DNA from: an uncultured Ignavibacteriaceae bacterium
GTDB taxonomy: Bacteria > Bacteroidota > Ignavibacteria > Ignavibacteriales > Ignavibacteriaceae
DNA length: 64,000 nt
NCBI GenBank assembly: GCA_963714775.1
Contig: CAVQQN010000030.1
Location: forward strand, 50,553-114,552
Direction: 5' to 3'
Part shown: one piece after another, positions 1 to 64,000 of the stretch
Numbering within the stretch: position 1 is the first letter of the stretch
Layout of the letters: each line of letters starts with the position of its first letter
Program-made: the position numbers and the translations under genes
Notes under the pieces: generated by a model
Told to the model about the DNA's origin: nothing
Database searches by the model: none
What the model saw: only the letters and a program-made list of their open reading frames with translations

Positions 1-417
1 GTTAAGAATCCAATCCATTGTTCTAAACGGACAATCAATCGGAGTCATAAATGTTCGCCCCTGCAAACTAACTACGGCAACTTTCCCCTTTTTTGTATCA
101 GCAATGTGATAACCGTTTCCGTGCGTACCTTTTGGATAGTTGATTGGACGAAGTGAACGTGGTTCTGCTTTTAGATAATCCTGGGATTGATGTTTATCCC
201 ACGTATGATTGCCACCTGTAATAACATTTACTCCAATGTTAAAAAGTTTTGGTCCTTCTTTATCCGTGCAGCCTTTGCCGTCAGAAAGATTTTCGCCGTT
301 AACAACTACAAAATCAGCTTTGTATTTTTGGATTAGACCCGGTAGCCAGGTTTGCACTATATCCATTCCGGGTTGACCGATAATATCACCAACAAAAAGT
401 AAATTAATTGAAGCCAT
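1..417 (-). CDS. YmdB-like metallophosphoesterase (TIGR00282-type), N-terminal part; runs off the window edge
   Basis: Absent from the ORF track because it is open at the edge. Minus-strand translation from the ATG at 417-415 gives MASINLLFVGDIIGQPGMDIV...ADFVVVNGENLSDGKGC...ITGGNHTWDK. The GDxxG / GEN / GNH metallophosphatase motifs occur in YmdB order. Confidence 0.75.
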   Translation of the reverse strand, partial: MASINLLFVGDIIGQPGMDIVQTWLPGLIQKYKADFVVVNGENLSDGKGCTDKEGPKLFNIGVNVITGGNHTWDKHQSQDYLKAEPRSLRPINYPKGTHGNGYHIADTKKGKVAVVSLQGRTFMTPIDCPFRTMDWILN

Positions 418-523
418 ACTTTCCTAAATCTTTATGAGAAATATACTAAATTGAGAGTAATTGAGAAATTAAATAGTAAACAGAATACTTTGAATGATTT
501 GATTTTATAAGTTAGATTTAAAT

Positions 524-2251
524 ATGCAATACAATAATATTTCAGATATACCGTTAGAGAAAGCAGCTTTTAGTGTTGTGGATGTTGAAACCACTGGTTT
601 ATCAGCATCAAGAAACCGTATAATTGAAATTGCGATAGTTAAAATTGAGAATTTAAAGATAACCGATAAACTTAGTTATCTTATTAATCCTCAAACTTAT
701 ATTCCTCCTTTTATAACCTCACTTACTGGAATAAGTAATGATGATGTGATTGGAGCACCAATTTTTTCTGAAATTGTTGATGAAATAATCTCATTTACGG
801 ATAATTCGATTCTAACTGCCCATAACTTCACATTTGATGCATCTTTTCTGAATTCTGAGTTTATGATGAGCGGACGCGAGTTTGTTAATGAGCATTCTTG
901 TTGTACTCTGAAACTTGCAAGAAAAATATATCCAACATTAAAAAGTAAATCTCTTTCTTCAGTTGCTCAATCATTAAACCTAAACAATTCAAATGCTCAC
1001 CGTGCTTTGGGTGATGCTGAAATTACAGCTAAAGTTCTACTTAAAATTATCAAAGAATTGCAGAAGCAAGATAACATTAATAATGTCGGTGATTTGCTTT
1101 CTTATCAAAAAGGGATTGCTGAATCACCTATTTTGAATATTAAAAAAGAGTTGCAGGAAGATTTTAGAGCTTTACCAAACGCACCAGGCATTTATTATTT
1201 TACAAATAGAAAAGATGATATTATATATGTTGGGAAAGCAAAGTCAATTAGAGATAGAGTTAAAACTTACTTTTCTCCCTCTGCGCCACAAAAAGCCCGA
1301 AAGATAGTTAAACAGGCTGCTAGGTTAAAACATATTATCACAAACAGTGAGCTAACAGCTCTTCTTACTGAAGCCGAGACAATAAAACTTTTAACTCCAA
1401 AACATAATTCACAATTAAAAAAATTTGGTAATAAATATTTTATACGAATTACCCGCACCCACCGGGCTCCAAGAATTGAGCTGACAAACCATTTTGATTT
1501 TGACGGTAACGACTATTTCGGATTATTTATATCCAGAAAAAAAGCAACTGAAATTCTTGAATTTGTTAATAAAGCTTTCGCGGTTAGAGAATGCAACGAT
1601 AAAGAATTTAATAAAGGCAGAACTTGTTTTCTTTATGATATTCATCGTTGCACAGGACCTTGCATAAATGGAGAGTCGAATAAAAGAGAACATTTTGATG
1701 AGCTGGGAAAAGTTTACGATTTTCTGTATGGGCGAAATCAGTATGCGCTGGATAGATTGTTAAATAAAATGAAAGTTTTTTCAGCTAATCAAAAATACGA
1801 GCAGGCGGCTGAGATAAAAGAATTGGTTGATTTTATTCTGGATCAAACTCACAAATCTTCAATTTTAGCTGAACCTGTTAACCGCGCAAACGTTTTATTC
1901 GAAATAATATCACGCTTTGAAAATGATTATGTACTGATGCTCGAAGGAAAATTTTATATCAAAAAATATCTTCACGATCATAAAGATACTTTTGAACAAG
2001 CTCTAATTGATTACTACAATGGCAGTATTCAGTCTGATTCAAATCCCAATGAAGAAGACCTTGAAAAAATGAAAATTACTGTGAACTGGCTAGTAAAGAA
2101 TAGAAATCGGGTTAGGGTTTTTTATTTGAAAGACTATTCATCAAAAGCTGAACTTTTTGAAAATTTATCGAGGTCTTCTGATAAAATTTATTCTGAATCC
2201 GAAAAAGTTATACAGGTAAGAGATGATCCAAAATACGATTATGAATTTTAA
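524..2251 (+). CDS. DnaQ-type 3'-5' exonuclease fused to a GIY-YIG (UvrC-N/Cho-like) nuclease domain
   Basis: N-terminal DEDDh motifs are present: FSVVDVETTGL, LTAHNFTFDASFL, HRALGDAEITAKV. They are followed by GIYYFTNRKDDIIYVGKAKSIRDRVKTYF, a GIY-YIG motif. The ORF is an intact 575 aa. Confidence 0.8.
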   Translation: MQYNNISDIPLEKAAFSVVDVETTGLSASRNRIIEIAIVKIENLKITDKLSYLINPQTYIPPFITSLTGISNDDVIGAPIFSEIVDEIISFTDNSILTAHNFTFDASFLNSEFMMSGREFVNEHSCCTLKLARKIYPTLKSKSLSSVAQSLNLNNSNAHRALGDAEITAKVLLKIIKELQKQDNINNVGDLLSYQKGIAESPILNIKKELQEDFRALPNAPGIYYFTNRKDDIIYVGKAKSIRDRVKTYFSPSAPQKARKIVKQAARLKHIITNSELTALLTEAETIKLLTPKHNSQLKKFGNKYFIRITRTHRAPRIELTNHFDFDGNDYFGLFISRKKATEILEFVNKAFAVRECNDKEFNKGRTCFLYDIHRCTGPCINGESNKREHFDELGKVYDFLYGRNQYALDRLLNKMKVFSANQKYEQAAEIKELVDFILDQTHKSSILAEPVNRANVLFEIISRFENDYVLMLEGKFYIKKYLHDHKDTFEQALIDYYNGSIQSDSNPNEEDLEKMKITVNWLVKNRNRVRVFYLKDYSSKAELFENLSRSSDKIYSESEKVIQVRDDPKYDYEF

Positions 2252-2254
2252 TAA

Positions 2255-3046
2255 ATGAAAAAAACTGAGAATGAACTTGAGATAATTCTTAACGATAAAG
2301 TTCACGGTTCATCTGAACTTATGAATATGATCTGCAGCCATTTTTTAAAATATAAAAATGATGCTGAGCATCTTAATAAATCGCTGCACAGAATAAAGCT
2401 GCATTTATCTCACTTCCCTGTTATCATAAATTTTATTAAAGACATTGAGAATATTTTAAATGGCGGGAAGCAGAATTCCTTAACAGATTACATTATTAAG
2501 TTTATAAAGAAGAACGATGAGAATTATAAAATGATATTCAGAAAAGCATTTAATGTTTTATCAAAGTATAAAACTGTTCTAACTATTTCGCATAGCAAAA
2601 CTTTAATTAAAATATTTGAGCTATGGAAAAAATCCTGCTCTGATCTTAAAGTAATAATTTGCGAATCGCGCCCTGATTACGAGGGTATTTTAATGGCGGA
2701 TGAAATATCGAAGCTCAAAATTAAAACGGAAGTAATACCCGAAAGTATGTCCGGCAAATTAATTAAAGAAGTTGATGCAGTAATTTTAGGAGCAGATCAG
2801 ATTTTAAGCAACGGCAACATTATAAATAAAACCGGAAGCAGAATGCTCTCAGTACTGGCAAAATATCACAAAATCCCTGTATATGTTTTAGCTTCATCGG
2901 ACAAAATAGTTAATAAAAAGATTGTCAATCATGAAAAGCTTAAGCAAGACCAGGATACCACGATTAAAAATAAAAGCGTAAAATTTAGAAATGAAAACTT
3001 TGAAGAAATTGAAAAAGAATTGATATCAAAAATTTTTACTGCCTAA
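2255..3046 (+). CDS. eIF-2B alpha/beta/delta-like family protein (sugar-phosphate isomerase family); short form
   Basis: C-terminal Rossmann-like core ESRPDYEGILMADEISKLKIKTEVIPES...VDAVILGADQILSNGNIINKTGSRMLSVLAKYHKIPVYVLASSDK is typical of the IF-2B family. It starts 4 nt after the previous stop. Confidence 0.6.
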   Translation: MKKTENELEIILNDKVHGSSELMNMICSHFLKYKNDAEHLNKSLHRIKLHLSHFPVIINFIKDIENILNGGKQNSLTDYIIKFIKKNDENYKMIFRKAFNVLSKYKTVLTISHSKTLIKIFELWKKSCSDLKVIICESRPDYEGILMADEISKLKIKTEVIPESMSGKLIKEVDAVILGADQILSNGNIINKTGSRMLSVLAKYHKIPVYVLASSDKIVNKKIVNHEKLKQDQDTTIKNKSVKFRNENFEEIEKELISKIFTA

Positions 3047-4395
3047 ATACGAATGAGATGTTTACTCTTGTAATTGAATCTTAATGTAAGCATCAATGCT
3101 GATGCCGTAAGTCCAATCAGCAATCCTATCCAAACTCCATCAACTCCAAGTTTAAAGTTAAATGCAAGTAAATATGCAATGGGCAGACTGATAACCCAGT
3201 AAGCCACAAAAGTAATTAGTGTTGGACCTTTTACATCGGTTAAACCACGCAGCACTCCGATTCCAACAGCTTGCGTTCCATCGGATAGTTGAAACAATGC
3301 CGCAATAATGATCAATCGGGATGCTATTGAAATTACGGCTTCATCTTCGATATATAATGTGGGTAGCAAATTGTTTAGTAGGATAAACGTCAATCCCGCT
3401 AGTGACATTATTGCGGCACCAATAATTATTCCGGTAAATCCCGCTTTACGGACATTTGCAATGTTTTGCTCACCCATTGCATGACCAACACGAATACTTG
3501 CTGCTTGAGATATTCCCAGTACAGCCATAAATGAGATAGAAGCCAGATTTATAGCTATCTGATGAGCAGCGAGTTCATTTGCTCCTATCCAGCCAATCAT
3601 AATAACGGCAAATGAAAATGCTCCAACTTCAAAGAAATACTGAAAACCGCTCGGTAATCCAAGGCTGAGCAATTTCTTTATAACCGGAAAATTAAATCCA
3701 CGAAAATGAAAAGTCACATCATATTGTTTGAACTTTTCATTTCGCATAACATATATCATAATTACTACAACCATAAAAACACGAGATGAAAATGTTGCCC
3801 AAGCTGCCCCTGCTATACCAAATTCCGGAAATCCAAGCTTTCCAAAAATCAAAACCCAATTGGCAAATGCATTAATAATGTTTGCCAATATTGAAATTAT
3901 CATTGCAGGTTTCATGACAGATAGACCTTCAATAAACTGTTTGAAAGTCTGGAAAATCATTAATGGAAATGCAGACAATCCGACAATACTCATATAAATA
4001 ATAGCCAATTCAATAACTTCAGGAGGCTGATTAAGATAATGAATAAAATTTACTCCAATTAAAATCACCCCAATCATCAGAATTGATAAAACAATATTAA
4101 CCAGCAAGGACTGCCTGAAATAAATGCCGCATTCAGAATATCTTTTTCCGCCTACAAGAATTGCTACTATAGGGCTGACAACAATTGAACTACCAATACC
4201 AATTATAAGAATTAAAAAAATTAAACTGTTGCCAAGAGAAGCTGCTGCTAACGGCACTGAACCAAGCCGCCCAACCATAACACTATCAACAACTCCCATC
4301 ATAATAATGCCGAGCTGACCTATTATGACAGGATATGCCAGCTTTAGAGTCTTGGATACTTCTTCTTTAATATTTTGTAGATCAATTGACTTCAT
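3043..4395 (-). CDS. MATE family efflux transporter (NorM-like)
   Basis: The 450-aa ORF is predicted to have 12 TM segments. Its N-terminus LAYPVIIGQLGIIMMGVVDSVMVGRLGSVPLAAASLGNS is typical of MATE proteins. Confidence 0.85.
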   Translation of the reverse strand: MKSIDLQNIKEEVSKTLKLAYPVIIGQLGIIMMGVVDSVMVGRLGSVPLAAASLGNSLIFLILIIGIGSSIVVSPIVAILVGGKRYSECGIYFRQSLLVNIVLSILMIGVILIGVNFIHYLNQPPEVIELAIIYMSIVGLSAFPLMIFQTFKQFIEGLSVMKPAMIISILANIINAFANWVLIFGKLGFPEFGIAGAAWATFSSRVFMVVVIMIYVMRNEKFKQYDVTFHFRGFNFPVIKKLLSLGLPSGFQYFFEVGAFSFAVIMIGWIGANELAAHQIAINLASISFMAVLGISQAASIRVGHAMGEQNIANVRKAGFTGIIIGAAIMSLAGLTFILLNNLLPTLYIEDEAVISIASRLIIIAALFQLSDGTQAVGIGVLRGLTDVKGPTLITFVAYWVISLPIAYLLAFNFKLGVDGVWIGLLIGLTASALMLTLRFNYKSKHLIRI

Positions 4396-4578
4396 GAATG
4401 TTAATAATTTTGAATTACAAGATAGGTTTCACTTTGTAATTAAGAAAGAATTGATACAAAAAAAATGATTACTTGATTGGATTAGATTTACAATGGGAAT
4501 ATTGGGAAACAATAAGTATCAATTATAAATGATATAGCTACTTATCAAAAAATTACCTATTCTAAATGTTAGTACTGA

Positions 4579-5686
4579 TTATTTAGATCTTTGAAAAATA
4601 TTTTGGCTTGAATTCTTATCAAAGAAATAAACACAAGTTGGGTCAATGTATAATTTAATTTTTTCGCCTGATTTCAATTCCTTTGATGGATTTACCCGCC
4701 CAATAAATTGAACTTTTTCTATTTCAAAATAAATGAATGTTTCATTGCCCATTGGTTCAACTACATCAGTTAAAGCCTCAATTTCGATTGCGTTATTATT
4801 ATTTCTTTCTAATCTAATATCTTCGGGTCTTATTCCTAGTATGATTTCTTTATTTGAATGGTCTTTTAATCGATCTATGTGTTCGGCAGATAAATTAAAA
4901 CTTAATTTTCCGTTTATACTACTAAGTTTATTAACATCATTTACACTCACATCAATAAAATTCATAGCAGGACTTCCAATAAATCCGGCAACAAATTGAT
5001 TAATAGGTTTATTATATAGATTCAGTGGAGTATCAACCTGATTTATTATACCATCTTTCATAATCAACTATTCTATCACCCATCGTCATCGCTTCAGTTT
5101 GATCGTGCGTAACATATATCATTGTTGCCTCGAGCTGTCTGATGAAGTTTTGAAATTTCTGTCCGCATCTGCACCCTTAATTTAGCATCAAGATTACTTA
5201 GAGGTTCATCAAATAAAAATACTTTCGGTTTACGCACGATTGCTCTGCCAACAGCGACTCTTTGCCTTTGTCCTCCGGATAATGCTTTAGGTTTTCGATC
5301 GAGTAATTTTTCCAAATCTAAAATTTTTGCAGCTTCATTCACCCTTTTCTTGATTTCTTCTTTACTGAACTTTCTTTAATTTTAGTCCAAACGCCATATT
5401 TTCATAAACAGTCATATGGGGATACAAGTGCATAGTTTTGAAATACCATTGCAATGTCGCGATCTTTGGGAGGAATATTATTGACAAGTTTATCATCGAT
5501 ATAAATTTGACCTTCAGTTATCTCTTCCAGTCCCGCGATCATTCTTAAGTGTAGTTGATTTACCACACCCGGATGGACCAACCAGTACAACAAATTCTTT
5601 ATCTTAATTGTAAGATTAACATCACTTACAACTTTTAATTTGTTATCATAGACTTTGGATACGTTTCTTAATTCAACAACTGCCAT
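4579..5686 (-). pseudogene. Sugar ABC transporter ATP-binding protein (MalK/UgpC/MsmX type), reading frame broken at least 3 times
   Basis: The gene is in three pieces: 5402-5686 (N-terminus), 5094-5342 ([32 protein letters not shown], signature plus Walker B) and 4579-5067 (MalK-type C-terminal regulatory domain). Walker A (GPSGCGKST) is readable only after correcting 1-nt indels near 5547 and 5605. Confidence 0.8.
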
Positions 5687-5699
5687 AATGAACCTTCTT

Positions 5700-8262
5700 T
5701 AATATTTATTTGAATTTTATTGAATAATGATTTCTCTTTAGATCTAGAAATATGCTTTAGATTCAATTCAAATATATTATTTCTCTTTAATTCGGTAATC
5801 CCGTTATTAATATAATTTCCATTTATGGAGAATACTTTGATTTGCAAATGGAGATAATAATTTTAAATTCAATTAAATGATCCTTTAAAAGATTCAAGAT
5901 CAAATTCAAGTGTTTTTGTTTTAAAATTGTACATTGGGGAAATTACTAATGCATTAGCTGAATTAATATAAGGTATTTCCGATATCACCTAACCTTAAGT
6001 CAATTTCTGCTTAAACTTTTTATGTCATCCGGTACAATAGCAGATGGAATTTCTTTTCCATCATAAATATATTGAGGATAATGCACTACCCTTCCCCGTA
6101 ATATCAACATTTACGAGAACTCCCTTGATTGTAACCGTTAATTGTACAGAATCCATTTCTTCCGGGAGAAAAGGACTAAAAGAAATATTCCATTCATTTT
6201 CTCTTGAGCCCAAATAAATTATACAAAGTATAAAAGTACCATCCACCGGCCCATAAGAATTGTGGTTTATCAATCTTTCCATAAAGAGCTGGATTATTTT
6301 TATCACTTATCCTGTACTCATACAAAGCTGGTTGACCATTTGGACTATTCATAATTCCATTCAAAGTCATTGTTGTTTTAATAAATTTAAATGCCTCATC
6401 ATTTAATCCATTACTGATTAATGAAAGGGCGTACCAGGAATTTCCGTGCGGCCAGATACCACCATTAGCATAATGATAAGGTTCGCCTGCTTCATTTCCG
6501 GCAAACTTCATATAATCAATCAGCAGATGCAGATCCATTGGATATAAAGTGTAGATGCCCAGTTTTTCATCTAATAATTTTTCTTTTGCTGTTAGTAATC
6601 AACTTTATATTTTTATCAGTATCCAGCAAATTAAAATGTGAGGCCAGCAGGGAACCCATATAAATATGCTCATCTTCTGTTCCATCTTCAAAATAACTTA
6701 TCAGGTAATTAAGTTTATTATCCCAAAGAGTATCGACTAATTTTCTATTCATTCGATTAGCAAGATCATCATTCAACTTTATTCCATTTAAATCTTTTTG
6801 AAGTAAAGTTGAGATGTAGTTAAACTCTCTTAACGCGCGTATTGCAAGGATTGTCATATAAGCCCGCGGTCCAAAATTATTTCCAATGTCCCACCAGTCG
6901 GGTCTGAACGACCACATTAAATCGTCTGCACCTTTATTCTTCATGGCTGTGTTAATGCTCTTCTGGATATAAGGATAAAGCTGATTTAAAAACTTAATAT
7001 CACCTGAGTGCCGGAGATAACGTGCACACACAAGAGTAAACCAAAAATGATTCCAGTTTTCTGTCCCGGCAAATTCAGTTTTATATGCGGTGTCTTTCCA
7101 GTAGTATGCATGTGGAATTGTTTTATCAGTATCGGCTAAACTGATAATGAATTTAAAATCATTTTTGACTCTATTCAGATCAAAATTCACTGCAGCTAAA
7201 TCAGTAAGCAAAGCATCGTGTGTAAAATAAAAATTGTACTCTGCTTGAGCAGGCATTGGAACAATTTGTCCATTTAGATAATGTGCATTTGTTGTTAGTA
7301 CTGCTTTCGACCATCGTGAAGTAAAATCAATATCATAATTACCAGTAAAGATTTCATTTTTCACTTAATGATTCTTTTAAAATGAAATTTTCATATTCAT
7401 CAACTTCTTTTTGATAATTTTTTAAAAGGTATTCAGTCTTTGCTTTCCCTTCTGAAATCAATGACGATCCAACAATCTGAATAATTTTAAATGAATCCTT
7501 TGGCTCTAATGTTTTTTTATAGATGTAAGCAGCAACTGGTTCACTAAATTTCTCTTTTGGAATTATTTTTCCTGGAAGAGATTCATCAGTGTTCAACCAC
7601 CAATCATCAAGATTTGTAAATTTGTTATTCATTTACTTTTTTAGTTGTAAAACTTGAAGGTTTCAATCCTGCATTCATTATAAATACTTGTGCATTACCT
7701 GTTTCGTAAATGGATAGTTTGTTCTGATTATTGATCCATCATCTTCAAAATCTGTGTATGCACTATCAATAATTTTATAAGTGTGACTTGTTCGAAGCGT
7801 TGTTTCTAATCTTGTATAAACTTCATATTCTTTTTCATGTATCTGATGTATTAGTTATTTCATAAGTAATAACCATTGCTGGTTCATTCTTACAAAACTC
7901 ATATTTGATTTTTATTTCACTGTCAGAATCATTCCCATTAAAGGAAACAGAGTATGGTGTTTGAGAAACTTTATAAATTTGATTCTTCAGAAATCTTTTT
8001 GGTGAATCACCAACCTTTAATCCCAAGAGACATTATTCTAAAGTTTTCACGTTTCCAGTAATCCTCACTAATATCAATACTGTTTGCAACCGGATAATAA
8101 AAACTTATTCGATTTAATAAAGGAAAACTTTTATGAATTTCAATTCCAACATAAGGACTTCCAACTTCTATCTGGCCAACTTCTTTTGTGCTTTCAATTG
8201 TTAATAAATTTTTACCTTGCCCATTAATTCTGAATGTAATTAATATAGATTAGATAATAACG
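5700..8262 (-). pseudogene. (alpha/alpha)6-barrel glycoside hydrolase-like protein (GDE_C/GH15/GH63-type fold), heavily frameshifted
   Basis: Colinear pieces are 7835-8026, 7354-7632, 6567-7364, 6194-6538 and 6061-6306, plus readable beta-sandwich tail fragments down to ~5700. Motifs include ANGGIWPHGNSWYALSL and FLWAGGWYFYTLY. The start position is uncertain. Confidence 0.5.
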
Positions 8263-8308
8263 ATTGACAGAATATTTTAATTTCAGATTAAGTTTCTTTA
8301 TAAACTTT

Positions 8309-11300
8309 TTACATTTCAAGTAACGTCATTTTTTTTGTATCTGAAAAATTATCAGAACTGAATTTTAAAAAATAGATTCCGGAATTGACCACTGATCTCC
8401 AAAATCGTTTTTACCATTCCAGCTTATCGAATAATTACCCGGATATTTTTCTTGATTAACTAGTGTTCTGATTTTTTGACCAAGTATATTATATATCTCA
8501 AGTTTTATAATAGATTGATTTGGAACTTGAAATTCAATATTAGTCTGACTGTTGAATGGGTTGGGATAATTTTGCTTTAATCCAAAACTTTTTGGTAGTT
8601 TATCTCTTGTTCTTCTTTAACATCACTACAAAATCATATAAGAGATTGAATACTGCTGTAGGATAAAGCATAATTGTAGATTCTAATATCATCCAAAACA
8701 CCTTTAAAATTATATTGAGTATTGTCTGGAAGCACTTGTCCGATCATTAAATCAATCGTAGTTGTCTGTATCAATCCAGAGAAAGAAGTAAATGCATCTA
8801 ATTCACCATTAATATAAATTTCATAATCACCTCCATTGTAAAGTACAGTAACATTGTAAAGATTGTTCAGGATCAATCTCAGTTTCTGAATCAAGATCTT
8901 TTGTTCCATCATTAGTTTTGACAGTCCATCTTATATGTTTATTTGTAATTGAAATTTTCCATCGATTCTCCCAATTACCATGAGAAAGAGGATAAGCTTC
9001 CCTATCAAAAAACTCTCCGACCTTTATCCAGAAATTAATTGTAACACTATTCTGAAAATTTAAACTTGAACTGCTCAAAACTCTTATATTATCATTAATT
9101 CCATCAAAAGAATACGCACTTGCTGTATTACCCCATCGGTCTGAAACAAGAGTAGCACCCGAGACTGTTCCATTATTATTAAACCCACTTGCATCATTTG
9201 CATTACCATTAAAAGGATAAAAAGCTACAAGATCCCCTGTTTGCTGAATTGTTGTATCACGGACTGATACACCGATACTATCAATTACCTCTCCTCCACG
9301 ACCATCATTAACTGCACAGATTATGTAGTAGTTGCCTGAGAGGAAGGTGCTGTCCAGGTGATAGTTGCTCCGCTTCCAGATATATGTACCAATAATTGCT
9401 GACCAGTTATAATTTAATGATGTCTCCATCCGGATCTGTTGCGCACAATTAATTTCGGATTCAGAACCAAGATGAATTTTTCTTGGATTAGCATTCATTT
9501 TGTTAATTATCGGATCATTATTTATATATTCAACCGCTTCAATAAACTAATTGAATCAGAAATTGTTCCACCTTGATTATCACTTACATTACATTTAACC
9601 AAATATGTTCCGGGAGATGATGGTGCCAGCCAAGTTAATTGTTGATCCTGTTCCGGAAAATACTTCCACCTGATACCGACCATTCATAAGTTAACGGATC
9701 ATTATCTTTATCAACTGCGGTACAATAAATTTTCGCGGAATCACCTAATGACAACTAGTTTGCTTATCTGATGAAAGTGATTTTATTCTTGGAGGATAAT
9801 TAGTGCAACTGTTTGACCTGACAGATAATCGATTATAACCCCATTAACAGAAGCTTTTTCAAGATCATATAGTGATTGTACTTCCGGTTGGAATAATCAC
9901 TGCTATTACTGCCTGCATCTGCAGGAATTACAATTGATGTTTCACCCGTTACGGCTGAATTTATTAATTGTATTTGATACAGCATCGTAAATATCACTTG
10001 ACTGCATTGCCAACATCTATAGCTACTGATTTTTCAGATGGATAAGGATTGTAATATAGAAAACTTGGAAAAGCGTCTTTATGGAAATAATCTGTCTTAA
10101 GTAAATCTAATTTTAATATCATTGAAATATTTGTTGTATCAATTATTCCTCCAAATATTCCAACGTGTGATGATCCATAAAGTGCAAGATTAGTCATTCC
10201 CCAACCACCACTAATCGCATCACCGGTTGCATAAGGACTCATAGCAAATTGTGTTTGACGAAGTGCTTCGTGTCCGATATATGAATTTGGATCATACTGA
10301 TGTGCCCATTCTTCACAATCCTGATTTTGATCAGGAAGATAGTTTGTATAAAATAATCGTGACGCAGTTAGCAGCATTTAAAACCCATTTACCAATTGCA
10401 CGAGCAAATCGATCATCGTATCGAACCATTGGAACTAATGCACCAACCTGTTCAAATGTATTCATAAGAAAAGCATAATCATTCGAACCATTTACTTCAC
10501 CAATTAATCCATCAACATCATAACCTCCCCACGTTCCAAGTATTGCGCCCCAATCTCTAAGTGGATCCAACATCAAAACACCAATTAATCATTTTATCTA
10601 AATTGTATGTTGTACCGAGTTCAGCATTCATTCTTGCAGCTGCATAAGCACCATAAGGTAATTGAATTCGTAAGAAGGATTTGTAAGTAAGTGAATTAAG
10701 AAATTCCATACACCATTCAGCACCAATTCTGTATTTCTTCATTTCCTGTTTCTAAATATGCATTGTAAAGTATCCAGGCAATTGCACCTGCAGCTTCAGG
10801 TTCAACAACACCGAATGAAATGGCACCATTGTCATAAGATTAAATGCTCTGTAATTCATGTATGGAACTTTGCCAGGGAGTTGTACTGCCTCCCATTACT
10901 TCAACAGCTCCTAGCCATCGATCAGCAATATAATGTAAACTGATTTTGAAAATCACCTGTAGTTGGATACTGATCATACAATTGGTAGAAAAAAACATTT
11001 GGCATTACATCATACCACCAATCATCCCAGTTACTTCCGTTTGGATGATTGAGATAAACATTTGCATTATTTTCTTTATTAAAATATTCTTCACACATTA
11101 AAACCCAATTATATCCATTCTGATTGCTCTTATCGATACCGACCAATGAAGCTCCGATGGTTGCCGGTAAAAGATTTATACTTTCTGACAGAAGATGGTG
11201 AAGTAGTTCCAACTACAGTGTGAAGACCAAAGCTATTATGTTCAGGATAATTAATTGTGTTATTGTTTAACCATATCAGCGGAAGATATTGTCCCTGTAC

Positions 11301-11495
11301 GATTCAAATCAAAAACTAAACTATCATAACCAGCAGCTAACATTTTTCCAGTCTCTCATTTCATAAGGAGTTGGAATATTCGGCATTTGTTCGATGCGAT
11401 TAATATTAATTTGCTGTGCATCAATCTTCACAAATGAGAATAAAAACATTAAAATGATGCTTATTTGAAATTTATATAAACTAATCTTTAATCAT
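8309..11495 (-). pseudogene. Secreted multidomain glycan-active/binding protein: N-terminal toroid-like region, Ig/PKD-like region, LamG (concanavalin-like) domain, T9SS C-terminal sorting domain; frameshifted
   Basis: The signal peptide ..ISIILMFLFSFVKIDAQQ lies near 11450. The LamG domain occupies 8634-9498 (FYPFNGNANDASGFNNNGT...LDDIRIYNYALS). The CTD QNYPNPFNSQTNIEFQVPN...GIYFLKFSS..KKMTLLEM reads on the minus strand at 8309-8590. There are at least 8 frame breaks. Confidence 0.6.
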
Positions 11496-11525
11496 ATTTA
11501 CTCCTTGATTTCGAGATATCACATT

Positions 11526-12498
11526 TTACCACGCATAATACTGTGGTGACGTTCCAGCAGGTGGAAATATTTTATCCAATTTAGACAGCAATTCCTTATC
11601 AAAATTAATTTCTAAAGATCTTGATTAGATTCATCTAATTGTTGAACAGTACGAGGACCAATTATTGGTGCTGTAACACCAGGTTGATTTAATAACCATG
11701 CAAGTGCAGTGTTTGCGGGATCTTCACCTATCTCATCACAAAAGTTTTCCCACTTGTTCTATTTGTCTGATGATTATTTTTCAGTTTATTTATAATTTCA
11801 TCTGTTGCTCTTCGTCCTTTATCTAATTTTTTTAATACTCCGCCAAGTAATCCGCCTTCAAGAGGACTCCAGGGAATTATTCCGACTCCATAATAATTAC
11901 AAGCCGGAATCATTTCACGCTCGATAAAACGATTAAAGAGATTGTATTTACTTTGTTCGCTAATTAATCCAAGAAGATTTCTTCTTCGGGCTTCCTCACA
12001 AGCTGTTGCAATATCCCAACCTGCAAAGTTGCTGCTTCCTACATAAATAATTTTTCCTTCATTAATTAATTGTTCCATCGCCTGCCATATTTCATCCCAG
12101 GGTGTGTCACTATGGACATGATGCATCTGATATAAATCAATATGATCAGTCTTCATTCTTTTCAAACTATCTTCACATGCTTTTTTAATATGATAAGCTG
12201 AAAGATATCTTTCATTAACCCAGTTACCCATCTCACCATAGACTTTTGTTGCTAGAACAATTTTATCTCTTCTTTCTTTATTTTCCTCCAGCCATTTGCC
12301 AATAATTTTTTCAGTTATTCCCGCTCCCATTTTACCACCATAAACATTCGCGGTATCAAAAAAATTTATACCAAGTTCTAATGCACGATTCATTATTTCA
12401 TAACTATCTTTTTCAGGTGTGATGGCTCCAAAATTCATTGTTCCCAGACAAAGTCTGCTAACTAATAATCCGCTTCTTCCTAATTTTGAATATTGCAT
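11526..12498 (-). pseudogene. Aldo/keto reductase, C-terminal part frameshifted
   Basis: The N-terminus MQYSKLGRSGLLVSRLCLGTMNFG matches the AKR family. HIDLYQMHH is also present. The tail ...LDKIFPPAGTSPQYYAW is readable in another frame down to the stop at 11526. Confidence 0.75.
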
Positions 12499-12526
12499 TG
12501 TTATTCCTTTATTCTAAAATCTTTTA

Positions 12527-15053
12527 TTAATGCAAATAGTCATTCAAAGTGTAAATTTTAAAATCAGATACTTTAAATGATTTTGATTTTCTTTCATCAA
12601 TTTTCAATTCAATTTGTTCATCCCGGTAATAAGAAAAATCCTCTGTCAGAAAAAGTTAAGTTCGGATAATATATATCAATGAAAAAGACCGGGTTCTTGG
12701 ACTTTATTAACAAGTAAGTGAATTCTTTTTTATTGATTACTTTAATCTTCAACTGAGGTTTTTCTAATGTTATATGCTTCCAGGGTTTGAGTGTATAGTA
12801 GTTTTTGCAGACCGTATTATCATGATTCATCAAGCAAGAACTGCTAGTTAGAATCCAATTATTATTTGCTGGTAATTCTTTTAATCAAGATCGAACTTAT
12901 TTCTGCAATAGTGCGATTACTCTTTATATTTACTTTTTGATTTTGTTCGCTTACTATCTTCCCAGAATTAGAATCAATAATTGTAATCTTTAATTTTCCA
13001 TTAATACTCAAATGATTCTGATTAAGTAAATTTATTTTGATCTGTATTCCATCATTCTTAAAATAAATTAATTGTGGTGCAAAAGAATTCTTTACAAAAT
13101 GATAAGATATTTTGGGTTTGATATCTGAATCCACAATTGCCCAGCTAGAAACAGGCCAGCAATCATTTATCTGCCAGATGATGCTGCCATTTGTTCTTCC
13201 GTTTGTTCTCCAATATTCAAGACAAGTTTTTAATGCAAACCCTTGATTTAATTGGGCTAAGTATAAATAATCATTCCACTCAGATTTGATTGGTAGATGA
13301 CCACTTAAAAATTTAATTATTCTTTCAGGTCCTTCTACTTGTTTGTTGTGATGTTCAAATATTTGATTACTAATATTTCTGTTTTTGATTGGTAAATATT
13401 TTTCAAAAGTATCTTTATTTGCTGGACCTTGAAAACCAAACTCAGTTACAAAAAGACTTTTATCATTTACTACTTCTGTATAATCAATCCATCTGCTCCA
13501 AATATTCCACTGATGTGTGTTGCCACTTTCAAATGAATTCGGATCGTCATCATTTCCAAAAGGAGAAGAAGGCCAATAGGACGCGATAGGATCAATCTCT
13601 TTTAAAATATCCGGTATTACTTTATGATAAATATTATATCCCGGCATTTTTTTATAAGATGTTTTTTGTTCCTGATGCCAGATCCATTCGTTTTCATTAT
13701 TGCCGCACCAAATTGCAAGACAAGCATGATGTTGAAGACGCAAAACATTTTGTGTTACTTCTTCACTTACATTTGCTATAAAATCATCATTCTCAGGATA
13801 GGAGCCGCAAGCAAACATAAAATCCTGCCAAACTAGTAATCCTAATTCATCACAGAAGTCATAGAATTCATCATCTTCATAAACTCCACCGCCCCAAACT
13901 CTTACAATATTCATATTGGCTTGCTTTGCTAATGATAAGTAGTTCTGAATACTTTTTTCTTATTTACTCTTGGAAGGAATGAATCAGCAGGAATCCAGTT
14001 TACTCCTTTGCTATAAATATCTTTGTTGTTTACTCGAAATTTAAAAGTTGCATTCTTCTTTTTCTTTTAAAATTAATTCAATATTTCTAATACCAACATT
14101 TTTTTGAATTTCATCAAGAACACATCATTTTCATTAACTAGTTTAACATTTAATAAGTACAATTCTGTTCACCTTCTCTGTTAGGCCACCACAATTTGGT
14201 TCTTTAATCTTAAATTCGAATTTTAGTATTCTTTGAAGATGAAGTGAGAGGAATTTTTTGTTCATAAAACACTATTTCCATATAGCCAAAGATACGATCG
14301 AGTGTAAATCTTTCTTTATTGAATAGTTTACGTTAATACTTACTTCAACTTCTGCAGTTTTTTTATTAAGCTGATTGGTATTAAAAGTTACATTTTCAAT
14401 TTTTGCATCTGACCATTCCTCTAAATAAACATTACGCCAAATCCCTGATGTTGGAAATGATGGTCCCCAATCCCAGCCAAATGAATATTGTGCTTTTCTG
14501 TATATAAACTCGGTAGAGTTTAGGGCAACAGGAAGTTTGCCATATTTTTTTTCTTCATCAGCAGCATATCTTGTAGGAGATTTAATAATAACCTTTAATT
14601 CATTCTCCTATAGCTTTCAAAATATTTTTAACGTTATATCTGTATTTAACAAACATATTATCTGTACCACCCAGTTTTATATCATTCAAATATATTTCAC
14701 TAATCGTATCCAAGCCTTCAAAAACAAGGTCAACATTATTTTCTGAATCACCTTTAAAATCAAATTTAGTTTGATACACCCAATCACATTCAGGTATCCA
14801 ATCCCATCTTTAGTTCATTATCTGAATAAAATGGATCATCAATAAGTTTATTATTTAGCAGGTCGGTGTGAATTGTTCCGGGAACAGTAGCGGAAAACTT
14901 TTTTACTGAATTGATCTTTTTATTAATTCGATAGCATCTATTGAATAAGAGGACTCCGCTAATGAGAATGTCCAGTTCCTATTTAACTTATGCTTCACAA
15001 CCACTTTCTTCACCTTTGTTTGATTTACTATTAATGCTATGTGTAGTAGACAT
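12527..15053 (-). pseudogene. GH2 beta-mannosidase, frameshifted
   Basis: The 350-aa core 12862-13914 reads NIVRVWGGGVYEDDEFYDFCDELGLLVWQDFMFACGSYP...AIWCGNNENEW. The N-terminus (..ATVPGTIHTDLLNNKLIDDPFYSDNE) lies near 14850-15053. The tail ..FKIYTLNDYLH ends at 12527. Confidence 0.75.
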
Positions 15054-15099
15054 TAAAACTTTTCCGAATAAAAAAAAATCACTTCAATTTTAGAGAACA

Positions 15100-16380
15100 T
15101 CAATTTGTATTTTCGAACTCATCTAATGAAATCGGGTTTAGCGATATTCTGAGTAAAGATAATAATCCTTCGATGGTAGATTCTGCGCCGGAATTTTTAT
15201 TGACTAAATTTTCATTTTCAATTCCGTCGAAAAATATTCCTGTATGGGAATTATACATAACAGTACTTGCGGGATTTTGACCAATAAACCATTGTGCTAC
15301 CTTGCCTGCTTTTATCGCATAAGTTGAGTCCAATGTAATATTATATGCTTCAAGCAAAGCAAAAATCATTGGTCGGATTATGTACGCAATCTGTGAATAT
15401 TCGTTCGATTCAACTACTTCATACTTGCATTTATTTTTTTGACACTTTAAAGTAACTCAGAAAATCATTTTCAATTAATCGTTCGTAAAAATTATTCAAT
15501 TCATAAAGTGCACTTGTTCTTAGACTTTCTTCATTCAAAACCTGGTAAGCCTTAAGCAAAGCATAAGATTGGGAATTGCCCCAGCCGTGCCAGGTATTTT
15601 GCCAACTAAGGAACGCACCATTATATTCACAATCAGAATCCTTTAATTGCATCATCATCATTCCTTGCACCAAAGAATTAAGGTAATCAAGAATTTCTTT
15701 ATCGCCAGTGATTTTATAATAGTCGGATGAATATTAATACCAAAAGAGCTGACTGATCAGAAGCAGATTGTGCAGGAAGCCAGGCCGGCAATTTGATTCC
15801 ATCTATTACAACCTCTTCTTTTCTTTGGGAATAATTAGCTTAATTGATTCAATGGCTTTTTTAATGCAATATTTAACTCTAAAGGCTCTATCATCCATTG
15901 ATTTATTAAAATCATCATAACCTTCCATTAAAGCCCAAAGTGCTCTCCAAGACCACCAATTTGGTTCAGCAACACTTGTTTTAAAATGTTTTATTTATTG
16001 AATTGTCTTTCCAAACAAAATTGTAGAAGAAACCATTATCTGCCTGCATATACAATAAAAATTCTACAAGGTTATAATATTTTAGAAGACTTGAGCTATC
16101 ATTGTAATGCTTTAAAATATTCCAGATAAAAAATTGCTGCACGAGCTGCATCGTCAACACAAGCATAACCTTCATCATCATCACCAACATATTTATAATC
16201 AGGAGCGTTGCTATAAATATGAATTACTGCCATTTCTTTTCCGTCAACTACAATTTCTTTATAGAGATAATCGAGATGAGATTTATTTACAATAAAATCC
16301 GATTGGCAATAAGAAATCTTACCATAAAGTACAAATGAAATAACAATTAGAAATAATATTTTCTTTATGGATTTCATCAT
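15100..16380 (-). pseudogene. Secreted hypothetical protein (possible six-hairpin glycosidase-like fold), frameshifted
   Basis: The signal peptide is MMKSIKKILFLIVISFVLYGKISYCQ (16099-16380). Colinear pieces 15981-16190, 15431-15673 and 15100-15369 contain WHGWGNSQSYALLKAY. The family is not recognised. Confidence 0.35.
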
Positions 16381-16383
16381 TTT

Positions 16384-17286
16384 CTATTTACAAAGTGAAA
16401 GCAAATAATCAACATTGGTTTCAGCCAGACAGATATTTAAATCAGCACCGGAGTAATAAATTTTTATATCACCATTTTCTTCAACTATCCAACCATTTGA
16501 AAAGATAACATTATTTACATCACCAATGCGTTCATAATCAAGATCGGGAGTAAGAATTGGTTCTTTGCTTTTTCCTTTTATGATCCATGGTTTTTCAAGA
16601 TCAAGCAGTACAACACTAAGTTTGTAAATAGAACCTGTCCCGAATGATCTTACTCCGTGATAAAGCATCAACCATCCATCTTTTGTTTTTATTGGATTAC
16701 TTGATGAACCGATTTTATCTTGTTCCCATGTGCCTTGTTCCGGTTCCTGAAGAATTTTATATCCGCCCCAATGTATTAGATCAGGACTACGACTTATCCA
16801 AATGTCTCGTCTTGTTTCCGCCGTTGGTCGATCAACTTTCCAATAGTAACCATCAATTTTTTCGGGGAATAATGCGCAATCTTTATTGGATGGTTCAGAA
16901 ATTGGACCGTGGATTTTAAAATTTATAAAATCTGAAGTCTCAGATAAAATTACCAAAGGTTGATATCTTGAATATCCAGTGTATGCTAAATAATATTTTT
17001 CTTCAATCTTTGTTATACGTGCATCTTCAACTCCCCATTTAACATATTCATAATGTTCTTTATGATCTTCAGGTGTAAGAGTTGGTTTTGATGCAACTTT
17101 AAAATTATATCCATCACTACTCTCAGCAATTACAAGTGATGATCTTCCAATTGGCATTTCAACTCTGCAAAGTAAAATGTATTTATCTTTATACTTAACT
17201 GCGCCAGGATTAAAAATACTATTTACTTTAAATGGAACATTTTCTTTAGTAAGAATTGGGTTTTTACTATATCGACTTATTTTCAA
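16384..17286 (-). CDS. GH130 family beta-mannoside phosphorylase/hydrolase
   Basis: This is an intact 300-aa ORF. It contains NPILTKENVPF..SIFNPGAVKYKDKYILLCRVE, WGVEDARITKIEEKYYLAYTGYS and the YYSGADLNICLA tail. There is no signal peptide. Confidence 0.8.
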   Translation of the reverse strand: MKISRYSKNPILTKENVPFKVNSIFNPGAVKYKDKYILLCRVEMPIGRSSLVIAESSDGYNFKVASKPTLTPEDHKEHYEYVKWGVEDARITKIEEKYYLAYTGYSRYQPLVILSETSDFINFKIHGPISEPSNKDCALFPEKIDGYYWKVDRPTAETRRDIWISRSPDLIHWGGYKILQEPEQGTWEQDKIGSSSNPIKTKDGWLMLYHGVRSFGTGSIYKLSVVLLDLEKPWIIKGKSKEPILTPDLDYERIGDVNNVIFSNGWIVEENGDIKIYYSGADLNICLAETNVDYLLSLCK

Positions 17287-17311
17287 CTACTCCACCTTTA
17301 ATTTATATTTT

Positions 17312-18765
17312 CTAACGATTCAATAATTTATTTAACAATTCGGTAACACTAACTTTTGCAATACTGCTTGCATGATCAGACATTGCATAAGGAATTATAA
17401 GTTCATCTCCATGATATCGCACCGCCGCAGCTATAAACAACATTGGGCACATAACCTTCTCTTTCATTTTCATTTGGACTTAACAACGGTTCTTCTAATC
17501 GACCGAGAACTATTGATGGATCATTCTTATCCAATAAAAATGCGCCAATTGAATATTCGCGCATAGATCCTACACCATGACTTAAAACCAGCCATCCAGC
17601 TTCAGTTTCAATGGGCGAACCGCAATTACCAAGTTGTACAAATTCCCAGGGATATGTTGGTTTAAGAATTAATTGTTTAGTGTACCAGAAATGAAGATGG
17701 TCGGAGTACATTAAGAAAATATTTTCATTATCCTGTCTTGAGATCATTGCATAACGCCCATTAATTTTTCTTGGGAAAAGTGCCATCCCTTTATTCTTAA
17801 CTTCGGGTCCGTTTAATGTGCTAATTTTAAAATGTAGAAAGTCTTTAGTTTCCAGAAGTTGCGGAAAAATAACTCTACCATCATAAGCTGTATACGTAGC
17901 ATAATAAGTTCGTTGCCCATCATCATCAATAAACTCAACAAAGCGGGCATCTTCAATTCCATTTATTTCTGATGGTGAATGTGGGAAAATTACTCTCTCA
18001 GAAAGTCGTTGATCAGGAGAATATTGTATTTGATAATTTGAAAGTGCAAGAGATAATATTCCCTTTGCTGTTAAATCATTTTCATTTAGTTTATTTTTAA
18101 ATGGTCGGACTAAAATTTTTATACTTTCTTCAAGCTCAGTAATTGTAAAATTATCATCTAGACTGTTCAGTATTGTTTTAGCAAAATCATTCAGAAGATC
18201 CAGTTCAATTAGTTTTTTTTCAAAAAGCACTTTTTCAAAAACAGGATTGGTAATATTTTCTGAAGTAGTTACATATCTCGTTGGGGTAGTAATAGTAATT
18301 TTGTTTTCCTTATCAATTATTCCTAATCTAAAAGTAATAGATGAAATATGACCTTCTCCTGTAGCCCTTAGACTCAATATAAATCTTCGAGCTTCCTTCT
18401 GGTAAATCCGTTTGATCAGGATGCCAAACCATTGAAGGATTAAAAAGGGCAGCCGATTCAAGAGAATATTCTTGCGTGAAATAAGCACCAATTAATAATT
18501 TTCGTTCATCACTTAAAAGCTGGTCTGTTAATAAATACTTTTTCATCTGCTCATATCTGTTAAGATAAAAATCTCGCAGTCTTTGATGCCGTTCTTCAAA
18601 TTCCTTCATAACCTGTTTTAATTCTTTATTAACTTCCTTTTCGGAAAGAGTTAGAATTCTTCCAATAATTTTTATTATTCTTTCTTCGGAAGTGATTGTA
18701 AAAGGTCTGTAAAGAACTCTTTTATAATCAGGTTTAATTACTATCTTAGTTCTGGTTGCTTTCAT
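17312..18765 (-). pseudogene. GH130-related glycosidase with N-terminal extension, 2 frame breaks
   Basis: ORFs 18328-18765 and 17403-18491 overlap in different frames. The core reads IEDARFVEFIDDDGQRTYYATYTAYDG...GMALFPRKINGRYAMISRQD. The tail ..GDELIIPYAMSDHASSIAKVSVTELLNKLLNR reads in a third frame to the stop at 17312. Confidence 0.7.
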
Positions 18766-18816
18766 TTTATTATATCATTTGTTTATTAATCTTAAAATAT
18801 CTAACCGGTTTATTCC

Positions 18817-19630
18817 TTAATTCCAGTTGATGCCATACTTTGTATAAAATATTTCTGGAAGAATAAATATGCCAATCACTATTGGCAATGCAAGCATTAC
18901 TGCTGATGCAAGTTTTACACCTAATTGAGATTCAGCTCTTCCACCAACAGCAAACAAAGTAACAAGCTGCGGCATTGTCATTAAACTTTCATCACGAATT
19001 ACTATTAATGGCCACAGTACTTCATTCCATGAAGCCATAAAAGTTATTATTCCAATTGTTACAATCGCCGGCATTGAGTTTGGCCAGAGTATTCTAAATA
19101 TTATTTGCAGCTCATTACAACCATCAAGTCTTGCTGCATCAATTAGACTATCAGGAATTGATTTAAAATATTGTCTAAACATAATTATGCTTAGATGCAT
19201 TTATCAGATATGGAACTATTAACGCCCAATACGTATCAATCCAACCAAACTTTACCATAATAATATATTGTGGTATAAGTGTAATCTGGAATGGCAATGT
19301 CATTGTAAAAATTATTATGTAAAAAATTAAATTTCTTCCCTTGAAATCAAGTTTGGATAATGCATAACCAATCATCGAACCAAAAACTAAAACACCAATC
19401 GTGATTGAAGAAGCAACAATAAGACTATTAATAAATGCTCCACCTATTGGAATTTTATCAACCATCTGAGAATAACTATTTAAGGTTAGATGATGTGGGT
19501 ACAAGCGTCAAATTACCAATTTCATTTTCCGGTGCAATTGATGCCATCACCATCCAGTAGAATGGATATATAAATATTAATGCGCTTATAGCTAAGAGCA
19601 ATATAAAACAATATTGATTTAAATCTTTTC
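18817..19630 (-). pseudogene. Carbohydrate ABC transporter permease (MalG-like), frameshifted
   Basis: The pieces are 19175-19504 and 18817-19200. EAA-loop-like DAARLDGCNELQIIFRILWPNSMPAIV is present. An N-terminal TM segment is readable near 19520-19620. Confidence 0.7.
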
Positions 19631-20492
19631 AATGGTCTTTCTCAATAAATTTTTTCTGAATCATTATAACAGCTAAAATTATGAATGCAAAAAATAAACC
19701 TAATGTTGCAGCATATCCCATATGATAGTAGAAAAATCCTTGTTTATAAATATAAAGCACGGCCGATACTGTACTATTTAACGGTCCGCCACCTGTCATA
19801 ATATATGGTTCAATAAATAATGAGAATCCACCAATTGTTGATAGAATCACAACCATAAAAATTGTCGGATTAATCATTGGCAAAGTAATTTTGAAGAATT
19901 TTTGCAAATGAGTTGCACCTTCAAGATCAGCCGCTTCATAATATTGTGTTGGAACTGTTTGAAGCCCAACTAAAAATAGAACGATGTATAGTCCAACATT
20001 TTTCCATGTAGCCATAACTGCAATTGAAGCCATTGCAATATTTGGATCAGTTAACCAGCCTATTTTGCCAAGTCCAATCCCAATTAGTAATCTATTTAAA
20101 AGACCTGTATCATATCCATATAACTGCTGCCATAAAATTGTAACCACAACTCCGGAAACAATTACAGGAAGAAAAAATGCTCCTCTGAAAACTCCTCTTA
20201 ATTTAATTTTTTGATTTAATATTTCAGCAAGAAACAATGCAAAGATTATTTGAAGTGGAATATGAATAACTAAAAATATTAATTGTGTTCCCCATTGATT
20301 TTAAAAAAGTTTTATCGTTGAATAATCTTACATAATTATTCAACCCAGTAAATTCCATCGGAGAAATAATATTCCATTTGTGAAATGTAAGTACAATAGA
20401 AAATACCAACAGGAAATGCAACGAACAGAATAAAGTGAATCACATAAGGAGAAACTAGCAAGATAGGGTAATATTTTTTTTCTATTAATCAT
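19629..20492 (-). pseudogene. Carbohydrate ABC transporter permease (MalF-like), frameshifted near the N-terminus
   Basis: The 202-aa piece 19629-20237 contains AADLEGATHLQKFFKITLPMINP. The N-terminus MINRKKILPYL..VSPYVIHFILFVAFP is spread over two frames (20224-20492). Confidence 0.7.
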
Positions 20493-20499
20493 TTTATAA

Positions 20500-21800
20500 T
20501 AATCTATTTCAAGAAACAATAAATTAACTGCATCTGCTGCATCATTAATAGCTTGTTCTGGAGTTTTCATTCCGTAAACAACACAAGCCTCGTATTGCTG
20601 AGAAATTAAATCAAATATTTCTTTTAGCACCGGTGATGCATCAGTTCCTTTAACATATTCAGATTGATCAGCAAAGATTTTCATCTTTGGATTTTTTAAG
20701 AAATAATCATTAAAGAAAGGATTACTTATTAAGATTTTTTCTTCTTGGTAATTGATTTGTTAATGATAAAAGTTTCAGATCACCTTCTTCATCAATCATT
20801 GTCTTAATATAATTCCATGCAGCTTGCGGATTTTTACACGTTTTAAAGATTACAATATTTTTTGGATCACCATAAGTATAAACTGGTCCTGTATGATCAT
20901 CAGGTACAGGCATAAAAGAATATTCGTACTCAAAACCTTTTGGTTTGAATTTTTCAGCATGTGCAATTTCCCAGGGTCCGGTAAATCTTGTTGCTGTAAC
21001 ACCGACTTAAAAAAACATCCTGCCGTGCAGAAAGTTTTTCTTTAGAAAAATAATTTTTTTTATACATTTCTTGAAGAAAAGCAAAAACCTCAATCGCATA
21101 TTTATTATTAAAAGCTGCTTTATTATTTTTAACTAACGGTGCTCCACCAGAAGCAGCAAGATATAAAGGATAAAAATCAAAAAATCTTTGCCACCATGTT
21201 ACTTCAACTTCACTATAACCAAACCATCTGTCAACATATCCATCACCATCAAAATCTTTTTGAAATTTTTGTGATGCAGTGAAAACTTCACTGTAGGTTT
21301 TTGGAGGACCATGATAATTCCAATTCATTTATAAGATTAACATTATAAATCAGCATAATAGGATTGATCTTCCAGGGAATCTGGTAGATATGACCATCAA
21401 GTGATTTTATTTCTTCTACAACTGAACTATCACATCTCTCATAAATAAAATCATTAAATCCTTTAAGTGTATCAAGTGCGACTAAAACATCCTGCTTGAG
21501 CATAAGCTTCAACATCTCCCTGCCACATATTGGAATATATATCAGGAGTAGTTTTTCCCACAACTGCTGCAAGAATAATTTCTTCACTTGATCGTCCTTC
21601 AGGAACAGCCTGATATTTAACCTGATCATTTGGATTGTTCTTGTTCCATTCATCAGTAATATTTTTTGCAAATTTTATTTCATCAGAATTATTTGAACAC
21701 CAGTACAATATTTCATCACGAGAATTACTATTACTGCTGCTACAACTTATCAAAACAAAGTAAAGAATAGTACAATTACAATATGGAATAAAGTTTTCAT
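20500..21800 (-). pseudogene. ABC transporter extracellular solute-binding lipoprotein (family 1), frameshifted
   Basis: The ATG at 21800 gives MKTLFHIVIVLFFTLF, then LISCSSSNSN (lipobox Cys) in another frame. Colinear pieces are 21472-21825, 21288-21671, 20954-21328, 20722-20913 and 20340-20684. The exact stop is unclear. Confidence 0.65.
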
Positions 21801-21828
21801 CAGATTTTATTCCCAGCTTGCCCAATCA

Positions 21829-23334
21829 TTATCTATTGAAGGAAATGCTGGTCTTGGAATCAGATTTCCCCTCTTTAACAATATACATATCAATAGCATT
21901 TTTATCATTTTCAGATGATACTTTAATATTATCAAGTACATCTTTATTTATTGTAACTTTATATTTTTTTTTCAATTCAAGAATTTTATGAAGAATCGTT
22001 TTTGATAGTTTTTCACTTAAAAGTTCTGATTGAGATTTACTTTTTGCATCAACTAATTTTATTTCTTCAGAATTTAATGTAATTGAGTTTGCTAATTCGA
22101 TTTCTATAAGCACTATACGATATTTTATCTTTCCACCACTTAGATTGTTTAATAACCCAATTGCTTTTGTCATATCCTTTTTGAATCGCATGCTTAGTTA
22201 ATCAATTTATCTCTAACCATAAGCCAAACTAAATCTTCCAAGGATTTTGAGAACCCAGATCAAATCATCTTTTATAAACTTAATGTATTGCTCACGATTC
22301 CTGATACCAAATAATAAATTCATCTAATGAAGAAATATTCTTTGTTTTACATTCAACTAAAGTTAATCCTGGATATTTATCACTACGTTTTAATCCTAGA
22401 TTGGATAGTGCAACATCCAGTTTGTTATCTAACTCCCATTCAGAATATTTTTCAAGAGTAAGGACAATTTTTCCCAGATACGATCTGAAGAATATTAAAT
22501 GCATCACGTTTTATAATGGGATTTTCATTTGCAAAAAGACGGTTTACATACTGATCCGATAAAATATCCATCTTACTTTTTGTAATAGCTTAATCTGATT
22601 CATACTTAAGTTTTTCTATTCCGTTTCGATTTGAAATCAAATTTTCCAAATATTATCAATTTTAATTATGTACCATCCATCATCGGTATGAATTGGAGAC
22701 GATATACTTCCTGTTTTAAAGTATCAAGAATTTGTGCGAAGACAGGATTTTTTATATAGATATTGTACAAACTACTTTTCAGTCTGTCTGTCATCAACAA
22801 AAACAGAATCATTTAATTGCGTATAAAATAGTGAATCAAATGAAATAGAATTTTGTAACTGTTTGAGATATTTTTCAATGGACCGTTGGTTTTCTGAATA
22901 TACCCATCTGATCTTATATTCAATATGTTTCTTTTCTATAATTTTTTCTATTTCAGTTTCATTTATTTCTACTTTTGGTAATATTTCTTTTTGAATAATT
23001 CTTCGGCCGCTAAATCTGATTCAATATCATTAAAAACTCCCTTTGGATAATCCTTGCTCAATAATTTTCTTATCATACCTATCCAGTGCAAGAAGCTTTT
23101 CATTTATCATATATTTTAGGTGAGTTAGTCTTTAGAATTGTTTTTTCTTTTGGGAAATGCAGGTCCAAATTCATAACTGTAAAAAATTCTTCTGCCGTAA
23201 TTTTTAGAGTGTCCAATTTCTGCAACAATTTCATCTTTTTTAACTTATTTTGGTTATCTTTCAAAGAACAGATCCTGTGAGATAGTCTGATTGGTTAGAC
23301 TTAATAAAAATAATATAAGTAGAATTGTTTTCAA
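21829..23334 (-). pseudogene. SurA/PpiD-like parvulin-type peptidyl-prolyl isomerase (periplasmic chaperone), frameshifted
   Basis: My own minus-strand translation gives the signal peptide (TTG)KTILLILFLLSLTNQTISQ at 23334. A parvulin signature ..SSPIHTDDGWYIIKIDNIW.. lies near 22660-22720. The C-terminal pieces are 22292-22507 and 21829-22191. Confidence 0.55.
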
Positions 23335-23380
23335 TTATATTTCAAGAGAATTTTGAGAAAATATTTTTAAGACAGAACAA

Positions 23381-24436
23381 TTAAAATTTTATTCCTAATG
23401 AAAAATTGTGAACATTTTTTAAGCTCCCGAAATCCCTATAAGCATAATCAAAATTAACTTCTGCTGTACTCAAAAGCATATTGGAATTTACTCCTGCGCC
23501 AAAAGATAACCCGCCTTCAGCATCTTGCAGAAATAATGAATTATATCCGCCTCTCATACAATATATAATCTAATAATGAAAATTCAGCACCAACATTTAA
23601 ACTCTGGTAATCATTATTCGGTACTAAAGCATCAGCAGAAACTGTTAGTTTATAATCATCGTAATTAAATGCCTGGGTTGAAACCCCTATCTGAAAGTGA
23701 AGAGGCAGATCCCACGAATCCAATTCAATGTTAACAGGATATTTTCATTAGAGCCCTGCTTGGTTTCATCTACACGAATAAAATATCTTGCATCTCTGCC
23801 TTCAAGACGCATGTCTGTTCCGAAGTTTGATATCACCGCACCTATAGTCATTCCACCCAGAAATCTGTTTTGAATAGTGTTCCGGCATCAATTGCAAAAG
23901 CAGATGCGGTCATATGCCAGATAGATTGTTTTATATACTTTGCAGTTATTCCAACAGAAAATCTATCTGTTAGGTGTTTCGCATATGAAATACCAATCGC
24001 AATATCTCGGCACTAAAATTTTCGCCTGTTCCATCCGGTTGTTCAACCGTTCTTACTTTCATATCATCCATTGAAAGAGAAGTAAAACTAAAACCAAAAT
24101 TTCCAAAATCTCCTAACGGAATAATTAATCCTGCATAATCAAATTTTGTATCAGCTATCCAATCCAGTATGCACAAGTATTACTTCATACTTGATTAAGT
24201 TTGCAATTCCTCCTACATTCCAGTATAATGCTGAAGCATCATTTACCAAGACCAACAAATGCACCACCCATTGCATTAGCAGGAGCACCAACTCCAATTT
24301 CTAAAAAAGATGCAGCAGTTGTGCCAGTCTTTGAAACGTTTTGAGAATAGAAACTATGATTCCCAAAAAGAAAAACCAGAATAAATAAAAATATTTTTGA
24401 GCGAGTTATAATATTCAACATAACATCCTCTTGCAA
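23381..24436 (-). pseudogene. PorV/PorQ-family outer-membrane beta-barrel (T9SS shuttle-like paralogue), frameshifted
   Basis: The N-terminus reads MLNIITRSKIFLFILVFLFG..SQNVSKTGTTAASFLEIGVGAPANAMGGAFVGLGKDASALYWN. The C-terminus ..DYAYRDFGSLKNVHNFSLGIKF ends in an aromatic residue and is readable to the stop at 23381. The middle pieces are 23970-24176 and 23541-23723. Confidence 0.6.
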
Positions 24437-24459
24437 AAAATTTAAGCTTTTGAATTTTA

Positions 24460-27400
24460 TTATTTTATCACCGCAAACTTTCCTATTTTTTCACCAATAC
24501 CTGGTGCATCTACATGAAAAACATAAACTCCATAAGCTATATCCATTCCATCTTTAGAAACAAGATCCCAGCTTTCCTGTCCATCAGAAATTGTACTGGA
24601 GTGTTCAATTGTATCAACAAGTTTTCCACTAATAGTGTAAATATTTATTGTACATTCACTCGGCAGATGCATAAAATATATTCGTCTTTCGCCTCTTCCC
24701 ACTTCAGTTGAGGCTGGTTCCCACGATGCTGCACCAACATATGGATTAGGTACAACTGAAATATTATCCAATCGGACGTTAGCTTTGAATTTATCAAAAC
24801 TCTGACCTTTTAATGTAAACTCATAAAACTCACCTTTTCTAAATGGTTTTTTATTAACAACTTTAAATACATCCCCAACTTGAGGAGGCTTCTGATCTGC
24901 TTCAGCAATTGTAGTATCTTTAATTAAAGTAACAGACCAGCTTACATGCAGATTTGAAAAATTGGTGGCTGTTTTACCGAGTGAATCACCAAATACAAAA
25001 AATATTGCATCACCTTCATTAAATATTTTGATCCGTATTGGCATCACGAAAGATGAACTGAAAATGATCGTTCCCTCTGTAAGATTGTTTACAATTATAT
25101 TGGATTGAATTGGTTGACTAAAACCAGTAGCAGGAAATGATAAATCCCCTGCCCGGGTTCAGTAAATCTAATTTCAAAATCAGCAGGATAATCAATTTTT
25201 TTTCCGATATATGCTGCCTGATATCTTGAATCAAAACCAACCTGAACTATATAATTACTGCTTCCTGTAACCCAGCCGGTCTTCTCAAAATCAATCGTTA
25301 CTACAGTATCACTTTCAATATCAAAGTGAAATCCATCAATTACTGGAGTTTGATCTTCAACTCCACTTACTGTTTGCAAATTCAATAAAGTATCATCTTC
25401 TAAAACATTATATAATGAATATTCAGGATGTGCAGAATTATGATAAGGTAAATCATCAAAAAATTCTAATCTATAAGTATTAAAATTTTTAATCGAATCC
25501 GGATTAAGTATAGTAATTGAAATATTTCCGGTACCCGGACCGCTTCCTTCAAATGATGCAACTTCCGGAGCAAGATAACCTGCGGCAGGAGCTCTTGGAG
25601 TAATAACTGCAGTATTAATATCAGTAGTTATATTTCCATTAATATCTTTTTTAAGAATTGTTGTTGTTTCTGAAGGCGGAATACCTTCAAAAACCCCTTC
25701 AATATTAGTAGTAGCAAATCCTTGATCATATGCAGCAACAGCATAATAGTATGTCTGACCATTTTGAACTGTGGTATCAATAAAAGAATGTTTTAAACCG
25801 GAATCATCACCAAGATAAAACATTGCTCCATTAACATCTATAGGATGAAGTCCTTTAATTCCATCAATTAAATCAAACTGAGCAAGCGGTAATCTGAAAA
25901 CAGGTTTACCGTAAGCATCAGTAATAATTTTATTTTCAAGAAAATTTGGTTCTGTAGATCTGTAAATTCTGTACCCTTCAAAATTTATTCTCTGATAAAA
26001 TTCATCAAAAGTTTTTTCTGCACTGATCATCCCAGTAAAGAGTTACTTTATGATCACCAGGAACTGCAGTTAAGAATTGGTTTTTCCGGCGGTTTAGCAA
26101 AACGATAATTAGCATTATAAATTTGCTGAACTGTTTTCTTTCTTCTAAAAATCATCCTGTGTTAATTCCGAAAATCATTGACATTGAAAATCTTTCCGTC
26201 TCACCTTCTTCTTCAATTTGTCCTGTGGTAGTGGAATATGTATTTCTACCATTCATACTAAAAAGATAACTTGAGAAATAATTAGCTAGATTAACTCCCA
26301 CAAGTGATTGACCATGAGGGGCAGGTAATCCTGAAAGTACACCCCAGTTTTCTTCATCATTATCCAGTTCGTAAGTATGAACAGCATAAATTTTAAATCC
26401 TGTTAAACCCAATTGATCAGATTCATCTTTATCCAGAATTCCGAAATTTGGTTCTCCCTGGTCAGGTTTTCCATTACCTTCCGTTCCATCAATATCAGGT
26501 CCGGTATAGTTATCATCATAAGGACCTATTCCATCAGTTCCAACATCATCATTAAGTGACTCACCCTCATCCCAAACTCCATTTTCATTTAAATCAAAAA
26601 AAGTTCTCCAGTTAGCATTTTCATCAGCATCCCAATGATCTTTCCAGGAATAACCATAAAAATCAAAAAATTTTGTTGTATCCTGAAAAGGATTTCTAAG
26701 AAATGGATCCAGATTAGGATCAGTAATAAAATTAACCGGATTGTTATCCCTTTTTTCATCTGTAGGACCATCCGAATCATTATCAATTCCATCATCGGGA
26801 ACACCGGGACTTTCAAGAAAAGCATATCCGGCATATCCAACCGGACTCCAATTTCCGGGGCTTCCGAATGGTACCACTGACCAGGCATATGACATATCTA
26901 ATAATTCGTTGTAATCGCCGGCATTATTTGAAGAATTATCGTGTCCACCAATTCCCCAATCAACATATTGAGCAAATAAAGTTTTGTCATAATCATAAGT
27001 GCCCATATTTGTAATTTCATAATACCAGAAGATTACATCTTCAGCTAATACCTGAGACCATTGAAAACCACGGGCTCTAACCTGCATGGCTAATCCCCCC
27101 CTTGTGGAATCATCTGCATCGGGCATAAAATTATTTCTCAGAAGATATTCCCTGTCCTCATCATCGTCAAACACAAAATAAGTTTCAACATCAGCATTAA
27201 AAATACCCTTGCCAAAAAATCCATTCCAGCTATTATCCCAGTCAACAGGTCTATCGGGCCAGGTAAGAGGCCAGGTATTTGGATCATCACTTCGTGCAGG
27301 GGAACTACTAAACTGCCCTGCATACCCTGGCAACGGCCACCAACCATACGTTACACCAGTAGAATTATCGTAGCGAGTAAACTCATAGTAATTTGATTCA

Positions 27401-27716
27401 AGAGGATGAATTAATATTTCCAGCTGGGTCATTTGCTTCGGCCTGTACAATAATAGCAACTCCATCCACATAAGTGTGATTAGTGCCTTTTGGCCAAACT
27501 CCGCTTCGGCTTGGTTCATTCTGCCAGTCTGCAATTTCACCAAAGTTGTAATAAACAGTAGCAGCAAGATTTCCATCCATGAAACCTTTTTTTGTCTGAT
27601 TGTGGTCTCCTTTGTTCTTATCAACAATCCTCTGACCAATTAGTCAGATTAGTGCTGATAATAAATGCTGCCACTACTATCGTTATAAAACTGAAACTAT
27701 TTTTTGGTATCGACAT
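24460..27716 (-). pseudogene. Large (~1080 aa) secreted Asp-rich Ca-binding protein with FlgD/T9SS-like C-terminal domain, function unknown; frameshifted
   Basis: The ATG at 27716 gives MSIPKNSFSFITIVVAAFIIS (signal-like). Thrombospondin-type-3-like loops include DDGIDNDSDGPTDE and DLNENGVWDEGESLNDDVGTDGIGPYDDNYTGPDIDGTEGNGKPDQGE. The C-terminus reads IYTISGKLVDTIEH..WDLVSKDGMDIAYGVYVFHVDAP..GKFAVIK. The pieces are 26152-27639, 25095-26030 and 24460-25047. Confidence 0.55.
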
Positions 27717-27739
27717 TTTTACTCCAATAAATAGATAAA

Positions 27740-30506
27740 CTAAAATGAAAAATCAGCACCTAGGACAATTTGTCTTGGTGATGAATAAAAATCTGGTCTT
27801 GTAAAATATTCTTTGATTGTATTTACACCTCTTGGCGCTGTCTGATTTCGAGTTAGCTCCAATGTATCTCCTGCTCTTCCCGTATCACCAAAAACATTTA
27901 ACTTCATTTAAGGTATCAAATAAATTATAATATCTTTACGAAATACTGATAATTGATTACCAGCATAATTCAAAATACTTAGTTACATAAAAATCTACAT
28001 CATAAAAAGCCGGTCTGTTATCACTGTTTTCAAGTCCTGTTCTTTGATTTTGTAAAGATGGAGTATAAGGTAATCCTGATCCAAGTCTTCCAATAAAACT
28101 TGCAATATAATCTCCCGGTACTCCAAGCGTTAAAGTAAGATTGAGTGAATGCGTTCTGTCCCAGTCTAAAGGTACCAGTTGTTTATTCGACTTCAATTGG
28201 TGGATTTGATTGCGCATTATTAAATGCTGCATTAGGATCCGAAGCACTGCCTTTTGCGATTTGAAAAGTATAATCCAATGTTGCACCAATACCATCGCAT
28301 AAATCTTTTTTCAAAAGATAAAGTTATACCTTTTACAGAACCATAATCTTTATTAATAAGTCTTACTGAATTTTTTGAATTCATTTTTAATAAATATTTC
28401 TGATGCCAGTAAATTTCTTATATCTTTATAATAACCTGTGATAGTAATTCCTAATTCATCAGTTAAAGCTTGCTGCAAACCTATTTCATACATAATGGTT
28501 TGTTGCGGTTCAAGATCTGCATTTCCAATCGTGTTGCCAATATTTTCCGGAAAATCACCGGTAAGCGGAATTCTGAAATTAGGATTACGATATAAATATT
28601 CAAATGGAGGGATCTGGAAAAAATGACCATAAGAAATATGAATTGCACCTTTATCTGATATTGGATAAGATAATCCAATGCGTGGACTTATTTGAGATTT
28701 AGGTTTAGCTGCTTACTAACAATGAGTCTGGAAATGGAGGTTGAAGTTCATCTAAAAGATTAATCTTATTTGGATCTTTTAAATATGTACCATCAGGTTC
28801 GAAATAATCATATCTTAGACCAACATTAACTATTAAATAATCAATTTCAATTTTATCCTGAACGTAATATGCAATGAAGACTGATAATGGGATTGATATG
28901 CTTGATATGTATTAAAGTTAAAAGCACCGGCTTGACTGGTATCTTTGGTTTAAAGTTCGAAGATGCATCAATAATTATTTGAAAATCTTCATACTTCAAA
29001 TCATGAATATGTAAAATCAAGTCCTGTTTTAATTTGGTTAATATTATCAATCTGCCAGGTAAAATCCGATTTTCCAGTAATAGCTTGTTGTAGTATGATT
29101 AAAATGCCAGTTCTCTGTACCACCAGTCAGAAATGCATTTCCGCTAACATCCTGTTTTCTGTCTGGATTAACATACGATACCGGAGATAGGCTCTCCTGC
29201 AGTGTTGTAATACGCATAATGTCAAATGGATCTTCAAAAACATATTGTTTAAACTCTGATCTGCAGACCTGACAAAGAAAAATCTATAAACGCCGAATTA
29301 CTCAATAACAAAGTATAACTTGCTATACCTAAAAAACTTTTTTGATACTTTTTATAATCACCATCAGGATTTAGTCTATAAATATGATCATAATCTCTGT
29401 ATTTATTATCCTGATAAAGACCTGATAGTACAAACCTTTACCGCCGCCAACATTTAATGCTAGCTTTACCTTGTAAGGATAATCTTTCTATTAAAGTTCA
29501 TTGGTACATATGCTTTATCACCCGTAGATCCGACATACCAGTCTGCAGAATTATTTGCAGAAAAATTTGATGAATCTGAGGGATTAAAAATTCTTTGACC
29601 ATATATAGCACCGTCATCATAGTTATATCTTCCGGATAAGAAAAATTTTAGCAAAATTTTCGATTCCAGGAATCGGACCGCTAAAATTACCCTGTATCAT
29701 TATAAACATTGGCAGGACTTACATGATCTATATTCGTAAAGATACTCGTTATGCGAACTGACATAATCACCTAGAATAAAAAGAAATATTCCCATCTAAT
29801 TTATCACCAGCTATTTTTGTTACCTGATTTACAACTCCTGAAAGGCTTCTCCATATTCAGCATTGAATGTTCCGGTTAGCACCTGAACTTCTTCAATACT
29901 ATTAACTTCTGCTGATAAGTGATGATTGACCTGAGTAAACATCATTAACAGCAACACCATCGATCAAGATATTTAACTTCATTACTTCTTCCGCCTCTAA
30001 AGTGTCCATCAACAACACCAGCTTGTAGATTTACAACAGCAGAAACATCTTCAAGAGGAAGCATTGAAATATTATCACCACTTATTGTTTCTTCTGTAGA
30101 TGTAAGATCTTTTCTAACTAAAAGTTTTTCAGCAGTAACAACAACATCAGCTAATTCAATTGATTCCGGATCTTAATTCAAAATCAAATTTTGTTGTTTG
30201 ATCTACTGGAAACTCTTACTTTCTGAATTGTAAATGATGAATATCCAATCATTGATGCTTTTACTTGATATTCACCTGGAGGAATATTTAGTATAAAATA
30301 ATTTCCATCTATATCTGCAGAAGCTCCAAGTGTAGTACCGAGAATAATTATATTAGCTCCTAATAAGAGCTTCACCTGTAGCTCTTATCAATTATTTTAC
30401 CTGCAATTTTTCCTGTTGTTCCGGCATAAATCAATGTTCCCATCAGGAAGATTAATATATTGACTGAAGAAGCAAATACTTTATTACAATTAGTAATAGT
30501 GAACAT
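27740..30506 (-). pseudogene. TonB-dependent receptor with N-terminal CarboxypepD_reg domain (SusC-like architecture, no SusD partner), heavily frameshifted
   Basis: The ATG at 30506 is preceded by AGGTGGA. The sequence GKIAGKIIDK..GANIIILGTTLGASADIDGNYFILNIPPGEYQVKASMIGYSSF is followed by a plug-like VVVTAEKLLVRKDLTSTEETISGDNISMLPLEDVSAVVNLQAGVV. The C-terminus ..YSSPRQIVLGADFSF reaches the stop at 27740. Confidence 0.65.
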
Positions 30507-30609
30507 TACATCCACCTATTATTACATGAAAAGAAAATTTATTTAATATCACACTTACTAAAAAATAAAGGGCGCTAAAATATTAGCACCCGTTAGAATA
30601 GAGCTTACT

Positions 30610-33172
30610 TTAAGCAGTAATCATTTTTTTGGTCATGATGAAAATTACCAGCTGTCTAATCTGATAGAAATATAGTTCCGCTTGAAACTTTATTGCCATA
30701 ATTGTTATCACCATTCCACTGTACTTATAATTCCAGTATTCTGTTCGCTGTTAATCAAAGTTTTAACTTCACGTCCTAGAATATCATAAATCTTTAAAGA
30801 AACAAATGAAACTATTTGGTATTGAGTAACTGATCATGGTACTTGGATTAAAAGGATTTGGATAATTCTGGAGATAAATTATGATTACTGGTCGGAATTC
30901 ATTCTCAACACTATATCAGTTACTCCATTTTTCTTTATCTTCTAACTAATCCATATAAACTGTACCCTGGAATCTTCCCAACGGATGTAATCTTACTGAA
31001 ATTGATATTGCGTCTCACCTGTTCCGGTACAACTACATCAACATAAAACTGTGTCCAGTCAAATGATGTTGCATTAGGAAATCCAATGGAATATCGACTT
31101 GCCAGCATACTGTCCCCAGCCTTCATTGTTGCCAATTGTGTTATGGAATATTGGAGTTATTGCTACACTCCATGCATCACCTACTGCTACTACTGAATCA
31201 GGTTCCAGGTTCATTCCTTTTATCCATACACTTATTCTTAGATATATCTCCAGGCAACTAACATCCGGCTTAGTATGCATATTTTCTAGTACCAACAAAT
31301 CCATCACGTCGTACCCTACAGGTATGTCAAATTTCAATGAATAGTTTCCATTATATGCTTCTTCATCTGTTATCTCTAGTGTTTTCATATCCTGCATTTA
31401 ACACTCCATCATTTCCTCCAATTGGGGGCAACCAGTAAAACCAGCCTGTCGGTACTCCTACCTGTGTGTTCCAATCCTGTCCTAACCAGCCTCTCGCGTC
31501 CGTTCAGTACAAATATCATCTGCCCATACTGTTCCTGTTGCATCTTTTCCGCCTACAAATCTGATTATTGTTTTCCAGGAATCTTCCGGTAAGACTTATT
31601 TCACCTACTGCTTGTTGTATCTGCTACCCAGCCTGTTGTGCTTGCTACACTTTGATCTAATTCGAATTTCTTCTCACCTATTAACGCTTCCATTCTCTCT
31701 ATAGAATGAATAACTTACATACCATTTCTGATCTTCCGTTGTCGGGTTTGTGTTTACTCCTGATGTCATATAGTACATTCCCATATTCTATATCTACATT
31801 CTCAAAATGTTTCTCAGACCACAAATCACACATATTCTCTGACTCCCACATTGCTGCTTCTGATGTTGCTGTCTTTGTTATCTTCAGTGATTTGCCCATT
31901 GAACGAGACTCATCTGTTGCCCAGCTTAATGTTGATCCGATTGGTTCTGCTCCCTTTGTCCAGTATGATGGCAATGCTTGTTCGAAACTGCCTATCTCAC
32001 TTATTGTTGGAATATCTAACTTTTCTACTGTTAGATCATCCATATAAACAGTTCCCTGAGAATCTTCCTAAAGGATGTAATCTTACTGAAATGATATTGC
32101 AGTTTCACCAACGCGGATCCGGTACGTACATCTACATAAAACTGTGTCCAGTCAAATATGTTGCATTAGGAAATTTCAATGGAATATCGACTTGCCCATA
32201 CTCGTCCCCAGCCTTCATTGTTGCCAATTGTTTATGGAATATTGGGGTTATTGCTACACTCCATGCATCACCTACTGCTGCTGCTGAATCAGGTTCCAGG
32301 TTCATTCCTTTTATCCATACACTTATTCTCAATACATCACCCGGTATAGCCTTAACAGGTTCATATTTTCTTGTTCCAACAAATCCATCATGTGAACCTA
32401 CAGGTATATCAAATTTTAATGAATAATTTCCGTTATGAGCATATTCATCAGTTACAATAGTGTTTTCATATCCCTGATTTAACACTCCATCATTTCCTCC
32501 GATTGGCGGCAACCAGTAGAACCATCCTGTCGGTACACCTAACTGTGTATTCCAATCCTGCCCTGCCCAGCCGTCTCTGCCTACAAATAAATAATCATCT
32601 GTCCATACTGTTCCTGTTGCATCTTTTCCGCCTACAAACCTGATTATTGTTGTCCAGGAATCTTCTGGTAAGACTATTTCACCTATGAATGTTGTATCTG
32701 CTACCCAGCCCGTTGTGCTTGCTACACTTTGATCCAATTCAAACTTCTTATCTCCTATTAAGCTTCCATCCTCTCTGTAGAATGAATAACTTACATACCA
32801 TTTCTGATCATCAGTTGTCGGGTTGGTATTTACTCCCGATGTCATATAATACATTCCGAATTTTATATCTACATTCGCAAAATGTTTGTCAGACCACAAG
32901 TCACACATATTTTCTGACTCCCACATTGCTGCTTCTGAAGTTGCAGATTTTTCTATCTTCAGAGATTTTCCCATTGAACGAAACTCATCTGTTGCCCAGC
33001 TTAATGTTGAACCGATTGGTTCTGCTCCTATTGTCCAGTATGAGGGCAATGTTTGCTCGAAACTGCCGATCTCATTGATTCCACTCTGAGCCTGCACTGG
33101 AATTTGAACTATTATCAACGTGATGGCAAATAAACCTATCCACCATCGAGAAATGTTGCTAATCATATTCAT
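30610..33172 (-). pseudogene. Secreted protein with two tandem ~364-aa CBM-like (jelly-roll) repeats and a T9SS C-terminal sorting domain; repeat 1 intact, the rest frameshifted
   Basis: ORF 32132-33172 carries a signal peptide (WWIGLFAITLIIVQIPVQAQS) and repeat 1. Repeat 2 is in pieces (31699-32043, 31074-31397, 30935-31135). The CTD QNYPNPFNPST... reads on the minus strand at 30610-30870. The repeat junction reads ..GTVYMDDLTVEKLDIPTISEIGSFEQALPSYW. Confidence 0.6.
30930..33090. repeat. Two-copy tandem direct duplication, period 1092 bp, high nucleotide identity
   Basis: cttcattgttgccaattgt occurs at 31121 and 32213, an offset of 1092. Long colinear near-identical stretches run across both copies. 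The protein pair IGSFEQALPSYWTKGAEPIGSTLSWATDESRSMGKSLKI and IGSFEQTLPSYWTIGAEPIGSTLSWATDEFRSMGKSLKI matches closely. Confidence 0.9.
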
Positions 33173-33197
33173 AGCTTCTCCTTTAGATTAATTATAA

Positions 33198-34211
33198 TTA
33201 ATTATTGATTATTTGAACTTTAATGCTACCAGAAATATTCTCATCAGAAAAAATGCTCGTTATATCATTTAGATAAATTTGTTTTGTAAGTAATTCTTTT
33301 ACACTAATTGTTTTGTTTACTAATAGCTCAACAGCTGATTTGAATGTAAAAGGATTAAGAAATGAACTGAAAATCTTCAACTCATTTTGAAAAAGATATT
33401 GAAGATTTAAAGTTACGTTCTGATCTTTTGGAGCAAGACCGAATATAACCACCTTACCTCCTTTACCAACAATTTTTATTGCATAGTCTACAGTGGGACT
33501 GCTACCAACACATTCAATAACAACATCCACTTGTGAATTGGTCAATTCTTTAATCTCTTCAAATGTTTTTTCATCGTGTGGATTTAACGAATTATCAGCA
33601 CCTAGTTCAATTCCTAATTTTTGTTTATATAAATCCGGTTCAACTAAAATAATTTTTGCTGCACCTGAATTTCTTACCAGCTGAACCATTAGTAACCCAA
33701 TTGATCCGCCTCCGATAATGACCACCGTATTTCCTGGTTTAATATCTGCATGTTCAATACCTCTTAAGCAGCAGGAGAGTGGTTCAGAAAATGCAGCGAT
33801 GGACAGATCAAATTCGGGTGGAAGAATATAAGCCTGAGAAGCCGGAACGATAGAGTACTCCGCGAATCCACCATTCATCGATACTCCAAGAGCGTTAAGG
33901 TTTTCACAGAAATTAACCATCCCATTTCTACAATAATCACAATGACCGCAATAAATATTTGGATCAACTGCAACTTTATCCCCGATATTAAATTTAGAAT
34001 CCAAATCACCTTTCTCGATAATAATGCCGCTAAATTCATGACCAAGTATAACTGGAATGCTTGAGGGTGCCTTACCTTCATAAATATGTCTGTCGGTACC
34101 ACAAACGCCACAACAAGCTACCTTAATTAGAAGCTCATCTTTATCTAATGTTCGCAAGGGATAATCACTTAGAACAATATTTTTATTTCCATTAAATACT
34201 GCAGCCAGCAT
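33198..34211 (-). CDS. Zn-dependent medium-chain alcohol/polyol dehydrogenase (sorbitol/threonine dehydrogenase-like)
   Basis: Motifs include CGVCGTDRHIYEGK, GHEFSGII, structural Zn cysteines CGHCDYCRNG and the NAD fold VVIIGGGSIGLL. The ORF is an intact 337 aa. Confidence 0.85.
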   Translation of the reverse strand: MLAAVFNGNKNIVLSDYPLRTLDKDELLIKVACCGVCGTDRHIYEGKAPSSIPVILGHEFSGIIIEKGDLDSKFNIGDKVAVDPNIYCGHCDYCRNGMVNFCENLNALGVSMNGGFAEYSIVPASQAYILPPEFDLSIAAFSEPLSCCLRGIEHADIKPGNTVVIIGGGSIGLLMVQLVRNSGAAKIILVEPDLYKQKLGIELGADNSLNPHDEKTFEEIKELTNSQVDVVIECVGSSPTVDYAIKIVGKGGKVVIFGLAPKDQNVTLNLQYLFQNELKIFSSFLNPFTFKSAVELLVNKTISVKELLTKQIYLNDITSIFSDENISGSIKVQIINN

Positions 34212-34217
34212 ATTATT

Positions 34218-35270
34218 TTATTTTGATTTACAAATAGAAGTTGATTCTCTGACAACTAACTCAACGGGTACAAGTATTTTCTTTGGTAACGATTTTTTAT
34301 TTTTTAAAGTGTTCACTAATAACTTGAGTGCTTCAACACCCATTTCAATTTTAGGCACTCTTACTGTGGTAAGAGGCGGACTGAGCATAAGATCCGCTTC
34401 AACATCATCAAATCCAATCAGCGAAATATCTTCAGGAACTTTATACCCATTATCTTTTAAATAATGCAGTACACCTATAGCCATCGCATCATTTCCCGCA
34501 AAAACTGCAGTTACACTTTTATTTTTCGAAAATATTTTTTTCGCTGAATTAAAACCGTTTTGTCTGTCCGGATATTTGGCATCTGTAACAATAAAGTTAT
34601 TTTTAAAAAGAATACCTGCATTCTCCAATGCTTGCTTGTACCCTTTTAACCTATCAGACAAACTAGGATGTTCTATGTCTCCACCTATGAAGGCAATATT
34701 TTTGTGACCAAGATTAATTAAATGATTTGTTGCCAGGAGAGCGCCTTGAATATTATCAATTAAAACTAGCGGATGACTATTAGTTGGTGGAATATAATCA
34801 ACATAGACAGTTGGAAGATTAGAAGCGAAAATTCTTTCAATTAGATTCGGGGGAATTTTCCCTGCTACAATAATTCCATCAACACTTTTATTTAAGATAA
34901 ATCGTGGTAGTGAATCATTTTCATTAAAATCTGCGCTAACCGATGTCAGCAGAATGTAGTATCCTTCATTTCTCGCTTCAAACTCGGTTCCTAAAAAAAT
35001 CCTTGTGTAAAATGGTTCTGTTCTCAAGAAGTGATCATTCGTAATAATAAAACCAATATTACCTGTTTTTCCTGAAACTAAATTTATTGCTGATTTTGAA
35101 GGATGATAGTTCAGGGTTTTAATAGCTTTTAATACACGATTTTTTGTATCCGCTGATATATGCTTACTATCATTAATTACAAATGAAACGGTTGCTATAG
35201 ATACACCCGCTTTTTTAGCTACATCTTTAATTGTTGTTTTCATTGATATTTTAGTTAAACGTTTAACCAT
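34218..35270 (-). CDS. LacI family transcriptional regulator
   Basis: The HTH is MKTTIKDVAKKAGVSIATVSFVIND, followed by a periplasmic-binding-protein-like sugar-binding core. The real start is more likely the second Met, at 35243. Confidence 0.85.
   Translation of the reverse strand: MVKRLTKISMKTTIKDVAKKAGVSIATVSFVINDSKHISADTKNRVLKAIKTLNYHPSKSAINLVSGKTGNIGFIITNDHFLRTEPFYTRIFLGTEFEARNEGYYILLTSVSADFNENDSLPRFILNKSVDGIIVAGKIPPNLIERIFASNLPTVYVDYIPPTNSHPLVLIDNIQGALLATNHLINLGHKNIAFIGGDIEHPSLSDRLKGYKQALENAGILFKNNFIVTDAKYPDRQNGFNSAKKIFSKNKSVTAVFAGNDAMAIGVLHYLKDNGYKVPEDISLIGFDDVEADLMLSPPLTTVRVPKIEMGVEALKLLVNTLKNKKSLPKKILVPVELVVRESTSICKSK
35254..35267. promoter_or_regulatory. Candidate LacI-family operator (perfect 14-bp palindrome GTTAAACGTTTAAC, central CG)
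   Basis: The palindrome was read directly at 35254-35267. It lies 11-24 nt upstream of the probable lacI-family start at 35243. A central-CG palindrome is the canonical LacI/GalR operator layout. Confidence 0.45.
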
Positions 35271-35814
35271 AATTTAACTCATTTAACCTAACAAGTCAAA
35301 TTAATAATTATAAAATCTTTTCCTCGATATCATATAGAATTTAGACTAGGTATATAATCGGCAGTAATAAGGAAGTATTCAATCGACCAAAAGGATGAAA
35401 AAAGAACTACACCCATTGGGTGATTGGTTAGAACCATTTTGCTTTTTAAGAATATAGTAATACCTATACATGAATTTTTTAATTTATGTCTCTTAAACAG
35501 TTTACTGAACCTGGTTATTATAAAATTGTTTGGCTTTCCGCAGAAAATTATTGTTGTGGTGTTCAACTAATTAGGTATTATCAATACATGCGGAAGCCAT
35601 TTTGGCGAAGGGAATAGCTGAAGAACGATTTGATTTGTTTACGGAAATTGGCGCAGAAGTCTTGTATATACTTGATATACTTCGATTAAAAGAAACAAAA
35701 GAACATCCGAAGAAGATTTTAAAAAGTATCAAGTTTGTAATTTCAGAACATATTTTCTAGGATTAAAGATATTACTTGACTCGCCTAATTTTTTAAAATA
35801 TTGAAAATCGTAAA

Positions 35815-35995
35815 AATTATATTTGCGTTAACCACTCCTCCAATTTCTTTGCGATAATAATGGCTGCCGGAGGATAACAATTAGATTATATAGTTACAGT
35901 ATAGCCCAAATCCATATACATCGATAAATGAGAATTGATTCCGCCTGCACCACTGCTATGCCCAATTGCTAAAAGATACCCTAATAAAATGGATT
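35815..35995 (-). pseudogene. Remnant of a class-C beta-lactamase-fold serine hydrolase (C-terminal ~55 codons, in-frame stop)
   Basis: Minus-strand translation gives ILLGYLLAIGHSSGAGGINSHLSMYMDLGYTVTI*SNCYPPAAIIIAKKLEEWL. This resembles the conserved GH(S/G)GGxPG...SN..PP tail of that family. No upstream body is present. Confidence 0.4.
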
Positions 35996-36096
35996 TAAAG
36001 ATTATATGTTCAAGTTATATTTTTATGCAAATTATTTTTCGCCTAATAGAAAGTCACTCCAATAATTTATTATTGAAGCAACTATTTTAATTTATA

Positions 36097-36543
36097 TCAA
36101 TAACTCTTATGCGAACTAATCAGTATCGGAGAGTAACTATCTAAATGTTTTGGGGATATGTAATCACGATAAAAGTTTAAACACAGCTTATTCACTCGTT
36201 CACTTTCATCATATTTAATTGCTTGCTTAACAGCATAAACTCCTCGTGAATCTCCGATTTTAATAAGTGAAAGCGCAGCCATAATTCTCGATTCTTCGTT
36301 GTCATCACTCTTAAGAATTTTCATTAATGGAATAACAGCTTCTTCAGATTTCACTTCACCAAGAAAATAAGCGGAGCTAATCATTAACCCCTGGTTTTCC
36401 GAATTAATACCATTTATAAGATTGGTAATTACCAAATTTCTATTCATCACATTCTTTTTAGCCGGATCAGTCTTTCCAATACTGAACGAACTGACTGTAA
36501 TCGTTAAAACAAAAAAAACGCTGAGAAATAATCTTGTTTTCAT
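36097..36543 (-). CDS. HEAT-repeat protein with signal peptide
   Basis: The N-terminus MKTRLFLSVFFVLTITVSSFS is signal-like. A HEAT-like repeat reads PLMKILKSDDNEESRIMAALSLIKIGDSRGVYAVKQAIKYDESERV. Confidence 0.6.
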   Translation of the reverse strand: MKTRLFLSVFFVLTITVSSFSIGKTDPAKKNVMNRNLVITNLINGINSENQGLMISSAYFLGEVKSEEAVIPLMKILKSDDNEESRIMAALSLIKIGDSRGVYAVKQAIKYDESERVNKLCLNFYRDYISPKHLDSYSPILISSHKSY

Positions 36544-36681
36544 TTTGTTGCCTCCTAAATGAATAATTAATTTTTAACATCTGTGGCAATTATAAAGTGA
36601 AAGTAATGAGTTGTAAACCTTTTAAGGATGGAAGGTAGATTGAGGTGATAGGAATGAAAATATAGGGGAAATAGTACCTGG

Positions 36682-36897
36682 TTACTTTAATGAATTTTCT
36701 GAAGTAAAATAAAAATTACTTGAAGCTGTTAAAGATTCAATTTCTTTGATTGAAAGTTTCATATCTTTTTTTTCCAACAATTGTGCTATAACCTTTTGAT
36801 CACCTGAATTATTTTGTTGAAACAAAACATTTGCGGCTCCAATTAATCCGACAAACAAAAATAAAGTTAAAATAAAAGATAAGATTACCCGGAACAT
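36682..36897 (-). CDS. Small membrane-anchored hypothetical protein
   Basis: The 71-aa ORF has one N-terminal TM segment (ILSFILTLFLFVGLIGAANVLF). It lies co-directionally upstream of the HEAT protein. Confidence 0.4.
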   Translation of the reverse strand: MFRVILSFILTLFLFVGLIGAANVLFQQNNSGDQKVIAQLLEKKDMKLSIKEIESLTASSNFYFTSENSLK

Positions 36898-37019
36898 AGT
36901 GTTTCTTTCTTTTTATTGATTTTCTACACAATGAAGTTGATCAATATTAAACTTAAAATCAATAGATGTATCAACAAATTATAATTATTTTTAATCATTA
37001 AAATTTAATCGATTAGAAA

Positions 37020-38061
37020 ATGAAAAATAAATACTCTCCTAATTTGGATGGTTTTTTAAAAACGCTTAAAGGTGAAAATGCAAATTACTTTCCTTTAGCT
37101 GAGCTTGGAATTCATCCCAAAATAAAAGAACTTTTACTTGATAAAAAGTTAATCAAGCTTAAAGATGAAGTTGAGTTCTGGCGTTGTGCCGGGTACGATT
37201 ATATAAAACTCCAGCCAAAGGCAGATTTTAATCCTCAAAACATCGGGTTGGATAAAAATGTTTCATATAATGATGATGGAACAATTTTTAGGAAATGGGC
37301 TTCGGAAAGCAGAGGTGTAATTACCAGTTTGCATGATTTTGAAAAATATAAATTTCCTTCTGCTTCTGATTTTGATTATTCAGACTTTGAGAACGTTCAA
37401 TCATTATTACCTGAAAGAATGGGAGTTGTAGCACAATACGGAGATATTTTTACAATGACCTGGAAGATGATGGGATTTGAATCCTTTTCCTTAGCTCTTT
37501 TTGAAAATGAAGAATTAGTAAGCAGATTGAATAACCAACTTGGCGATCTTGTTATTAGTATGTTTGAATACTTTGTTCAATCAGATTCCGTGGACGCGAT
37601 TTGGTACAGCGATGATATTGCATACACAAATGGCCTATTAGTTTCACCGAAGGTTTTGAATAAATATTTTTTTCCGTGGTTAAAAAAGATTGGCGATTTA
37701 GCAAAACGATATAACAAACCGTTAATTTATCACAGCGATGGAATCCTTTATGATTTGATGGATAATATTATTGGATGTGGAGTCAAACGCAATCCACCCA
37801 ATTGAGCCAAAGGCAATGAATATTGCAGATGTAAAACAACAATACGGTGATAAACTTTGTTTAATCGGAAATATAGATGTTGATTTACTTTCAAGAGGCA
37901 CAGTGAATGAAATCAGTGAAAATATTTACAAGAATATTGAACTTGCCGGTTATGATGGTGGCTATTGTGTTGGTTCCGGTAATTCAATACCTGAATATGT
38001 AAAAATTGAAAATTATATAGCGATGATTACAACAGTAAAAGAAATTAATTCAAATCTTTGA
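37020..38061 (+). pseudogene. Uroporphyrinogen-decarboxylase (URO-D) family methyltransferase (MtaA/CmuA-like), one frame break
   Basis: ORFs 37020-37805 and 37771-38061 are colinear. The C-terminus reads AIHPIEPKAMNIADVKQQYGDKLCLIGNIDVDLL...GYCVGSGNSIPEYVKIENYIAM. The break fits an extra A in gtcaaacgc near 37785. Confidence 0.7.
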
Positions 38062-38075
38062 AATATTATATTGCT

Positions 38076-38960
38076 TTATTTTCTTTTTTGATTGTACTCT
38101 CCAACAATTCCAGAAATAATTTTAATGTGTTCTGGGGTTGTTCCGCAGCAACCTCCTATAATGTTTGCACCCGCATCTATTATCCTCGGGACAATTTCTT
38201 TTAGGATAGAAGGAGTTTCGGAATAAACAAGTAGTCCATTTTCAAGAACTGGTAGACCTGCATTTGCCTGTATAAGCACTGGTATATTTTGAGAGACTTC
38301 TCTAATCCTCCTGACTATTTCTATCATCAATCTTTAAATCCGGAACCACAATTTGCACCGACAATATCAGCACCGCAGCGTATTAGTGATTCAGTCATTT
38401 GCTGTGGTGTAATACCAGTTAAAGTTCTGAAATCATTATCGGATTTATCAAAGGTAAAAGTGCAGGCAACTTCCAACGAGGTATTATCTTTAATAGCTTT
38501 TATTGCTTGTTCAGCTTCATCCAACGCATAGAAAGTTTCTATACAAACTGCATCGGCTCCTCCCTCTTCAAAAGCAACAGCTTGTTGTCTAAATGAACTA
38601 TACAACTCATCTTCAGTTACTTCGCCGGTTATTAGAAATTTTCCTGTTGGACCTAAAGAAGCCATTACAAATTTTTCCTTTCCTGCGGCTCTACGAGAAA
38701 TCTCTACTGAAGATTTGCATATCTCACCCAACTTTTCTGAAAGGTTATATTGAGATAATTTAAATCTATTCGCACCAAAGCTATTTGTGGATATAATATC
38801 CGAACCGGCTTCGAGATAATTTTTTGCTATATCTAACACATCTTCATAATGAGTAAGATTCCAGGCCTCAGGACAGTCACCACTTACTAATCCCTTTCTA
38901 AAAAGGTATGTTCCCCAGGCTCCGTCAGAAACTAAAATTTTTCCGTTTTCAATTATTTTA
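38076..38960 (-). pseudogene. Homocysteine S-methyltransferase domain protein (MetH N-terminal module-like), one frame break; start codon unclear
   Basis: The sequence reads ..KILVSDGAWGTYLFRKGLVSGDCPEAWNL...GSDIISTNSFGANRFKL...IVGANCGSGFKD, then continues in another frame as IEIVRRIREV..IIGGCCGTTPEHIKII. The GGCCG Zn-site motif is present. No ATG lies upstream of the conserved N-terminus. Confidence 0.7.
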
Positions 38961-38966
38961 GATAAT

Positions 38967-39686
38967 TTATTTAGAATGATCTCTCCTATAACAAAAGTCT
39001 ATATCACAAATTGAACATTCATAATTATTTTTCTTAACATTTTCACCAATCCCAATTATGGCACTAATAGATTTAACCGGATTCATCATCGAATCATTAT
39101 TTATGGAAACTCCACAAAAATTAGATGGTAGCAGAGAGAATAATTTTTTTTGATCTGCCACATCCCATCCGCAATAACCGGGGCTGTAACGATTAGTTAT
39201 TTTCAGTCCATATTTATCAAGATACTCATGAAGATAAATTTCTGTTTTATCTGTCACTTTTTCAACTAATTCAGATCCAATCTTATCAACCAAATAACCT
39301 TTCAACATTTCATTACTATCCATATACTTTTTAGACATAGACTCAAGCTCATCACCTAAAGTTGAGATAATAAATGCTACTGTATCAGAATCCTTAAGGT
39401 ATGAATGAATTATATTTCCGCAATTAAAAACCTGGTTATAAATAGTAAACTTATCATGGTCTATATTAACTTTTTTGGAAGAAAATATTTTGAAGCCGCT
39501 TCGCATTTTAACTTTTGTTGGAAGAATTCTTATTATTGATTCGAGTGATTCTAGGACAGGCTCGGGTACGGTTTCATAATCATAACCAAGTAACCTTATT
39601 ATATGCTCTATATTTACCGCGCATTCAGTATAACTTAAATTTAATTCTACAATGTAGGTTTGATTAAATATTTCTAAAGTCTTCAT
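38967..39686 (-). CDS. Stand-alone MetH activation-domain-like protein (Met_synt_B12 family)
   Basis: From Met39 of ORF 38967-39800 the sequence reads MKTLEIFNQ...RYSPGYCGWDVADQKKLFSLLP...GVSINNDSMMNPVKSISAIIGIG. The start at 39686 lies 7 nt after the upstream stop. Confidence 0.6.
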   Translation of the reverse strand: MKTLEIFNQTYIVELNLSYTECAVNIEHIIRLLGYDYETVPEPVLESLESIIRILPTKVKMRSGFKIFSSKKVNIDHDKFTIYNQVFNCGNIIHSYLKDSDTVAFIISTLGDELESMSKKYMDSNEMLKGYLVDKIGSELVEKVTDKTEIYLHEYLDKYGLKITNRYSPGYCGWDVADQKKLFSLLPSNFCGVSINNDSMMNPVKSISAIIGIGENVKKNNYECSICDIDFCYRRDHSK

Positions 39687-39693
39687 TAAATAT

Positions 39694-40362
39694 TTATATA
39701 AATTTTTTATTAAGATAGTCAAGCATTCCCTGCGGATCGTGAAAATATTCATCGGCGTTAATAGAATTTGCAAATGCTTTTGTAACTGGTGCTCCACCAA
39801 CTACAATTGAAATGCTGGTTGTTTCCAATTTGATTTTTCGAACTATATCATTCATATTTTGCATAGTAGTTGTAAGCATTGCGCTTAATCCAACAACTTT
39901 TGCAGAATTAGTTTTTATTGCTTCAATAAATCTATTTGCGCTAACATTAATTCCTAAATCTATAACCTGATAACCGCCGCCTTCTAAAACCATTTTAACA
40001 ATATTCTTACCGATGTCGTGAAGATCACCTAAAACTGTACCCAAAATTACTTTGCCCTTGTAGTTAATTTCACCAGATTTGAAATATAGTTTTAAAAGTT
40101 CCATTGCACTGTTCATCGCTTTTGCAGATATAAGAACTTCAGGAAGAAATATTTTTCCGTTTTTAAATTGATCCCCTACTATTTTCATGCCGGGCAGCAG
40201 TCCAAGATTTAATATATCGTTAGGAGATATTTTATTTTGTAATGCTTTTTCTGTTAATTCAACCGCTCCGGGCAATCCTTTCATATCGGGTGGATAAGTT
40301 GAACCTTTATTGACTCTTCCCTTTTCAATGCAATAGCTTAGTTGTATAAGGTTATCATTCAT
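39694..40362 (-). CDS. Corrinoid (cobalamin)-binding protein (B12-binding_2 cap plus B12-binding Rossmann domain)
   Basis: The DxHxxG motif appears in VLGDLHDIGKNIVKMVLEGGGYQVIDLGINV. It is followed by VVGLSAMLTTTM and VVGGAPV. Confidence 0.85.
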   Translation of the reverse strand: MNDNLIQLSYCIEKGRVNKGSTYPPDMKGLPGAVELTEKALQNKISPNDILNLGLLPGMKIVGDQFKNGKIFLPEVLISAKAMNSAMELLKLYFKSGEINYKGKVILGTVLGDLHDIGKNIVKMVLEGGGYQVIDLGINVSANRFIEAIKTNSAKVVGLSAMLTTTMQNMNDIVRKIKLETTSISIVVGGAPVTKAFANSINADEYFHDPQGMLDYLNKKFI

Positions 40363-40550
40363 ATCTAAAAAATTATGATGAATTTTACATTAATTAAAAA
40401 TAGTCAATAGAGTTGAGATTGAGAATTGTGCAAAATTATTTTCCAAGTCTAATTGTTAATTTTAAGAAACTTATTTATGTTCGGTTGCAAATAATCATCT
40501 TGCTTTACTAATACAAAATAAAATTTTTATTAATAATAAAATCCCGCCAA

Positions 40551-41963
40551 ATGAATAAACCAAAAACTGAATTAATACGCGGACTAACATTAACCGCGGC
40601 CATTATGATAGCAGCAGGATCAATGATCGGTTCCGGAATATTTAGAAAACCTGCAACTATGGCCGGTCAATTAATGTCACCCGAATTGCTTTTGATAGTT
40701 TGGTTGGTTGCCGGAATTATAACTTTTATAGGCGCCCTCTGTAATGCAGAGGTCAGCGGCATGATTGATGCAACTGGCGGGCAATACGTCTATTTTCAAA
40801 AAATGTATGGTAATTTTATTTCATATTTGTATGGATGGTCGGTATTTGCTGTAATTCAAACAGGCAGTCAGGCAGCAATAGCTTATGTATTTGGGGAGTA
40901 TCTGGGATACTTTATTAAGTTTCCTCAACTGCCACAGGCAATACAGGATTTTTCTTTTTACATTCCCGTTGTTGGAAACATTTTTCCATTTGCAGAGTTT
41001 GGTGTAAAAGTGGTTGCTATACTATGTATATTATTTCTTACCGGTGTTAACTATATAGGAGTAGTTTTTGGCGGTGCTGTTCAATCTTTTATAACTTTTA
41101 TTAAAATAGCCACAATAATTTTCTTATCAATTTTTCTGTTTGCCGGCGGCACCGGAAGTTTTGATAATATTTCAACTGGATTTGCTATTCCAGAAGCAAC
41201 AGCGATAAATTTATTTTCACTTATAGGACTAGCACTTGCGGGAGCTTTTTGGGCTTATGATGGCTGGAACAATGTAACTTTTGTCGCGGGTGAAATTAAA
41301 AATCCACAACGAAATGTACCTTTAGGATTATTATTTGGGACACTTATAGTTATTATAGTTTATATGCTGATTAATGCTGCATATCTGTATGTACTACCAG
41401 TAGAGAAAATGGCAAACTCTCCTTTAGTTGCGGCATCAGCTGCTGAAATTATTTTTGGACATTATGGTGCATCATTAATTGCTATTGCCGTAATAATATC
41501 GACTTTTGGTGCACTAAATGGAAGTATATTATCAACTGCAAGAGTATGCTTTGCAATGTCTCGCAGTAATATGTTTTTCAAAAAACTTGGTGAAATTCAT
41601 CCCAAATTTGGGACACCACATACGTCTCTGATTGCACAAGGACTTTGGTCTTGTTTGTTAGTTCTTTCGGGTTCGTTTGATACTATCACAGATTATGTAA
41701 TATTTGCTGCCTGGCTGTTTTATATGCTAGGAGCTTACGGAGTAATAGTACTGAGAAAAAAAATGCCGGATGCCCCCCGCCCTTATAAAGTCTGGGGTTA
41801 TCCATATACTCCAATAATTTTTGTTTTATTCTCTTTTTTATTTTTAATAAACACACTGGTTTCTGATTTAGAAAACGCAGCAATGGGCACTTTACTAATC
41901 TTGCTCGGTCTGCCGCTTTATTTTTGGCGCACCTCGAGAAATAAAATGATTCAAAATAAATAA
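40551..41963 (+). CDS. APC superfamily amino acid/polyamine permease
   Basis: The 470-aa ORF is predicted to have 12 TM segments. Motifs include MIAAGSMIGSGIFRKPA and WAYDGWNNVTFVAGEIKNPQRNVP. Confidence 0.85.
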   Translation: MNKPKTELIRGLTLTAAIMIAAGSMIGSGIFRKPATMAGQLMSPELLLIVWLVAGIITFIGALCNAEVSGMIDATGGQYVYFQKMYGNFISYLYGWSVFAVIQTGSQAAIAYVFGEYLGYFIKFPQLPQAIQDFSFYIPVVGNIFPFAEFGVKVVAILCILFLTGVNYIGVVFGGAVQSFITFIKIATIIFLSIFLFAGGTGSFDNISTGFAIPEATAINLFSLIGLALAGAFWAYDGWNNVTFVAGEIKNPQRNVPLGLLFGTLIVIIVYMLINAAYLYVLPVEKMANSPLVAASAAEIIFGHYGASLIAIAVIISTFGALNGSILSTARVCFAMSRSNMFFKKLGEIHPKFGTPHTSLIAQGLWSCLLVLSGSFDTITDYVIFAAWLFYMLGAYGVIVLRKKMPDAPRPYKVWGYPYTPIIFVLFSFLFLINTLVSDLENAAMGTLLILLGLPLYFWRTSRNKMIQNK

Positions 41964-41981
41964 TTAAGGAAAGTATATATT

Positions 41982-42344
41982 ATGCCTAAAGAAATTCTAT
42001 TCGTTTTACTTGGTCTTACAGCCGGTGCATTTAGTGGTGTTGTTGGATTAGGTGGTGGAGTTATAATTGTTCCTGCTCTTGTTTTTTTATTTGGACTAAC
42101 TCAACAACAGGCTCAGGGAACTACATTAGCACTTATGGTACCACCGATTGGCATACTAGCAGCATATACATATTATCAACAGGGATTCGTAGACCTTAAG
42201 ATTGCCGGTTTGATTTGTATTGGATTTATTTTTGGTGGCTGGCTTGGTGCAAAATTTGCCGTCAGTCTTCCGCAAAATGTTTTGCAAAAAATATTTGCAC
42301 TTTCATTATTTTTTATTTCGTTAAAAATGTTTTTTAGTAAATGA
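41982..42344 (+). CDS. TauE/SafE-family small membrane protein (half-size)
   Basis: The 120-aa ORF has about 4 TM segments. GVVGLGGGVIIVPALVFLFGL is typical of the family. Confidence 0.6.
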   Translation: MPKEILFVLLGLTAGAFSGVVGLGGGVIIVPALVFLFGLTQQQAQGTTLALMVPPIGILAAYTYYQQGFVDLKIAGLICIGFIFGGWLGAKFAVSLPQNVLQKIFALSLFFISLKMFFSK

Positions 42345-42547
42345 TTGATAAAAAAACAATTAATACGGGAAATTTTAATTGTTTATTAAATCTTTTAACA
42401 AAGCACAAAATATTTAACATATTCAGCAAGTTTCTAATTACTTTATGTTAGTCTGATGAAACTCCTTAAATTAGAATTATCAATCATCATTATATTCTAA
42501 AAATCTCAAATATCTTTTGTATTTTTGAGCCCCAAAAACTGATTTTT

Positions 42548-44918
42548 ATGAAAAAATATTTGCTGCTATTTGTTATTGTACTATTAAGTTACTTAAATTT
42601 TGCTCAATCATTCGAACTGCAAATATCTGTTCTAGATGGGGAAAAAAGTATTCCAATTTCAAATGCTAATATTTATTTGGATAATACGCGTTTCGGAACA
42701 ACAAGTGAATCCGGACTTTCTACATTTCATAATATTAATATAGGCAGCTACTCTTTAGAAATATCTCATATAAGTTATAATACTTTCAAGGATGAGATTG
42801 TTGTAAATTCAAATACAGCCTTAAAAATTTTACTTTATCCGGCTAGTATTAAACTTAATGAAATTATTGTAACATCCAGTAAGTACGAAAAGAACATTAA
42901 CTTACTTCCGTTCTCTGTTGTATCAGTAAAAAAACAAGAAATTCAAAAGAGCAATTCGTTTACTGTTCCCGATCTTCTAAAAAGCGAATCTGGTATTTCA
43001 CTTTTAAGAGATGGAATATGGGGAACTGAAATAAGCATAAGAGGACTGAACCGCGCTAATATCGTAACATTAATTGACGGAAACAGAATTGAATCATCAA
43101 CCGATATAAGTGCCCGTCTTTCTATGTTCGATCTTAATGATATTGAGAGGATTGAAGTTATTAAAGGTGCTGCATCATCGCTTTATGGATCCGGAGCAAC
43201 CGGTGGTACAGTAAACATCATTTCAAGATCTGGAAGTTATAATAGCGAGTTTACTTTGAGTGGGAATTATTCCGGTGGTTATAATTCTGTAAATAATTTA
43301 TATACAAACGGACTTATCTATTTTTGCTTCTGGTAATGAATGGTTAACTAAGATTAGCGGTAATTTTAGAAAAGCTGAAAATATGCAAACTCCCTCTGGT
43401 GAGTTATACAATAGTCAATTTGAGGATAATAGTTTTAGTGCACTGTTTCAAGTTAAACCTTTTAAAAATCACGAAATAAAATTTAATTATCAGCAATTTA
43501 ATGCTTATAATGTAGGGATTCCTGGAGCTTTTCCTATTTTCCCCAATAGTGCTATCGTAACCTATCCTGAAGAACTACGAAGATTACTTAGTGTTGAATA
43601 TAAAATTCATAATCTTAGTGAATCACTCATAAAGTTATCTGCAAAATATTTTCATCAATTTATATCAAGAGATGTAGAAAATATTCCTGGAATCGTACAG
43701 TTTGTACCTGCTTCTAACGGCCAACCACCAAAACGTGTAAGTGTATTAAAGATAAATCCAGGCGCTGATCATAATGTTAATGGATTTCAGTCACAAGCGG
43801 ATTTTTCTTTTATTAATCATTATGTAATTACTGGAATAGATTTCTGGACACGAAATTATAATGGGCTGCGTTCAAAAGATCAGAAAATCCAAATATTAAA
43901 TCCAATTGATTCTTCAGTTGTTCAAACAATTTTTAAAAGTATTTTTGAAAAACCACTACCCGATGCCGATTTTAGCAACGCTGGAATTTTTGTTCAAGAT
44001 GAGATAGAACTGCATGAAAAATTTAACGTAACTCTTGGTGGAAGATATGATTTTATCTGGCTTAAAAATGCTGAGACTATAAATCCGTTATATGAAATAA
44101 ATGACGGAGTATTTAATAGCATACCAGCAGATCAAAAAGTAATATGGAATGCTGAATCAGCAGAAAATAAATCTTATGTTTTTAATATTGGCATAGTTTA
44201 CTCGTTAAGCGATGAGTCAAATATTACCTTCAATGCTGCAAGATCATTTCGTTCCCCTTCGCTTGAAGAGAGATATCAGTACATCGATCTTGGAAGCCTG
44301 ATAAGAGTTGGCAATCCTGGTCTTAAACCTGAACAGGGATATTTTTTCGATCTTGGTTTTAGAACGTTTCCAGAGTATATGAATTTGACTGCTAGTTTTT
44401 TTCTTAACTCATTAAATAATCTTGTAAGTGAAGAACCGGGAACATATGATGGGAGAAATGCTTTAATAAAAACTAACATAGGTGAAGTACTCTTATATGG
44501 ATTTGATTATTCAATAAAATATCAGTTGTTGAATCAACTTAGCATTTATCATAATCTTTCCTATGTTCGTGGCATAAATCAAAAGGATGATTCAAATCTT
44601 CCTCAAATTCCACCATTAAATGGTATCATTGGATTCGAATATCGTCCGTTCGATTGGTTAAATACAAATTTCACAGCGATTGTTTTCGACGCACAAAATA
44701 ATGTAACCGAAGGTGAGAAAGTTACACCTGGTTATGCAACTTTTAATCTTAATATTGATTTTTCAAATATTAGAATAGAGAATATTATTTTTGGAGTTAG
44801 CACCGGCATCGAAAACATTTTAGATAAAGAATATAGAAACCATCTTTCAACAAACAGAGGTTTAGTGATTAGTGAACCGGGAAGAAATTTTTATATCAAG
44901 ACAAACATTGCGTTGTAA
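42548..44918 (+). pseudogene. TonB-dependent receptor (CarboxypepD_reg plus plug plus barrel), one frame break near 43320
   Basis: The first part, 42548-43336, holds the plug (IEVIKGAASSLYGSGATGGTVNIISR). The second part, 43383-44918, holds the barrel (..PSLEERYQYIDLG.., ending ..GRNFYIKTNIAL). The bridging peptide SGNEWLTKISGNFRKAEN is readable in the second frame. Confidence 0.75.
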
Positions 44919-44944
44919 TTTGCAAACTATTATCCGGTTTTAAT

Positions 44945-45823
44945 ATGACTTGGTTTATCATAGCTATTTTATCTGCTTTTCTCTCTGCCTTTGCCGCCAT
45001 AACACAGAAGAAAGTATTATTTAATCTTGGAGCACTTGAGTTTTCATTTATATTATCGCTGGTAAATCTGGTCTTCTCAATCCCCTTTTTCTTTTTTATC
45101 GATTACCAAACTCTAACTTTGTTAAATCTATTTATACTATTTGTAAAATCAGTAATTGGTGTAGCTGCTTTTCTTTGTGTTATGATCTCTTTAAAAAATC
45201 TTGAAATAAGCAATGCATTACCACTACTTGCATTAACACCTGGTTTTGTTGCGGTTTTTGCTTATATCCTGCTCGGGGAATCATTAAAAGGTGTTGAAGT
45301 AATTGGACTTTTATTTTTAATTGTAGGAACATTTACTCTTGAAAGTAAAAACTTAAAGGATTTTATTTTCCCGTTTGATGCATTCAAAAAATCGGGGTAT
45401 CATCGTTTCATAATTTTGGCACTATTGCTTTTTACTGCTTCATCAATACTTGATAAATTATTACTTATAAAACTAAATCTTTCCCCAATATCAATAACTG
45501 CATTTCAGCATGTTTACTTTGCTTTATTATTTTCAATTATCTTTTTCATTTTTAACAAAAAAGAAAAGATCACATTTGCTGTTATGAAGAAAGATAACCT
45601 TATCTGGATTGCATTAATATCTCTCTTAACAATCGGATACCGTTATACACAGATTGTAGCAGTTAGCCTTGCATCCGTGGCATTAGTACTTGCAGTAAAA
45701 AGGACATCCGTTTTTTGGGCAACAGTTATTGGGGGTAAGCTATTTAATGATAAAGATCTGTTAAAAAGAAGTATTGCTGCAATATTTATTTTAGCAGGAG
45801 TGATTTTAATTTTAAGAGAATAA
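44945..45823 (+). CDS. EamA/DMT family transporter
   Basis: The 292-aa ORF has 10 TM segments and a two-fold internal repeat. Confidence 0.7.
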   Translation: MTWFIIAILSAFLSAFAAITQKKVLFNLGALEFSFILSLVNLVFSIPFFFFIDYQTLTLLNLFILFVKSVIGVAAFLCVMISLKNLEISNALPLLALTPGFVAVFAYILLGESLKGVEVIGLLFLIVGTFTLESKNLKDFIFPFDAFKKSGYHRFIILALLLFTASSILDKLLLIKLNLSPISITAFQHVYFALLFSIIFFIFNKKEKITFAVMKKDNLIWIALISLLTIGYRYTQIVAVSLASVALVLAVKRTSVFWATVIGGKLFNDKDLLKRSIAAIFILAGVILILRE

Positions 45824-45861
45824 TTTTTCTTATCATATTCACTACCTGAACACACCCTTTG

Positions 45862-45950
45862 CGGAAAGGGAGGGATTTGAACCCTCGATACCAGTTACCC
45901 GGTATAACAGTTTTCGAGACTGCCGCATTCAGCCACTCTGCCACCTTTCC
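45862..45950 (-). tRNA. tRNA-Ser (anticodon CGA)
   Basis: The reverse complement is GGAAAGGTGGCAGAGTGGCTGAATGCGGCAGTCTCGAAAACTGT..long variable arm..GGTTCAAATCCCTCCCTTTCCG. The anticodon loop is CTCGAAA. CCA is not encoded. Confidence 0.9.
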
Positions 45951-46055
45951 ATTTTTTTCAAAACAAAGTTATGAAAAAAATATTTATTATCGGATTTTAC
46001 ACTGCATAAAACTTTGTTAGAAACATTGGTTTCGATATATTTGAATTACAAATTC

Positions 46056-46142
46056 GGAGAGGTGCAAGAGTGGCTGAATTGGCTACCCTGGAAAGGTAGT
46101 GTACTCGCAAGGGTACCGTGGGTTCGAATCCCACTCTCTCCG
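46056..46142 (+). tRNA. tRNA-Ser (anticodon GGA)
   Basis: The sequence is GGAGAGGTGCAAGAGTGGCTGAATTGGCTACCCTGGAAAGGTAG..long variable arm..GTGGGTTCGAATCCCACTCTCTCCG. The anticodon loop is CTGGAAA. Confidence 0.9.
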
Positions 46143-46154
46143 CTGGTAAAAAAT

Positions 46155-46197
46155 GGCTTGGAATGAGAACTAAAAACCTAGTTTTCAAGCCTTTTTC
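46155..46197 (+). terminator. Rho-independent terminator after tRNA-Ser(GGA)
   Basis: The stem is GGCTTGGAA...TTTCAAGCC (9 bp including one G-U, with an inner AACTA/TAGTT pairing). It is followed by TTTTTCTT. Confidence 0.55.
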
Positions 46198-46558
46198 TTA
46201 TTCTATACCCTACCAGACATTATCAAACACAACCAGTTTTTACCAAATGATGAAACTTTTATGCGAGTTCACCAAGAAATGAAGCGTAGGTGTTATAATG
46301 CTGCCTTAAAAGCAATAGAAGGAATTCCATTATTCCGTTTTGCTCACGAAAAATGTGTGCTTCGATTAAGTTTGAAATTATTTTCATATTGCAATTATAA
46401 TATTAATTCTTTAGGAATAACCAATATCGAACAAGGAATGATGAATAATGAAATTAAGAGTAAGAAATAAACTATTACTTCGATATTCAATATTCCTTGT
46501 CCATTATTCGATATTCTTGATTGCTCTAAATTCTACATTGTACATTCTAAATTATACA

Positions 46559-49500
46559 TTAAAAATAAGCTCTTGCTTCTGCTTTGGCTGTGTGAACAAT
46601 TTTATTAGTGCCTTGTACTCTTCCATCATAACTTATATTTGTCTGTAAAAATGAAGAAAGCTTGTAATCAAAATTTAAGCGCCAATAATAGTTTTTTCCA
46701 ACCTGGTTTCCATTTGTTAATTCATACGGAATAGTATTCTCTTTTGTGTTAGCAATCAATTCATTACGCTCTATTTCAATTCTTAGCCTTCCTGCTCCCA
46801 AAAACGACAGATTAAGTCTTATTAATTGCGAGTTTAAATCAATTACAGTCGGTATTTCAGGATACGTATCTTCGCTTCTTCCTGCTTTAATGCGGAACCC
46901 AACTTCAATATTTCTGTCTGGTCGATATGAAAATTCAGAGGTAACATTGTTGGAATTTATTTTCCTAATTCTATTTGAGTTTACAGGGGCATTAACATTA
47001 TCAATCTCATTTACAAAGTCTGTTTGGTTAGATATTTCCTTTATCATTTTGAATTTAATCCTTAAGCTTCTTTCACGATTATAGTATCTCTCAAAACCTG
47101 AACTGAATTCGTTAAGTGCAGTTCGTTGTGTAAATCTAAATCTTAATGAAAACTCCTGGTCGTTTTCAAAAAGAAAAAAATCCTGCTGAATATAATTAGA
47201 ACCGCGAATTGTTGTATTTTCATTCTGAAAAGTAGAAAGCTTAAGTAAATAAATATTTGCATAATTAGTTTGGCGGCTGTTTTCTTCAATGCGCCAATAT
47301 GTTTCAGAGGAAATCGGGTTTACAATTTTCCCAATCAATGATGATGCATCCACCAGTTCCGAAAAATTTATTTTCCACCTCGTACTTGTCTTCAAATCAA
47401 TAACAGGGAAAAGTTCATCTGTGGGCAAGGTAACCTGAATGTAATCGCCATCAAATGAAGTCGGATCAAATTCATTTTCATCAGCAATTCCATTGTTGTT
47501 TAGATCGCCAAGATAAATGTAATTGCCTGTCCCCTGCTCTACCCTCACAAAAACTTTTTGCAGTTTTGCAGATTTTTGAGTTGATACTTCATAATAAAAA
47601 TCGCCGTTTAATAATCGTTGCCAGAAAGTAAATTTTGTTCGGGAACGAATAAGAATAGTTTCGTTATCAAGAAAACCTTTTGCCCTAAAAAGTTCATCAT
47701 ATTTTTTGCTTCGGAAAGTTAAAACAAAATTTGTGTTTATTTCACGAATTCCCCCATAATTCATTTCCAGCGAGTATGTTTTTGATTTTGATTCCTTTAC
47801 CATAACTCCGCTTAAAGGTAGATAATCATCGCGCAGCCCAAATTTGGTTAATATCCTGAATCCGGATATTTCCATCAACTCGATGTATGGCGAATACTCC
47901 AAATATTTTAAGCTACCCGTAAGAAGAGAATCTTTTTGTGCACGCTTATCCTGTTTATCTTCTGCAAGAAATTCTAGACCGGGTTTTAGCTGCCAAAAAG
48001 TATAAAAAGCATTTCCTTTATGTCTTAACCAATTACTATTAAATGTTAAAGTACTTGATTTAACATAATCAAGATTATACTCAACATTAAAATTTTTAAT
48101 ATCTGTAAATCTTATAAGATTATTATATCTGTCGGAAGAGAAATCATTACCCTTTCTTAGAAAACCTGCTGTGCTGTTAATAGAAAATTCTGAAATAGGC
48201 TGAAGTGAAATTCCTATCTCACGTAAAGATTCATCTTCAATCTCAGTCTGGTTTGCAGAATTATAATTCCTGCTAAACTCAACTTCATCAAATCTATCGA
48301 GTGAAGTAAACTTACCTTGAATGAATCTATCACGGTATGTCAATCCTGCTTTACCCAAATCAAGCTCACCCACTAGTATTTGAGTTGGCGCAACTTTTAA
48401 AGAAATATTTCTGGCATAACCATAATTATCTCCATCTTCAAATGCAGATAATCTATTTTTATCCCACAAACTACCTGCATATTCTAAACTAAGGGTTACA
48501 TTTTCAAAAGGATTTACATCAACTACAACATTGCCCATTTGTTTTAATTGAGGAAGTGGAAGAAAAATGATTGGTAAATAACTACCATTACCAACACCAA
48601 CAAAATTATAATAGCCCAGGCTTTGTCTACTATAATCACCTTTGCCATCACCAACATAACTAAAACTAACAGTGTAAAGAGATAATGAATCTCCCGGATT
48701 ATAAACATAAAAAGAAAATCCAGCTCCGTTAATCAAAGTATCAACTTTAGTGTAGATACCTTTTACAATTCCGAGAGAATCAGGCTCGGCTAATTTAATA
48801 CCAGATTTTATTGCTTTATTTCTATCGTCTCCCGCAAGTGATAAGATATTTTTATCTTCTTCACTTAATGAAATATCTATCGGAGAATCCTGGTTATCAC
48901 CTTCACGCATATACTGAACTTTTAGCTGAAGTTTATCATTAAAAATTTTTGTCGAAGTACCGGCACCAAAAAAACTTCGGGTAAATTGTCTGTCTGTGTA
49001 TTCAAAATCAACACTAATTCTGCTTGCAGAAGTAATTAATTTATTTGGAGTAAAAGTTATTGTTGCGTTAGAATATTCTATTATATAATCTTTATTTTCA
49101 CCACGAACCATCTCAATTCCATCAAGAAAAACTTTTTCGGTACCGGCAATAGTAATAATATCCCGTTCATTATTAATACCGCTTAACCGATACGGTCCCT
49201 GAACTCCATCAGAACCATTAAAATTGTTACTGTTAAATTTTCCTCTTGAGTTTGCTATTGAGAGATAACCGTTAACATCGCCGTAAGAAAATTCACCCAT
49301 AAGTCCTTGCAGTTTTCTATCTATCACACCAAATTCTCCAAATCTCTGCTTAAGTTGGTAATCTCCAAATGTTCCGACAACATTCTTATGTTTCATCTGA
49401 ATAAATACTTTATCAAGTTCTTCAAGTCTTTCTGTATTTCCCTCAGGCTGGATTGGAGTATTTTCATCAGTAAGTGCTGCAACAATTTCAATATCTTCAG

Positions 49501-50033
49501 ATATTTTACCGGAAAGCTGTAAACGTAATCCGCTGCTAAGAGAAAAATCTTTTGTTGTTCCAACGGTAAATCCTCTAACTATTGTTCCGCTCTTTTGCAT
49601 TCCGGAACCAAATATGGCATCGGGAGATAAACCACTTGATGTTGATGTAAGAACACTAACTAGTATCGCCAAATCTTTCGTCATACTTAATTTCCAGATT
49701 TCTTCGTTTATATTCTTTTTTTAATGATAATTTAAGAGAACGGTAAGTGACAATAAGTGTGTCAAAAATTGAATATGGCAGTGAATCAGATAAAGTGAAA
49801 TATCCAAGAGAATATTTAATTGAATAATCTGATGAGTTAAGCTTTATATTCTTAAGAAAAATTGATTCGGAATTTGGGAGTATGTTTACTTGTGATATTG
49901 TGTATTGATTATGAAAATTAATTACCAATGTGTCAGTAATGAAAATGGAATTGTAATCGTTTTGTCCTCTGTTATCTGTAAACCAAAAACAAAGAATAAC
50001 GAAAATGATATTAAGATATTTAATTGATTTCAA
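46559..50033 (-). CDS. Large (~1158 aa) outer-membrane beta-barrel protein of unknown function; probably one gene with a frame break near 49670
   Basis: ORF 49656-50033 supplies the only signal peptide (MKSIKYLNIIFVILCFWF). The 1041-aa ORF 46559-49684 has none and overlaps it by 29 nt. The C-terminus ..AKAEARAYF ends in an aromatic residue. Long amphipathic beta-strand patterning is visible. Confidence 0.55.
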
Positions 50034-50464
50034 AAAGTAGTAGATTGTTTTTTGAAAACTAAATTAAGGCAAAGCTATTATCAAGACTATACTATTTATT
50101 TTACCAATATTTAATATTGTTCGGCATTTATTAGTAATATATTATCATACACACTCAATCACCATCTAATAACTGTTTCTGAATCCCATTAAATAAGAAA
50201 TATGAATAAATTGCTTTTACTATTGATAAACCTTTAAAACCACTTTTAATACTAATTACTCCTTATCTTATATTAATCGAGTAATTCTTCCAAAACCTTA
50301 ACTATCAAAATTTCAGGAAACTCATTATCAAGACTCAACTTTTGATAATATCTTTAAAATAATGTAGAATTCTAAGTAAGTATTGTTTATTTTTGGATTA
50401 ATAAATATTCTAATTAGATTAACTGCACTAAAGAAGTTAATTTTTTACAATCAATAAAGGGAAT

Positions 50465-52825
50465 ATGCAAAGTTCAAAAATTGATTTTTTAGGAAAATAT
50501 AATGAACTTATCATAACTGCGATAAATTCAGCAGCAGATTTTCCGGGTAAATTGTGTGATTTTATTGTTAAAGAATTTGAAGTAGAAGCAGCCTCTATAT
50601 TCAAATTAAATAATAGCAATAACCTTGAATTAATTGGTAAATCAATTACTGCAAAAAAATCTTTATCCGCTGATATACAAATATCCTGTCCTAACTGTAA
50701 AAACATAATCGATAAAAGTCAGGCAAATCAGTTCTTAACCCAATCCAATTGCTCATTTAACATTACAGACCACATCATTAGCGAAGGTTGCATTTTACTA
50801 AATGTTGCTGATGATCAATTTGCCTTAATAAAATTTGCAAAGAAATCAGCATTTTCAAAAAGTGAAATTGACAATATTGAATTAATAGGCGGGAGTATTA
50901 AGAACCTTTTAAAATTGTGGATTGGTAGTAAAGGTAATCTTAACAATTCTCTCAGTACAATAATTGCAAACATTGCACAAGAGTTAAGAACGCCTACTAA
51001 CAGCATAATGGGTTTTGCATCGTTATTAAATGAAGAAAATCTCTCACCATCTCAAACTGAATATGTTGGGACCCTGAAAGAAAATGCTTTTGAATTACTT
51101 TCTGTAATAAACGACTTGATTGATTTAAGTAAGCTGGAAAGTGGAATAACTAAAATTACTTTGACCTCTGTTAATTTTAAAGATTATTTAAATGAAATAG
51201 TCTCTTTATTCAGTTCAAAGATAGATAAATCAAGGATCGAATTTGTTACTGAAATCGATTCTGGAATTCCTGATAATATAAAAATTGATACTCAAAAAGT
51301 TAGATATATTTTACTCAACATTCTGAATAATTCAGTGCGATTAACTGAAAAAGGGAAAATTTCAGTTTCTGTTTCTGCACCCAACAGTAAAAAATTAGTA
51401 TTTAGAATTTCTGACACTAGCCCAGGTTTAAACGCAAAAAAGAGTACGGAGTTCTTTATGCCGTTCTCACTTAATGATCTTCAAACTTCTAAATTTGGAA
51501 ATCTTACCGGTTTAGGCTTAACCTTAACTAAAAAATATATTGAATATTTAAATGGTGATATTAGCATCTCAAGCGGAGTCGGTAAAGGAATAACTTATAC
51601 CTTTGCTGTTGTCGGGGAGATTTTAACTTCAGTGGAAGGTCAACTTGCAAGCTTACCAAAGCCAATCGGTACAAAAAATAAGGTACTTGTTGTTGAAGAT
51701 GATTATGCAACATCAAAACTTTTAAGCAATTATCTTTCAAAATGGGGATATGAACCAACAATCGTAAACTCTGCACAACAAGCGCTGAAGATTGTTGAGA
51801 GTCAGCAATTCCTTTCTGTAATAATGGATATAATTCTTCCTGATGCAAATGGATTTGAATTATTAAAACAATTCAGAGAAAATCCGCTTACCAAACATAT
51901 GCCGGTTATTGTTTGCTCTGTGGAAGCTGAACAGCAAAAAGCTTTTATGATGGGTGCAGTTGAGTATTTCGTAAAACCTATCAATTACAAATATCTTGTT
52001 GAGGTTTTAACAAGCTATAAACTTAAAAAGGATTCAAACATCCTTATTGTTGATGATGATGTTCCAACTTTAAATCTTATTAAGGAAGCTGTTGAACAGG
52101 CAGGATTTAATGCAATTGCTGAACATCAATCATCAAAAGTAATTGGAATGATTGAGAATATGAATCTTGATCTGGCAATAATTGATCTTGAAATGCCAGT
52201 AGTAAATGGATTTGATTTAATTAAAATGATTAAATCGAATAAAAGTTTTTCAAAATTACCTATCATAATTTATACTGGTAAAGAAACCTACCAGGATGAT
52301 CTTAAAAAGATTGATGGTTTGTTTGCAGATCTGCTGCATAAAAGCAGTACAAATATTGAAGACCTTGCTGAAACTGTAAATGCAATGATAAATCGTTTTG
52401 ATGAACCATCAACACCTGAAGAAGTTAAAGGATTTAAAGATTCAGTAAAAATTCTTTTAGTTGAAGACTATAAACATTCTCAGATAATTGTTACAAGACT
52501 TTTAAAGAAAAACAATTTTGAATCTATTGTTGTAGTTGAAAATGGTTTACAAGCATATGAACATGTTCAGGAGCAGCATTACGATTTAATTTTAATGGAT
52601 ATGCAAATGCCTGTTATGAATGGATTTGAGGCAACGCAAAAAATCCGTGAACTTGATGACTACAAAGAAACTCCAATTATTGCACTTACAGCTTTTGCAA
52701 TGAAAGGTGATCGTGAAAAATGTTTGGAAGCCGGCGCAACAGATTATATTCCAAAACCGATCGACAGCCAGGAGTTTATAGAAAAAGTAAAATACTATAC
52801 TGAGCATAGAGTTACCAGAGTTTAG
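50465..52825 (+). CDS. Hybrid sensor histidine kinase with three C-terminal receiver domains
   Basis: HisKA reads IAQELRTPTNSIMGFASLL. HATPase_c reads GLGLTLTKKYIEYLNGDISISSGVGKGITYTF. The REC domains begin KVLVVEDD.., NILIVDDD.. and KILLVEDY..DLILMDMQMPVMNG. Confidence 0.85.
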   Translation: MQSSKIDFLGKYNELIITAINSAADFPGKLCDFIVKEFEVEAASIFKLNNSNNLELIGKSITAKKSLSADIQISCPNCKNIIDKSQANQFLTQSNCSFNITDHIISEGCILLNVADDQFALIKFAKKSAFSKSEIDNIELIGGSIKNLLKLWIGSKGNLNNSLSTIIANIAQELRTPTNSIMGFASLLNEENLSPSQTEYVGTLKENAFELLSVINDLIDLSKLESGITKITLTSVNFKDYLNEIVSLFSSKIDKSRIEFVTEIDSGIPDNIKIDTQKVRYILLNILNNSVRLTEKGKISVSVSAPNSKKLVFRISDTSPGLNAKKSTEFFMPFSLNDLQTSKFGNLTGLGLTLTKKYIEYLNGDISISSGVGKGITYTFAVVGEILTSVEGQLASLPKPIGTKNKVLVVEDDYATSKLLSNYLSKWGYEPTIVNSAQQALKIVESQQFLSVIMDIILPDANGFELLKQFRENPLTKHMPVIVCSVEAEQQKAFMMGAVEYFVKPINYKYLVEVLTSYKLKKDSNILIVDDDVPTLNLIKEAVEQAGFNAIAEHQSSKVIGMIENMNLDLAIIDLEMPVVNGFDLIKMIKSNKSFSKLPIIIYTGKETYQDDLKKIDGLFADLLHKSSTNIEDLAETVNAMINRFDEPSTPEEVKGFKDSVKILLVEDYKHSQIIVTRLLKKNNFESIVVVENGLQAYEHVQEQHYDLILMDMQMPVMNGFEATQKIRELDDYKETPIIALTAFAMKGDREKCLEAGATDYIPKPIDSQEFIEKVKYYTEHRVTRV

Positions 52826-52911
52826 TATCTATACACTTCCCTTTCTCAATCAATCAGAAATGAAAATACATTTTTGTATTTTTATGCATTCATTTACAGG
52901 AATTTTAAAAA

Positions 52912-54393
52912 ATGATTAATGAAAAACCACGTGTTCGTTTTGCACCAAGTCCAACTGGTTATCTTCACGTTGGAGGATTACGAACTGCATTATATAATTA
53001 TCTTTTTGCAAAACATAATAACGGTACTTTTATTTTAAGAATTGAAGATACTGATCGGAACCGATATGTTGAAGGTGCTGTTGAAAATCTAATTAAAGCA
53101 CTAAAGTGGGCTGGGTTAGAATTTGATGAAGGACCTGAAACCTGCCTTCCCAACAAGCACGTTGTTGGAGATTATGGCCCGTACATGCAATCTCAACGAT
53201 TGGATATTTATAAAAAGTATGCTGATGAATTAATATTAAAAGGCAAAGCATATTATTGTTTTTGCACTCCGGAAAGACTACTTACCGTACGCGAGGAACA
53301 GGAAAAACAAAAACTTCCACAAACAAAATATGACAAACATTGTCTTCATCTTTCTAAAGAAGAAATTGAAAATAACTTAACTTCAGGAATTCCTAAAATT
53401 GTAAGATTAAATGTGGAATTAAATCAGACCATTAAGTTTGATGATATTATTCGTGAACACATTGAGTTTGAAAGCAACAATGTTGATGATCAGGTTTTAA
53501 TTAAAAGCGATGGTTATCCAACATATCATCTTGCAAATGTAGTCGATGATCATTTAATGAAAATAACTCATGTTATTCGTGGTGAGGAATGGCTTTCATC
53601 TACACCAAAACACGTTTTACTTTATGATGCTTTTGGCTGGGAAAGACCAGTATTTGCTCATCTTCCTTTATTGCTAAATCCTGATCGTTCCAAACTTAGC
53701 AAAAGACAGGGTGATGTAGCAGTTGAGGATTATCGAGATAAAGGATTTTTGAAAGAAGCACTTGTTAACTTTGTTGCTTTACTTGGATGGAATGCCGGTG
53801 ATGATAAAGAATTTTATTATATGGATGAACTGATTAATAATTTTTCACTTGAAAGAGTTAATAAAGCAGGGGCTGTATTTGATTTGCAAAAACTTAATTG
53901 GTTAAATGCAGAACATCTTCGTAAAAAGACAAACGAACAGTTATTATTATTGCTGAGAGATGAAATTCAAAAGTCAAAATTCAAAAATCAAAATTTTTCG
54001 GATAACTTTTTAATTTTACTTATAGACTCAATGAAAGAACGTGTTTCATTCGTAAAAGAGTTTATTGATACTTGCACTTATTTTTATGAAGCGCCAACAG
54101 TGTACGAACAAAAATCAGTTGAAAAAAACTGGAAACCTGAAACACCTGCTCATCTTAACAAATTAAAAGAAAAGTTTACCACATTAGATAATCCTACTAT
54201 AGAAGATTTTGAACTTACTCTTGCTAAAGTCTCTGAAGAATTAAATGTTGGAAAAGGGAAACTGATTCATCCATTAAGATTAGCGGTTTCAGGGCAAAGT
54301 ACCGGACCGGGAATGTTTGATTTACTATATATTCTTGGGAAGGATGAAGTTGTGAAGAGAATTGAAGCAGCGATCGATAAAATTAAATTTTAA
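52912..54393 (+). CDS. gltX: Glutamyl-tRNA synthetase
   Basis: Motifs include RVRFAPSPTGYLHVGGLRTALYNYLFA (HIGH), RIEDTD and KLSKRQG (KMSKS). The ORF is an intact 493 aa. Confidence 0.92.
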   Translation: MINEKPRVRFAPSPTGYLHVGGLRTALYNYLFAKHNNGTFILRIEDTDRNRYVEGAVENLIKALKWAGLEFDEGPETCLPNKHVVGDYGPYMQSQRLDIYKKYADELILKGKAYYCFCTPERLLTVREEQEKQKLPQTKYDKHCLHLSKEEIENNLTSGIPKIVRLNVELNQTIKFDDIIREHIEFESNNVDDQVLIKSDGYPTYHLANVVDDHLMKITHVIRGEEWLSSTPKHVLLYDAFGWERPVFAHLPLLLNPDRSKLSKRQGDVAVEDYRDKGFLKEALVNFVALLGWNAGDDKEFYYMDELINNFSLERVNKAGAVFDLQKLNWLNAEHLRKKTNEQLLLLLRDEIQKSKFKNQNFSDNFLILLIDSMKERVSFVKEFIDTCTYFYEAPTVYEQKSVEKNWKPETPAHLNKLKEKFTTLDNPTIEDFELTLAKVSEELNVGKGKLIHPLRLAVSGQSTGPGMFDLLYILGKDEVVKRIEAAIDKIKF

Positions 54394-54450
54394 TAAAAAG
54401 TTGCCTCACATCAACTCAAGCATTTTTACAGTCTTTAAATTCCCGGATTA

Positions 54451-56152
54451 TTATTTCTTTCCGCCAGTTCTAGCCCAGGTATCTTTTAAAGTAACTGTTC
54501 TATTAAATACTAACTTCTCTTTTGTGGTGAATTTAGTATCTACACAAAAATATCCCTGTCTTTCAAACTGAAAACGATTACCTGGTTTTGCTGATTTTAC
54601 AAATGGTTCTAGTTTAGCATTTGGAATAATCTCAAGTGATTTGGCATTAATAAGATCTTTATAATCTTTATCCTTTTCAGTTGCTGGGATCTTCTACTGT
54701 TAACAATCTATCATACAATCTAACTTCACAATCAACCGCATGCTTTGCAGAGACCCAATGAATTGTTCCTTTAACTTTTTTTGTACTTGTTCCAGTTCCG
54801 CTTTTTGTTTCGGGATCATAACTACAATTTAGTTGCACCACTTCCCCTTTTTTATTCTTAATGACCTCATCACATTTAATAATGTATGCATAACGTAACC
54901 TAACTTCACCACCAGGAATTAAACGATGGAATCCTTTTGGTGGATTTTCCATAAAATCATTTTTTTCAATATAAAATTCGTTTGTAAATGGAACTTTACG
55001 ATGACCCATTGCAGCATCTTCAGGATTATTCACTGCATCAAGTTCTTCTTCACCATTATAATTTGTGATTACAATTTTTAATGGATCAAGAACTGCCATT
55101 ACTCTTTGTGCTTGTTTGTTTAGATCTTCTCGTATAGCAAACTCGAGCAGAGCCAGGTCAGTCATTGCATCCCGTTTGGCAACTCCAACTATTTCGGCAA
55201 AATTCTGAATTGCTTCAGAAGTGTACCCTCTTCTTCTATAAGCTGAAATAGTGGGCATTCTGGGATCATCCCAGCCATCAACAATATTTTGTTCTACAAG
55301 TTCAAGAAGTTTGCGCTTGCTCATAACCGTGTAAGTTAAGTTCAATCTTGCAAATTCAATCTGCTGAGGATGATAAATTTCAAGTTCATTCAAAAACCAA
55401 TCATACAAAGGTCTATGTACTTCAAACTCAAGTGTGCAGATTGAATGTGTTATACCTTCTATCGAATCTTCGAGTCCGTGTGCCCAATCGTATGTAGGGT
55501 AAATACACCACTTATCTCCCGTCCGATGATGAGATGAATGAATTATTCTATACATAACCGGATCACGTAAAAGCATATTTGGAGAAGACATATCAATTTT
55601 TGCACGAAGAACTTTTTCTCCGTTTTTGAATTCACCTTTTTTCATCCTTTCAAATAACTCTAGGTTTTCATTTGTAGTTCGATTTCGATTGGGACTTTCT
55701 TTTCCCGCAAGATTAACAGTTCCACGTAAACCTCTCATCGTTTCAGGATCAGAGTCATCAACGTAAGCTTTGCCTTTTTTAATTAACTTAACAGCCCAAT
55801 CGTACATCTGATCAAAATAATCTGATGCGTAAAAAATCCGATCTTCAAAATCACCACCGAGCCATTTCACATCTTCAATTATTGAATCAACATATTCCTG
55901 CTCTTCTTTAGTCGGATTTGTATCATCAAAACGTAAATTAAATTTACCTTTGTAATCACGTGCAATTCCATAATTAAGGCAAATCGATTTTGCATGTCCG
56001 ATATGAAGATAACCATTTGGTTCCGGAGGAAATCTAGTATGTACTAATCCATTCCATTTATTGGTTTTCAAATCTTCATCAATTAATTCATAGATAAAGT
56101 TTTTTGATTTGTCTTTTAATGATTTGTTAGTATCTGATGTATTGTCTTCCAT
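54451..56152 (-). pseudogene. glnS: Glutaminyl-tRNA synthetase, one frame break near 54680
   Basis: The 491-aa piece 54677-56152 contains [24 protein letters not shown] and VMSKRKL. The missing tail ..KDYKDLINAKSLEIIPNAKLEPFVKSAKPGNRFQFERQGYFCVD..TWARTGGKK reads in another frame to the stop at 54451. Confidence 0.85.
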
Positions 56153-56271
56153 AATTCCAATATTAATTGTTTAATACAAAAATAAAGAAAGATGGATTAA
56201 AGCGTAAGTGTGCGTGCAGAATTAAATATGGCAGAAAAAAGCGATGTTAAAGACGAGATGAATAAATAGAG

Positions 56272-56481
56272 TTAAACTCGCCCGGAAACTTTATAAATAT
56301 TTAACATTTGTAAGAAATATTCAATTTTGTTCCTGTCTAAGAGATTTGGAATTCTTTTAACATTGGAATAAGCTTTTGTAATTCCAGTCAGTCTTCCGAA
56401 TTCATTTACCATTCTTTGGATGACCTTACCATCATCTTCGATGTCGTAATGTCCATCCTGACCGATATATGTTTTGCTCAT
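56272..56481 (-). CDS. Small hypothetical protein (69 aa)
   Basis: This is an ORF only, co-directional and immediately upstream of glnS. No family is recognised. Confidence 0.35.
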   Translation of the reverse strand: MSKTYIGQDGHYDIEDDGKVIQRMVNEFGRLTGITKAYSNVKRIPNLLDRNKIEYFLQMLNIYKVSGRV

Positions 56482-56497
56482 ATTTTTATTGTTTTAA

Positions 56498-56689
56498 TTA
56501 ATCAAAAATTATGTCTTTTGGTCTTTCAATTACTTCAATGTAAGATATTTCGGGAATATGATTTTCATCTAAAAGATCTTCAATCTCTTCCTCTGAATAA
56601 TCTTCAACATTATCCCAGTTACTAACAACCAAAAAAACACCAACATCCTTCTGATGTTTTTTGTTCTTTGTTTTGTAAGTCTTTTTCAT
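56498..56689 (-). CDS. Small hypothetical protein (63 aa; basic N-terminus, acidic C-terminus)
   Basis: This is an ORF only, 16 nt upstream of the 69-aa ORF. The sequence is MKKTYKTKNKKHQK...EDYSEEEIEDLLDE. Confidence 0.35.
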   Translation of the reverse strand: MKKTYKTKNKKHQKDVGVFLVVSNWDNVEDYSEEEIEDLLDENHIPEISYIEVIERPKDIIFD

Positions 56690-57247
56690 CTCAACTCCTT
56701 GTATTTTAATTGATGAGTTACAATCATTGTGCCAAAACTGGTGCTTAACATATTATCGGAAGAAAGTCTCAAATATTTATATCATATAGAGAGAATTCTT
56801 TTAATGATGCATAAAGTGGTTGGTTAGTACTACTAAGTTTTTTATCTTTTGAGTAGAAATTTTGTGTTTTTACCATATTGAAAGAACTTTTTATAATTAT
56901 GCTAATTATGAGACATTGAAAAGCATGACAATTGGATTATTAGGTAAAAGTAAGGTTAAAAATTTCATCTGAGTTGGGTTAGCAATAATTTATTGAAAAG
57001 ATAATCCAAGACTAATATTGAAATAATGATCATATCTAACCAAAATAACCTGATTAAATATTACTGAATATTTTTTCTTGGAGGCGCCGAGATAGATAAA
57101 AACATACGTTTAATTTCTAATCAGGAAAGAATTTCTAAAGAAGTTGTAATAATTGCCGAAATGGCTTAGACTAATTAAAATAATTTTACAAAGAAAAATA
57201 TTTTAAGTGAGGGATTTGGAAAAAGTTTCTAAAGGGATTTTAATTAT

Positions 57248-57333
57248 GCCGAAATGGCGGAATTGGTAGACGCGCTGGACTCAAAATCCAGTGGGGCTTA
57301 CACCTCGTGCCGGTTCGAGTCCGGCTTTCGGTA
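57248..57333 (+). tRNA. tRNA-Leu (anticodon CAA)
   Basis: The sequence is GCCGAAATGGCGGAATTGGTAGACGCGCTGGACTCAAAATCCAG..variable arm..GCCGGTTCGAGTCCGGCTTTCGGTA. The anticodon loop is CTCAAAA. Confidence 0.9.
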
Positions 57334-57345
57334 CTTCTTTAATTT

Positions 57346-57378
57346 AAAGCCTTGTAAAACAAGGCTTTATCTATTTTT
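57346..57378. terminator. Rho-independent (bidirectional) terminator between tRNA-Leu and the convergent 1572-aa gene
   Basis: The hairpin is AAAGCCTTG-taaaa-CAAGGCTTT, followed by ATCTATTTTT. Confidence 0.6.
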
Positions 57379-57381
57379 ACT

Positions 57382-57418
57382 GCATCGAAATTGGATCGAT
57401 CAGAAGATCGATCCCACC
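57382..57418. repeat. REP-like palindromic element, copy 1
   Basis: The sequence is gcatcgaaattGGATCGATCagaaGATCGATCCcacc, with a 9-bp perfect stem. It is a near-copy of 63848-63884. Confidence 0.7.
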
Positions 57419-57441
57419 AATTAAAATTATTTTATTTGTTC

Positions 57442-60400
57442 TTACTTAATTAGTATCATTTTTTTTGTTTGGATAAATGAACCAGCTTCTATTTTATAGA
57501 TGTATATTCCGCTGCTAAGATCGTTTGCATCGAAGTATATTGTGTGTACACCAGGCTCTTTAATCTCATTTACAAGAGTTGTTACTTGCTGACCGAGTAC
57601 GTTATAGATTGTGAGGTTAACAATTCTTGCTTCAGGTAAACTAAAACGGATTGTTGTACTTGGGTTAAACGGATTCGGATAGTTCTGGCTTAATTCAAAT
57701 TCCTTTGGGACACCCAAATCAGCTTCTATTGTATTCGAGTATTCAAATTTTCCATCGTTATCAATCTGTTTAAGTCTGTATGAATATTTACCTGCAGTAA
57801 CACTTTTATCTTCAAAATAATAATTCTTTGGTGAGTTTGAGTTTCCATTTCCATTAACAAAACCGATTTTTTTATAGTTGCCTACAGTTGATTGAAGACT
57901 GCCAATTTTACGTTCTATATCAAACCCATAATTATTAACCTCTGTTGCCGTCTGCCAGTTTAATTTAACGGCATTACCGATTACAGAAGCACTGAAGTCG
58001 GAAAGTTCGATAGGAAGTGCATTATCCGAACCACCACCGATACCGAATTCGGAAAATCCGGACATCCCAGTTCTGTGAACTACAGGTGTTGTATTGGATC
58101 CTGTACCCACAGCGTGAGTGCCATCCAGTGTCCAGGAACTTAGATCATCATTACGTTTGAGAATTCTAAGCGTTGTATAATCAGAAACAAGGGTAAACTC
58201 GTTGGCAGTCAAATCAAGAGTATATATTCCTCCAGTGAGACCATCTCCTGCTGTGATAGTCCAGTATCCATCGGTGCCGCAGTACATAATCGGGGTTACA
58301 CCATCATCAAGCGGCAGACCAAGGGTGCCAGGATCAAGCTCTGTAAAAAAGGCTGTCAGGGTTCCACCTTCAGATGGTGCCTCTGTAAAACTTAATTTTG
58401 CTGGTAGGTAATTGACGCTTATTCCCACTGGAAAGAGTATATCAGCCGCTGTGGCTGCTGCGACCCATCGTACAAAATTGCCAACGATGGTTCCCGATGT
58501 TTGGGACAGCGTTCCAATCGAAGATGCGCTCGTACCAAGTGTAAGATCGTTTGAGCCTGTAGTAATATTGCCAGCAGTGAGAGTGAGCGCATCACTTACA
58601 GTGATATTTCCACCAAGAATACACCCGGAACTATTATTAATAATTAGGTTTGCATATGTCAAAAATCCAAGTGGTAAAGTTTGTACATTCGAACCATTAA
58701 AAAGAATTGTACTGCCTGTGATGGTATAGGCATTCGTCCCGGGTGTAAAAATACTATCTACCGAGATGGTTCCGCTTGATGCGAGCACGCGCGCACCGGT
58801 TGAGCTGCTCGAAAGGTTTTTGTAGTTGAACGCAATAATCGTCTGTTCACCAGTACCGTTGTACCCAATTGTACTTCCTGTAGTAACAAAACCTCCTGTT
58901 GTAAATGTTGTTGTTGGAGCAAATATCCCTGCCACGCCTATAGTTCCTGTGGAGGCAAGCATAACACTGTTAGACGTTCTATCTCCGCTGATTGTGAGAT
59001 TGTTGTAGTTGATTGCCGGAATGGTTTGTGCACCGCTGCTGTTGAAATCGATTGTGCTGCCGGTATTGATAAACCCGCCAGTCGTGAATGTTGCCGTAGG
59101 AGAGAATGTGCCTGCAATGGCAATCGTACCGCTGGAAGCTAGCGTAACGCTGTTTGATGTCCTAACTCCGCTGATTGTAAGATTGTTGTAATTGAATGCC
59201 GGGATCGTCTGACTTCCAGAACCGCTGAACTCAACAGTTCCATCCAGTGTGTTTGCTGTATAGTTACCCGGAAAGTTGCTGCCAGACCCGCCGACAAGGA
59301 GTGATGCACCGCTTGAAAGCAAAAGCGTTCCTCCAGATGTGGTACGATCTGCAGTGTAGCTGCTCATATTAAGTGTTCCGCTACTAACTGTCAGATCACC
59401 GGCGATTGTTGCATTACCGGTAAGCGTTGCTGTTGCTGAAGTTTTGTTGACAACAAGGTTGTTAAAGTTGGAGGCACTGACAGTCGCTGGTAATGAACCT
59501 GTCAACATTATCGTACCGCTTGCAGTATAAGTTCCATTATTTATCCAATCGCTGCCAATTATATGGCTGAATCCTCCATCATTAAATGTAGTATTCGCGC
59601 CAATAGAAAGTTCTTCTGTTATGGTAATAGAATTACCTGCAGTAACAGATAACGATGTGCCAGTTGTGGAAATAATCAAAGCATCATCAACCACAAATGA
59701 AGTCGACGGCATCGTCTTTGTAACAGAGCCTGCACTGCTACTTAAGACAAGTCCTTCGTATCCGGGCGATGCACCGTTCGGAATAATCACGGTTTGATCA
59801 CCGCCGTTATACTCGATAGTATTTTCCTCGTGTCCTCGTGCATCCAGGGTTCCATTATTAGTAAGTGTCCCGGCAACGCGCATAACATTTTCTAAAATAA
59901 GGCCCAGATCTGCACCGGAATTGACTGTAACGTTATAAAAATTTGTTATCCCGTTCATTGTGGCATTAGCACCTGTGAAATATACTGTGCTTGTGCTTGC
60001 ATTAAATGTACCTCCATTATTACTCCAGGCACCGGCGTCACCTGTAATTGTAATATCCGAACTTGATACAACGTTTACAATTCCTCCACTCTCGATTGTC
60101 ATTGTCCTGATATAAATGGCTGAACTTATCGTCGGATCATAGGTTGTTGTTGAAGCATCCGGAATAACAACATTTGTTTCACTTGAAGGTACACCGCTGG
60201 GAGTCCAGTTACCTGCATAAACCCAATTGATACTTGTTGATCCATTCCAGGTTGAATTAACTAATTCAGAATTTCCTAGTCCCTCGACTTTCTGATCAAA
60301 ACTTGTTGGCCAAATTGATAACGGAACACTTGAAAGTGCAATCCAATTTTCAGTAGAATTATAATTTGATCTTCCGTATTCAACTTCCGACCCCGGTGTA

Positions 60401-62160
60401 AAAGGATCATCGCATGACCATATAGCCAACTTATTTTCTATATTACCATTAAGTTCGGTATCCAGGTAGTGCATAAGCACTGTTGCAAAACAGTTACTTC
60501 CTCCGGTATGTATAAAATCATAAGTTCTTAGAACTGCACCTGTTTTCCATGATGGCGCAGTACCAATGGTGATTTTAACACTAATTTCGGACGGTAATGT
60601 TCCACTACTCTCAAAGAAAACTGATGTATACTGATTTCCAAAAGTATATGTCTCATTGGCAATGATAGTTGTGCGATTTACAATTCCGGTAACATCTGTT
60701 GCTCCAACAGTAGTGGATGATGAGCCCATAGTAAGTACCTGAGGATCTGTTACTGTCAGGTTGCCGGCAGTAAGTGTAAGAATTCCATTAACTGTTGCAT
60801 TCCCACTAAGTGTGGCATTACCCGATGATTGGTTGATTGTTAGATTATCATAGATAGTTGCCTTAACTGTCTGAGACGCACCATAGTAGTTAACCGTATT
60901 GCCTACTTCAGATGCCGTTAAGGTTGTAGTAATGGATGAAGCACCAAAATTCAAAGTACCTGTTGCACCGTTAGAAAGCGTACCCGCTCCGGCAAGTGCT
61001 GTGCTTACAGTTAAAGTTCCGTTATTTGTTAATGTTCCGCTTATTGTAAGACTTGGAATTACTATGGCACTTGCACCGCTAATTGTTTTTCCTGTACCGC
61101 TAAAAGTATGAACACCAGTATTTGCAGTAAAAGTTGTTCCATCGTGTTGTAGGTTTCCTGAATAATTAATTGCTGCAACACCGGTTTCATTCCAGACACC
61201 TCCGGAATTTATTGTTACATCACCAGTGAATGTTTTAGAATATGTGCTGCCGAGATTGATAACACCACTAACAGATACCGTTCCTGTTATCCCAAGTGTA
61301 AAATTTCCAGATGTTGTAAATGTAGCACCACTGTTTACATTAAGATTACCGCCAACTACTCTATTCGCCGTAAGAGCCCAAGACTTTGTTCCAGTACCGG
61401 AAAGAGTTAAATGACCCGGATAAGCAACTGTATTTACCGTTTGGTCTCCTGCTGCATTGTATTCAATTGTCCCTGCTGCGGGTTGCGTAATTGCACCAGA
61501 ATAATTACTTGCCCATGTTGCGCCACCTACCCGTAAAGTTCCGGCTGTAAATGTACGGGTTGTGGCAGTAAGCAAGTATATGCCGGGATCGAATGTACCT
61601 GCTGTAAGGATAAATGTTGGTACTGTACAGGCTCCAGTGAGAATTACGGATCCGCTCGTCTTGTTAATTATAAGTCTACTGCTTGTACCATCTCCCAACC
61701 CACCTGTAAATGTTTGGTCACCTGTACCGTTAAATGTTACATAGAAATTATTCCCTGAAGTAAATGTGCCACTGAATGTCCAGTTACCACCAATATTAAA
61801 GTCCCTTGGGGTACTGCCAGATGCGAATCTTCCATCACCCGAAAAATCTCCCGAAATTACAAGATCATTAGTTCCTGAAATATTGGAAATATCAAGAGTT
61901 GATCCAGACGCAATATTGATCGAGGCACAAGCTGAAGCTACATTCACTGCAACGGTTCTATTGCCTTCAATAAAAACTACATCACCGGCGCGAGGATAAC
62001 TTGCCCCGGGTGAACCGCCTGAAGTTGCCGACCAGGTGCTTGTTGAATTCCAGTTGCCGCTTGCAACGGAATATCTATCTGCTGCGTTTACAATTGAAAC
62101 GCTAACGAATACCACAACCGCAACAATACAAATCTGAAAAAGTAATCTAATTTTTTTCAT
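57442..62160 (-). CDS. Giant (1572 aa) secreted Thr/Gly/Ser/Asn-rich beta-helix-like surface protein with T9SS C-terminal sorting domain
   Basis: The signal peptide is MKKIRLLFQICIVAVVVFVSVSIVNA. Most of the length consists of degenerate G-T-x-T-x-x-G-N repeats. A fibronectin-type-III-like segment (LSDFSASVIGNAVKLNWQTATEVNNYGFDIERK) is present. The CTD reads QNYPNPFNPSTTIRFSLPE...GIYIYKIEAGSFIQTKKMILIK. Confidence 0.85.
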   Translation of the reverse strand: MKKIRLLFQICIVAVVVFVSVSIVNAADRYSVASGNWNSTSTWSATSGGSPGASYPRAGDVVFIEGNRTVAVNVASACASINIASGSTLDISNISGTNDLVISGDFSGDGRFASGSTPRDFNIGGNWTFSGTFTSGNNFYVTFNGTGDQTFTGGLGDGTSSRLIINKTSGSVILTGACTVPTFILTAGTFDPGIYLLTATTRTFTAGTLRVGGATWASNYSGAITQPAAGTIEYNAAGDQTVNTVAYPGHLTLSGTGTKSWALTANRVVGGNLNVNSGATFTTSGNFTLGITGTVSVSGVINLGSTYSKTFTGDVTINSGGVWNETGVAAINYSGNLQHDGTTFTANTGVHTFSGTGKTISGASAIVIPSLTISGTLTNNGTLTVSTALAGAGTLSNGATGTLNFGASSITTTLTASEVGNTVNYYGASQTVKATIYDNLTINQSSGNATLSGNATVNGILTLTAGNLTVTDPQVLTMGSSSTTVGATDVTGIVNRTTIIANETYTFGNQYTSVFFESSGTLPSEISVKITIGTAPSWKTGAVLRTYDFIHTGGSNCFATVLMHYLDTELNGNIENKLAIWSCDDPFTPGSEVEYGRSNYNSTENWIALSSVPLSIWPTSFDQKVEGLGNSELVNSTWNGSTSINWVYAGNWTPSGVPSSETNVVIPDASTTTYDPTISSAIYIRTMTIESGGIVNVVSSSDITITGDAGAWSNNGGTFNASTSTVYFTGANATMNGITNFYNVTVNSGADLGLILENVMRVAGTLTNNGTLDARGHEENTIEYNGGDQTVIIPNGASPGYEGLVLSSSAGSVTKTMPSTSFVVDDALIISTTGTSLSVTAGNSITITEELSIGANTTFNDGGFSHIIGSDWINNGTYTASGTIMLTGSLPATVSASNFNNLVVNKTSATATLTGNATIAGDLTVSSGTLNMSSYTADRTTSGGTLLLSSGASLLVGGSGSNFPGNYTANTLDGTVEFSGSGSQTIPAFNYNNLTISGVRTSNSVTLASSGTIAIAGTFSPTATFTTGGFINTGSTIDFNSSGAQTIPAINYNNLTISGDRTSNSVMLASTGTIGVAGIFAPTTTFTTGGFVTTGSTIGYNGTGEQTIIAFNYKNLSSSSTGARVLASSGTISVDSIFTPGTNAYTITGSTILFNGSNVQTLPLGFLTYANLIINNSSGCILGGNITVSDALTLTAGNITTGSNDLTLGTSASSIGTLSQTSGTIVGNFVRWVAAATAADILFPVGISVNYLPAKLSFTEAPSEGGTLTAFFTELDPGTLGLPLDDGVTPIMYCGTDGYWTITAGDGLTGGIYTLDLTANEFTLVSDYTTLRILKRNDDLSSWTLDGTHAVGTGSNTTPVVHRTGMSGFSEFGIGGGSDNALPIELSDFSASVIGNAVKLNWQTATEVNNYGFDIERKIGSLQSTVGNYKKIGFVNGNGNSNSPKNYYFEDKSVTAGKYSYRLKQIDNDGKFEYSNTIEADLGVPKEFELSQNYPNPFNPSTTIRFSLPEARIVNLTIYNVLGQQVTTLVNEIKEPGVHTIYFDANDLSSGIYIYKIEAGSFIQTKKMILIK
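58650..59215. repeat. Three tandem ~183-bp (61-aa) repeats inside the giant gene
   Basis: The protein repeat is QTIPAFNYNNLTISGVRTSNSVTLASSGTIAIAGTFSPTATFTTGGFINTGSTIDFNSSGA, then QTIPAINYNNLTISGDRTSNSVMLASTGTIGVAGIFAPTTTFTTGGFVTTGSTIGYNGTGE, then QTIIAFNYKNLSSSS... It is mirrored by the near-identical antisense ORFs 58826-59008 and 59009-59191. Confidence 0.85.
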
Positions 62161-62677
62161 AACTCTCTCCTTAAGTCTAAATTATCAGTTTTCTTCCATT
62201 CAATATGATTTTATTTTTATAATAACATTTTTGAAAGTACTGCACTATTAATTCTGCTTGTAACAATTGCTCGTACTTTTTATTTTAATTGCACTATTAC
62301 AAATAGATAATTCAGAATTTGGTCGACCTTGTCTGTGTTTTAGTCCGCTGATAGATTTATTCCCAAAAGAACAAAGACAAACAATTATTATTTCCCCAGT
62401 TAATTGATTTTTAGGTTTTTATCTGATATATAATCAACATTTATATTTAAGTTTACAATAGATCTAATGGACGAAAAAAGAACTACACCTTTTGGACTAC
62501 TAAAAATGTCATATAATGATCTCCTTTTGATTATTAATATCTCACTGCCTACTGGGTTTATCTTAATTTATAAAATGTTCTATTGCATCTTCCTTTGTTT
62601 GATAAATTCTAAGTACTCTGTCTAACCTTGTTCTCTGAATTAGAGAACACACACCACTTCCCTCGCGAACAAAAACT

Positions 62678-62708
62678 AAAGCCTTGTTAATACAAGGCTT
62701 TTCTTTTT
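62678..62708. terminator. Rho-independent (bidirectional) terminator-like hairpin
   Basis: The hairpin is AAAGCCTTG-ttaata-CAAGGCTTT followed by TCTTTTT. On the other strand it is followed by AGTTTTTGTT. The 9-nt stem is the same as at 57346. Confidence 0.5.
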
Positions 62709-62920
62709 ATGCATTAATAGACAAACTTTTCGAATTTCATAAATGATGCTTGGATGATAACTTAGGTTGGTTATTGTATTTTTCGCAAAGATGGCTAGAT
62801 TAAGGCAATGAACTTCGGTAAAATATTATTAATTCTATATTTATAGATCCTACTTAATAAAACATGAAATAGGTTTTGATTCATTCCAAATGTATTGATC
62901 GAATTCAAAACTAAAATTAT

Positions 62921-63763
62921 TTATAACTTCAACAAAAGTATTGCTGCAATCCCAACTGCAATAGCAATTCTTCCATAAAGATTAATTTTTTCTTTCCAGA
63001 TTAAATAAGCAACGGTTGCTGTAACTACAATCACCCCAATATTCATAACCGGAAAAACTACAATAGCAGGAAGTTCACTCAATGCTGCAAGCAGGAAATG
63101 AATTGAAAGAACATTTGGCACTCCGAGTATTAGCCCTAAATTGTAGGTGTTTTTATCAAACTTAATCTTTTTTACAAGTAGGTAGACTGATGTATAAATG
63201 AAAGCTGAGAAGAAAATAGTGAATACAAATACTCCCTTTTCTTCGGGAAGAAATTTATGCTCATAAAGCTTCATCGAAAAATCAATTAAGCCTATTCCAA
63301 GAAGCAGTGCTAAAAGATATAAATATTTATTCCTGGAAGTTGAGCCATTGTCGTGATTCTTTAATGATAAATAAAAAAAATAAAGAGTGACCAGTGCAAG
63401 TAAAAAACCAAATATCATTTTAATGTTCGGGTTTTCACCAAAATGCAAGATTGAAAACAAGACAGGTATAAGGACAGATAATCTTGCACTAACTGTAGCT
63501 AATGCTGTTCCTGCCAGACTAATTGCTTTTGAGTAAATGACAAATGTACCTGCAAGTAAAATTCCAAGCAGCGCACCAAACAAAACGGCTACAATTGAAT
63601 AGTGAAATCCATACTTCAATAAAATAAATCCCAAAGCAATTAATGAAGCAGTTAGATAGTTGCCGTTAATCAGCATTGCAATGTTTGCATTTTTAACGTG
63701 TCCGTGTTTTAGAATTAAGGCAAGACTGCTCGAACAAAGAATTGCTAGAATTAAGAATAGCAT
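62921..63763 (-). CDS. Polytopic membrane protein, probably DMT/EamA-like superfamily
   Basis: The 280-aa ORF has about 10 TM segments arranged as two similar halves. No diagnostic motif was recognised. Confidence 0.5.
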   Translation of the reverse strand: MLFLILAILCSSSLALILKHGHVKNANIAMLINGNYLTASLIALGFILLKYGFHYSIVAVLFGALLGILLAGTFVIYSKAISLAGTALATVSARLSVLIPVLFSILHFGENPNIKMIFGFLLALVTLYFFYLSLKNHDNGSTSRNKYLYLLALLLGIGLIDFSMKLYEHKFLPEEKGVFVFTIFFSAFIYTSVYLLVKKIKFDKNTYNLGLILGVPNVLSIHFLLAALSELPAIVVFPVMNIGVIVVTATVAYLIWKEKINLYGRIAIAVGIAAILLLKL

Positions 63764-63774
63764 TTATTTTCTTT

Positions 63775-63804
63775 CGTAGGGAACGGACTCCCGTCCGTTC
63801 CTAA
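63775..63804. repeat. GC-rich palindromic hairpin (REP-like)
   Basis: The sequence is cgtagGGAACGGACtcccGTCCGTTCCtaa, lying 12 nt upstream of the membrane-protein start codon. Confidence 0.6.
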
Positions 63805-63847
63805 TGATGTTATATTTATCGTGGTCTTTTAATTAAATATTATTATT

Positions 63848-63884
63848 CGCATCGTAAACGGATCGGTCAGGAGACCGATCCCTA
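63848..63884. repeat. REP-like palindromic element, copy 2
   Basis: The sequence is gcatcgtaaacGGATCGGTCaggaGACCGATCCctac. It has the same architecture and flanks (gcatcg...CCc.ac) as 57382-57418. Confidence 0.7.
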
Positions 63885-63888
63885 CATC

Positions 63889-64000
63889 TTTAATGCCCGC
63901 CTTTAGGTGGTGTTGCACTTTCCAAAGCTGTTGATCGTGGTTCCTTTACAAAGAACCAAAAGAAAACTGAGAAACAAATAAACACTCCGCAAAGAATGTA
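63889..64000 (-). CDS. C-terminal end of a membrane protein (partial, runs off the window)
   Basis: Minus-strand translation gives ..ILCGVFICFSVFFWFFVKEPRSTALESATPPKGGH, with the stop at 63889-63891. It is absent from the ORF track because it is open at the edge. Confidence 0.4.

Follow-up and report, generated by a model that had tools for sequence, protein, structure and literature searches.

Gene content of the locus

The window analysed here is a 64,000-nt stretch of a public metagenome-assembled contig from an uncultured Ignavibacteriaceae bacterium. It holds a cluster comprising two GH130 genes, a GH2 beta-mannosidase, an ABC sugar transporter, a TonB-type receptor and T9SS-sorted proteins. 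An initial annotation, made from the sequence alone, had described 15 of the 16 genes of this block as cut into pieces by small indels. The fragmentation is real: the open reading frame (ORF) list is broken up only at ~4.6-32.2 kb, where multiple alignment revealed 171 indels private to the window. Moreover, intact ORFs of 275-1057 aa from L002, the closest syntenic reference, were each recovered by tblastn as 3-8 frame-switching pieces on the window. The genes of the block are as follows.

4579-5686, minus strand: MalK-type ABC ATPase; 6 indels (5064, 5137, 5370, 5429, 5549, 5603)
5709-8384, minus strand: six-hairpin glycosidase-like gene; L002 orthologue of 890 aa with weak GDE_C/GH94 matches; 15 frame-breaking indels
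8315-11476, minus strand: LamG/PKD protein with a T9SS C-terminal sorting domain; orthologue of 1057 aa; a 1048-aa ORF once 30 indels are removed
11530-12498 (start approximate), minus strand: aldo/keto reductase; insertions at 11624 (2 nt), 11753 and 11767
12533-14992, minus strand: GH2 beta-mannosidase; an uninterrupted reading of 794 aa once 19 indels are removed
15109-16380, minus strand: conserved protein, family unknown; orthologue of 428 aa; 5 indels; corrected ORF of 418 aa
16384-17286, minus strand: GH130 glycoside phosphorylase/hydrolase, 300 aa; the sole intact gene of the block
17324-18862, minus strand: second, longer GH130-family gene; insertions at 17414 and 18390
18813-20507, minus strand: two ABC sugar-transporter permease genes (BPD_transp_1), both frameshifted
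20508-21825, minus strand: extracellular solute-binding protein gene (SBP_bac_1/8), frameshifted
21810-23280, minus strand: PpiC-type rotamase-like gene, frameshifted
23384-24481, minus strand: PorV-like gene, frameshifted
24463-27490, minus strand: conserved 1008-aa protein, no Pfam family; 1010 aa once 8 indels are removed
27650-30515 (approximate), minus strand: TonB-dependent-receptor-like gene, heavily shredded; CarboxypepD_reg and Plug in the 900-aa L104 orthologue
30610-33172, minus strand: T9SS-sorted protein with an internal tandem duplication of ~1.08 kb; shredded in copy B and at the C-terminus, undamaged in copy A down to 32232

The GH130 gene at 16384-17286 was rightly singled out as intact by the initial annotation, and its TTG start is conserved among relatives. 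In the malK gene, the C-terminal part is intact (ORF 4579-5067; 3' part 4579-5063 undamaged), while the predicted disruption around Walker A was found as a 1-nt deletion at ~5603 and a 1-nt insertion at ~5549, flanking GPSGCGKST. Fragments of the block already figure in protein databases, e.g., the 350-aa fragment P0124.

Density and distribution of private indels

Indels were called from per-gene MAFFT alignments of the window with 5-15 syntenic Ignavibacteriaceae loci per segment, and only those strictly private to the window were counted. The 171 indels found at 5064-32231 are thus a lower bound, because some indels share columns with a gap in a reference. They comprise 121 insertions and 29 deletions of 1 nt, 12 insertions and 3 deletions of 2 nt, 3 insertions of 3 nt, 2 of 4 nt and a single one of 11 nt. 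Single-nucleotide events therefore account for 150 of the 171, and 168 events break the frame. Overall, insertions outnumber deletions by 139 to 32 (121 to 29, i.e., ~4:1, for 1-nt events). No large deletion was found in the block relative to the syntenic loci, the largest event being 11 nt, which bears out the initial impression.

The density reaches 6.3 indels/kb in the block versus ~0.1/kb in the flanks, a contrast of ~50-fold instead of the ~10-fold first estimated. In the same alignments, the loci of short-read relatives (L002, L006, L007, L008, L084 and JGI loci) showed 0-2 private indels each. Homopolymers are as frequent in the block as outside it, and the window contains no Ns or gap marks. 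The density is also uneven within the block, from 0.4/kb at 16.1-18.4 kb to 13/kb at 29-32.2 kb, with two sub-blocks standing out.

16108-18389, minus strand: low-error sub-block over the two GH130 genes; 1 event versus ~14 expected (P = 9e-6)
29001-32231, no strand: densest sub-block, 13 indels/kb, ending abruptly within the first repeat of the T9SS-sorted protein gene

An alignment of the L111 contig to 16250-18771 showed just 3 gap openings.

Restoration of reading frames and substitution pattern

When private indels of lengths other than multiples of three were stripped, full ORFs were restored in six genes (72 indels, ~3,900 codons). This is illustrated by ORF gains from 239 to 1048 aa, from 447 to 1010 aa and from 81 to 367 aa. 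Not a single nonsense codon was present in these six genes. Removal of strictly private indels restored ORFs in part at 19630-20510, 20505-21830, 21805-23290 and 30550-32200. In-frame stop counts of poorly aligned segments were left out because the references had stops there as well.

The window carries 239 private substitutions versus 488 for L002, with nonsynonymous/synonymous ratios of 1.75 and 1.44, respectively. Their codon-position profile resembles that of L002 and follows a purifying-selection pattern; neither an excess of private substitutions nor a pattern of relaxed selection was found.

Indel spectrum and its recurrence in other long-read contigs

The composition of the inserted bases is flat (A24 C25 G29 T39) compared with a GC content of 32%. 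Insertions lie next to an identical base in 25 of 117 cases (21%) versus 42-45% expected at random. A simulation with planted insertions recovered 64 of 64, indicating that this avoidance of same-base neighbours is not a detection bias. Hence, of the initial description, the predominance of single-base events holds, whereas short homopolymers do not characterise the indel sites of the block: neither homopolymers nor simple repeats are enriched at them, same-base context is depleted and insertions dominate.

Patches of the same spectrum occur in the same island of two relatives, both represented by long-read contigs with Flye-type names. In L047 (MFD05942.bin.2.261), a patch of ~8 kb within the orthologous island shows insertion-biased, non-homopolymer 1-nt events, with 22 insertions to 2 deletions and a patchy distribution; L083 (ENA contig_48021), also patchy, has 34 to 16. 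The insertion bias and the same-base avoidance differ from the textbook Nanopore mode of homopolymer deletions, and the match to these two contigs is an empirical one only. A model in which insertions arise from retention of both alleles at a SNP was unsupported at the three sites comparable with the Logan contig L001: one of the three insertions is near a SNP (5370, 5 nt off) and none is adjacent to one.

Edges of the block and its flanks

The block ends at ~4999-5064 and at 32231, each time within a gene, and relatives keep synteny across both edges. The flanking features are listed below.

2050-4998, no strand: clean lower flank with the MATE gene and the malK 3' end; 100% identical to L001 (Logan, sample ERR12035932)
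4999-5418, no strand: lower edge zone; SNPs relative to L001 begin at 4999; +1 insertions at 5064, 5137 and 5370
32232-36237, no strand: clean upper flank; 0 private indels in 32232-35300 versus 6-9 references
37771-37805, plus strand: background +1 frameshift in a MtaA/URO-D-like methyltransferase gene
38327-38330, minus strand: background -1 frameshift in a homocysteine S-methyltransferase domain gene
43336-43383, plus strand: background +1 frameshift in a TonB-dependent receptor gene
54660-54700, minus strand: background +1 frameshift in the essential glnS; the canonical C-terminus resumes in the next frame

The lower edge had been placed at 4560, which is too low: the ORF at 4579-5067 is intact and identity to L001 extends up to 4998. 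Beyond this point, the window differs from L001 by 16 SNPs at 4999-5418 (10 at codon position 3, 8 synonymous). The block haplotype thus differs by ~4% from an otherwise identical strain, as measured in this overlap, and SNP onset falls within 65 nt of indel onset, a tie made at the lower edge only. All three window insertions (5064, 5137 and 5370) are missing from L001, whose ORF is intact (278 aa) over an overlap of only 420 nt; they were recovered independently using distant references. As L001 is a different haplotype within the block, these missing insertions are not strict proof for the window's own strain.

At the upper edge, the deletion at 32157 reported initially was recovered, preceded by a compensating insertion near 32180 and by the outermost event, a deletion at 32231, where the edge is now set. 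Further up, 33069-36237 is 100% identical to L082, a Logan contig of the same sample as L001 (ERR12035932). Outside the block, four of the breaks noted initially were borne out (37.79, 38.33, 43.34 and, in glnS, 54.68 kb). With a possible fifth at 49.67 kb, the flanks carry 4-5 frameshifts in total, mostly +1.

Exact-protein look-ups yielded near-identical contigs from the MATE and ADH genes only (L001 and L082); GH130, gltX and a further four flank genes gave none. Searches with a GH2 fragment and GH130, together with cluster listings, returned no relative above 96% amino acid identity; the closest contigs (L083, L084, L111 and L112) showed 83-91% nucleotide identity. No second assembly of the window's haplotype was found in the same database searches.

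Origin of the fragmentation

Taken together, these results indicate that the block very probably reflects a poor local consensus within a long-read metagenome assembly and that its genes are not decaying. The cluster seems shredded because the deposited contig would carry ~170 spurious small indels, mostly +1, at 5064-32231. In the organism itself, the mannan/mannoside utilisation cluster is probably intact and ordinary. The initial annotation had favoured a technical origin, and it is sustained by the 1-nt, insertion-biased spectrum, by the lack of nonsense codons and of relaxed-selection substitutions in the block, by the absence of the three testable indels from L001, the only near-identical independent sequence, and by the recurrence of this spectrum in other long-read contigs but not in short-read ones. 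Its more specific proposal, uncorrected sequence spliced between polished sequence, holds only in part: the flanks bear frameshifts too, including the one in glnS, and for this reason the whole contig looks long-read-only. The assembly is most likely of the Nanopore-only, Flye/Medaka type.

Here a locally poor consensus seems to fall together with a tract in which strain haplotypes diverge. Given the ~4% divergence over the block from a co-occurring or closely related strain, low depth or a mixture of haplotypes may have produced it. Inside the tract, the consensus may derive from few reads, those of the minor haplotype alone; alternatively, it may derive from two mixed haplotypes that corrupted read alignment. 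The flanks, common to both strains, would have been covered at full depth, which would account for sharp edges within genes.

An unlikely source is a hybrid or scaffolded assembly that bridged two accurate contigs, polished with short reads, by an unpolished long-read gap fill. It would fit the sharp edges, the 100% identity of the flanks to short Logan contigs that end near these edges (5418 and 33069) and the raw-read-like density of 13/kb near the upper end. However, short-read polishing normally removes frameshifts such as the 4-5 of the flanks (glnS included), there are no Ns or gap marks, and the density is mostly far below raw-read level and varies stepwise. Moreover, Nanopore-only contigs of relatives bear the same patches. 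Real and recent pseudogenisation, whereby the mannan-utilisation island of one strain, perhaps imported by recombination, was inactivated wholesale with GH130 kept by selection, is very improbable. In its favour, the damage hits 15 of the 16 genes in a single functional cluster but leaves GH130 and most of its paralogue untouched, selection could also explain the scarcity of indels over the two GH130 genes, the block overlies a tract whose haplotype is genuinely divergent, and the indels stand in the public deposit. Bacterial pseudogenes, however, show a deletion bias and a broad range of indel sizes, whereas here insertions exceed deletions 4:1, nearly all events are of 1 nt and large deletions are missing. 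Substitutions typically outnumber indels by ~10:1 among bacterial mutations, so that dozens of nonsense codons would be expected under decay beside the 72 frameshifts of the six restored genes, where there are none. Private substitutions are neither in excess nor relaxed, the indels avoid homopolymers, the same spectrum recurs in other long-read contigs, at positions unrelated to these, as well as in the essential glnS, and the three testable indels are missing from L001.

The indels could also be real if the 27-kb tract between recombination breakpoints in malK and the T9SS-protein gene had undergone a +1 mutational process biased towards insertions, independent of slippage and without effect on substitutions. 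To this we assign a smaller probability still than to pseudogenisation; it would amount to a localised frameshift hypermutation of a kind that, to our knowledge, has not been described in bacteria. The probability that the frameshifts are functional, through programmed ribosomal frameshifting, transcript-level correction or slippage-based phase variation, is close to nil. All that speaks for it is that the frameshifts sit in otherwise well-conserved coding sequence. The ~170 sites share no motif, none is conserved in any of the 5-15 orthologous loci, and homopolymer or repeat context is depleted at them; this lack of conservation and motif effectively refutes it. There are also several sites per gene, and we know of no recoding system that tolerates this.

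The biological interest of the block is small and its practical interest moderate: in a public contig, 15 of 16 genes over 27 kb are liable to be annotated as pseudogenes or split into dozens of small hypothetical proteins. The recurrence of such patches in two other long-read contigs, together with the haplotype switch observed here, suggests that it is in strain-variable tracts that the consensus of long-read metagenomes fails. The quality-control signal to watch would therefore be local indel density, not genome-wide coding density.

Comparison with known systems

As in natural gene decay, many adjoining genes are interrupted yet recognisable. The block shows none of the marks of decay as it occurs, e.g., in Mycobacterium leprae or recent host-restricted symbionts: deletion bias, wide indel sizes, nonsense mutations, relaxed dN/dS and, in many cases, IS activity.

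The closer parallel is the indel-induced fragmentation of genes in long-read assemblies, to which Watson and Warr reportedly drew attention in 2019 (Nat Biotechnol). There as here, small indels split ORFs into pieces that are still conserved protein, indel removal mends the ORFs, and the damage is absent from short-read assemblies of relatives. Such fragmentation has been documented for Nanopore and PacBio CLR assemblies and depends on coverage (proovframe preprint, 10.1101/2021.08.23.457338; Kastor, PMC12007338; Sereika et al. 2022, PMC9262707); for R10.4 assemblies, ~40x coverage is needed for a near-finished consensus (PMC9262707). In contrast, the classic damage consists of homopolymer deletions spread genome-wide, whereas the block shows +1 insertions unlike their neighbours, concentrated ~50-fold in one sharp-edged 27-kb patch.

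The collapse of divergent haplotypes introduces indel errors where alleles differ, via read misalignment (Cosentino et al. 2021, PMC8445201), and here indel onset falls within 65 nt of the onset of ~4% SNP divergence. That case concerns a diploid eukaryote, whereas the present one would involve co-occurring bacterial strains in a metagenome, with the link seen at one edge only. Finally, the Microflora Danica (MFD) genomes are Nanopore-only, assembled with Flye and polished by one round of Medaka, and their coding density is reduced where coverage and GC content are low (PMC12313526). One genome of this catalogue, L047, shares the insertion-biased, non-homopolymer 1-nt spectrum of the block.

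Extent of the fragmented block

Long intact ORFs lie outside ~4.6-32.2 kb of the window, and only short ORFs are found inside. Using tblastn, we found that each intact ORF of L002, the closest syntenic reference (275-1057 aa), matches 3-8 window pieces in alternating frames. The exception is the 300-aa GH130, which is intact and has a conserved TTG start. Both approaches confirm the sharp-edged, shredded block described in the initial annotation, whose edges are refined to about 4999-5064 and 32231. The lesions reported around Walker A of the MalK-type ATPase were recovered too, as a 1-nt deletion at ~5603 and a 1-nt insertion at ~5549 flanking GPSGCGKST.

Each block gene was aligned with 5-15 orthologous loci, and private indels (columns occupied or gapped in one sequence alone) were tallied per sequence. 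Between 5064 and 32231, the window carries 171 private indels, of which 150 are single-base (121 insertions, 29 deletions), 15 are two-base (12 insertions, 3 deletions) and 6 are longer. The frame is broken by 168 of them, and short-read references carry 0-2 private indels in the same alignments. As validation, insertions were planted at random in L002 and all 64 were recovered; the three insertions that the window shows against the near-identical contig L001 were also found again with distant references. The mean density is 6.3/kb in the block versus ~0.1/kb in the flanks; the proposed ten-fold contrast is therefore real, but larger than estimated. Homopolymer content is equal inside and outside the block.

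Density of window-private indels
5.0-16.1 kb: 6.9/kb
16.1-18.4 kb, the two GH130 genes: 0.4/kb (P=9e-6 under uniformity)
18.4-27.4 kb: 4.5/kb
29.0-32.2 kb: 13/kb
32,232-35,300: zero (P<1e-8)

Edges, relatives and deposited assembly

Both edges are intragenic, the lower in malK and the upper in a gene for a T9SS-sorted repeat protein. L001, a 3,366-bp Logan contig from run ERR12035932, matches the window exactly over 2050-4998 and differs by 16 substitutions over 4999-5418, where it ends; it lacks the window insertions at 5064, 5137 and 5370, and its malK frame is intact. The upper edge opens with a deletion at 32231, then a compensating insertion at ~32180 and a deletion at 32157, which terminates a 346-aa ORF. 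Window 33069-36237 is matched without a difference by L082, which also comes from ERR12035932.

With the GH130 gene as query, 80 related loci were retrieved, nearly all from Ignavibacteriales or Ignavibacteriaceae MAGs, and 9 of these are collinear with window ~5.3-27.5 kb (72-87% nucleotide identity). Searching again with the 346-aa ORF gave loci collinear with 21-35.3 kb. Since the edges fall inside genes and relatives are collinear across both, they are not island boundaries. One block fragment, a 350-aa ORF (12865-13914), occurs verbatim in a public protein collection, from a 219,807-bp contig (NCBI and ENA), indicating that the lesions belong to the deposited assembly.

Gene content of the island differs among relatives: the aldo/keto reductase (11420-12534) is missing from L002, and a 767-aa GT4 glycosyltransferase is inserted between the permease and GH130 genes of another relative (L111, 6201-8504). 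The T9SS-sorted protein gene (30970-33080) contains a ~1.08 kb tandem duplication with copies 84-97% identical; its copy number is variable, with two copies also in relatives' loci L104 and L086 and one in L087 and L085. Elsewhere in the window, which is of Ignavibacteriaceae-like origin and low in GC (~32%), two large ORFs were observed.

50465-52825: 786-aa hybrid sensor kinase (HisKA and HATPase_c), with receiver domain matches in three stretches
57442-62160: 1572-aa ORF carrying a C-terminal T9SS sorting domain and weakly matching G8; surrounding GC raised to 0.39-0.45, versus 0.32 for the window

Origin of the indels

The block is a long-read consensus artefact and not a biological feature. 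The technical reading preferred in the initial annotation is supported by the indel spectrum, by ORF restoration and by recurrence in long-read contigs. Real decay of the block genes, the alternative, is very improbable. When only frame-breaking private indels (length not a multiple of three) were excised, six genes regained full ORFs (1048, 794, 418, 271, 367 and 1010 aa), and no nonsense codon was present in these six (72 indels removed, ~3,900 codons). After frame correction, lineage-private substitutions at conserved sites number 239 in the window, fewer than the 488 in L002; their nonsynonymous/synonymous ratios are 1.75 and 1.44, respectively, with similar codon-position profiles. Ten of the 16 substitutions that separate the window from L001 fall at codon position 3; eight are synonymous and the others conservative. 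This pattern is typical of purifying selection and thus reflects real strain divergence rather than noise.

Bacterial pseudogenes carry deletion-biased, size-diverse indels. The block shows the opposite spectrum, with one-base insertions exceeding deletions 121:29 (P=7e-15) and no large deletions in alignments with orthologous loci. Inserted bases are flat in composition (A24 C25 G29 T39, in a 32% GC context) and avoid matching their neighbour (21% vs 42-45% expected, P=2e-6), which together exclude slippage. Functional recoding as an explanation of the frameshifts is even more improbable than decay.

The artefact's spectrum recurs, at other positions, in two relatives' contigs with Flye-style names. 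In L047 (MAG MFD05942.bin.2.261), 22 one-base insertions and 2 deletions are restricted to a ~8 kb patch of the orthologous island (~4168-12202, window-equivalent 15322-23143), and the neighbouring 6.7 and 4.1 kb are free of private indels. L083 (ENA ERZ25039513, contig_48021) carries 34 insertions against 16 deletions, at ~10 private indels/kb over 12107-17897 (window-equivalent 5.8-11.4 kb) and ~1.5/kb elsewhere; its island is shredded throughout, and the flanking TrmO and YdjC genes are also fragmented. Across the window, L047 and L083, 21-27% of the inserted bases match either neighbour, where 42-45% is expected, and their GC content exceeds that of the genome. The MFD MAGs were built from Nanopore reads alone, by Flye --meta assembly and a single Medaka polishing round; according to their authors, coding density is lowered in MAGs of low coverage and low GC (PMC12313526). 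Near-finished consensus from R10.4 assemblies needs ~40x coverage (PMC9262707).

Of the five breaks previously noted outside the block, four are true frameshifts, sparse and similar in type to those of the block (three +1, one -1); that at ~49.67 kb was unconfirmed.

Frameshifts in flank genes otherwise intact
37771-37805 (37.79 kb)
38327-38330 (38.33 kb)
43336-43383 (43.34 kb)
54660-54700 (54.68 kb), essential glnS; the canonical C-terminus resumes in the next frame

These frameshifts, including that in glnS, argue for a contig built from long reads alone, and against a raw insert set between flanks polished with short reads.

Location of the patch and comparison with known cases

At the lower edge, where SNP and indel onset were compared, divergence from L001 begins 65 nt before the first indel, and the flanks are 100% identical to the same-run contigs. 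The simplest model suggested by these observations is that the sample or samples held two haplotypes, ~4% apart over the block tract and identical outside. Within it, the consensus would draw either on a small number of reads from one haplotype or on misaligned reads of both, while outside all reads would agree; in the near-clean 16.1-18.4 kb sub-block, the haplotypes may coincide or depth may be higher. Indel errors from collapsing divergent alleles are documented (PMC8445201).

The block is of value as a quality-control warning and otherwise of little interest. It is an instance of a known problem of long-read assemblies, the fragmentation of genes by indels (10.1101/2021.08.23.457338; PMC12007338; PMC9262707), here unusually localised and biased towards insertions.

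What the first reader, a model, noticed from the sequence alone, without database searches (positions are those of the whole stretch)
21829..30506. SusD-less outer-membrane module: TonB-dependent receptor, ~1080-aa Ca-binding CTD protein, PorV/PorQ-like barrel, SurA-like PPIase
Four consecutive co-directional genes sit inside the glycan locus. The first is a SusC-architecture TonB-dependent receptor (CarboxypepD_reg plus plug plus barrel, 27740-30506), and no SusD/RagB gene accompanies it. The second is a large secreted protein (24460-27716) with thrombospondin-type-3-like Asp-rich Ca-binding loops and a FlgD/T9SS-like C-terminal domain. The third is a PorV/PorQ-family barrel (23381-24436). 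The fourth is a parvulin-type periplasmic chaperone (21829-23334). In the Bacteroidota T9SS, PorV binds CTD cargo and shuttles it from the translocon to the attachment complex. A locus-embedded PorV paralogue next to a CTD-bearing giant protein and a TBDR suggests a dedicated arrangement. In that arrangement the barrel would hold the Ca-binding protein at the surface as the glycan-capture partner of the TBDR, making it a functional alternative to SusD. I am not aware of an experimentally characterised system of this composition. That judgement comes from my memory, not from a search.
Basis: inference. Interest (0 to 1): 0.75.

Follow-up and report, generated by a model that had tools for sequence, protein, structure and literature searches.

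The report
SusD-free outer-membrane glycan uptake module
A TonB-dependent receptor, an unannotated ~1,080-residue secreted protein and a dedicated PorV/PorQ-type barrel form a strictly conserved, multi-copy gene trio in sugar-utilisation loci of Ignavibacteria and allied phyla, and it is probably their uncharacterised counterpart of the Bacteroides SusC/SusD uptake complex.

Summary
The four genes are at the stated coordinates on the minus strand, but 57 single-base frameshifts break them, so they had to be stitched. Conserved residues are kept (213/216) and only one in-frame stop occurs, so these look like sequencing errors, not gene decay.

- **Family assignments.** The receptor has CarboxypepD_reg, Plug and barrel domains but is not SusC/RagA (63 vs 368 bits). 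The barrel is a PorV/PorQ-family protein (202 bits, cutoff 90) but not an equivalog of PorV, PorQ or PorV2. The fourth gene is SurA/PrsA-like.
- **The large protein.** It belongs to an unnamed family with 4,590 50%-identity clusters. It has a supersandwich N-domain with DxDxDG loops, an FN3 domain, variable β-sandwiches and a highly conserved C-terminal domain. That domain is homologous to T9SS CTDs and closest to those of PorU and PorZ.
- **Conservation.** In 80 loci from several FCB-type phyla, the receptor lies directly upstream in 58/60 and the barrel downstream in 71/73. The three proteins co-diverge (r 0.88–0.94). Paralogous trios sit beside different glycan genes, and no SusD appears.

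The best model is a surface partner of the receptor, anchored by its retained CTD to the cognate barrel. That mechanism is inferred, not shown. No description was found in the literature searched.

The parts
27743..30506 (-). TonB-dependent receptor, ~915-932 aa, with CarboxypepD_reg-like N-domain, Plug and 22-strand-type barrel. It carries 27 frameshifts in this window.
   Evidence: Pfam CarbopepD_reg_2 and TonB_dep_Rec_b-barrel hit window fragments. The intact orthologue L001:7172-9970 has CarbopepD_reg_2, Plug and barrel. It is not SusC/RagA: TIGR04056 gives 63-79 bits against a 368 cutoff, and only on the N-terminus.
24460..27716 (-). Large secreted protein, ~1,082 aa, 8 frameshifts, belonging to an unnamed family. 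It has a Sec signal peptide without a lipobox, and Gln at about +1.
   Evidence: Stitched. It is 86-87% identical to P0001. The family has 4,590 clusters at 50% identity. There is no Pfam hit. The AF2 model has pLDDT 84.6.
26090..27640 (-). N-terminal domain of the large protein (aa ~27-540), a beta-supersandwich.
   Evidence: The AF2 model of the domain alone has pLDDT 86.8 and pTM 0.86. Foldseek best matches are the supersandwich domains of GH94, GH149, PL26 and GH63, with TM no higher than 0.33 and E 1e-4.
26407..26811 (-). Asp-rich loop region (aa ~301-435) with DxDxDG-type putative Ca-binding loops.
   Evidence: Motifs DNDFDG, DLNENG and DPDIDG are present, and 47% of residues are D/E/N/G. 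D309, D311, D313 and E318 are invariant across the family. The region is mostly coil in the model.
25610..26075 (-). FN3-like domain (aa ~545-700), the second most conserved segment.
   Evidence: Secondary structure. The family profile hits an Fn3-like PDB chain, 3mpc. Conservation score 0.56.
24766..25609 (-). Variable beta-sandwich domains (aa ~700-975), the least conserved part of the family.
   Evidence: Mean top-residue frequency is 0.32-0.41, against 0.54-0.63 elsewhere. The model shows beta-sandwiches.
24463..24765 (-). C-terminal CTD-like beta-sandwich (last ~101 aa), with a conserved ~12-residue insertion after the NPY motif. It is the most conserved part of the family.
   Evidence: Sequence. 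Conservation 0.63. hhalign against type-A CTDs of neighbouring cargo gives 97.2%, E 3e-11. The best PDB and NCBIfam hits are the PorU and PorZ CTDs. TIGR04183 gives only 13 bits against a 23 cutoff.
23381..24436 (-). PorV/PorQ-family (FadL-type) outer-membrane barrel, ~346 aa, 6 frameshifts.
   Evidence: The stitched window protein scores NF033709 at 202 bits (cutoff 90). PorQ gives 94/220, PorV2 82/325 and PorV 67/250, all below their equivalog cutoffs. PDB PorV 6h3i_F matches at E 1e-5.
21807..23334 (-). SurA/PrsA-like periplasmic chaperone with a degenerate parvulin domain, ~505 aa, 16 frameshifts and one in-frame stop.
   Evidence: Mapping. The family profile hits SurA 1m5y at E 8e-25, and also PrsA and HP0175. 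Rotamase_2 is found in 24/27 family members and SurA_N_3 in 9/27. The window's own clade gives only weak hits.
30619..33172 (-). T9SS type-A CTD cargo protein directly upstream of the TBDR. The rest of the protein is of unknown function and contains an internal duplication. The gene is frameshifted.
   Evidence: tblastn mapping. The orthologue L001:4477-7041 scores TIGR04183 at 42.5 bits (cutoff 23), and hits FlgD_ig and Por_Secre_tail. A CTD protein is present in 58/80 loci.
33198..35270 (-). Zn-dependent alcohol dehydrogenase (33198-34211) and LacI-family regulator (34218-35270) at the head of the locus. Both are intact.
   Evidence: ORFs. tblastn gives 67% and 76% identity to L001 orthologues.
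16384..21825 (-). Downstream uptake and catabolism genes: SBP_bac_1 solute-binding protein (~20508-21825), ABC permeases (~18800-20400) and two GH130 mannoside phosphorylases (17403-18491, 16384-17286).
   Evidence: tblastn for the SBP. Pfam BPD_transp_1 and Glyco_hydro_130. The same order is seen in L001, L003, L084, L085 and L086.

Best explanation
The TBDR, the ~1,080-aa protein and the PorV/PorQ-family barrel together form a three-component outer-membrane module for TonB-dependent import of oligosaccharides. Ignavibacteriota, Calditrichota, Marinimicrobia, KSB1 and Rhodothermales-type bacteria use it where Bacteroides would use SusC/SusD.

Proposed steps:
1. The large protein is exported by Sec. 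It has a signal peptide and no lipid anchor.
2. It is taken across the outer membrane through its T9SS-type C-terminal domain.
3. That domain is not cleaved. It stays docked on the cognate barrel encoded immediately downstream, as the PorU CTD stays on PorV and the PorZ CTD on PorQ.
4. The conserved supersandwich/Ca-loop N-domain and the FN3 domain sit on or next to the TBDR. The variable middle beta-sandwich domains provide glycan specificity. Together they capture oligosaccharides released by the neighbouring T9SS-anchored surface enzyme or binding protein.
5. The TBDR imports the oligosaccharide. In this locus it then passes to an SBP-dependent ABC transporter and to cytoplasmic GH130 phosphorylases, under LacI control. 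This is a beta-mannoside/mannan-type locus.
6. The SurA-like protein is an accessory periplasmic chaperone for the module.

What is shown: the gene content, the family assignments, conservation of the trio, co-divergence, association with glycan loci, and CTD homology. What is inferred: surface localisation, CTD retention, barrel docking, contact with the TBDR, and glycan binding.
For: - **Synteny.** In 80 loci from at least six phylum-level groups, the TBDR is directly upstream in 58/60 testable loci and the PorV-like barrel downstream in 71/73. All are on the same strand, with median gaps of 13-14 bp.
- **Copy number.** Several copies occur per genome or contig: L008+L051, L023+L079, and two tandem trios in L071.
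- **Co-divergence.** Pairwise distances of the three proteins correlate at r = 0.88-0.94 over 56 trios. Same-genome paralogues are 36-47% identical in all three, and orthologues 63-68%.
- **Glycan context.** The orthologous clade always sits with LacI, SBP_bac_1, permeases and GH130. Paralogous trios sit with GH3 (13/80 neighbours), SSF symporters (10), LacI-type regulators, GH94, GH16, GH13, glucoamylase and GH92. No SusD is seen in the annotated loci.
- **Barrel.** It is a PorV/PorQ-family member (198-202 bits) and resembles PorV 6h3i.
- **C-terminal domain.** It is the most conserved segment family-wide and is homologous to type-A CTDs. Among all PDB sequences the best hits are the PorU and PorZ CTDs. 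NCBIfam's best hit is the C-terminus of the PorU model. Foldseek ranks PorZ first and PorU seventh. PorU and PorZ CTDs are retained and bind PorV and PorQ (PMC10202324).
- **N-domain.** The fold resembles the supersandwich domains of GH94, GH149, PL26 and GH63.
- **Conservation pattern.** The ends are conserved and the middle is variable, which fits fixed protein partners plus a variable ligand.
- **T9SS cargo in the window.** Canonical type-A CTD cargo is present. T9SS genes are reported in Ignavibacteriota and Rhodothermota (PMC11285876).
Against: - There is no experimental or complex-modelling evidence. AlphaFold-Multimer was not available.
- The CTD fails the TIGR04183 cutoff (13 vs 23 bits).
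- The PorU and PorZ hits are weak (E 0.004-0.07), and the Foldseek full-length TM-scores are ~0.07-0.1.
- The N-domain fold match is weak (TM 0.33, 7% identity), and no known CBM was detected.
- Co-divergence and synteny would also arise from simple co-inheritance of an operon.
- Two loci (L014, L050) carry the large protein without the TBDR or the barrel.
- The barrel could instead serve the neighbouring CTD cargo.
- All four genes are frameshifted in this window, so function in this particular genome depends on those being sequencing errors.
Confidence: 0.6

Rival explanations
1. The barrel is a locus-specific T9SS shuttle or anchor for the neighbouring type-A CTD enzymes. The PorV paralogue would keep the locus's secreted glycanase or binding protein beside the TBDR. 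The large protein would then be one more T9SS cargo, a surface glycan-binding protein or scaffold attached by the normal PorU/A-LPS route rather than through the barrel.
For: A canonical CTD protein is encoded next to the trio in 58/80 loci. Examples are the orthologous loci with CBM_4_9/FlgD_ig or Laminin_G_3 proteins. PorV is known to bind many cargo CTDs (PMC10202324).
Against: The CTD cargo genes vary in number, position and domain content, whereas the large protein is invariably adjacent to the barrel with a gap of ~14 bp. Its CTD is far more conserved (61% mean column identity in A6) than the cargo CTDs (45% in A7). It co-diverges with the barrel at r = 0.88. Its CTD resembles the retained PorU/PorZ type.
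Confidence: 0.2
2. The large protein is itself a surface enzyme, a new glycoside hydrolase or lyase fold, or a protease, that acts on the substrate before uptake.
For: The N-domain's nearest structural neighbours are all carbohydrate-active enzymes: GH94, GH149, PL26 and GH63. Many acidic residues are invariant.
Against: The matched parts of those enzymes are their non-catalytic supersandwich domains, and TM is at most 0.33. The N-domain is conserved across paralogues that sit in loci for different glycans, including GH130, GH3/GH16, GH13 and GH92, which argues against substrate-specific catalysis. No Pfam or NCBIfam catalytic family is hit. No conserved Cys/His pair of the PorU type appears among the invariant columns listed.
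Confidence: 0.1
3. The module is not an importer. The TBDR might act as an Oar-like exporter of the large protein, or the trio might be a general outer-membrane or S-layer-type structural unit that merely lies next to sugar genes.
For: The receptor is not a SusC/RagA family member. From general knowledge, CarboxypepD_reg-TBDRs of the Oar type have been linked to protein secretion in Myxococcus. The large protein is unusually well conserved, at 71-86% identity within Ignavibacteriales.
Against: Paralogous copies are consistently embedded in different catabolic glycan loci with regulators, inner-membrane sugar transporters and GHs. Several divergent copies per genome argue against a single housekeeping structure. 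A Plug domain is present.
Confidence: 0.05
4. In this particular genome the locus is a decaying pseudogene cluster, so the module is real in relatives but non-functional here.
For: There are 57 frameshifts in 8.7 kb, and the frameshift-rich stretch (~4.5-33 kb) coincides with the glycan locus while flanking genes are intact. The indels are not homopolymer-linked.
Against: There is only one in-frame stop among ~2,850 codons. The window protein keeps 213/216 near-invariant family residues and is 87% identical to the closest orthologue. Neutral decay that produced 57 indels should also have produced many nonsense and radical substitutions.
Confidence: 0.1

Closest known systems
SusC/SusD (RagA/RagB) glycan uptake pairs of Bacteroidota polysaccharide utilisation loci
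   Same: A TonB-dependent receptor with an N-terminal CarboxypepD_reg-like domain is encoded immediately next to a dedicated extracellular partner. The pair is multi-copy per genome. Each copy sits in a locus with regulators, surface enzymes and glycoside hydrolases for one glycan.
   Different: The receptor fails the SusC/RagA model (63-79 vs 368 bits). The partner is not a TPR-fold SusD lipoprotein. It is a ~1,080-aa beta-rich protein with no lipobox and with a T9SS-type CTD. A third obligatory component, a PorV/PorQ barrel, is present. Inner-membrane uptake here uses an SBP-dependent ABC transporter.
T9SS attachment-complex pairs PorU-PorV and PorZ-PorQ (P. gingivalis)
   Same: A large multidomain surface protein has a C-terminal Ig-like CTD that is retained and docks on a 14-strand FadL-type PorV/PorQ-family barrel (PMC10202324). 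The best sequence and structure hits of the large protein's CTD are the PorU and PorZ CTDs. The barrel is a PorV/PorQ family member.
   Different: No homology to PorU or PorZ exists outside the CTD/Ig parts. There is no C25 peptidase domain and no PorZ beta-propellers. The barrel is not an equivalog of PorV, PorQ or PorV2. The pair is multi-copy, fused in an operon to a TBDR, and lies in catabolic loci rather than being a single secretion-system component.
Type-B CTD cargo with adjacent cognate PorP/SprF-like barrels (e.g. SprB-SprF in Flavobacterium)
   Same: The principle is the same: a specialised CTD protein is encoded next to its own PorV-like barrel, which handles or anchors it and may protect the CTD from cleavage (PMC10202324).
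   Different: The CTD here is related to type A and to PorU/PorZ, not to type B, and no TIGR04131 hit is listed. The barrel scores as PorV/PorQ family and shows no PorP/SprF hit in the NCBIfam output. The known pairs serve gliding adhesins and have no TBDR partner.
BamG-BamH in the Bacteroidota BAM complex
   Same: A FadL-type 14-strand barrel serves as a membrane anchor or pillar for an extracellular protein (PMC12611786, PMC12578637).
   Different: BamH is a surface lipoprotein with no CTD. That complex functions in outer-membrane protein assembly, not nutrient uptake. No sequence relationship was tested here.
TBDR-only carbohydrate utilisation loci (CUT loci / 'PUL-like' clusters) of Proteobacteria
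   Same: These are SusD-less glycan loci built around a TonB-dependent receptor with GHs, regulators and inner-membrane transporters. This comparison rests on general knowledge.
   Different: Those loci have no conserved large surface partner and no PorV-type barrel, and their hosts lack T9SS.

Membership tests
SusC/RagA TonB-linked outer-membrane proteins (TIGR04056) | Full-length match to the family model above its curated cutoff (368 bits) | tested here: not met
   The stitched window TBDR scores 62.9 bits and the L001 orthologue 79.3 bits. Both match only model positions 2-118, the N-terminal extension.
SusC/RagA TonB-linked outer-membrane proteins (TIGR04056) | Domain order CarboxypepD_reg-like N-extension, then Plug, then barrel | tested here: met
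   Pfam CarbopepD_reg_2 (79.5 bits), Plug (35.2 bits) and TonB_dep_Rec_b-barrel (95.7 bits) in L001:7172-9970. Window fragments also hit.
Canonical PUL (SusC/SusD-defined) | An adjacent SusD/RagB-family lipoprotein gene | tested here: not met
   No SusD/RagB Pfam family appears on any gene within +/-10 kb in the five annotated intact loci. None appears among the 25 most frequent families of 80 neighbours of paralogous trios. Rarer families in that census were not displayed.
PorV/PorQ family (NCBIfam NF033709) | Score above the subfamily cutoff (90 bits) over the full model | tested here: met
   Window stitched protein 202.3 bits over model positions 1-326/326. Orthologues score 198 and 200 bits.
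T9SS PorV proper (NF033710), PorQ (NF033711), PorV2 (NF052325) | Score above the equivalog cutoffs (250, 220 and 325 bits) | tested here: not met
   66.7, 94.4 and 82.2 bits respectively. It is a distinct subfamily.
T9SS type-A C-terminal sorting domain (TIGR04183 / PF18962) | Match above the curated cutoff (23 bits) | tested here: not met
   13.1 bits, E 0.07. No Pfam Por_Secre_tail or FlgD_ig hit.
T9SS type-A C-terminal sorting domain (TIGR04183 / PF18962) | Homology of the C-terminal beta-sandwich to bona fide CTDs | tested here: met
   hhalign of the family C-terminus (A6) against CTDs of neighbouring cargo (A7) gives probability 97.2%, E 3.4e-11 over 55 columns. AF2 predicts a C-terminal beta-sandwich.
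T9SS cargo | Secretion dependent on SprA/Sov-PorV; CTD cleaved or retained | not testable with these tools
   This needs secretion assays or proteomics. T9SS core genes of this genome lie outside the window. Canonical CTD cargo is present in the window.
PorU sortase (NF033707, peptidase C25) | Full-length match with a C25 catalytic domain and Cys/His dyad | tested here: not met
   Only the last ~50 residues match, at 18.7 bits against a 420 cutoff. There is no Peptidase_C25 Pfam hit. The PDB PorU match is confined to its CTD.
SurA/PrsA parvulin-type chaperones | PPIC-type rotamase domain plus SurA-like N-terminal chaperone domain | tested here: met
   At family level, the A8 profile hits SurA 1m5y at E 8e-25. 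Rotamase_2 is found in 24/27 members and SurA_N_3 in 9/27. The window's own clade scores below Pfam cutoffs (22.6 vs 27 bits), so PPIase activity there is doubtful.
Thrombospondin type 3 repeats (PF02412) | HMM match to the TSP_3 repeat | tested here: not met
   There is no Pfam hit on the large protein. Only generic D-x-[DN]-x-[DN]-G loops are present: 3 in P0001 and a median of 2 per family member.
Carbohydrate-binding modules / glycan-binding fold | Recognisable CBM family or demonstrated glycan binding | tested here: inconclusive
   No Pfam CBM was hit. The N-domain resembles galactose-mutarotase-like supersandwich domains of GH94, GH149, PL26 and GH63 at TM no higher than 0.33. CAZy/dbCAN models were not available.

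The most novel reading that the evidence does not exclude
This would be a third, previously unrecognised architecture for TonB-dependent glycan import. The receptor's extracellular partner is not a lipoprotein. It is a large protein delivered by the T9SS and held in place by a retained, PorU/PorZ-like CTD docked on its own FadL/PorV-type barrel, giving a stable three-protein outer-membrane complex. Each complex would be duplicated and specialised for one glycan. It would be the dominant uptake device of SusD-poor FCB phyla (Ignavibacteriota, Calditrichota, Marinimicrobia, KSB1, Rhodothermales), and a direct functional link between type IX secretion and nutrient uptake.
Probability: 0.45. Interest if true: 0.9.

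Novelty: new variant of a known kind. Interest (0 to 1): 0.78.

Why it matters
SusC/SusD explains glycan capture in Bacteroidia. How the sister phyla that degrade polysaccharides in sediments, hot springs, groundwater and the ocean take up glycans without SusD is largely undescribed.

This trio is a concrete, very widespread candidate. Every member listed by the homology searches that carried a source name was called a hypothetical protein.

If the model holds, three things follow:
- PUL-prediction tools that key on SusC/SusD pairs would be missing a whole class of loci.
- PorV-family barrels would gain a role outside secretion proper.
- T9SS would be tied mechanistically to nutrient import.

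Cultured carriers or close relatives exist, such as Rosettibacter firmus (P0114). The Rhodothermus marinus xylan locus Rmar_1069-1073 looks like another instance. The hypothesis is therefore directly testable.

Tried and rejected
- **Fragment scans.** Pfam on individual window ORF fragments of the large protein and the barrel gave nothing. Stitching, or using intact orthologues, was necessary.
- **PorU homologue idea.** I first suspected that the large protein plus the barrel were a divergent PorU-PorV pair. This was rejected for full-length homology. Only the CTD matches, no C25 domain is present, and the family is multi-copy in catabolic loci.
- **Full-length Foldseek.** The whole AF2 model returned only low-TM (~0.07-0.1) matches to FN3/Ig chains, so it was uninformative apart from PorZ and PorU ranking high. 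A separate N-domain model was needed.
- **PDB sequence searches.** The large protein, the upstream cargo and the TBDR have no informative solved relatives.
- **Homopolymer hypothesis.** Frameshifts are not linked to homopolymers: the runs at indel sites are 1-3 nt. Pseudogene decay was judged unlikely.
- **Literature.** Ten full-text searches found no description of this trio. The only trace is the unannotated Rmar_1070-1072 genes in PMC6987092. Their membership of these families was not verified by sequence.
- **A mistaken memory.** I recalled a PorV-like BAM subunit. The papers show that BamG is a FadL homologue and that the authors do not consider it to have a PorV-like function. It is kept only as an analogy.

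Full report

The region 21.8-30.5 kb contains no long ORF, because the sequence is riddled with frameshifts. I stitched the large protein by hand. I then aligned intact orthologues to the window DNA with a frameshift-aware dynamic programme.
- TBDR, 30506-27743, 27 frameshifts
- large protein, 27716-24463, 8 frameshifts
- PorV-like barrel, 24436-23384, 6 frameshifts
- SurA-like protein, 23334-21810, 16 frameshifts and one stop

The indels are single bases and are not tied to homopolymers. Only one in-frame stop occurs in about 2,850 codons. The window's large protein keeps 213 of 216 near-invariant family residues and is 87% identical to its closest orthologue. I therefore read the frameshifts as sequencing or assembly errors, not decay. 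It is still odd that the error-rich stretch (~4.5-33 kb) coincides with the glycan locus, while LacI, the ADH and the 40-64 kb part of the window are clean.

**2. What are the four products?**

*TBDR.* It has CarbopepD_reg_2, Plug and TonB_dep_Rec_b-barrel domains. It is not a SusC/RagA family member: it scores 63-79 bits against a cutoff of 368, and only the N-terminal extension matches. It has no close solved relative.

*Barrel.* The stitched window protein scores 202 bits on NF033709, the PorV/PorQ family (cutoff 90). It is below the equivalog cutoffs for PorV, PorQ and PorV2. Its best PDB hit is F. johnsoniae PorV, 6h3i.

*Fourth gene.* On its own it gives only sub-threshold parvulin hits. 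A profile of 27 family members hits SurA at E 8e-25, and also PrsA and HP0175. Of those members, 24/27 carry Rotamase_2.

*Large protein.* It has no Pfam or NCBIfam family and no solved sequence relative.

**3. The large protein family**

The family is very large and unnamed. Homology search found 1,924 proteins at 90% clustering, and the top 120 are 71-86% identical to the stitched window protein over the full length. A library-wide search found 4,590 clusters at 50% identity with E ≤ 1e-3, of which 636 have E ≤ 1e-30. Lengths are about 1,000-1,600 aa. Every listed hit that a source names is called 'hypothetical protein'.

An AF2 model built on 104 sequences has pLDDT 84.6. It shows the following parts:
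- a signal peptide with no lipobox, with Gln26 at least 90% conserved at the predicted mature N-terminus
- an N-terminal beta-rich domain, aa 27-540
- a long acidic coil, aa 300-435, with DxDxDG-type loops whose Asp/Glu residues are invariant
- an FN3-like domain, aa 545-700
- two or three beta-sandwiches, aa 700-975
- a C-terminal beta-sandwich

The N-domain modelled alone has pLDDT 86.8 and pTM 0.86. It has only weak structural neighbours, all of them the supersandwich domains of carbohydrate-active enzymes: GH94, GH149, PL26 and GH63, with TM no higher than 0.33.

Conservation is highest in the C-terminal domain (0.63), the FN3 domain (0.56) and the N-domain core (0.54). It is lowest in the middle beta-sandwiches (0.32-0.34).

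**4. The C-terminal domain**

Its sequence has the look of a type-A CTD, with a conserved ~12-residue insertion after the NPY motif. It fails TIGR04183 (13 vs 23 bits). However, a profile-profile comparison with bona fide CTDs from neighbouring cargo gives 97.2% probability, E 3e-11.

Three independent searches point to the same two proteins:
- NCBIfam's best hit is the C-terminus of the PorU model.
- Foldseek ranks PorZ first and PorU seventh.
- Profile searches of all PDB sequences, with either the C-terminal domain or the whole family, return the PorU and PorZ CTDs as the best CTD hits.

Each of these signals is weak. Even so, PorU and PorZ are exactly the T9SS proteins whose CTDs are not cleaved and stay bound to PorV and PorQ (PMC10202324).

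**5. Conservation of the arrangement**

The best 80 loci come from Ignavibacteriota, Calditrichota, Rhodothermales, Neomarinimicrobiota, Stahlbacteria and other FCB-type MAGs.

I classified ORFs with jackhmmer profiles seeded from the intact L001 locus. The results were:
- The TBDR is directly upstream in 58/60 testable loci.
- The PorV-like barrel is downstream in 71/73.
- All are on the same strand, with median gaps of 13-14 bp.

The exceptions are few. L031 has the SurA-like gene inserted. L046 reads giant-giant-TBDR-barrel. L014 and L050 are true orphans.

Several contigs hold two trios: L008/L051, L023/L079, and a tandem pair in L071. Distances among 56 complete trios correlate at r = 0.88-0.94 between the three proteins. 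Same-genome paralogues are about 36-47% identical in all three, and orthologues about 63-68%. The module therefore duplicates and diverges as a unit.

The SurA-like gene (28/80 loci), an SBP_bac_1 gene (30/80) and a canonical CTD protein (58/80) are frequent neighbours, but their positions vary.

**6. Genomic context**

Orthologues of the window's trio (43-86% identity, from Ignavibacteriales to Calditrichota and Bacteroidota MAGs) always lie in the same locus type. Its gene order is LacI, sometimes a Zn-ADH, a CTD protein, the TBDR, the large protein, the barrel, sometimes the SurA-like gene, SBP_bac_1, two permeases, and GH130. The window has the same order. It is therefore a beta-mannoside/mannan-type locus.

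Neighbours of more distant paralogues are enriched in GH3 (13 of 80), SSF symporters (10), LacI-type regulators, ABC permeases, GH94, GH16, GH13, glucoamylase and GH92. No SusD appears in any annotated locus.

**7. Mechanism**

The conserved ends and variable middle, the obligatory adjacency to a PorV/PorQ barrel, the PorU/PorZ-like and unusually conserved CTD, and the glycan-locus context all fit one model. The large protein is a T9SS-delivered surface partner of the TBDR. Its retained CTD anchors it to its cognate barrel, and it captures oligosaccharides for import.

The known precedents are the PorU-PorV and PorZ-PorQ pairs and the type-B CTD cargo with cognate PorP/SprF barrels (PMC10202324). 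More loosely, BamG-BamH is also a FadL-type barrel holding an extracellular protein (PMC12611786, PMC12578637). T9SS genes are reported in Ignavibacteriota and Rhodothermota (PMC11285876), and canonical CTD cargo is present in this window.

Surface location, CTD retention, docking on the barrel, contact with the TBDR and glycan binding are all inferred.

The rivals are:
- the barrel serves the neighbouring CTD enzymes
- the large protein is an enzyme
- the module exports rather than imports, or is structural
- the locus is dead in this genome

Each is weighed in the rival-explanations section.

**8. Novelty**

Ten full-text searches found no description of this composition. The Rhodothermus marinus xylan locus lists Xyn10A (CTD), TBDR Rmar_1070, hypothetical Rmar_1071 (CTD), hypothetical Rmar_1072 and hypothetical Rmar_1073 (CTD), without comment (PMC6987092). 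It looks like the same module, but I could not verify this by sequence.

I rate the finding a new variant of known kinds. It combines TBDR-centred glycan loci with cognate pairs of a CTD protein and a PorV-like barrel, and that combination is so far uncharacterised and very widespread.

Noticed in passing
window ~4500-33200: The frameshift-rich stretch coincides almost exactly with the glycan locus, from the GH94-like gene at 6567-7364 to the CTD cargo at 30619-33172. LacI, the ADH and the whole 40-64 kb part of the window have intact long ORFs. The indels are single bases and are not homopolymer-linked. The cause of such patchy errors is unexplained; strain heterogeneity or a low-coverage long-read region are possibilities.
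   Followed up: partly
window 30619-33172 (-); L001:4477-7041: The gene directly upstream of the TBDR encodes a bona fide T9SS type-A CTD protein (TIGR04183, 42.5 bits in the orthologue). The remaining ~750 aa are an internal tandem duplication (aa 1-378 resemble aa 392-741) with no Pfam or PDB relative. It is possibly a new surface mannan-binding or mannan-cleaving protein.
   Followed up: partly
window 57442-62160 (-): An intact 1,572-aa ORF has a type-A CTD and a weak G8 domain hit. It lies in a GC-rich island (GC 0.41-0.45, against 0.30-0.35 for the rest of the window), which may indicate horizontal acquisition.
   Followed up: no
window 46559-49684 (-): An intact 1,041-aa ORF has no Pfam family at E ≤ 1e-4.
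   Followed up: no
window 52912-54393 (+) and 54677-56152 (-): Two class-I Glu/Gln-tRNA synthetase paralogues lie convergently next to each other. One has the GluRS-type Anticodon_2 domain and the other has GlnRS-type tRNA-synt_1c_C domains.
   Followed up: no
L014:5411-11231 and L050:5521-11247: Two Ignavibacteriales loci carry an orphan large protein, 67-70% identical to P0001, without a TBDR or a PorV-like barrel. It is preceded by an ~825-aa protein with no Pfam hit and a Laminin_G_3/PKD CTD protein, and followed by a MalK-like ABC ATPase. GH2 is nearby.
   Followed up: partly
L071 (two tandem trios); L046:622-10250: Rearranged or duplicated modules exist. L071 has two complete TBDR-giant-barrel trios back to back. 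L046 has two giant genes (42% and 29% identical to P0001) followed by the TBDR and then the barrel.
   Followed up: no
Rhodothermus marinus Rmar_1069-Rmar_1073 (PMC6987092, Table 1): The published xylan locus lists Xyn10A (CTD), a TonB-dependent receptor, a hypothetical protein (CTD), a hypothetical protein and another hypothetical protein (CTD), next to a separate SusC/SusD pair. The order matches the module described here. If so, one organism would carry both systems in one locus. This was not verified by sequence.
   Followed up: partly
window 42548-44918 (+): A second TonB-dependent receptor barrel is unrelated to the module. ORF 43383-44918 hits PF00593 at 131 bits. It is preceded by a 262-aa ORF that may be its frameshifted N-terminal part.
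   Followed up: no
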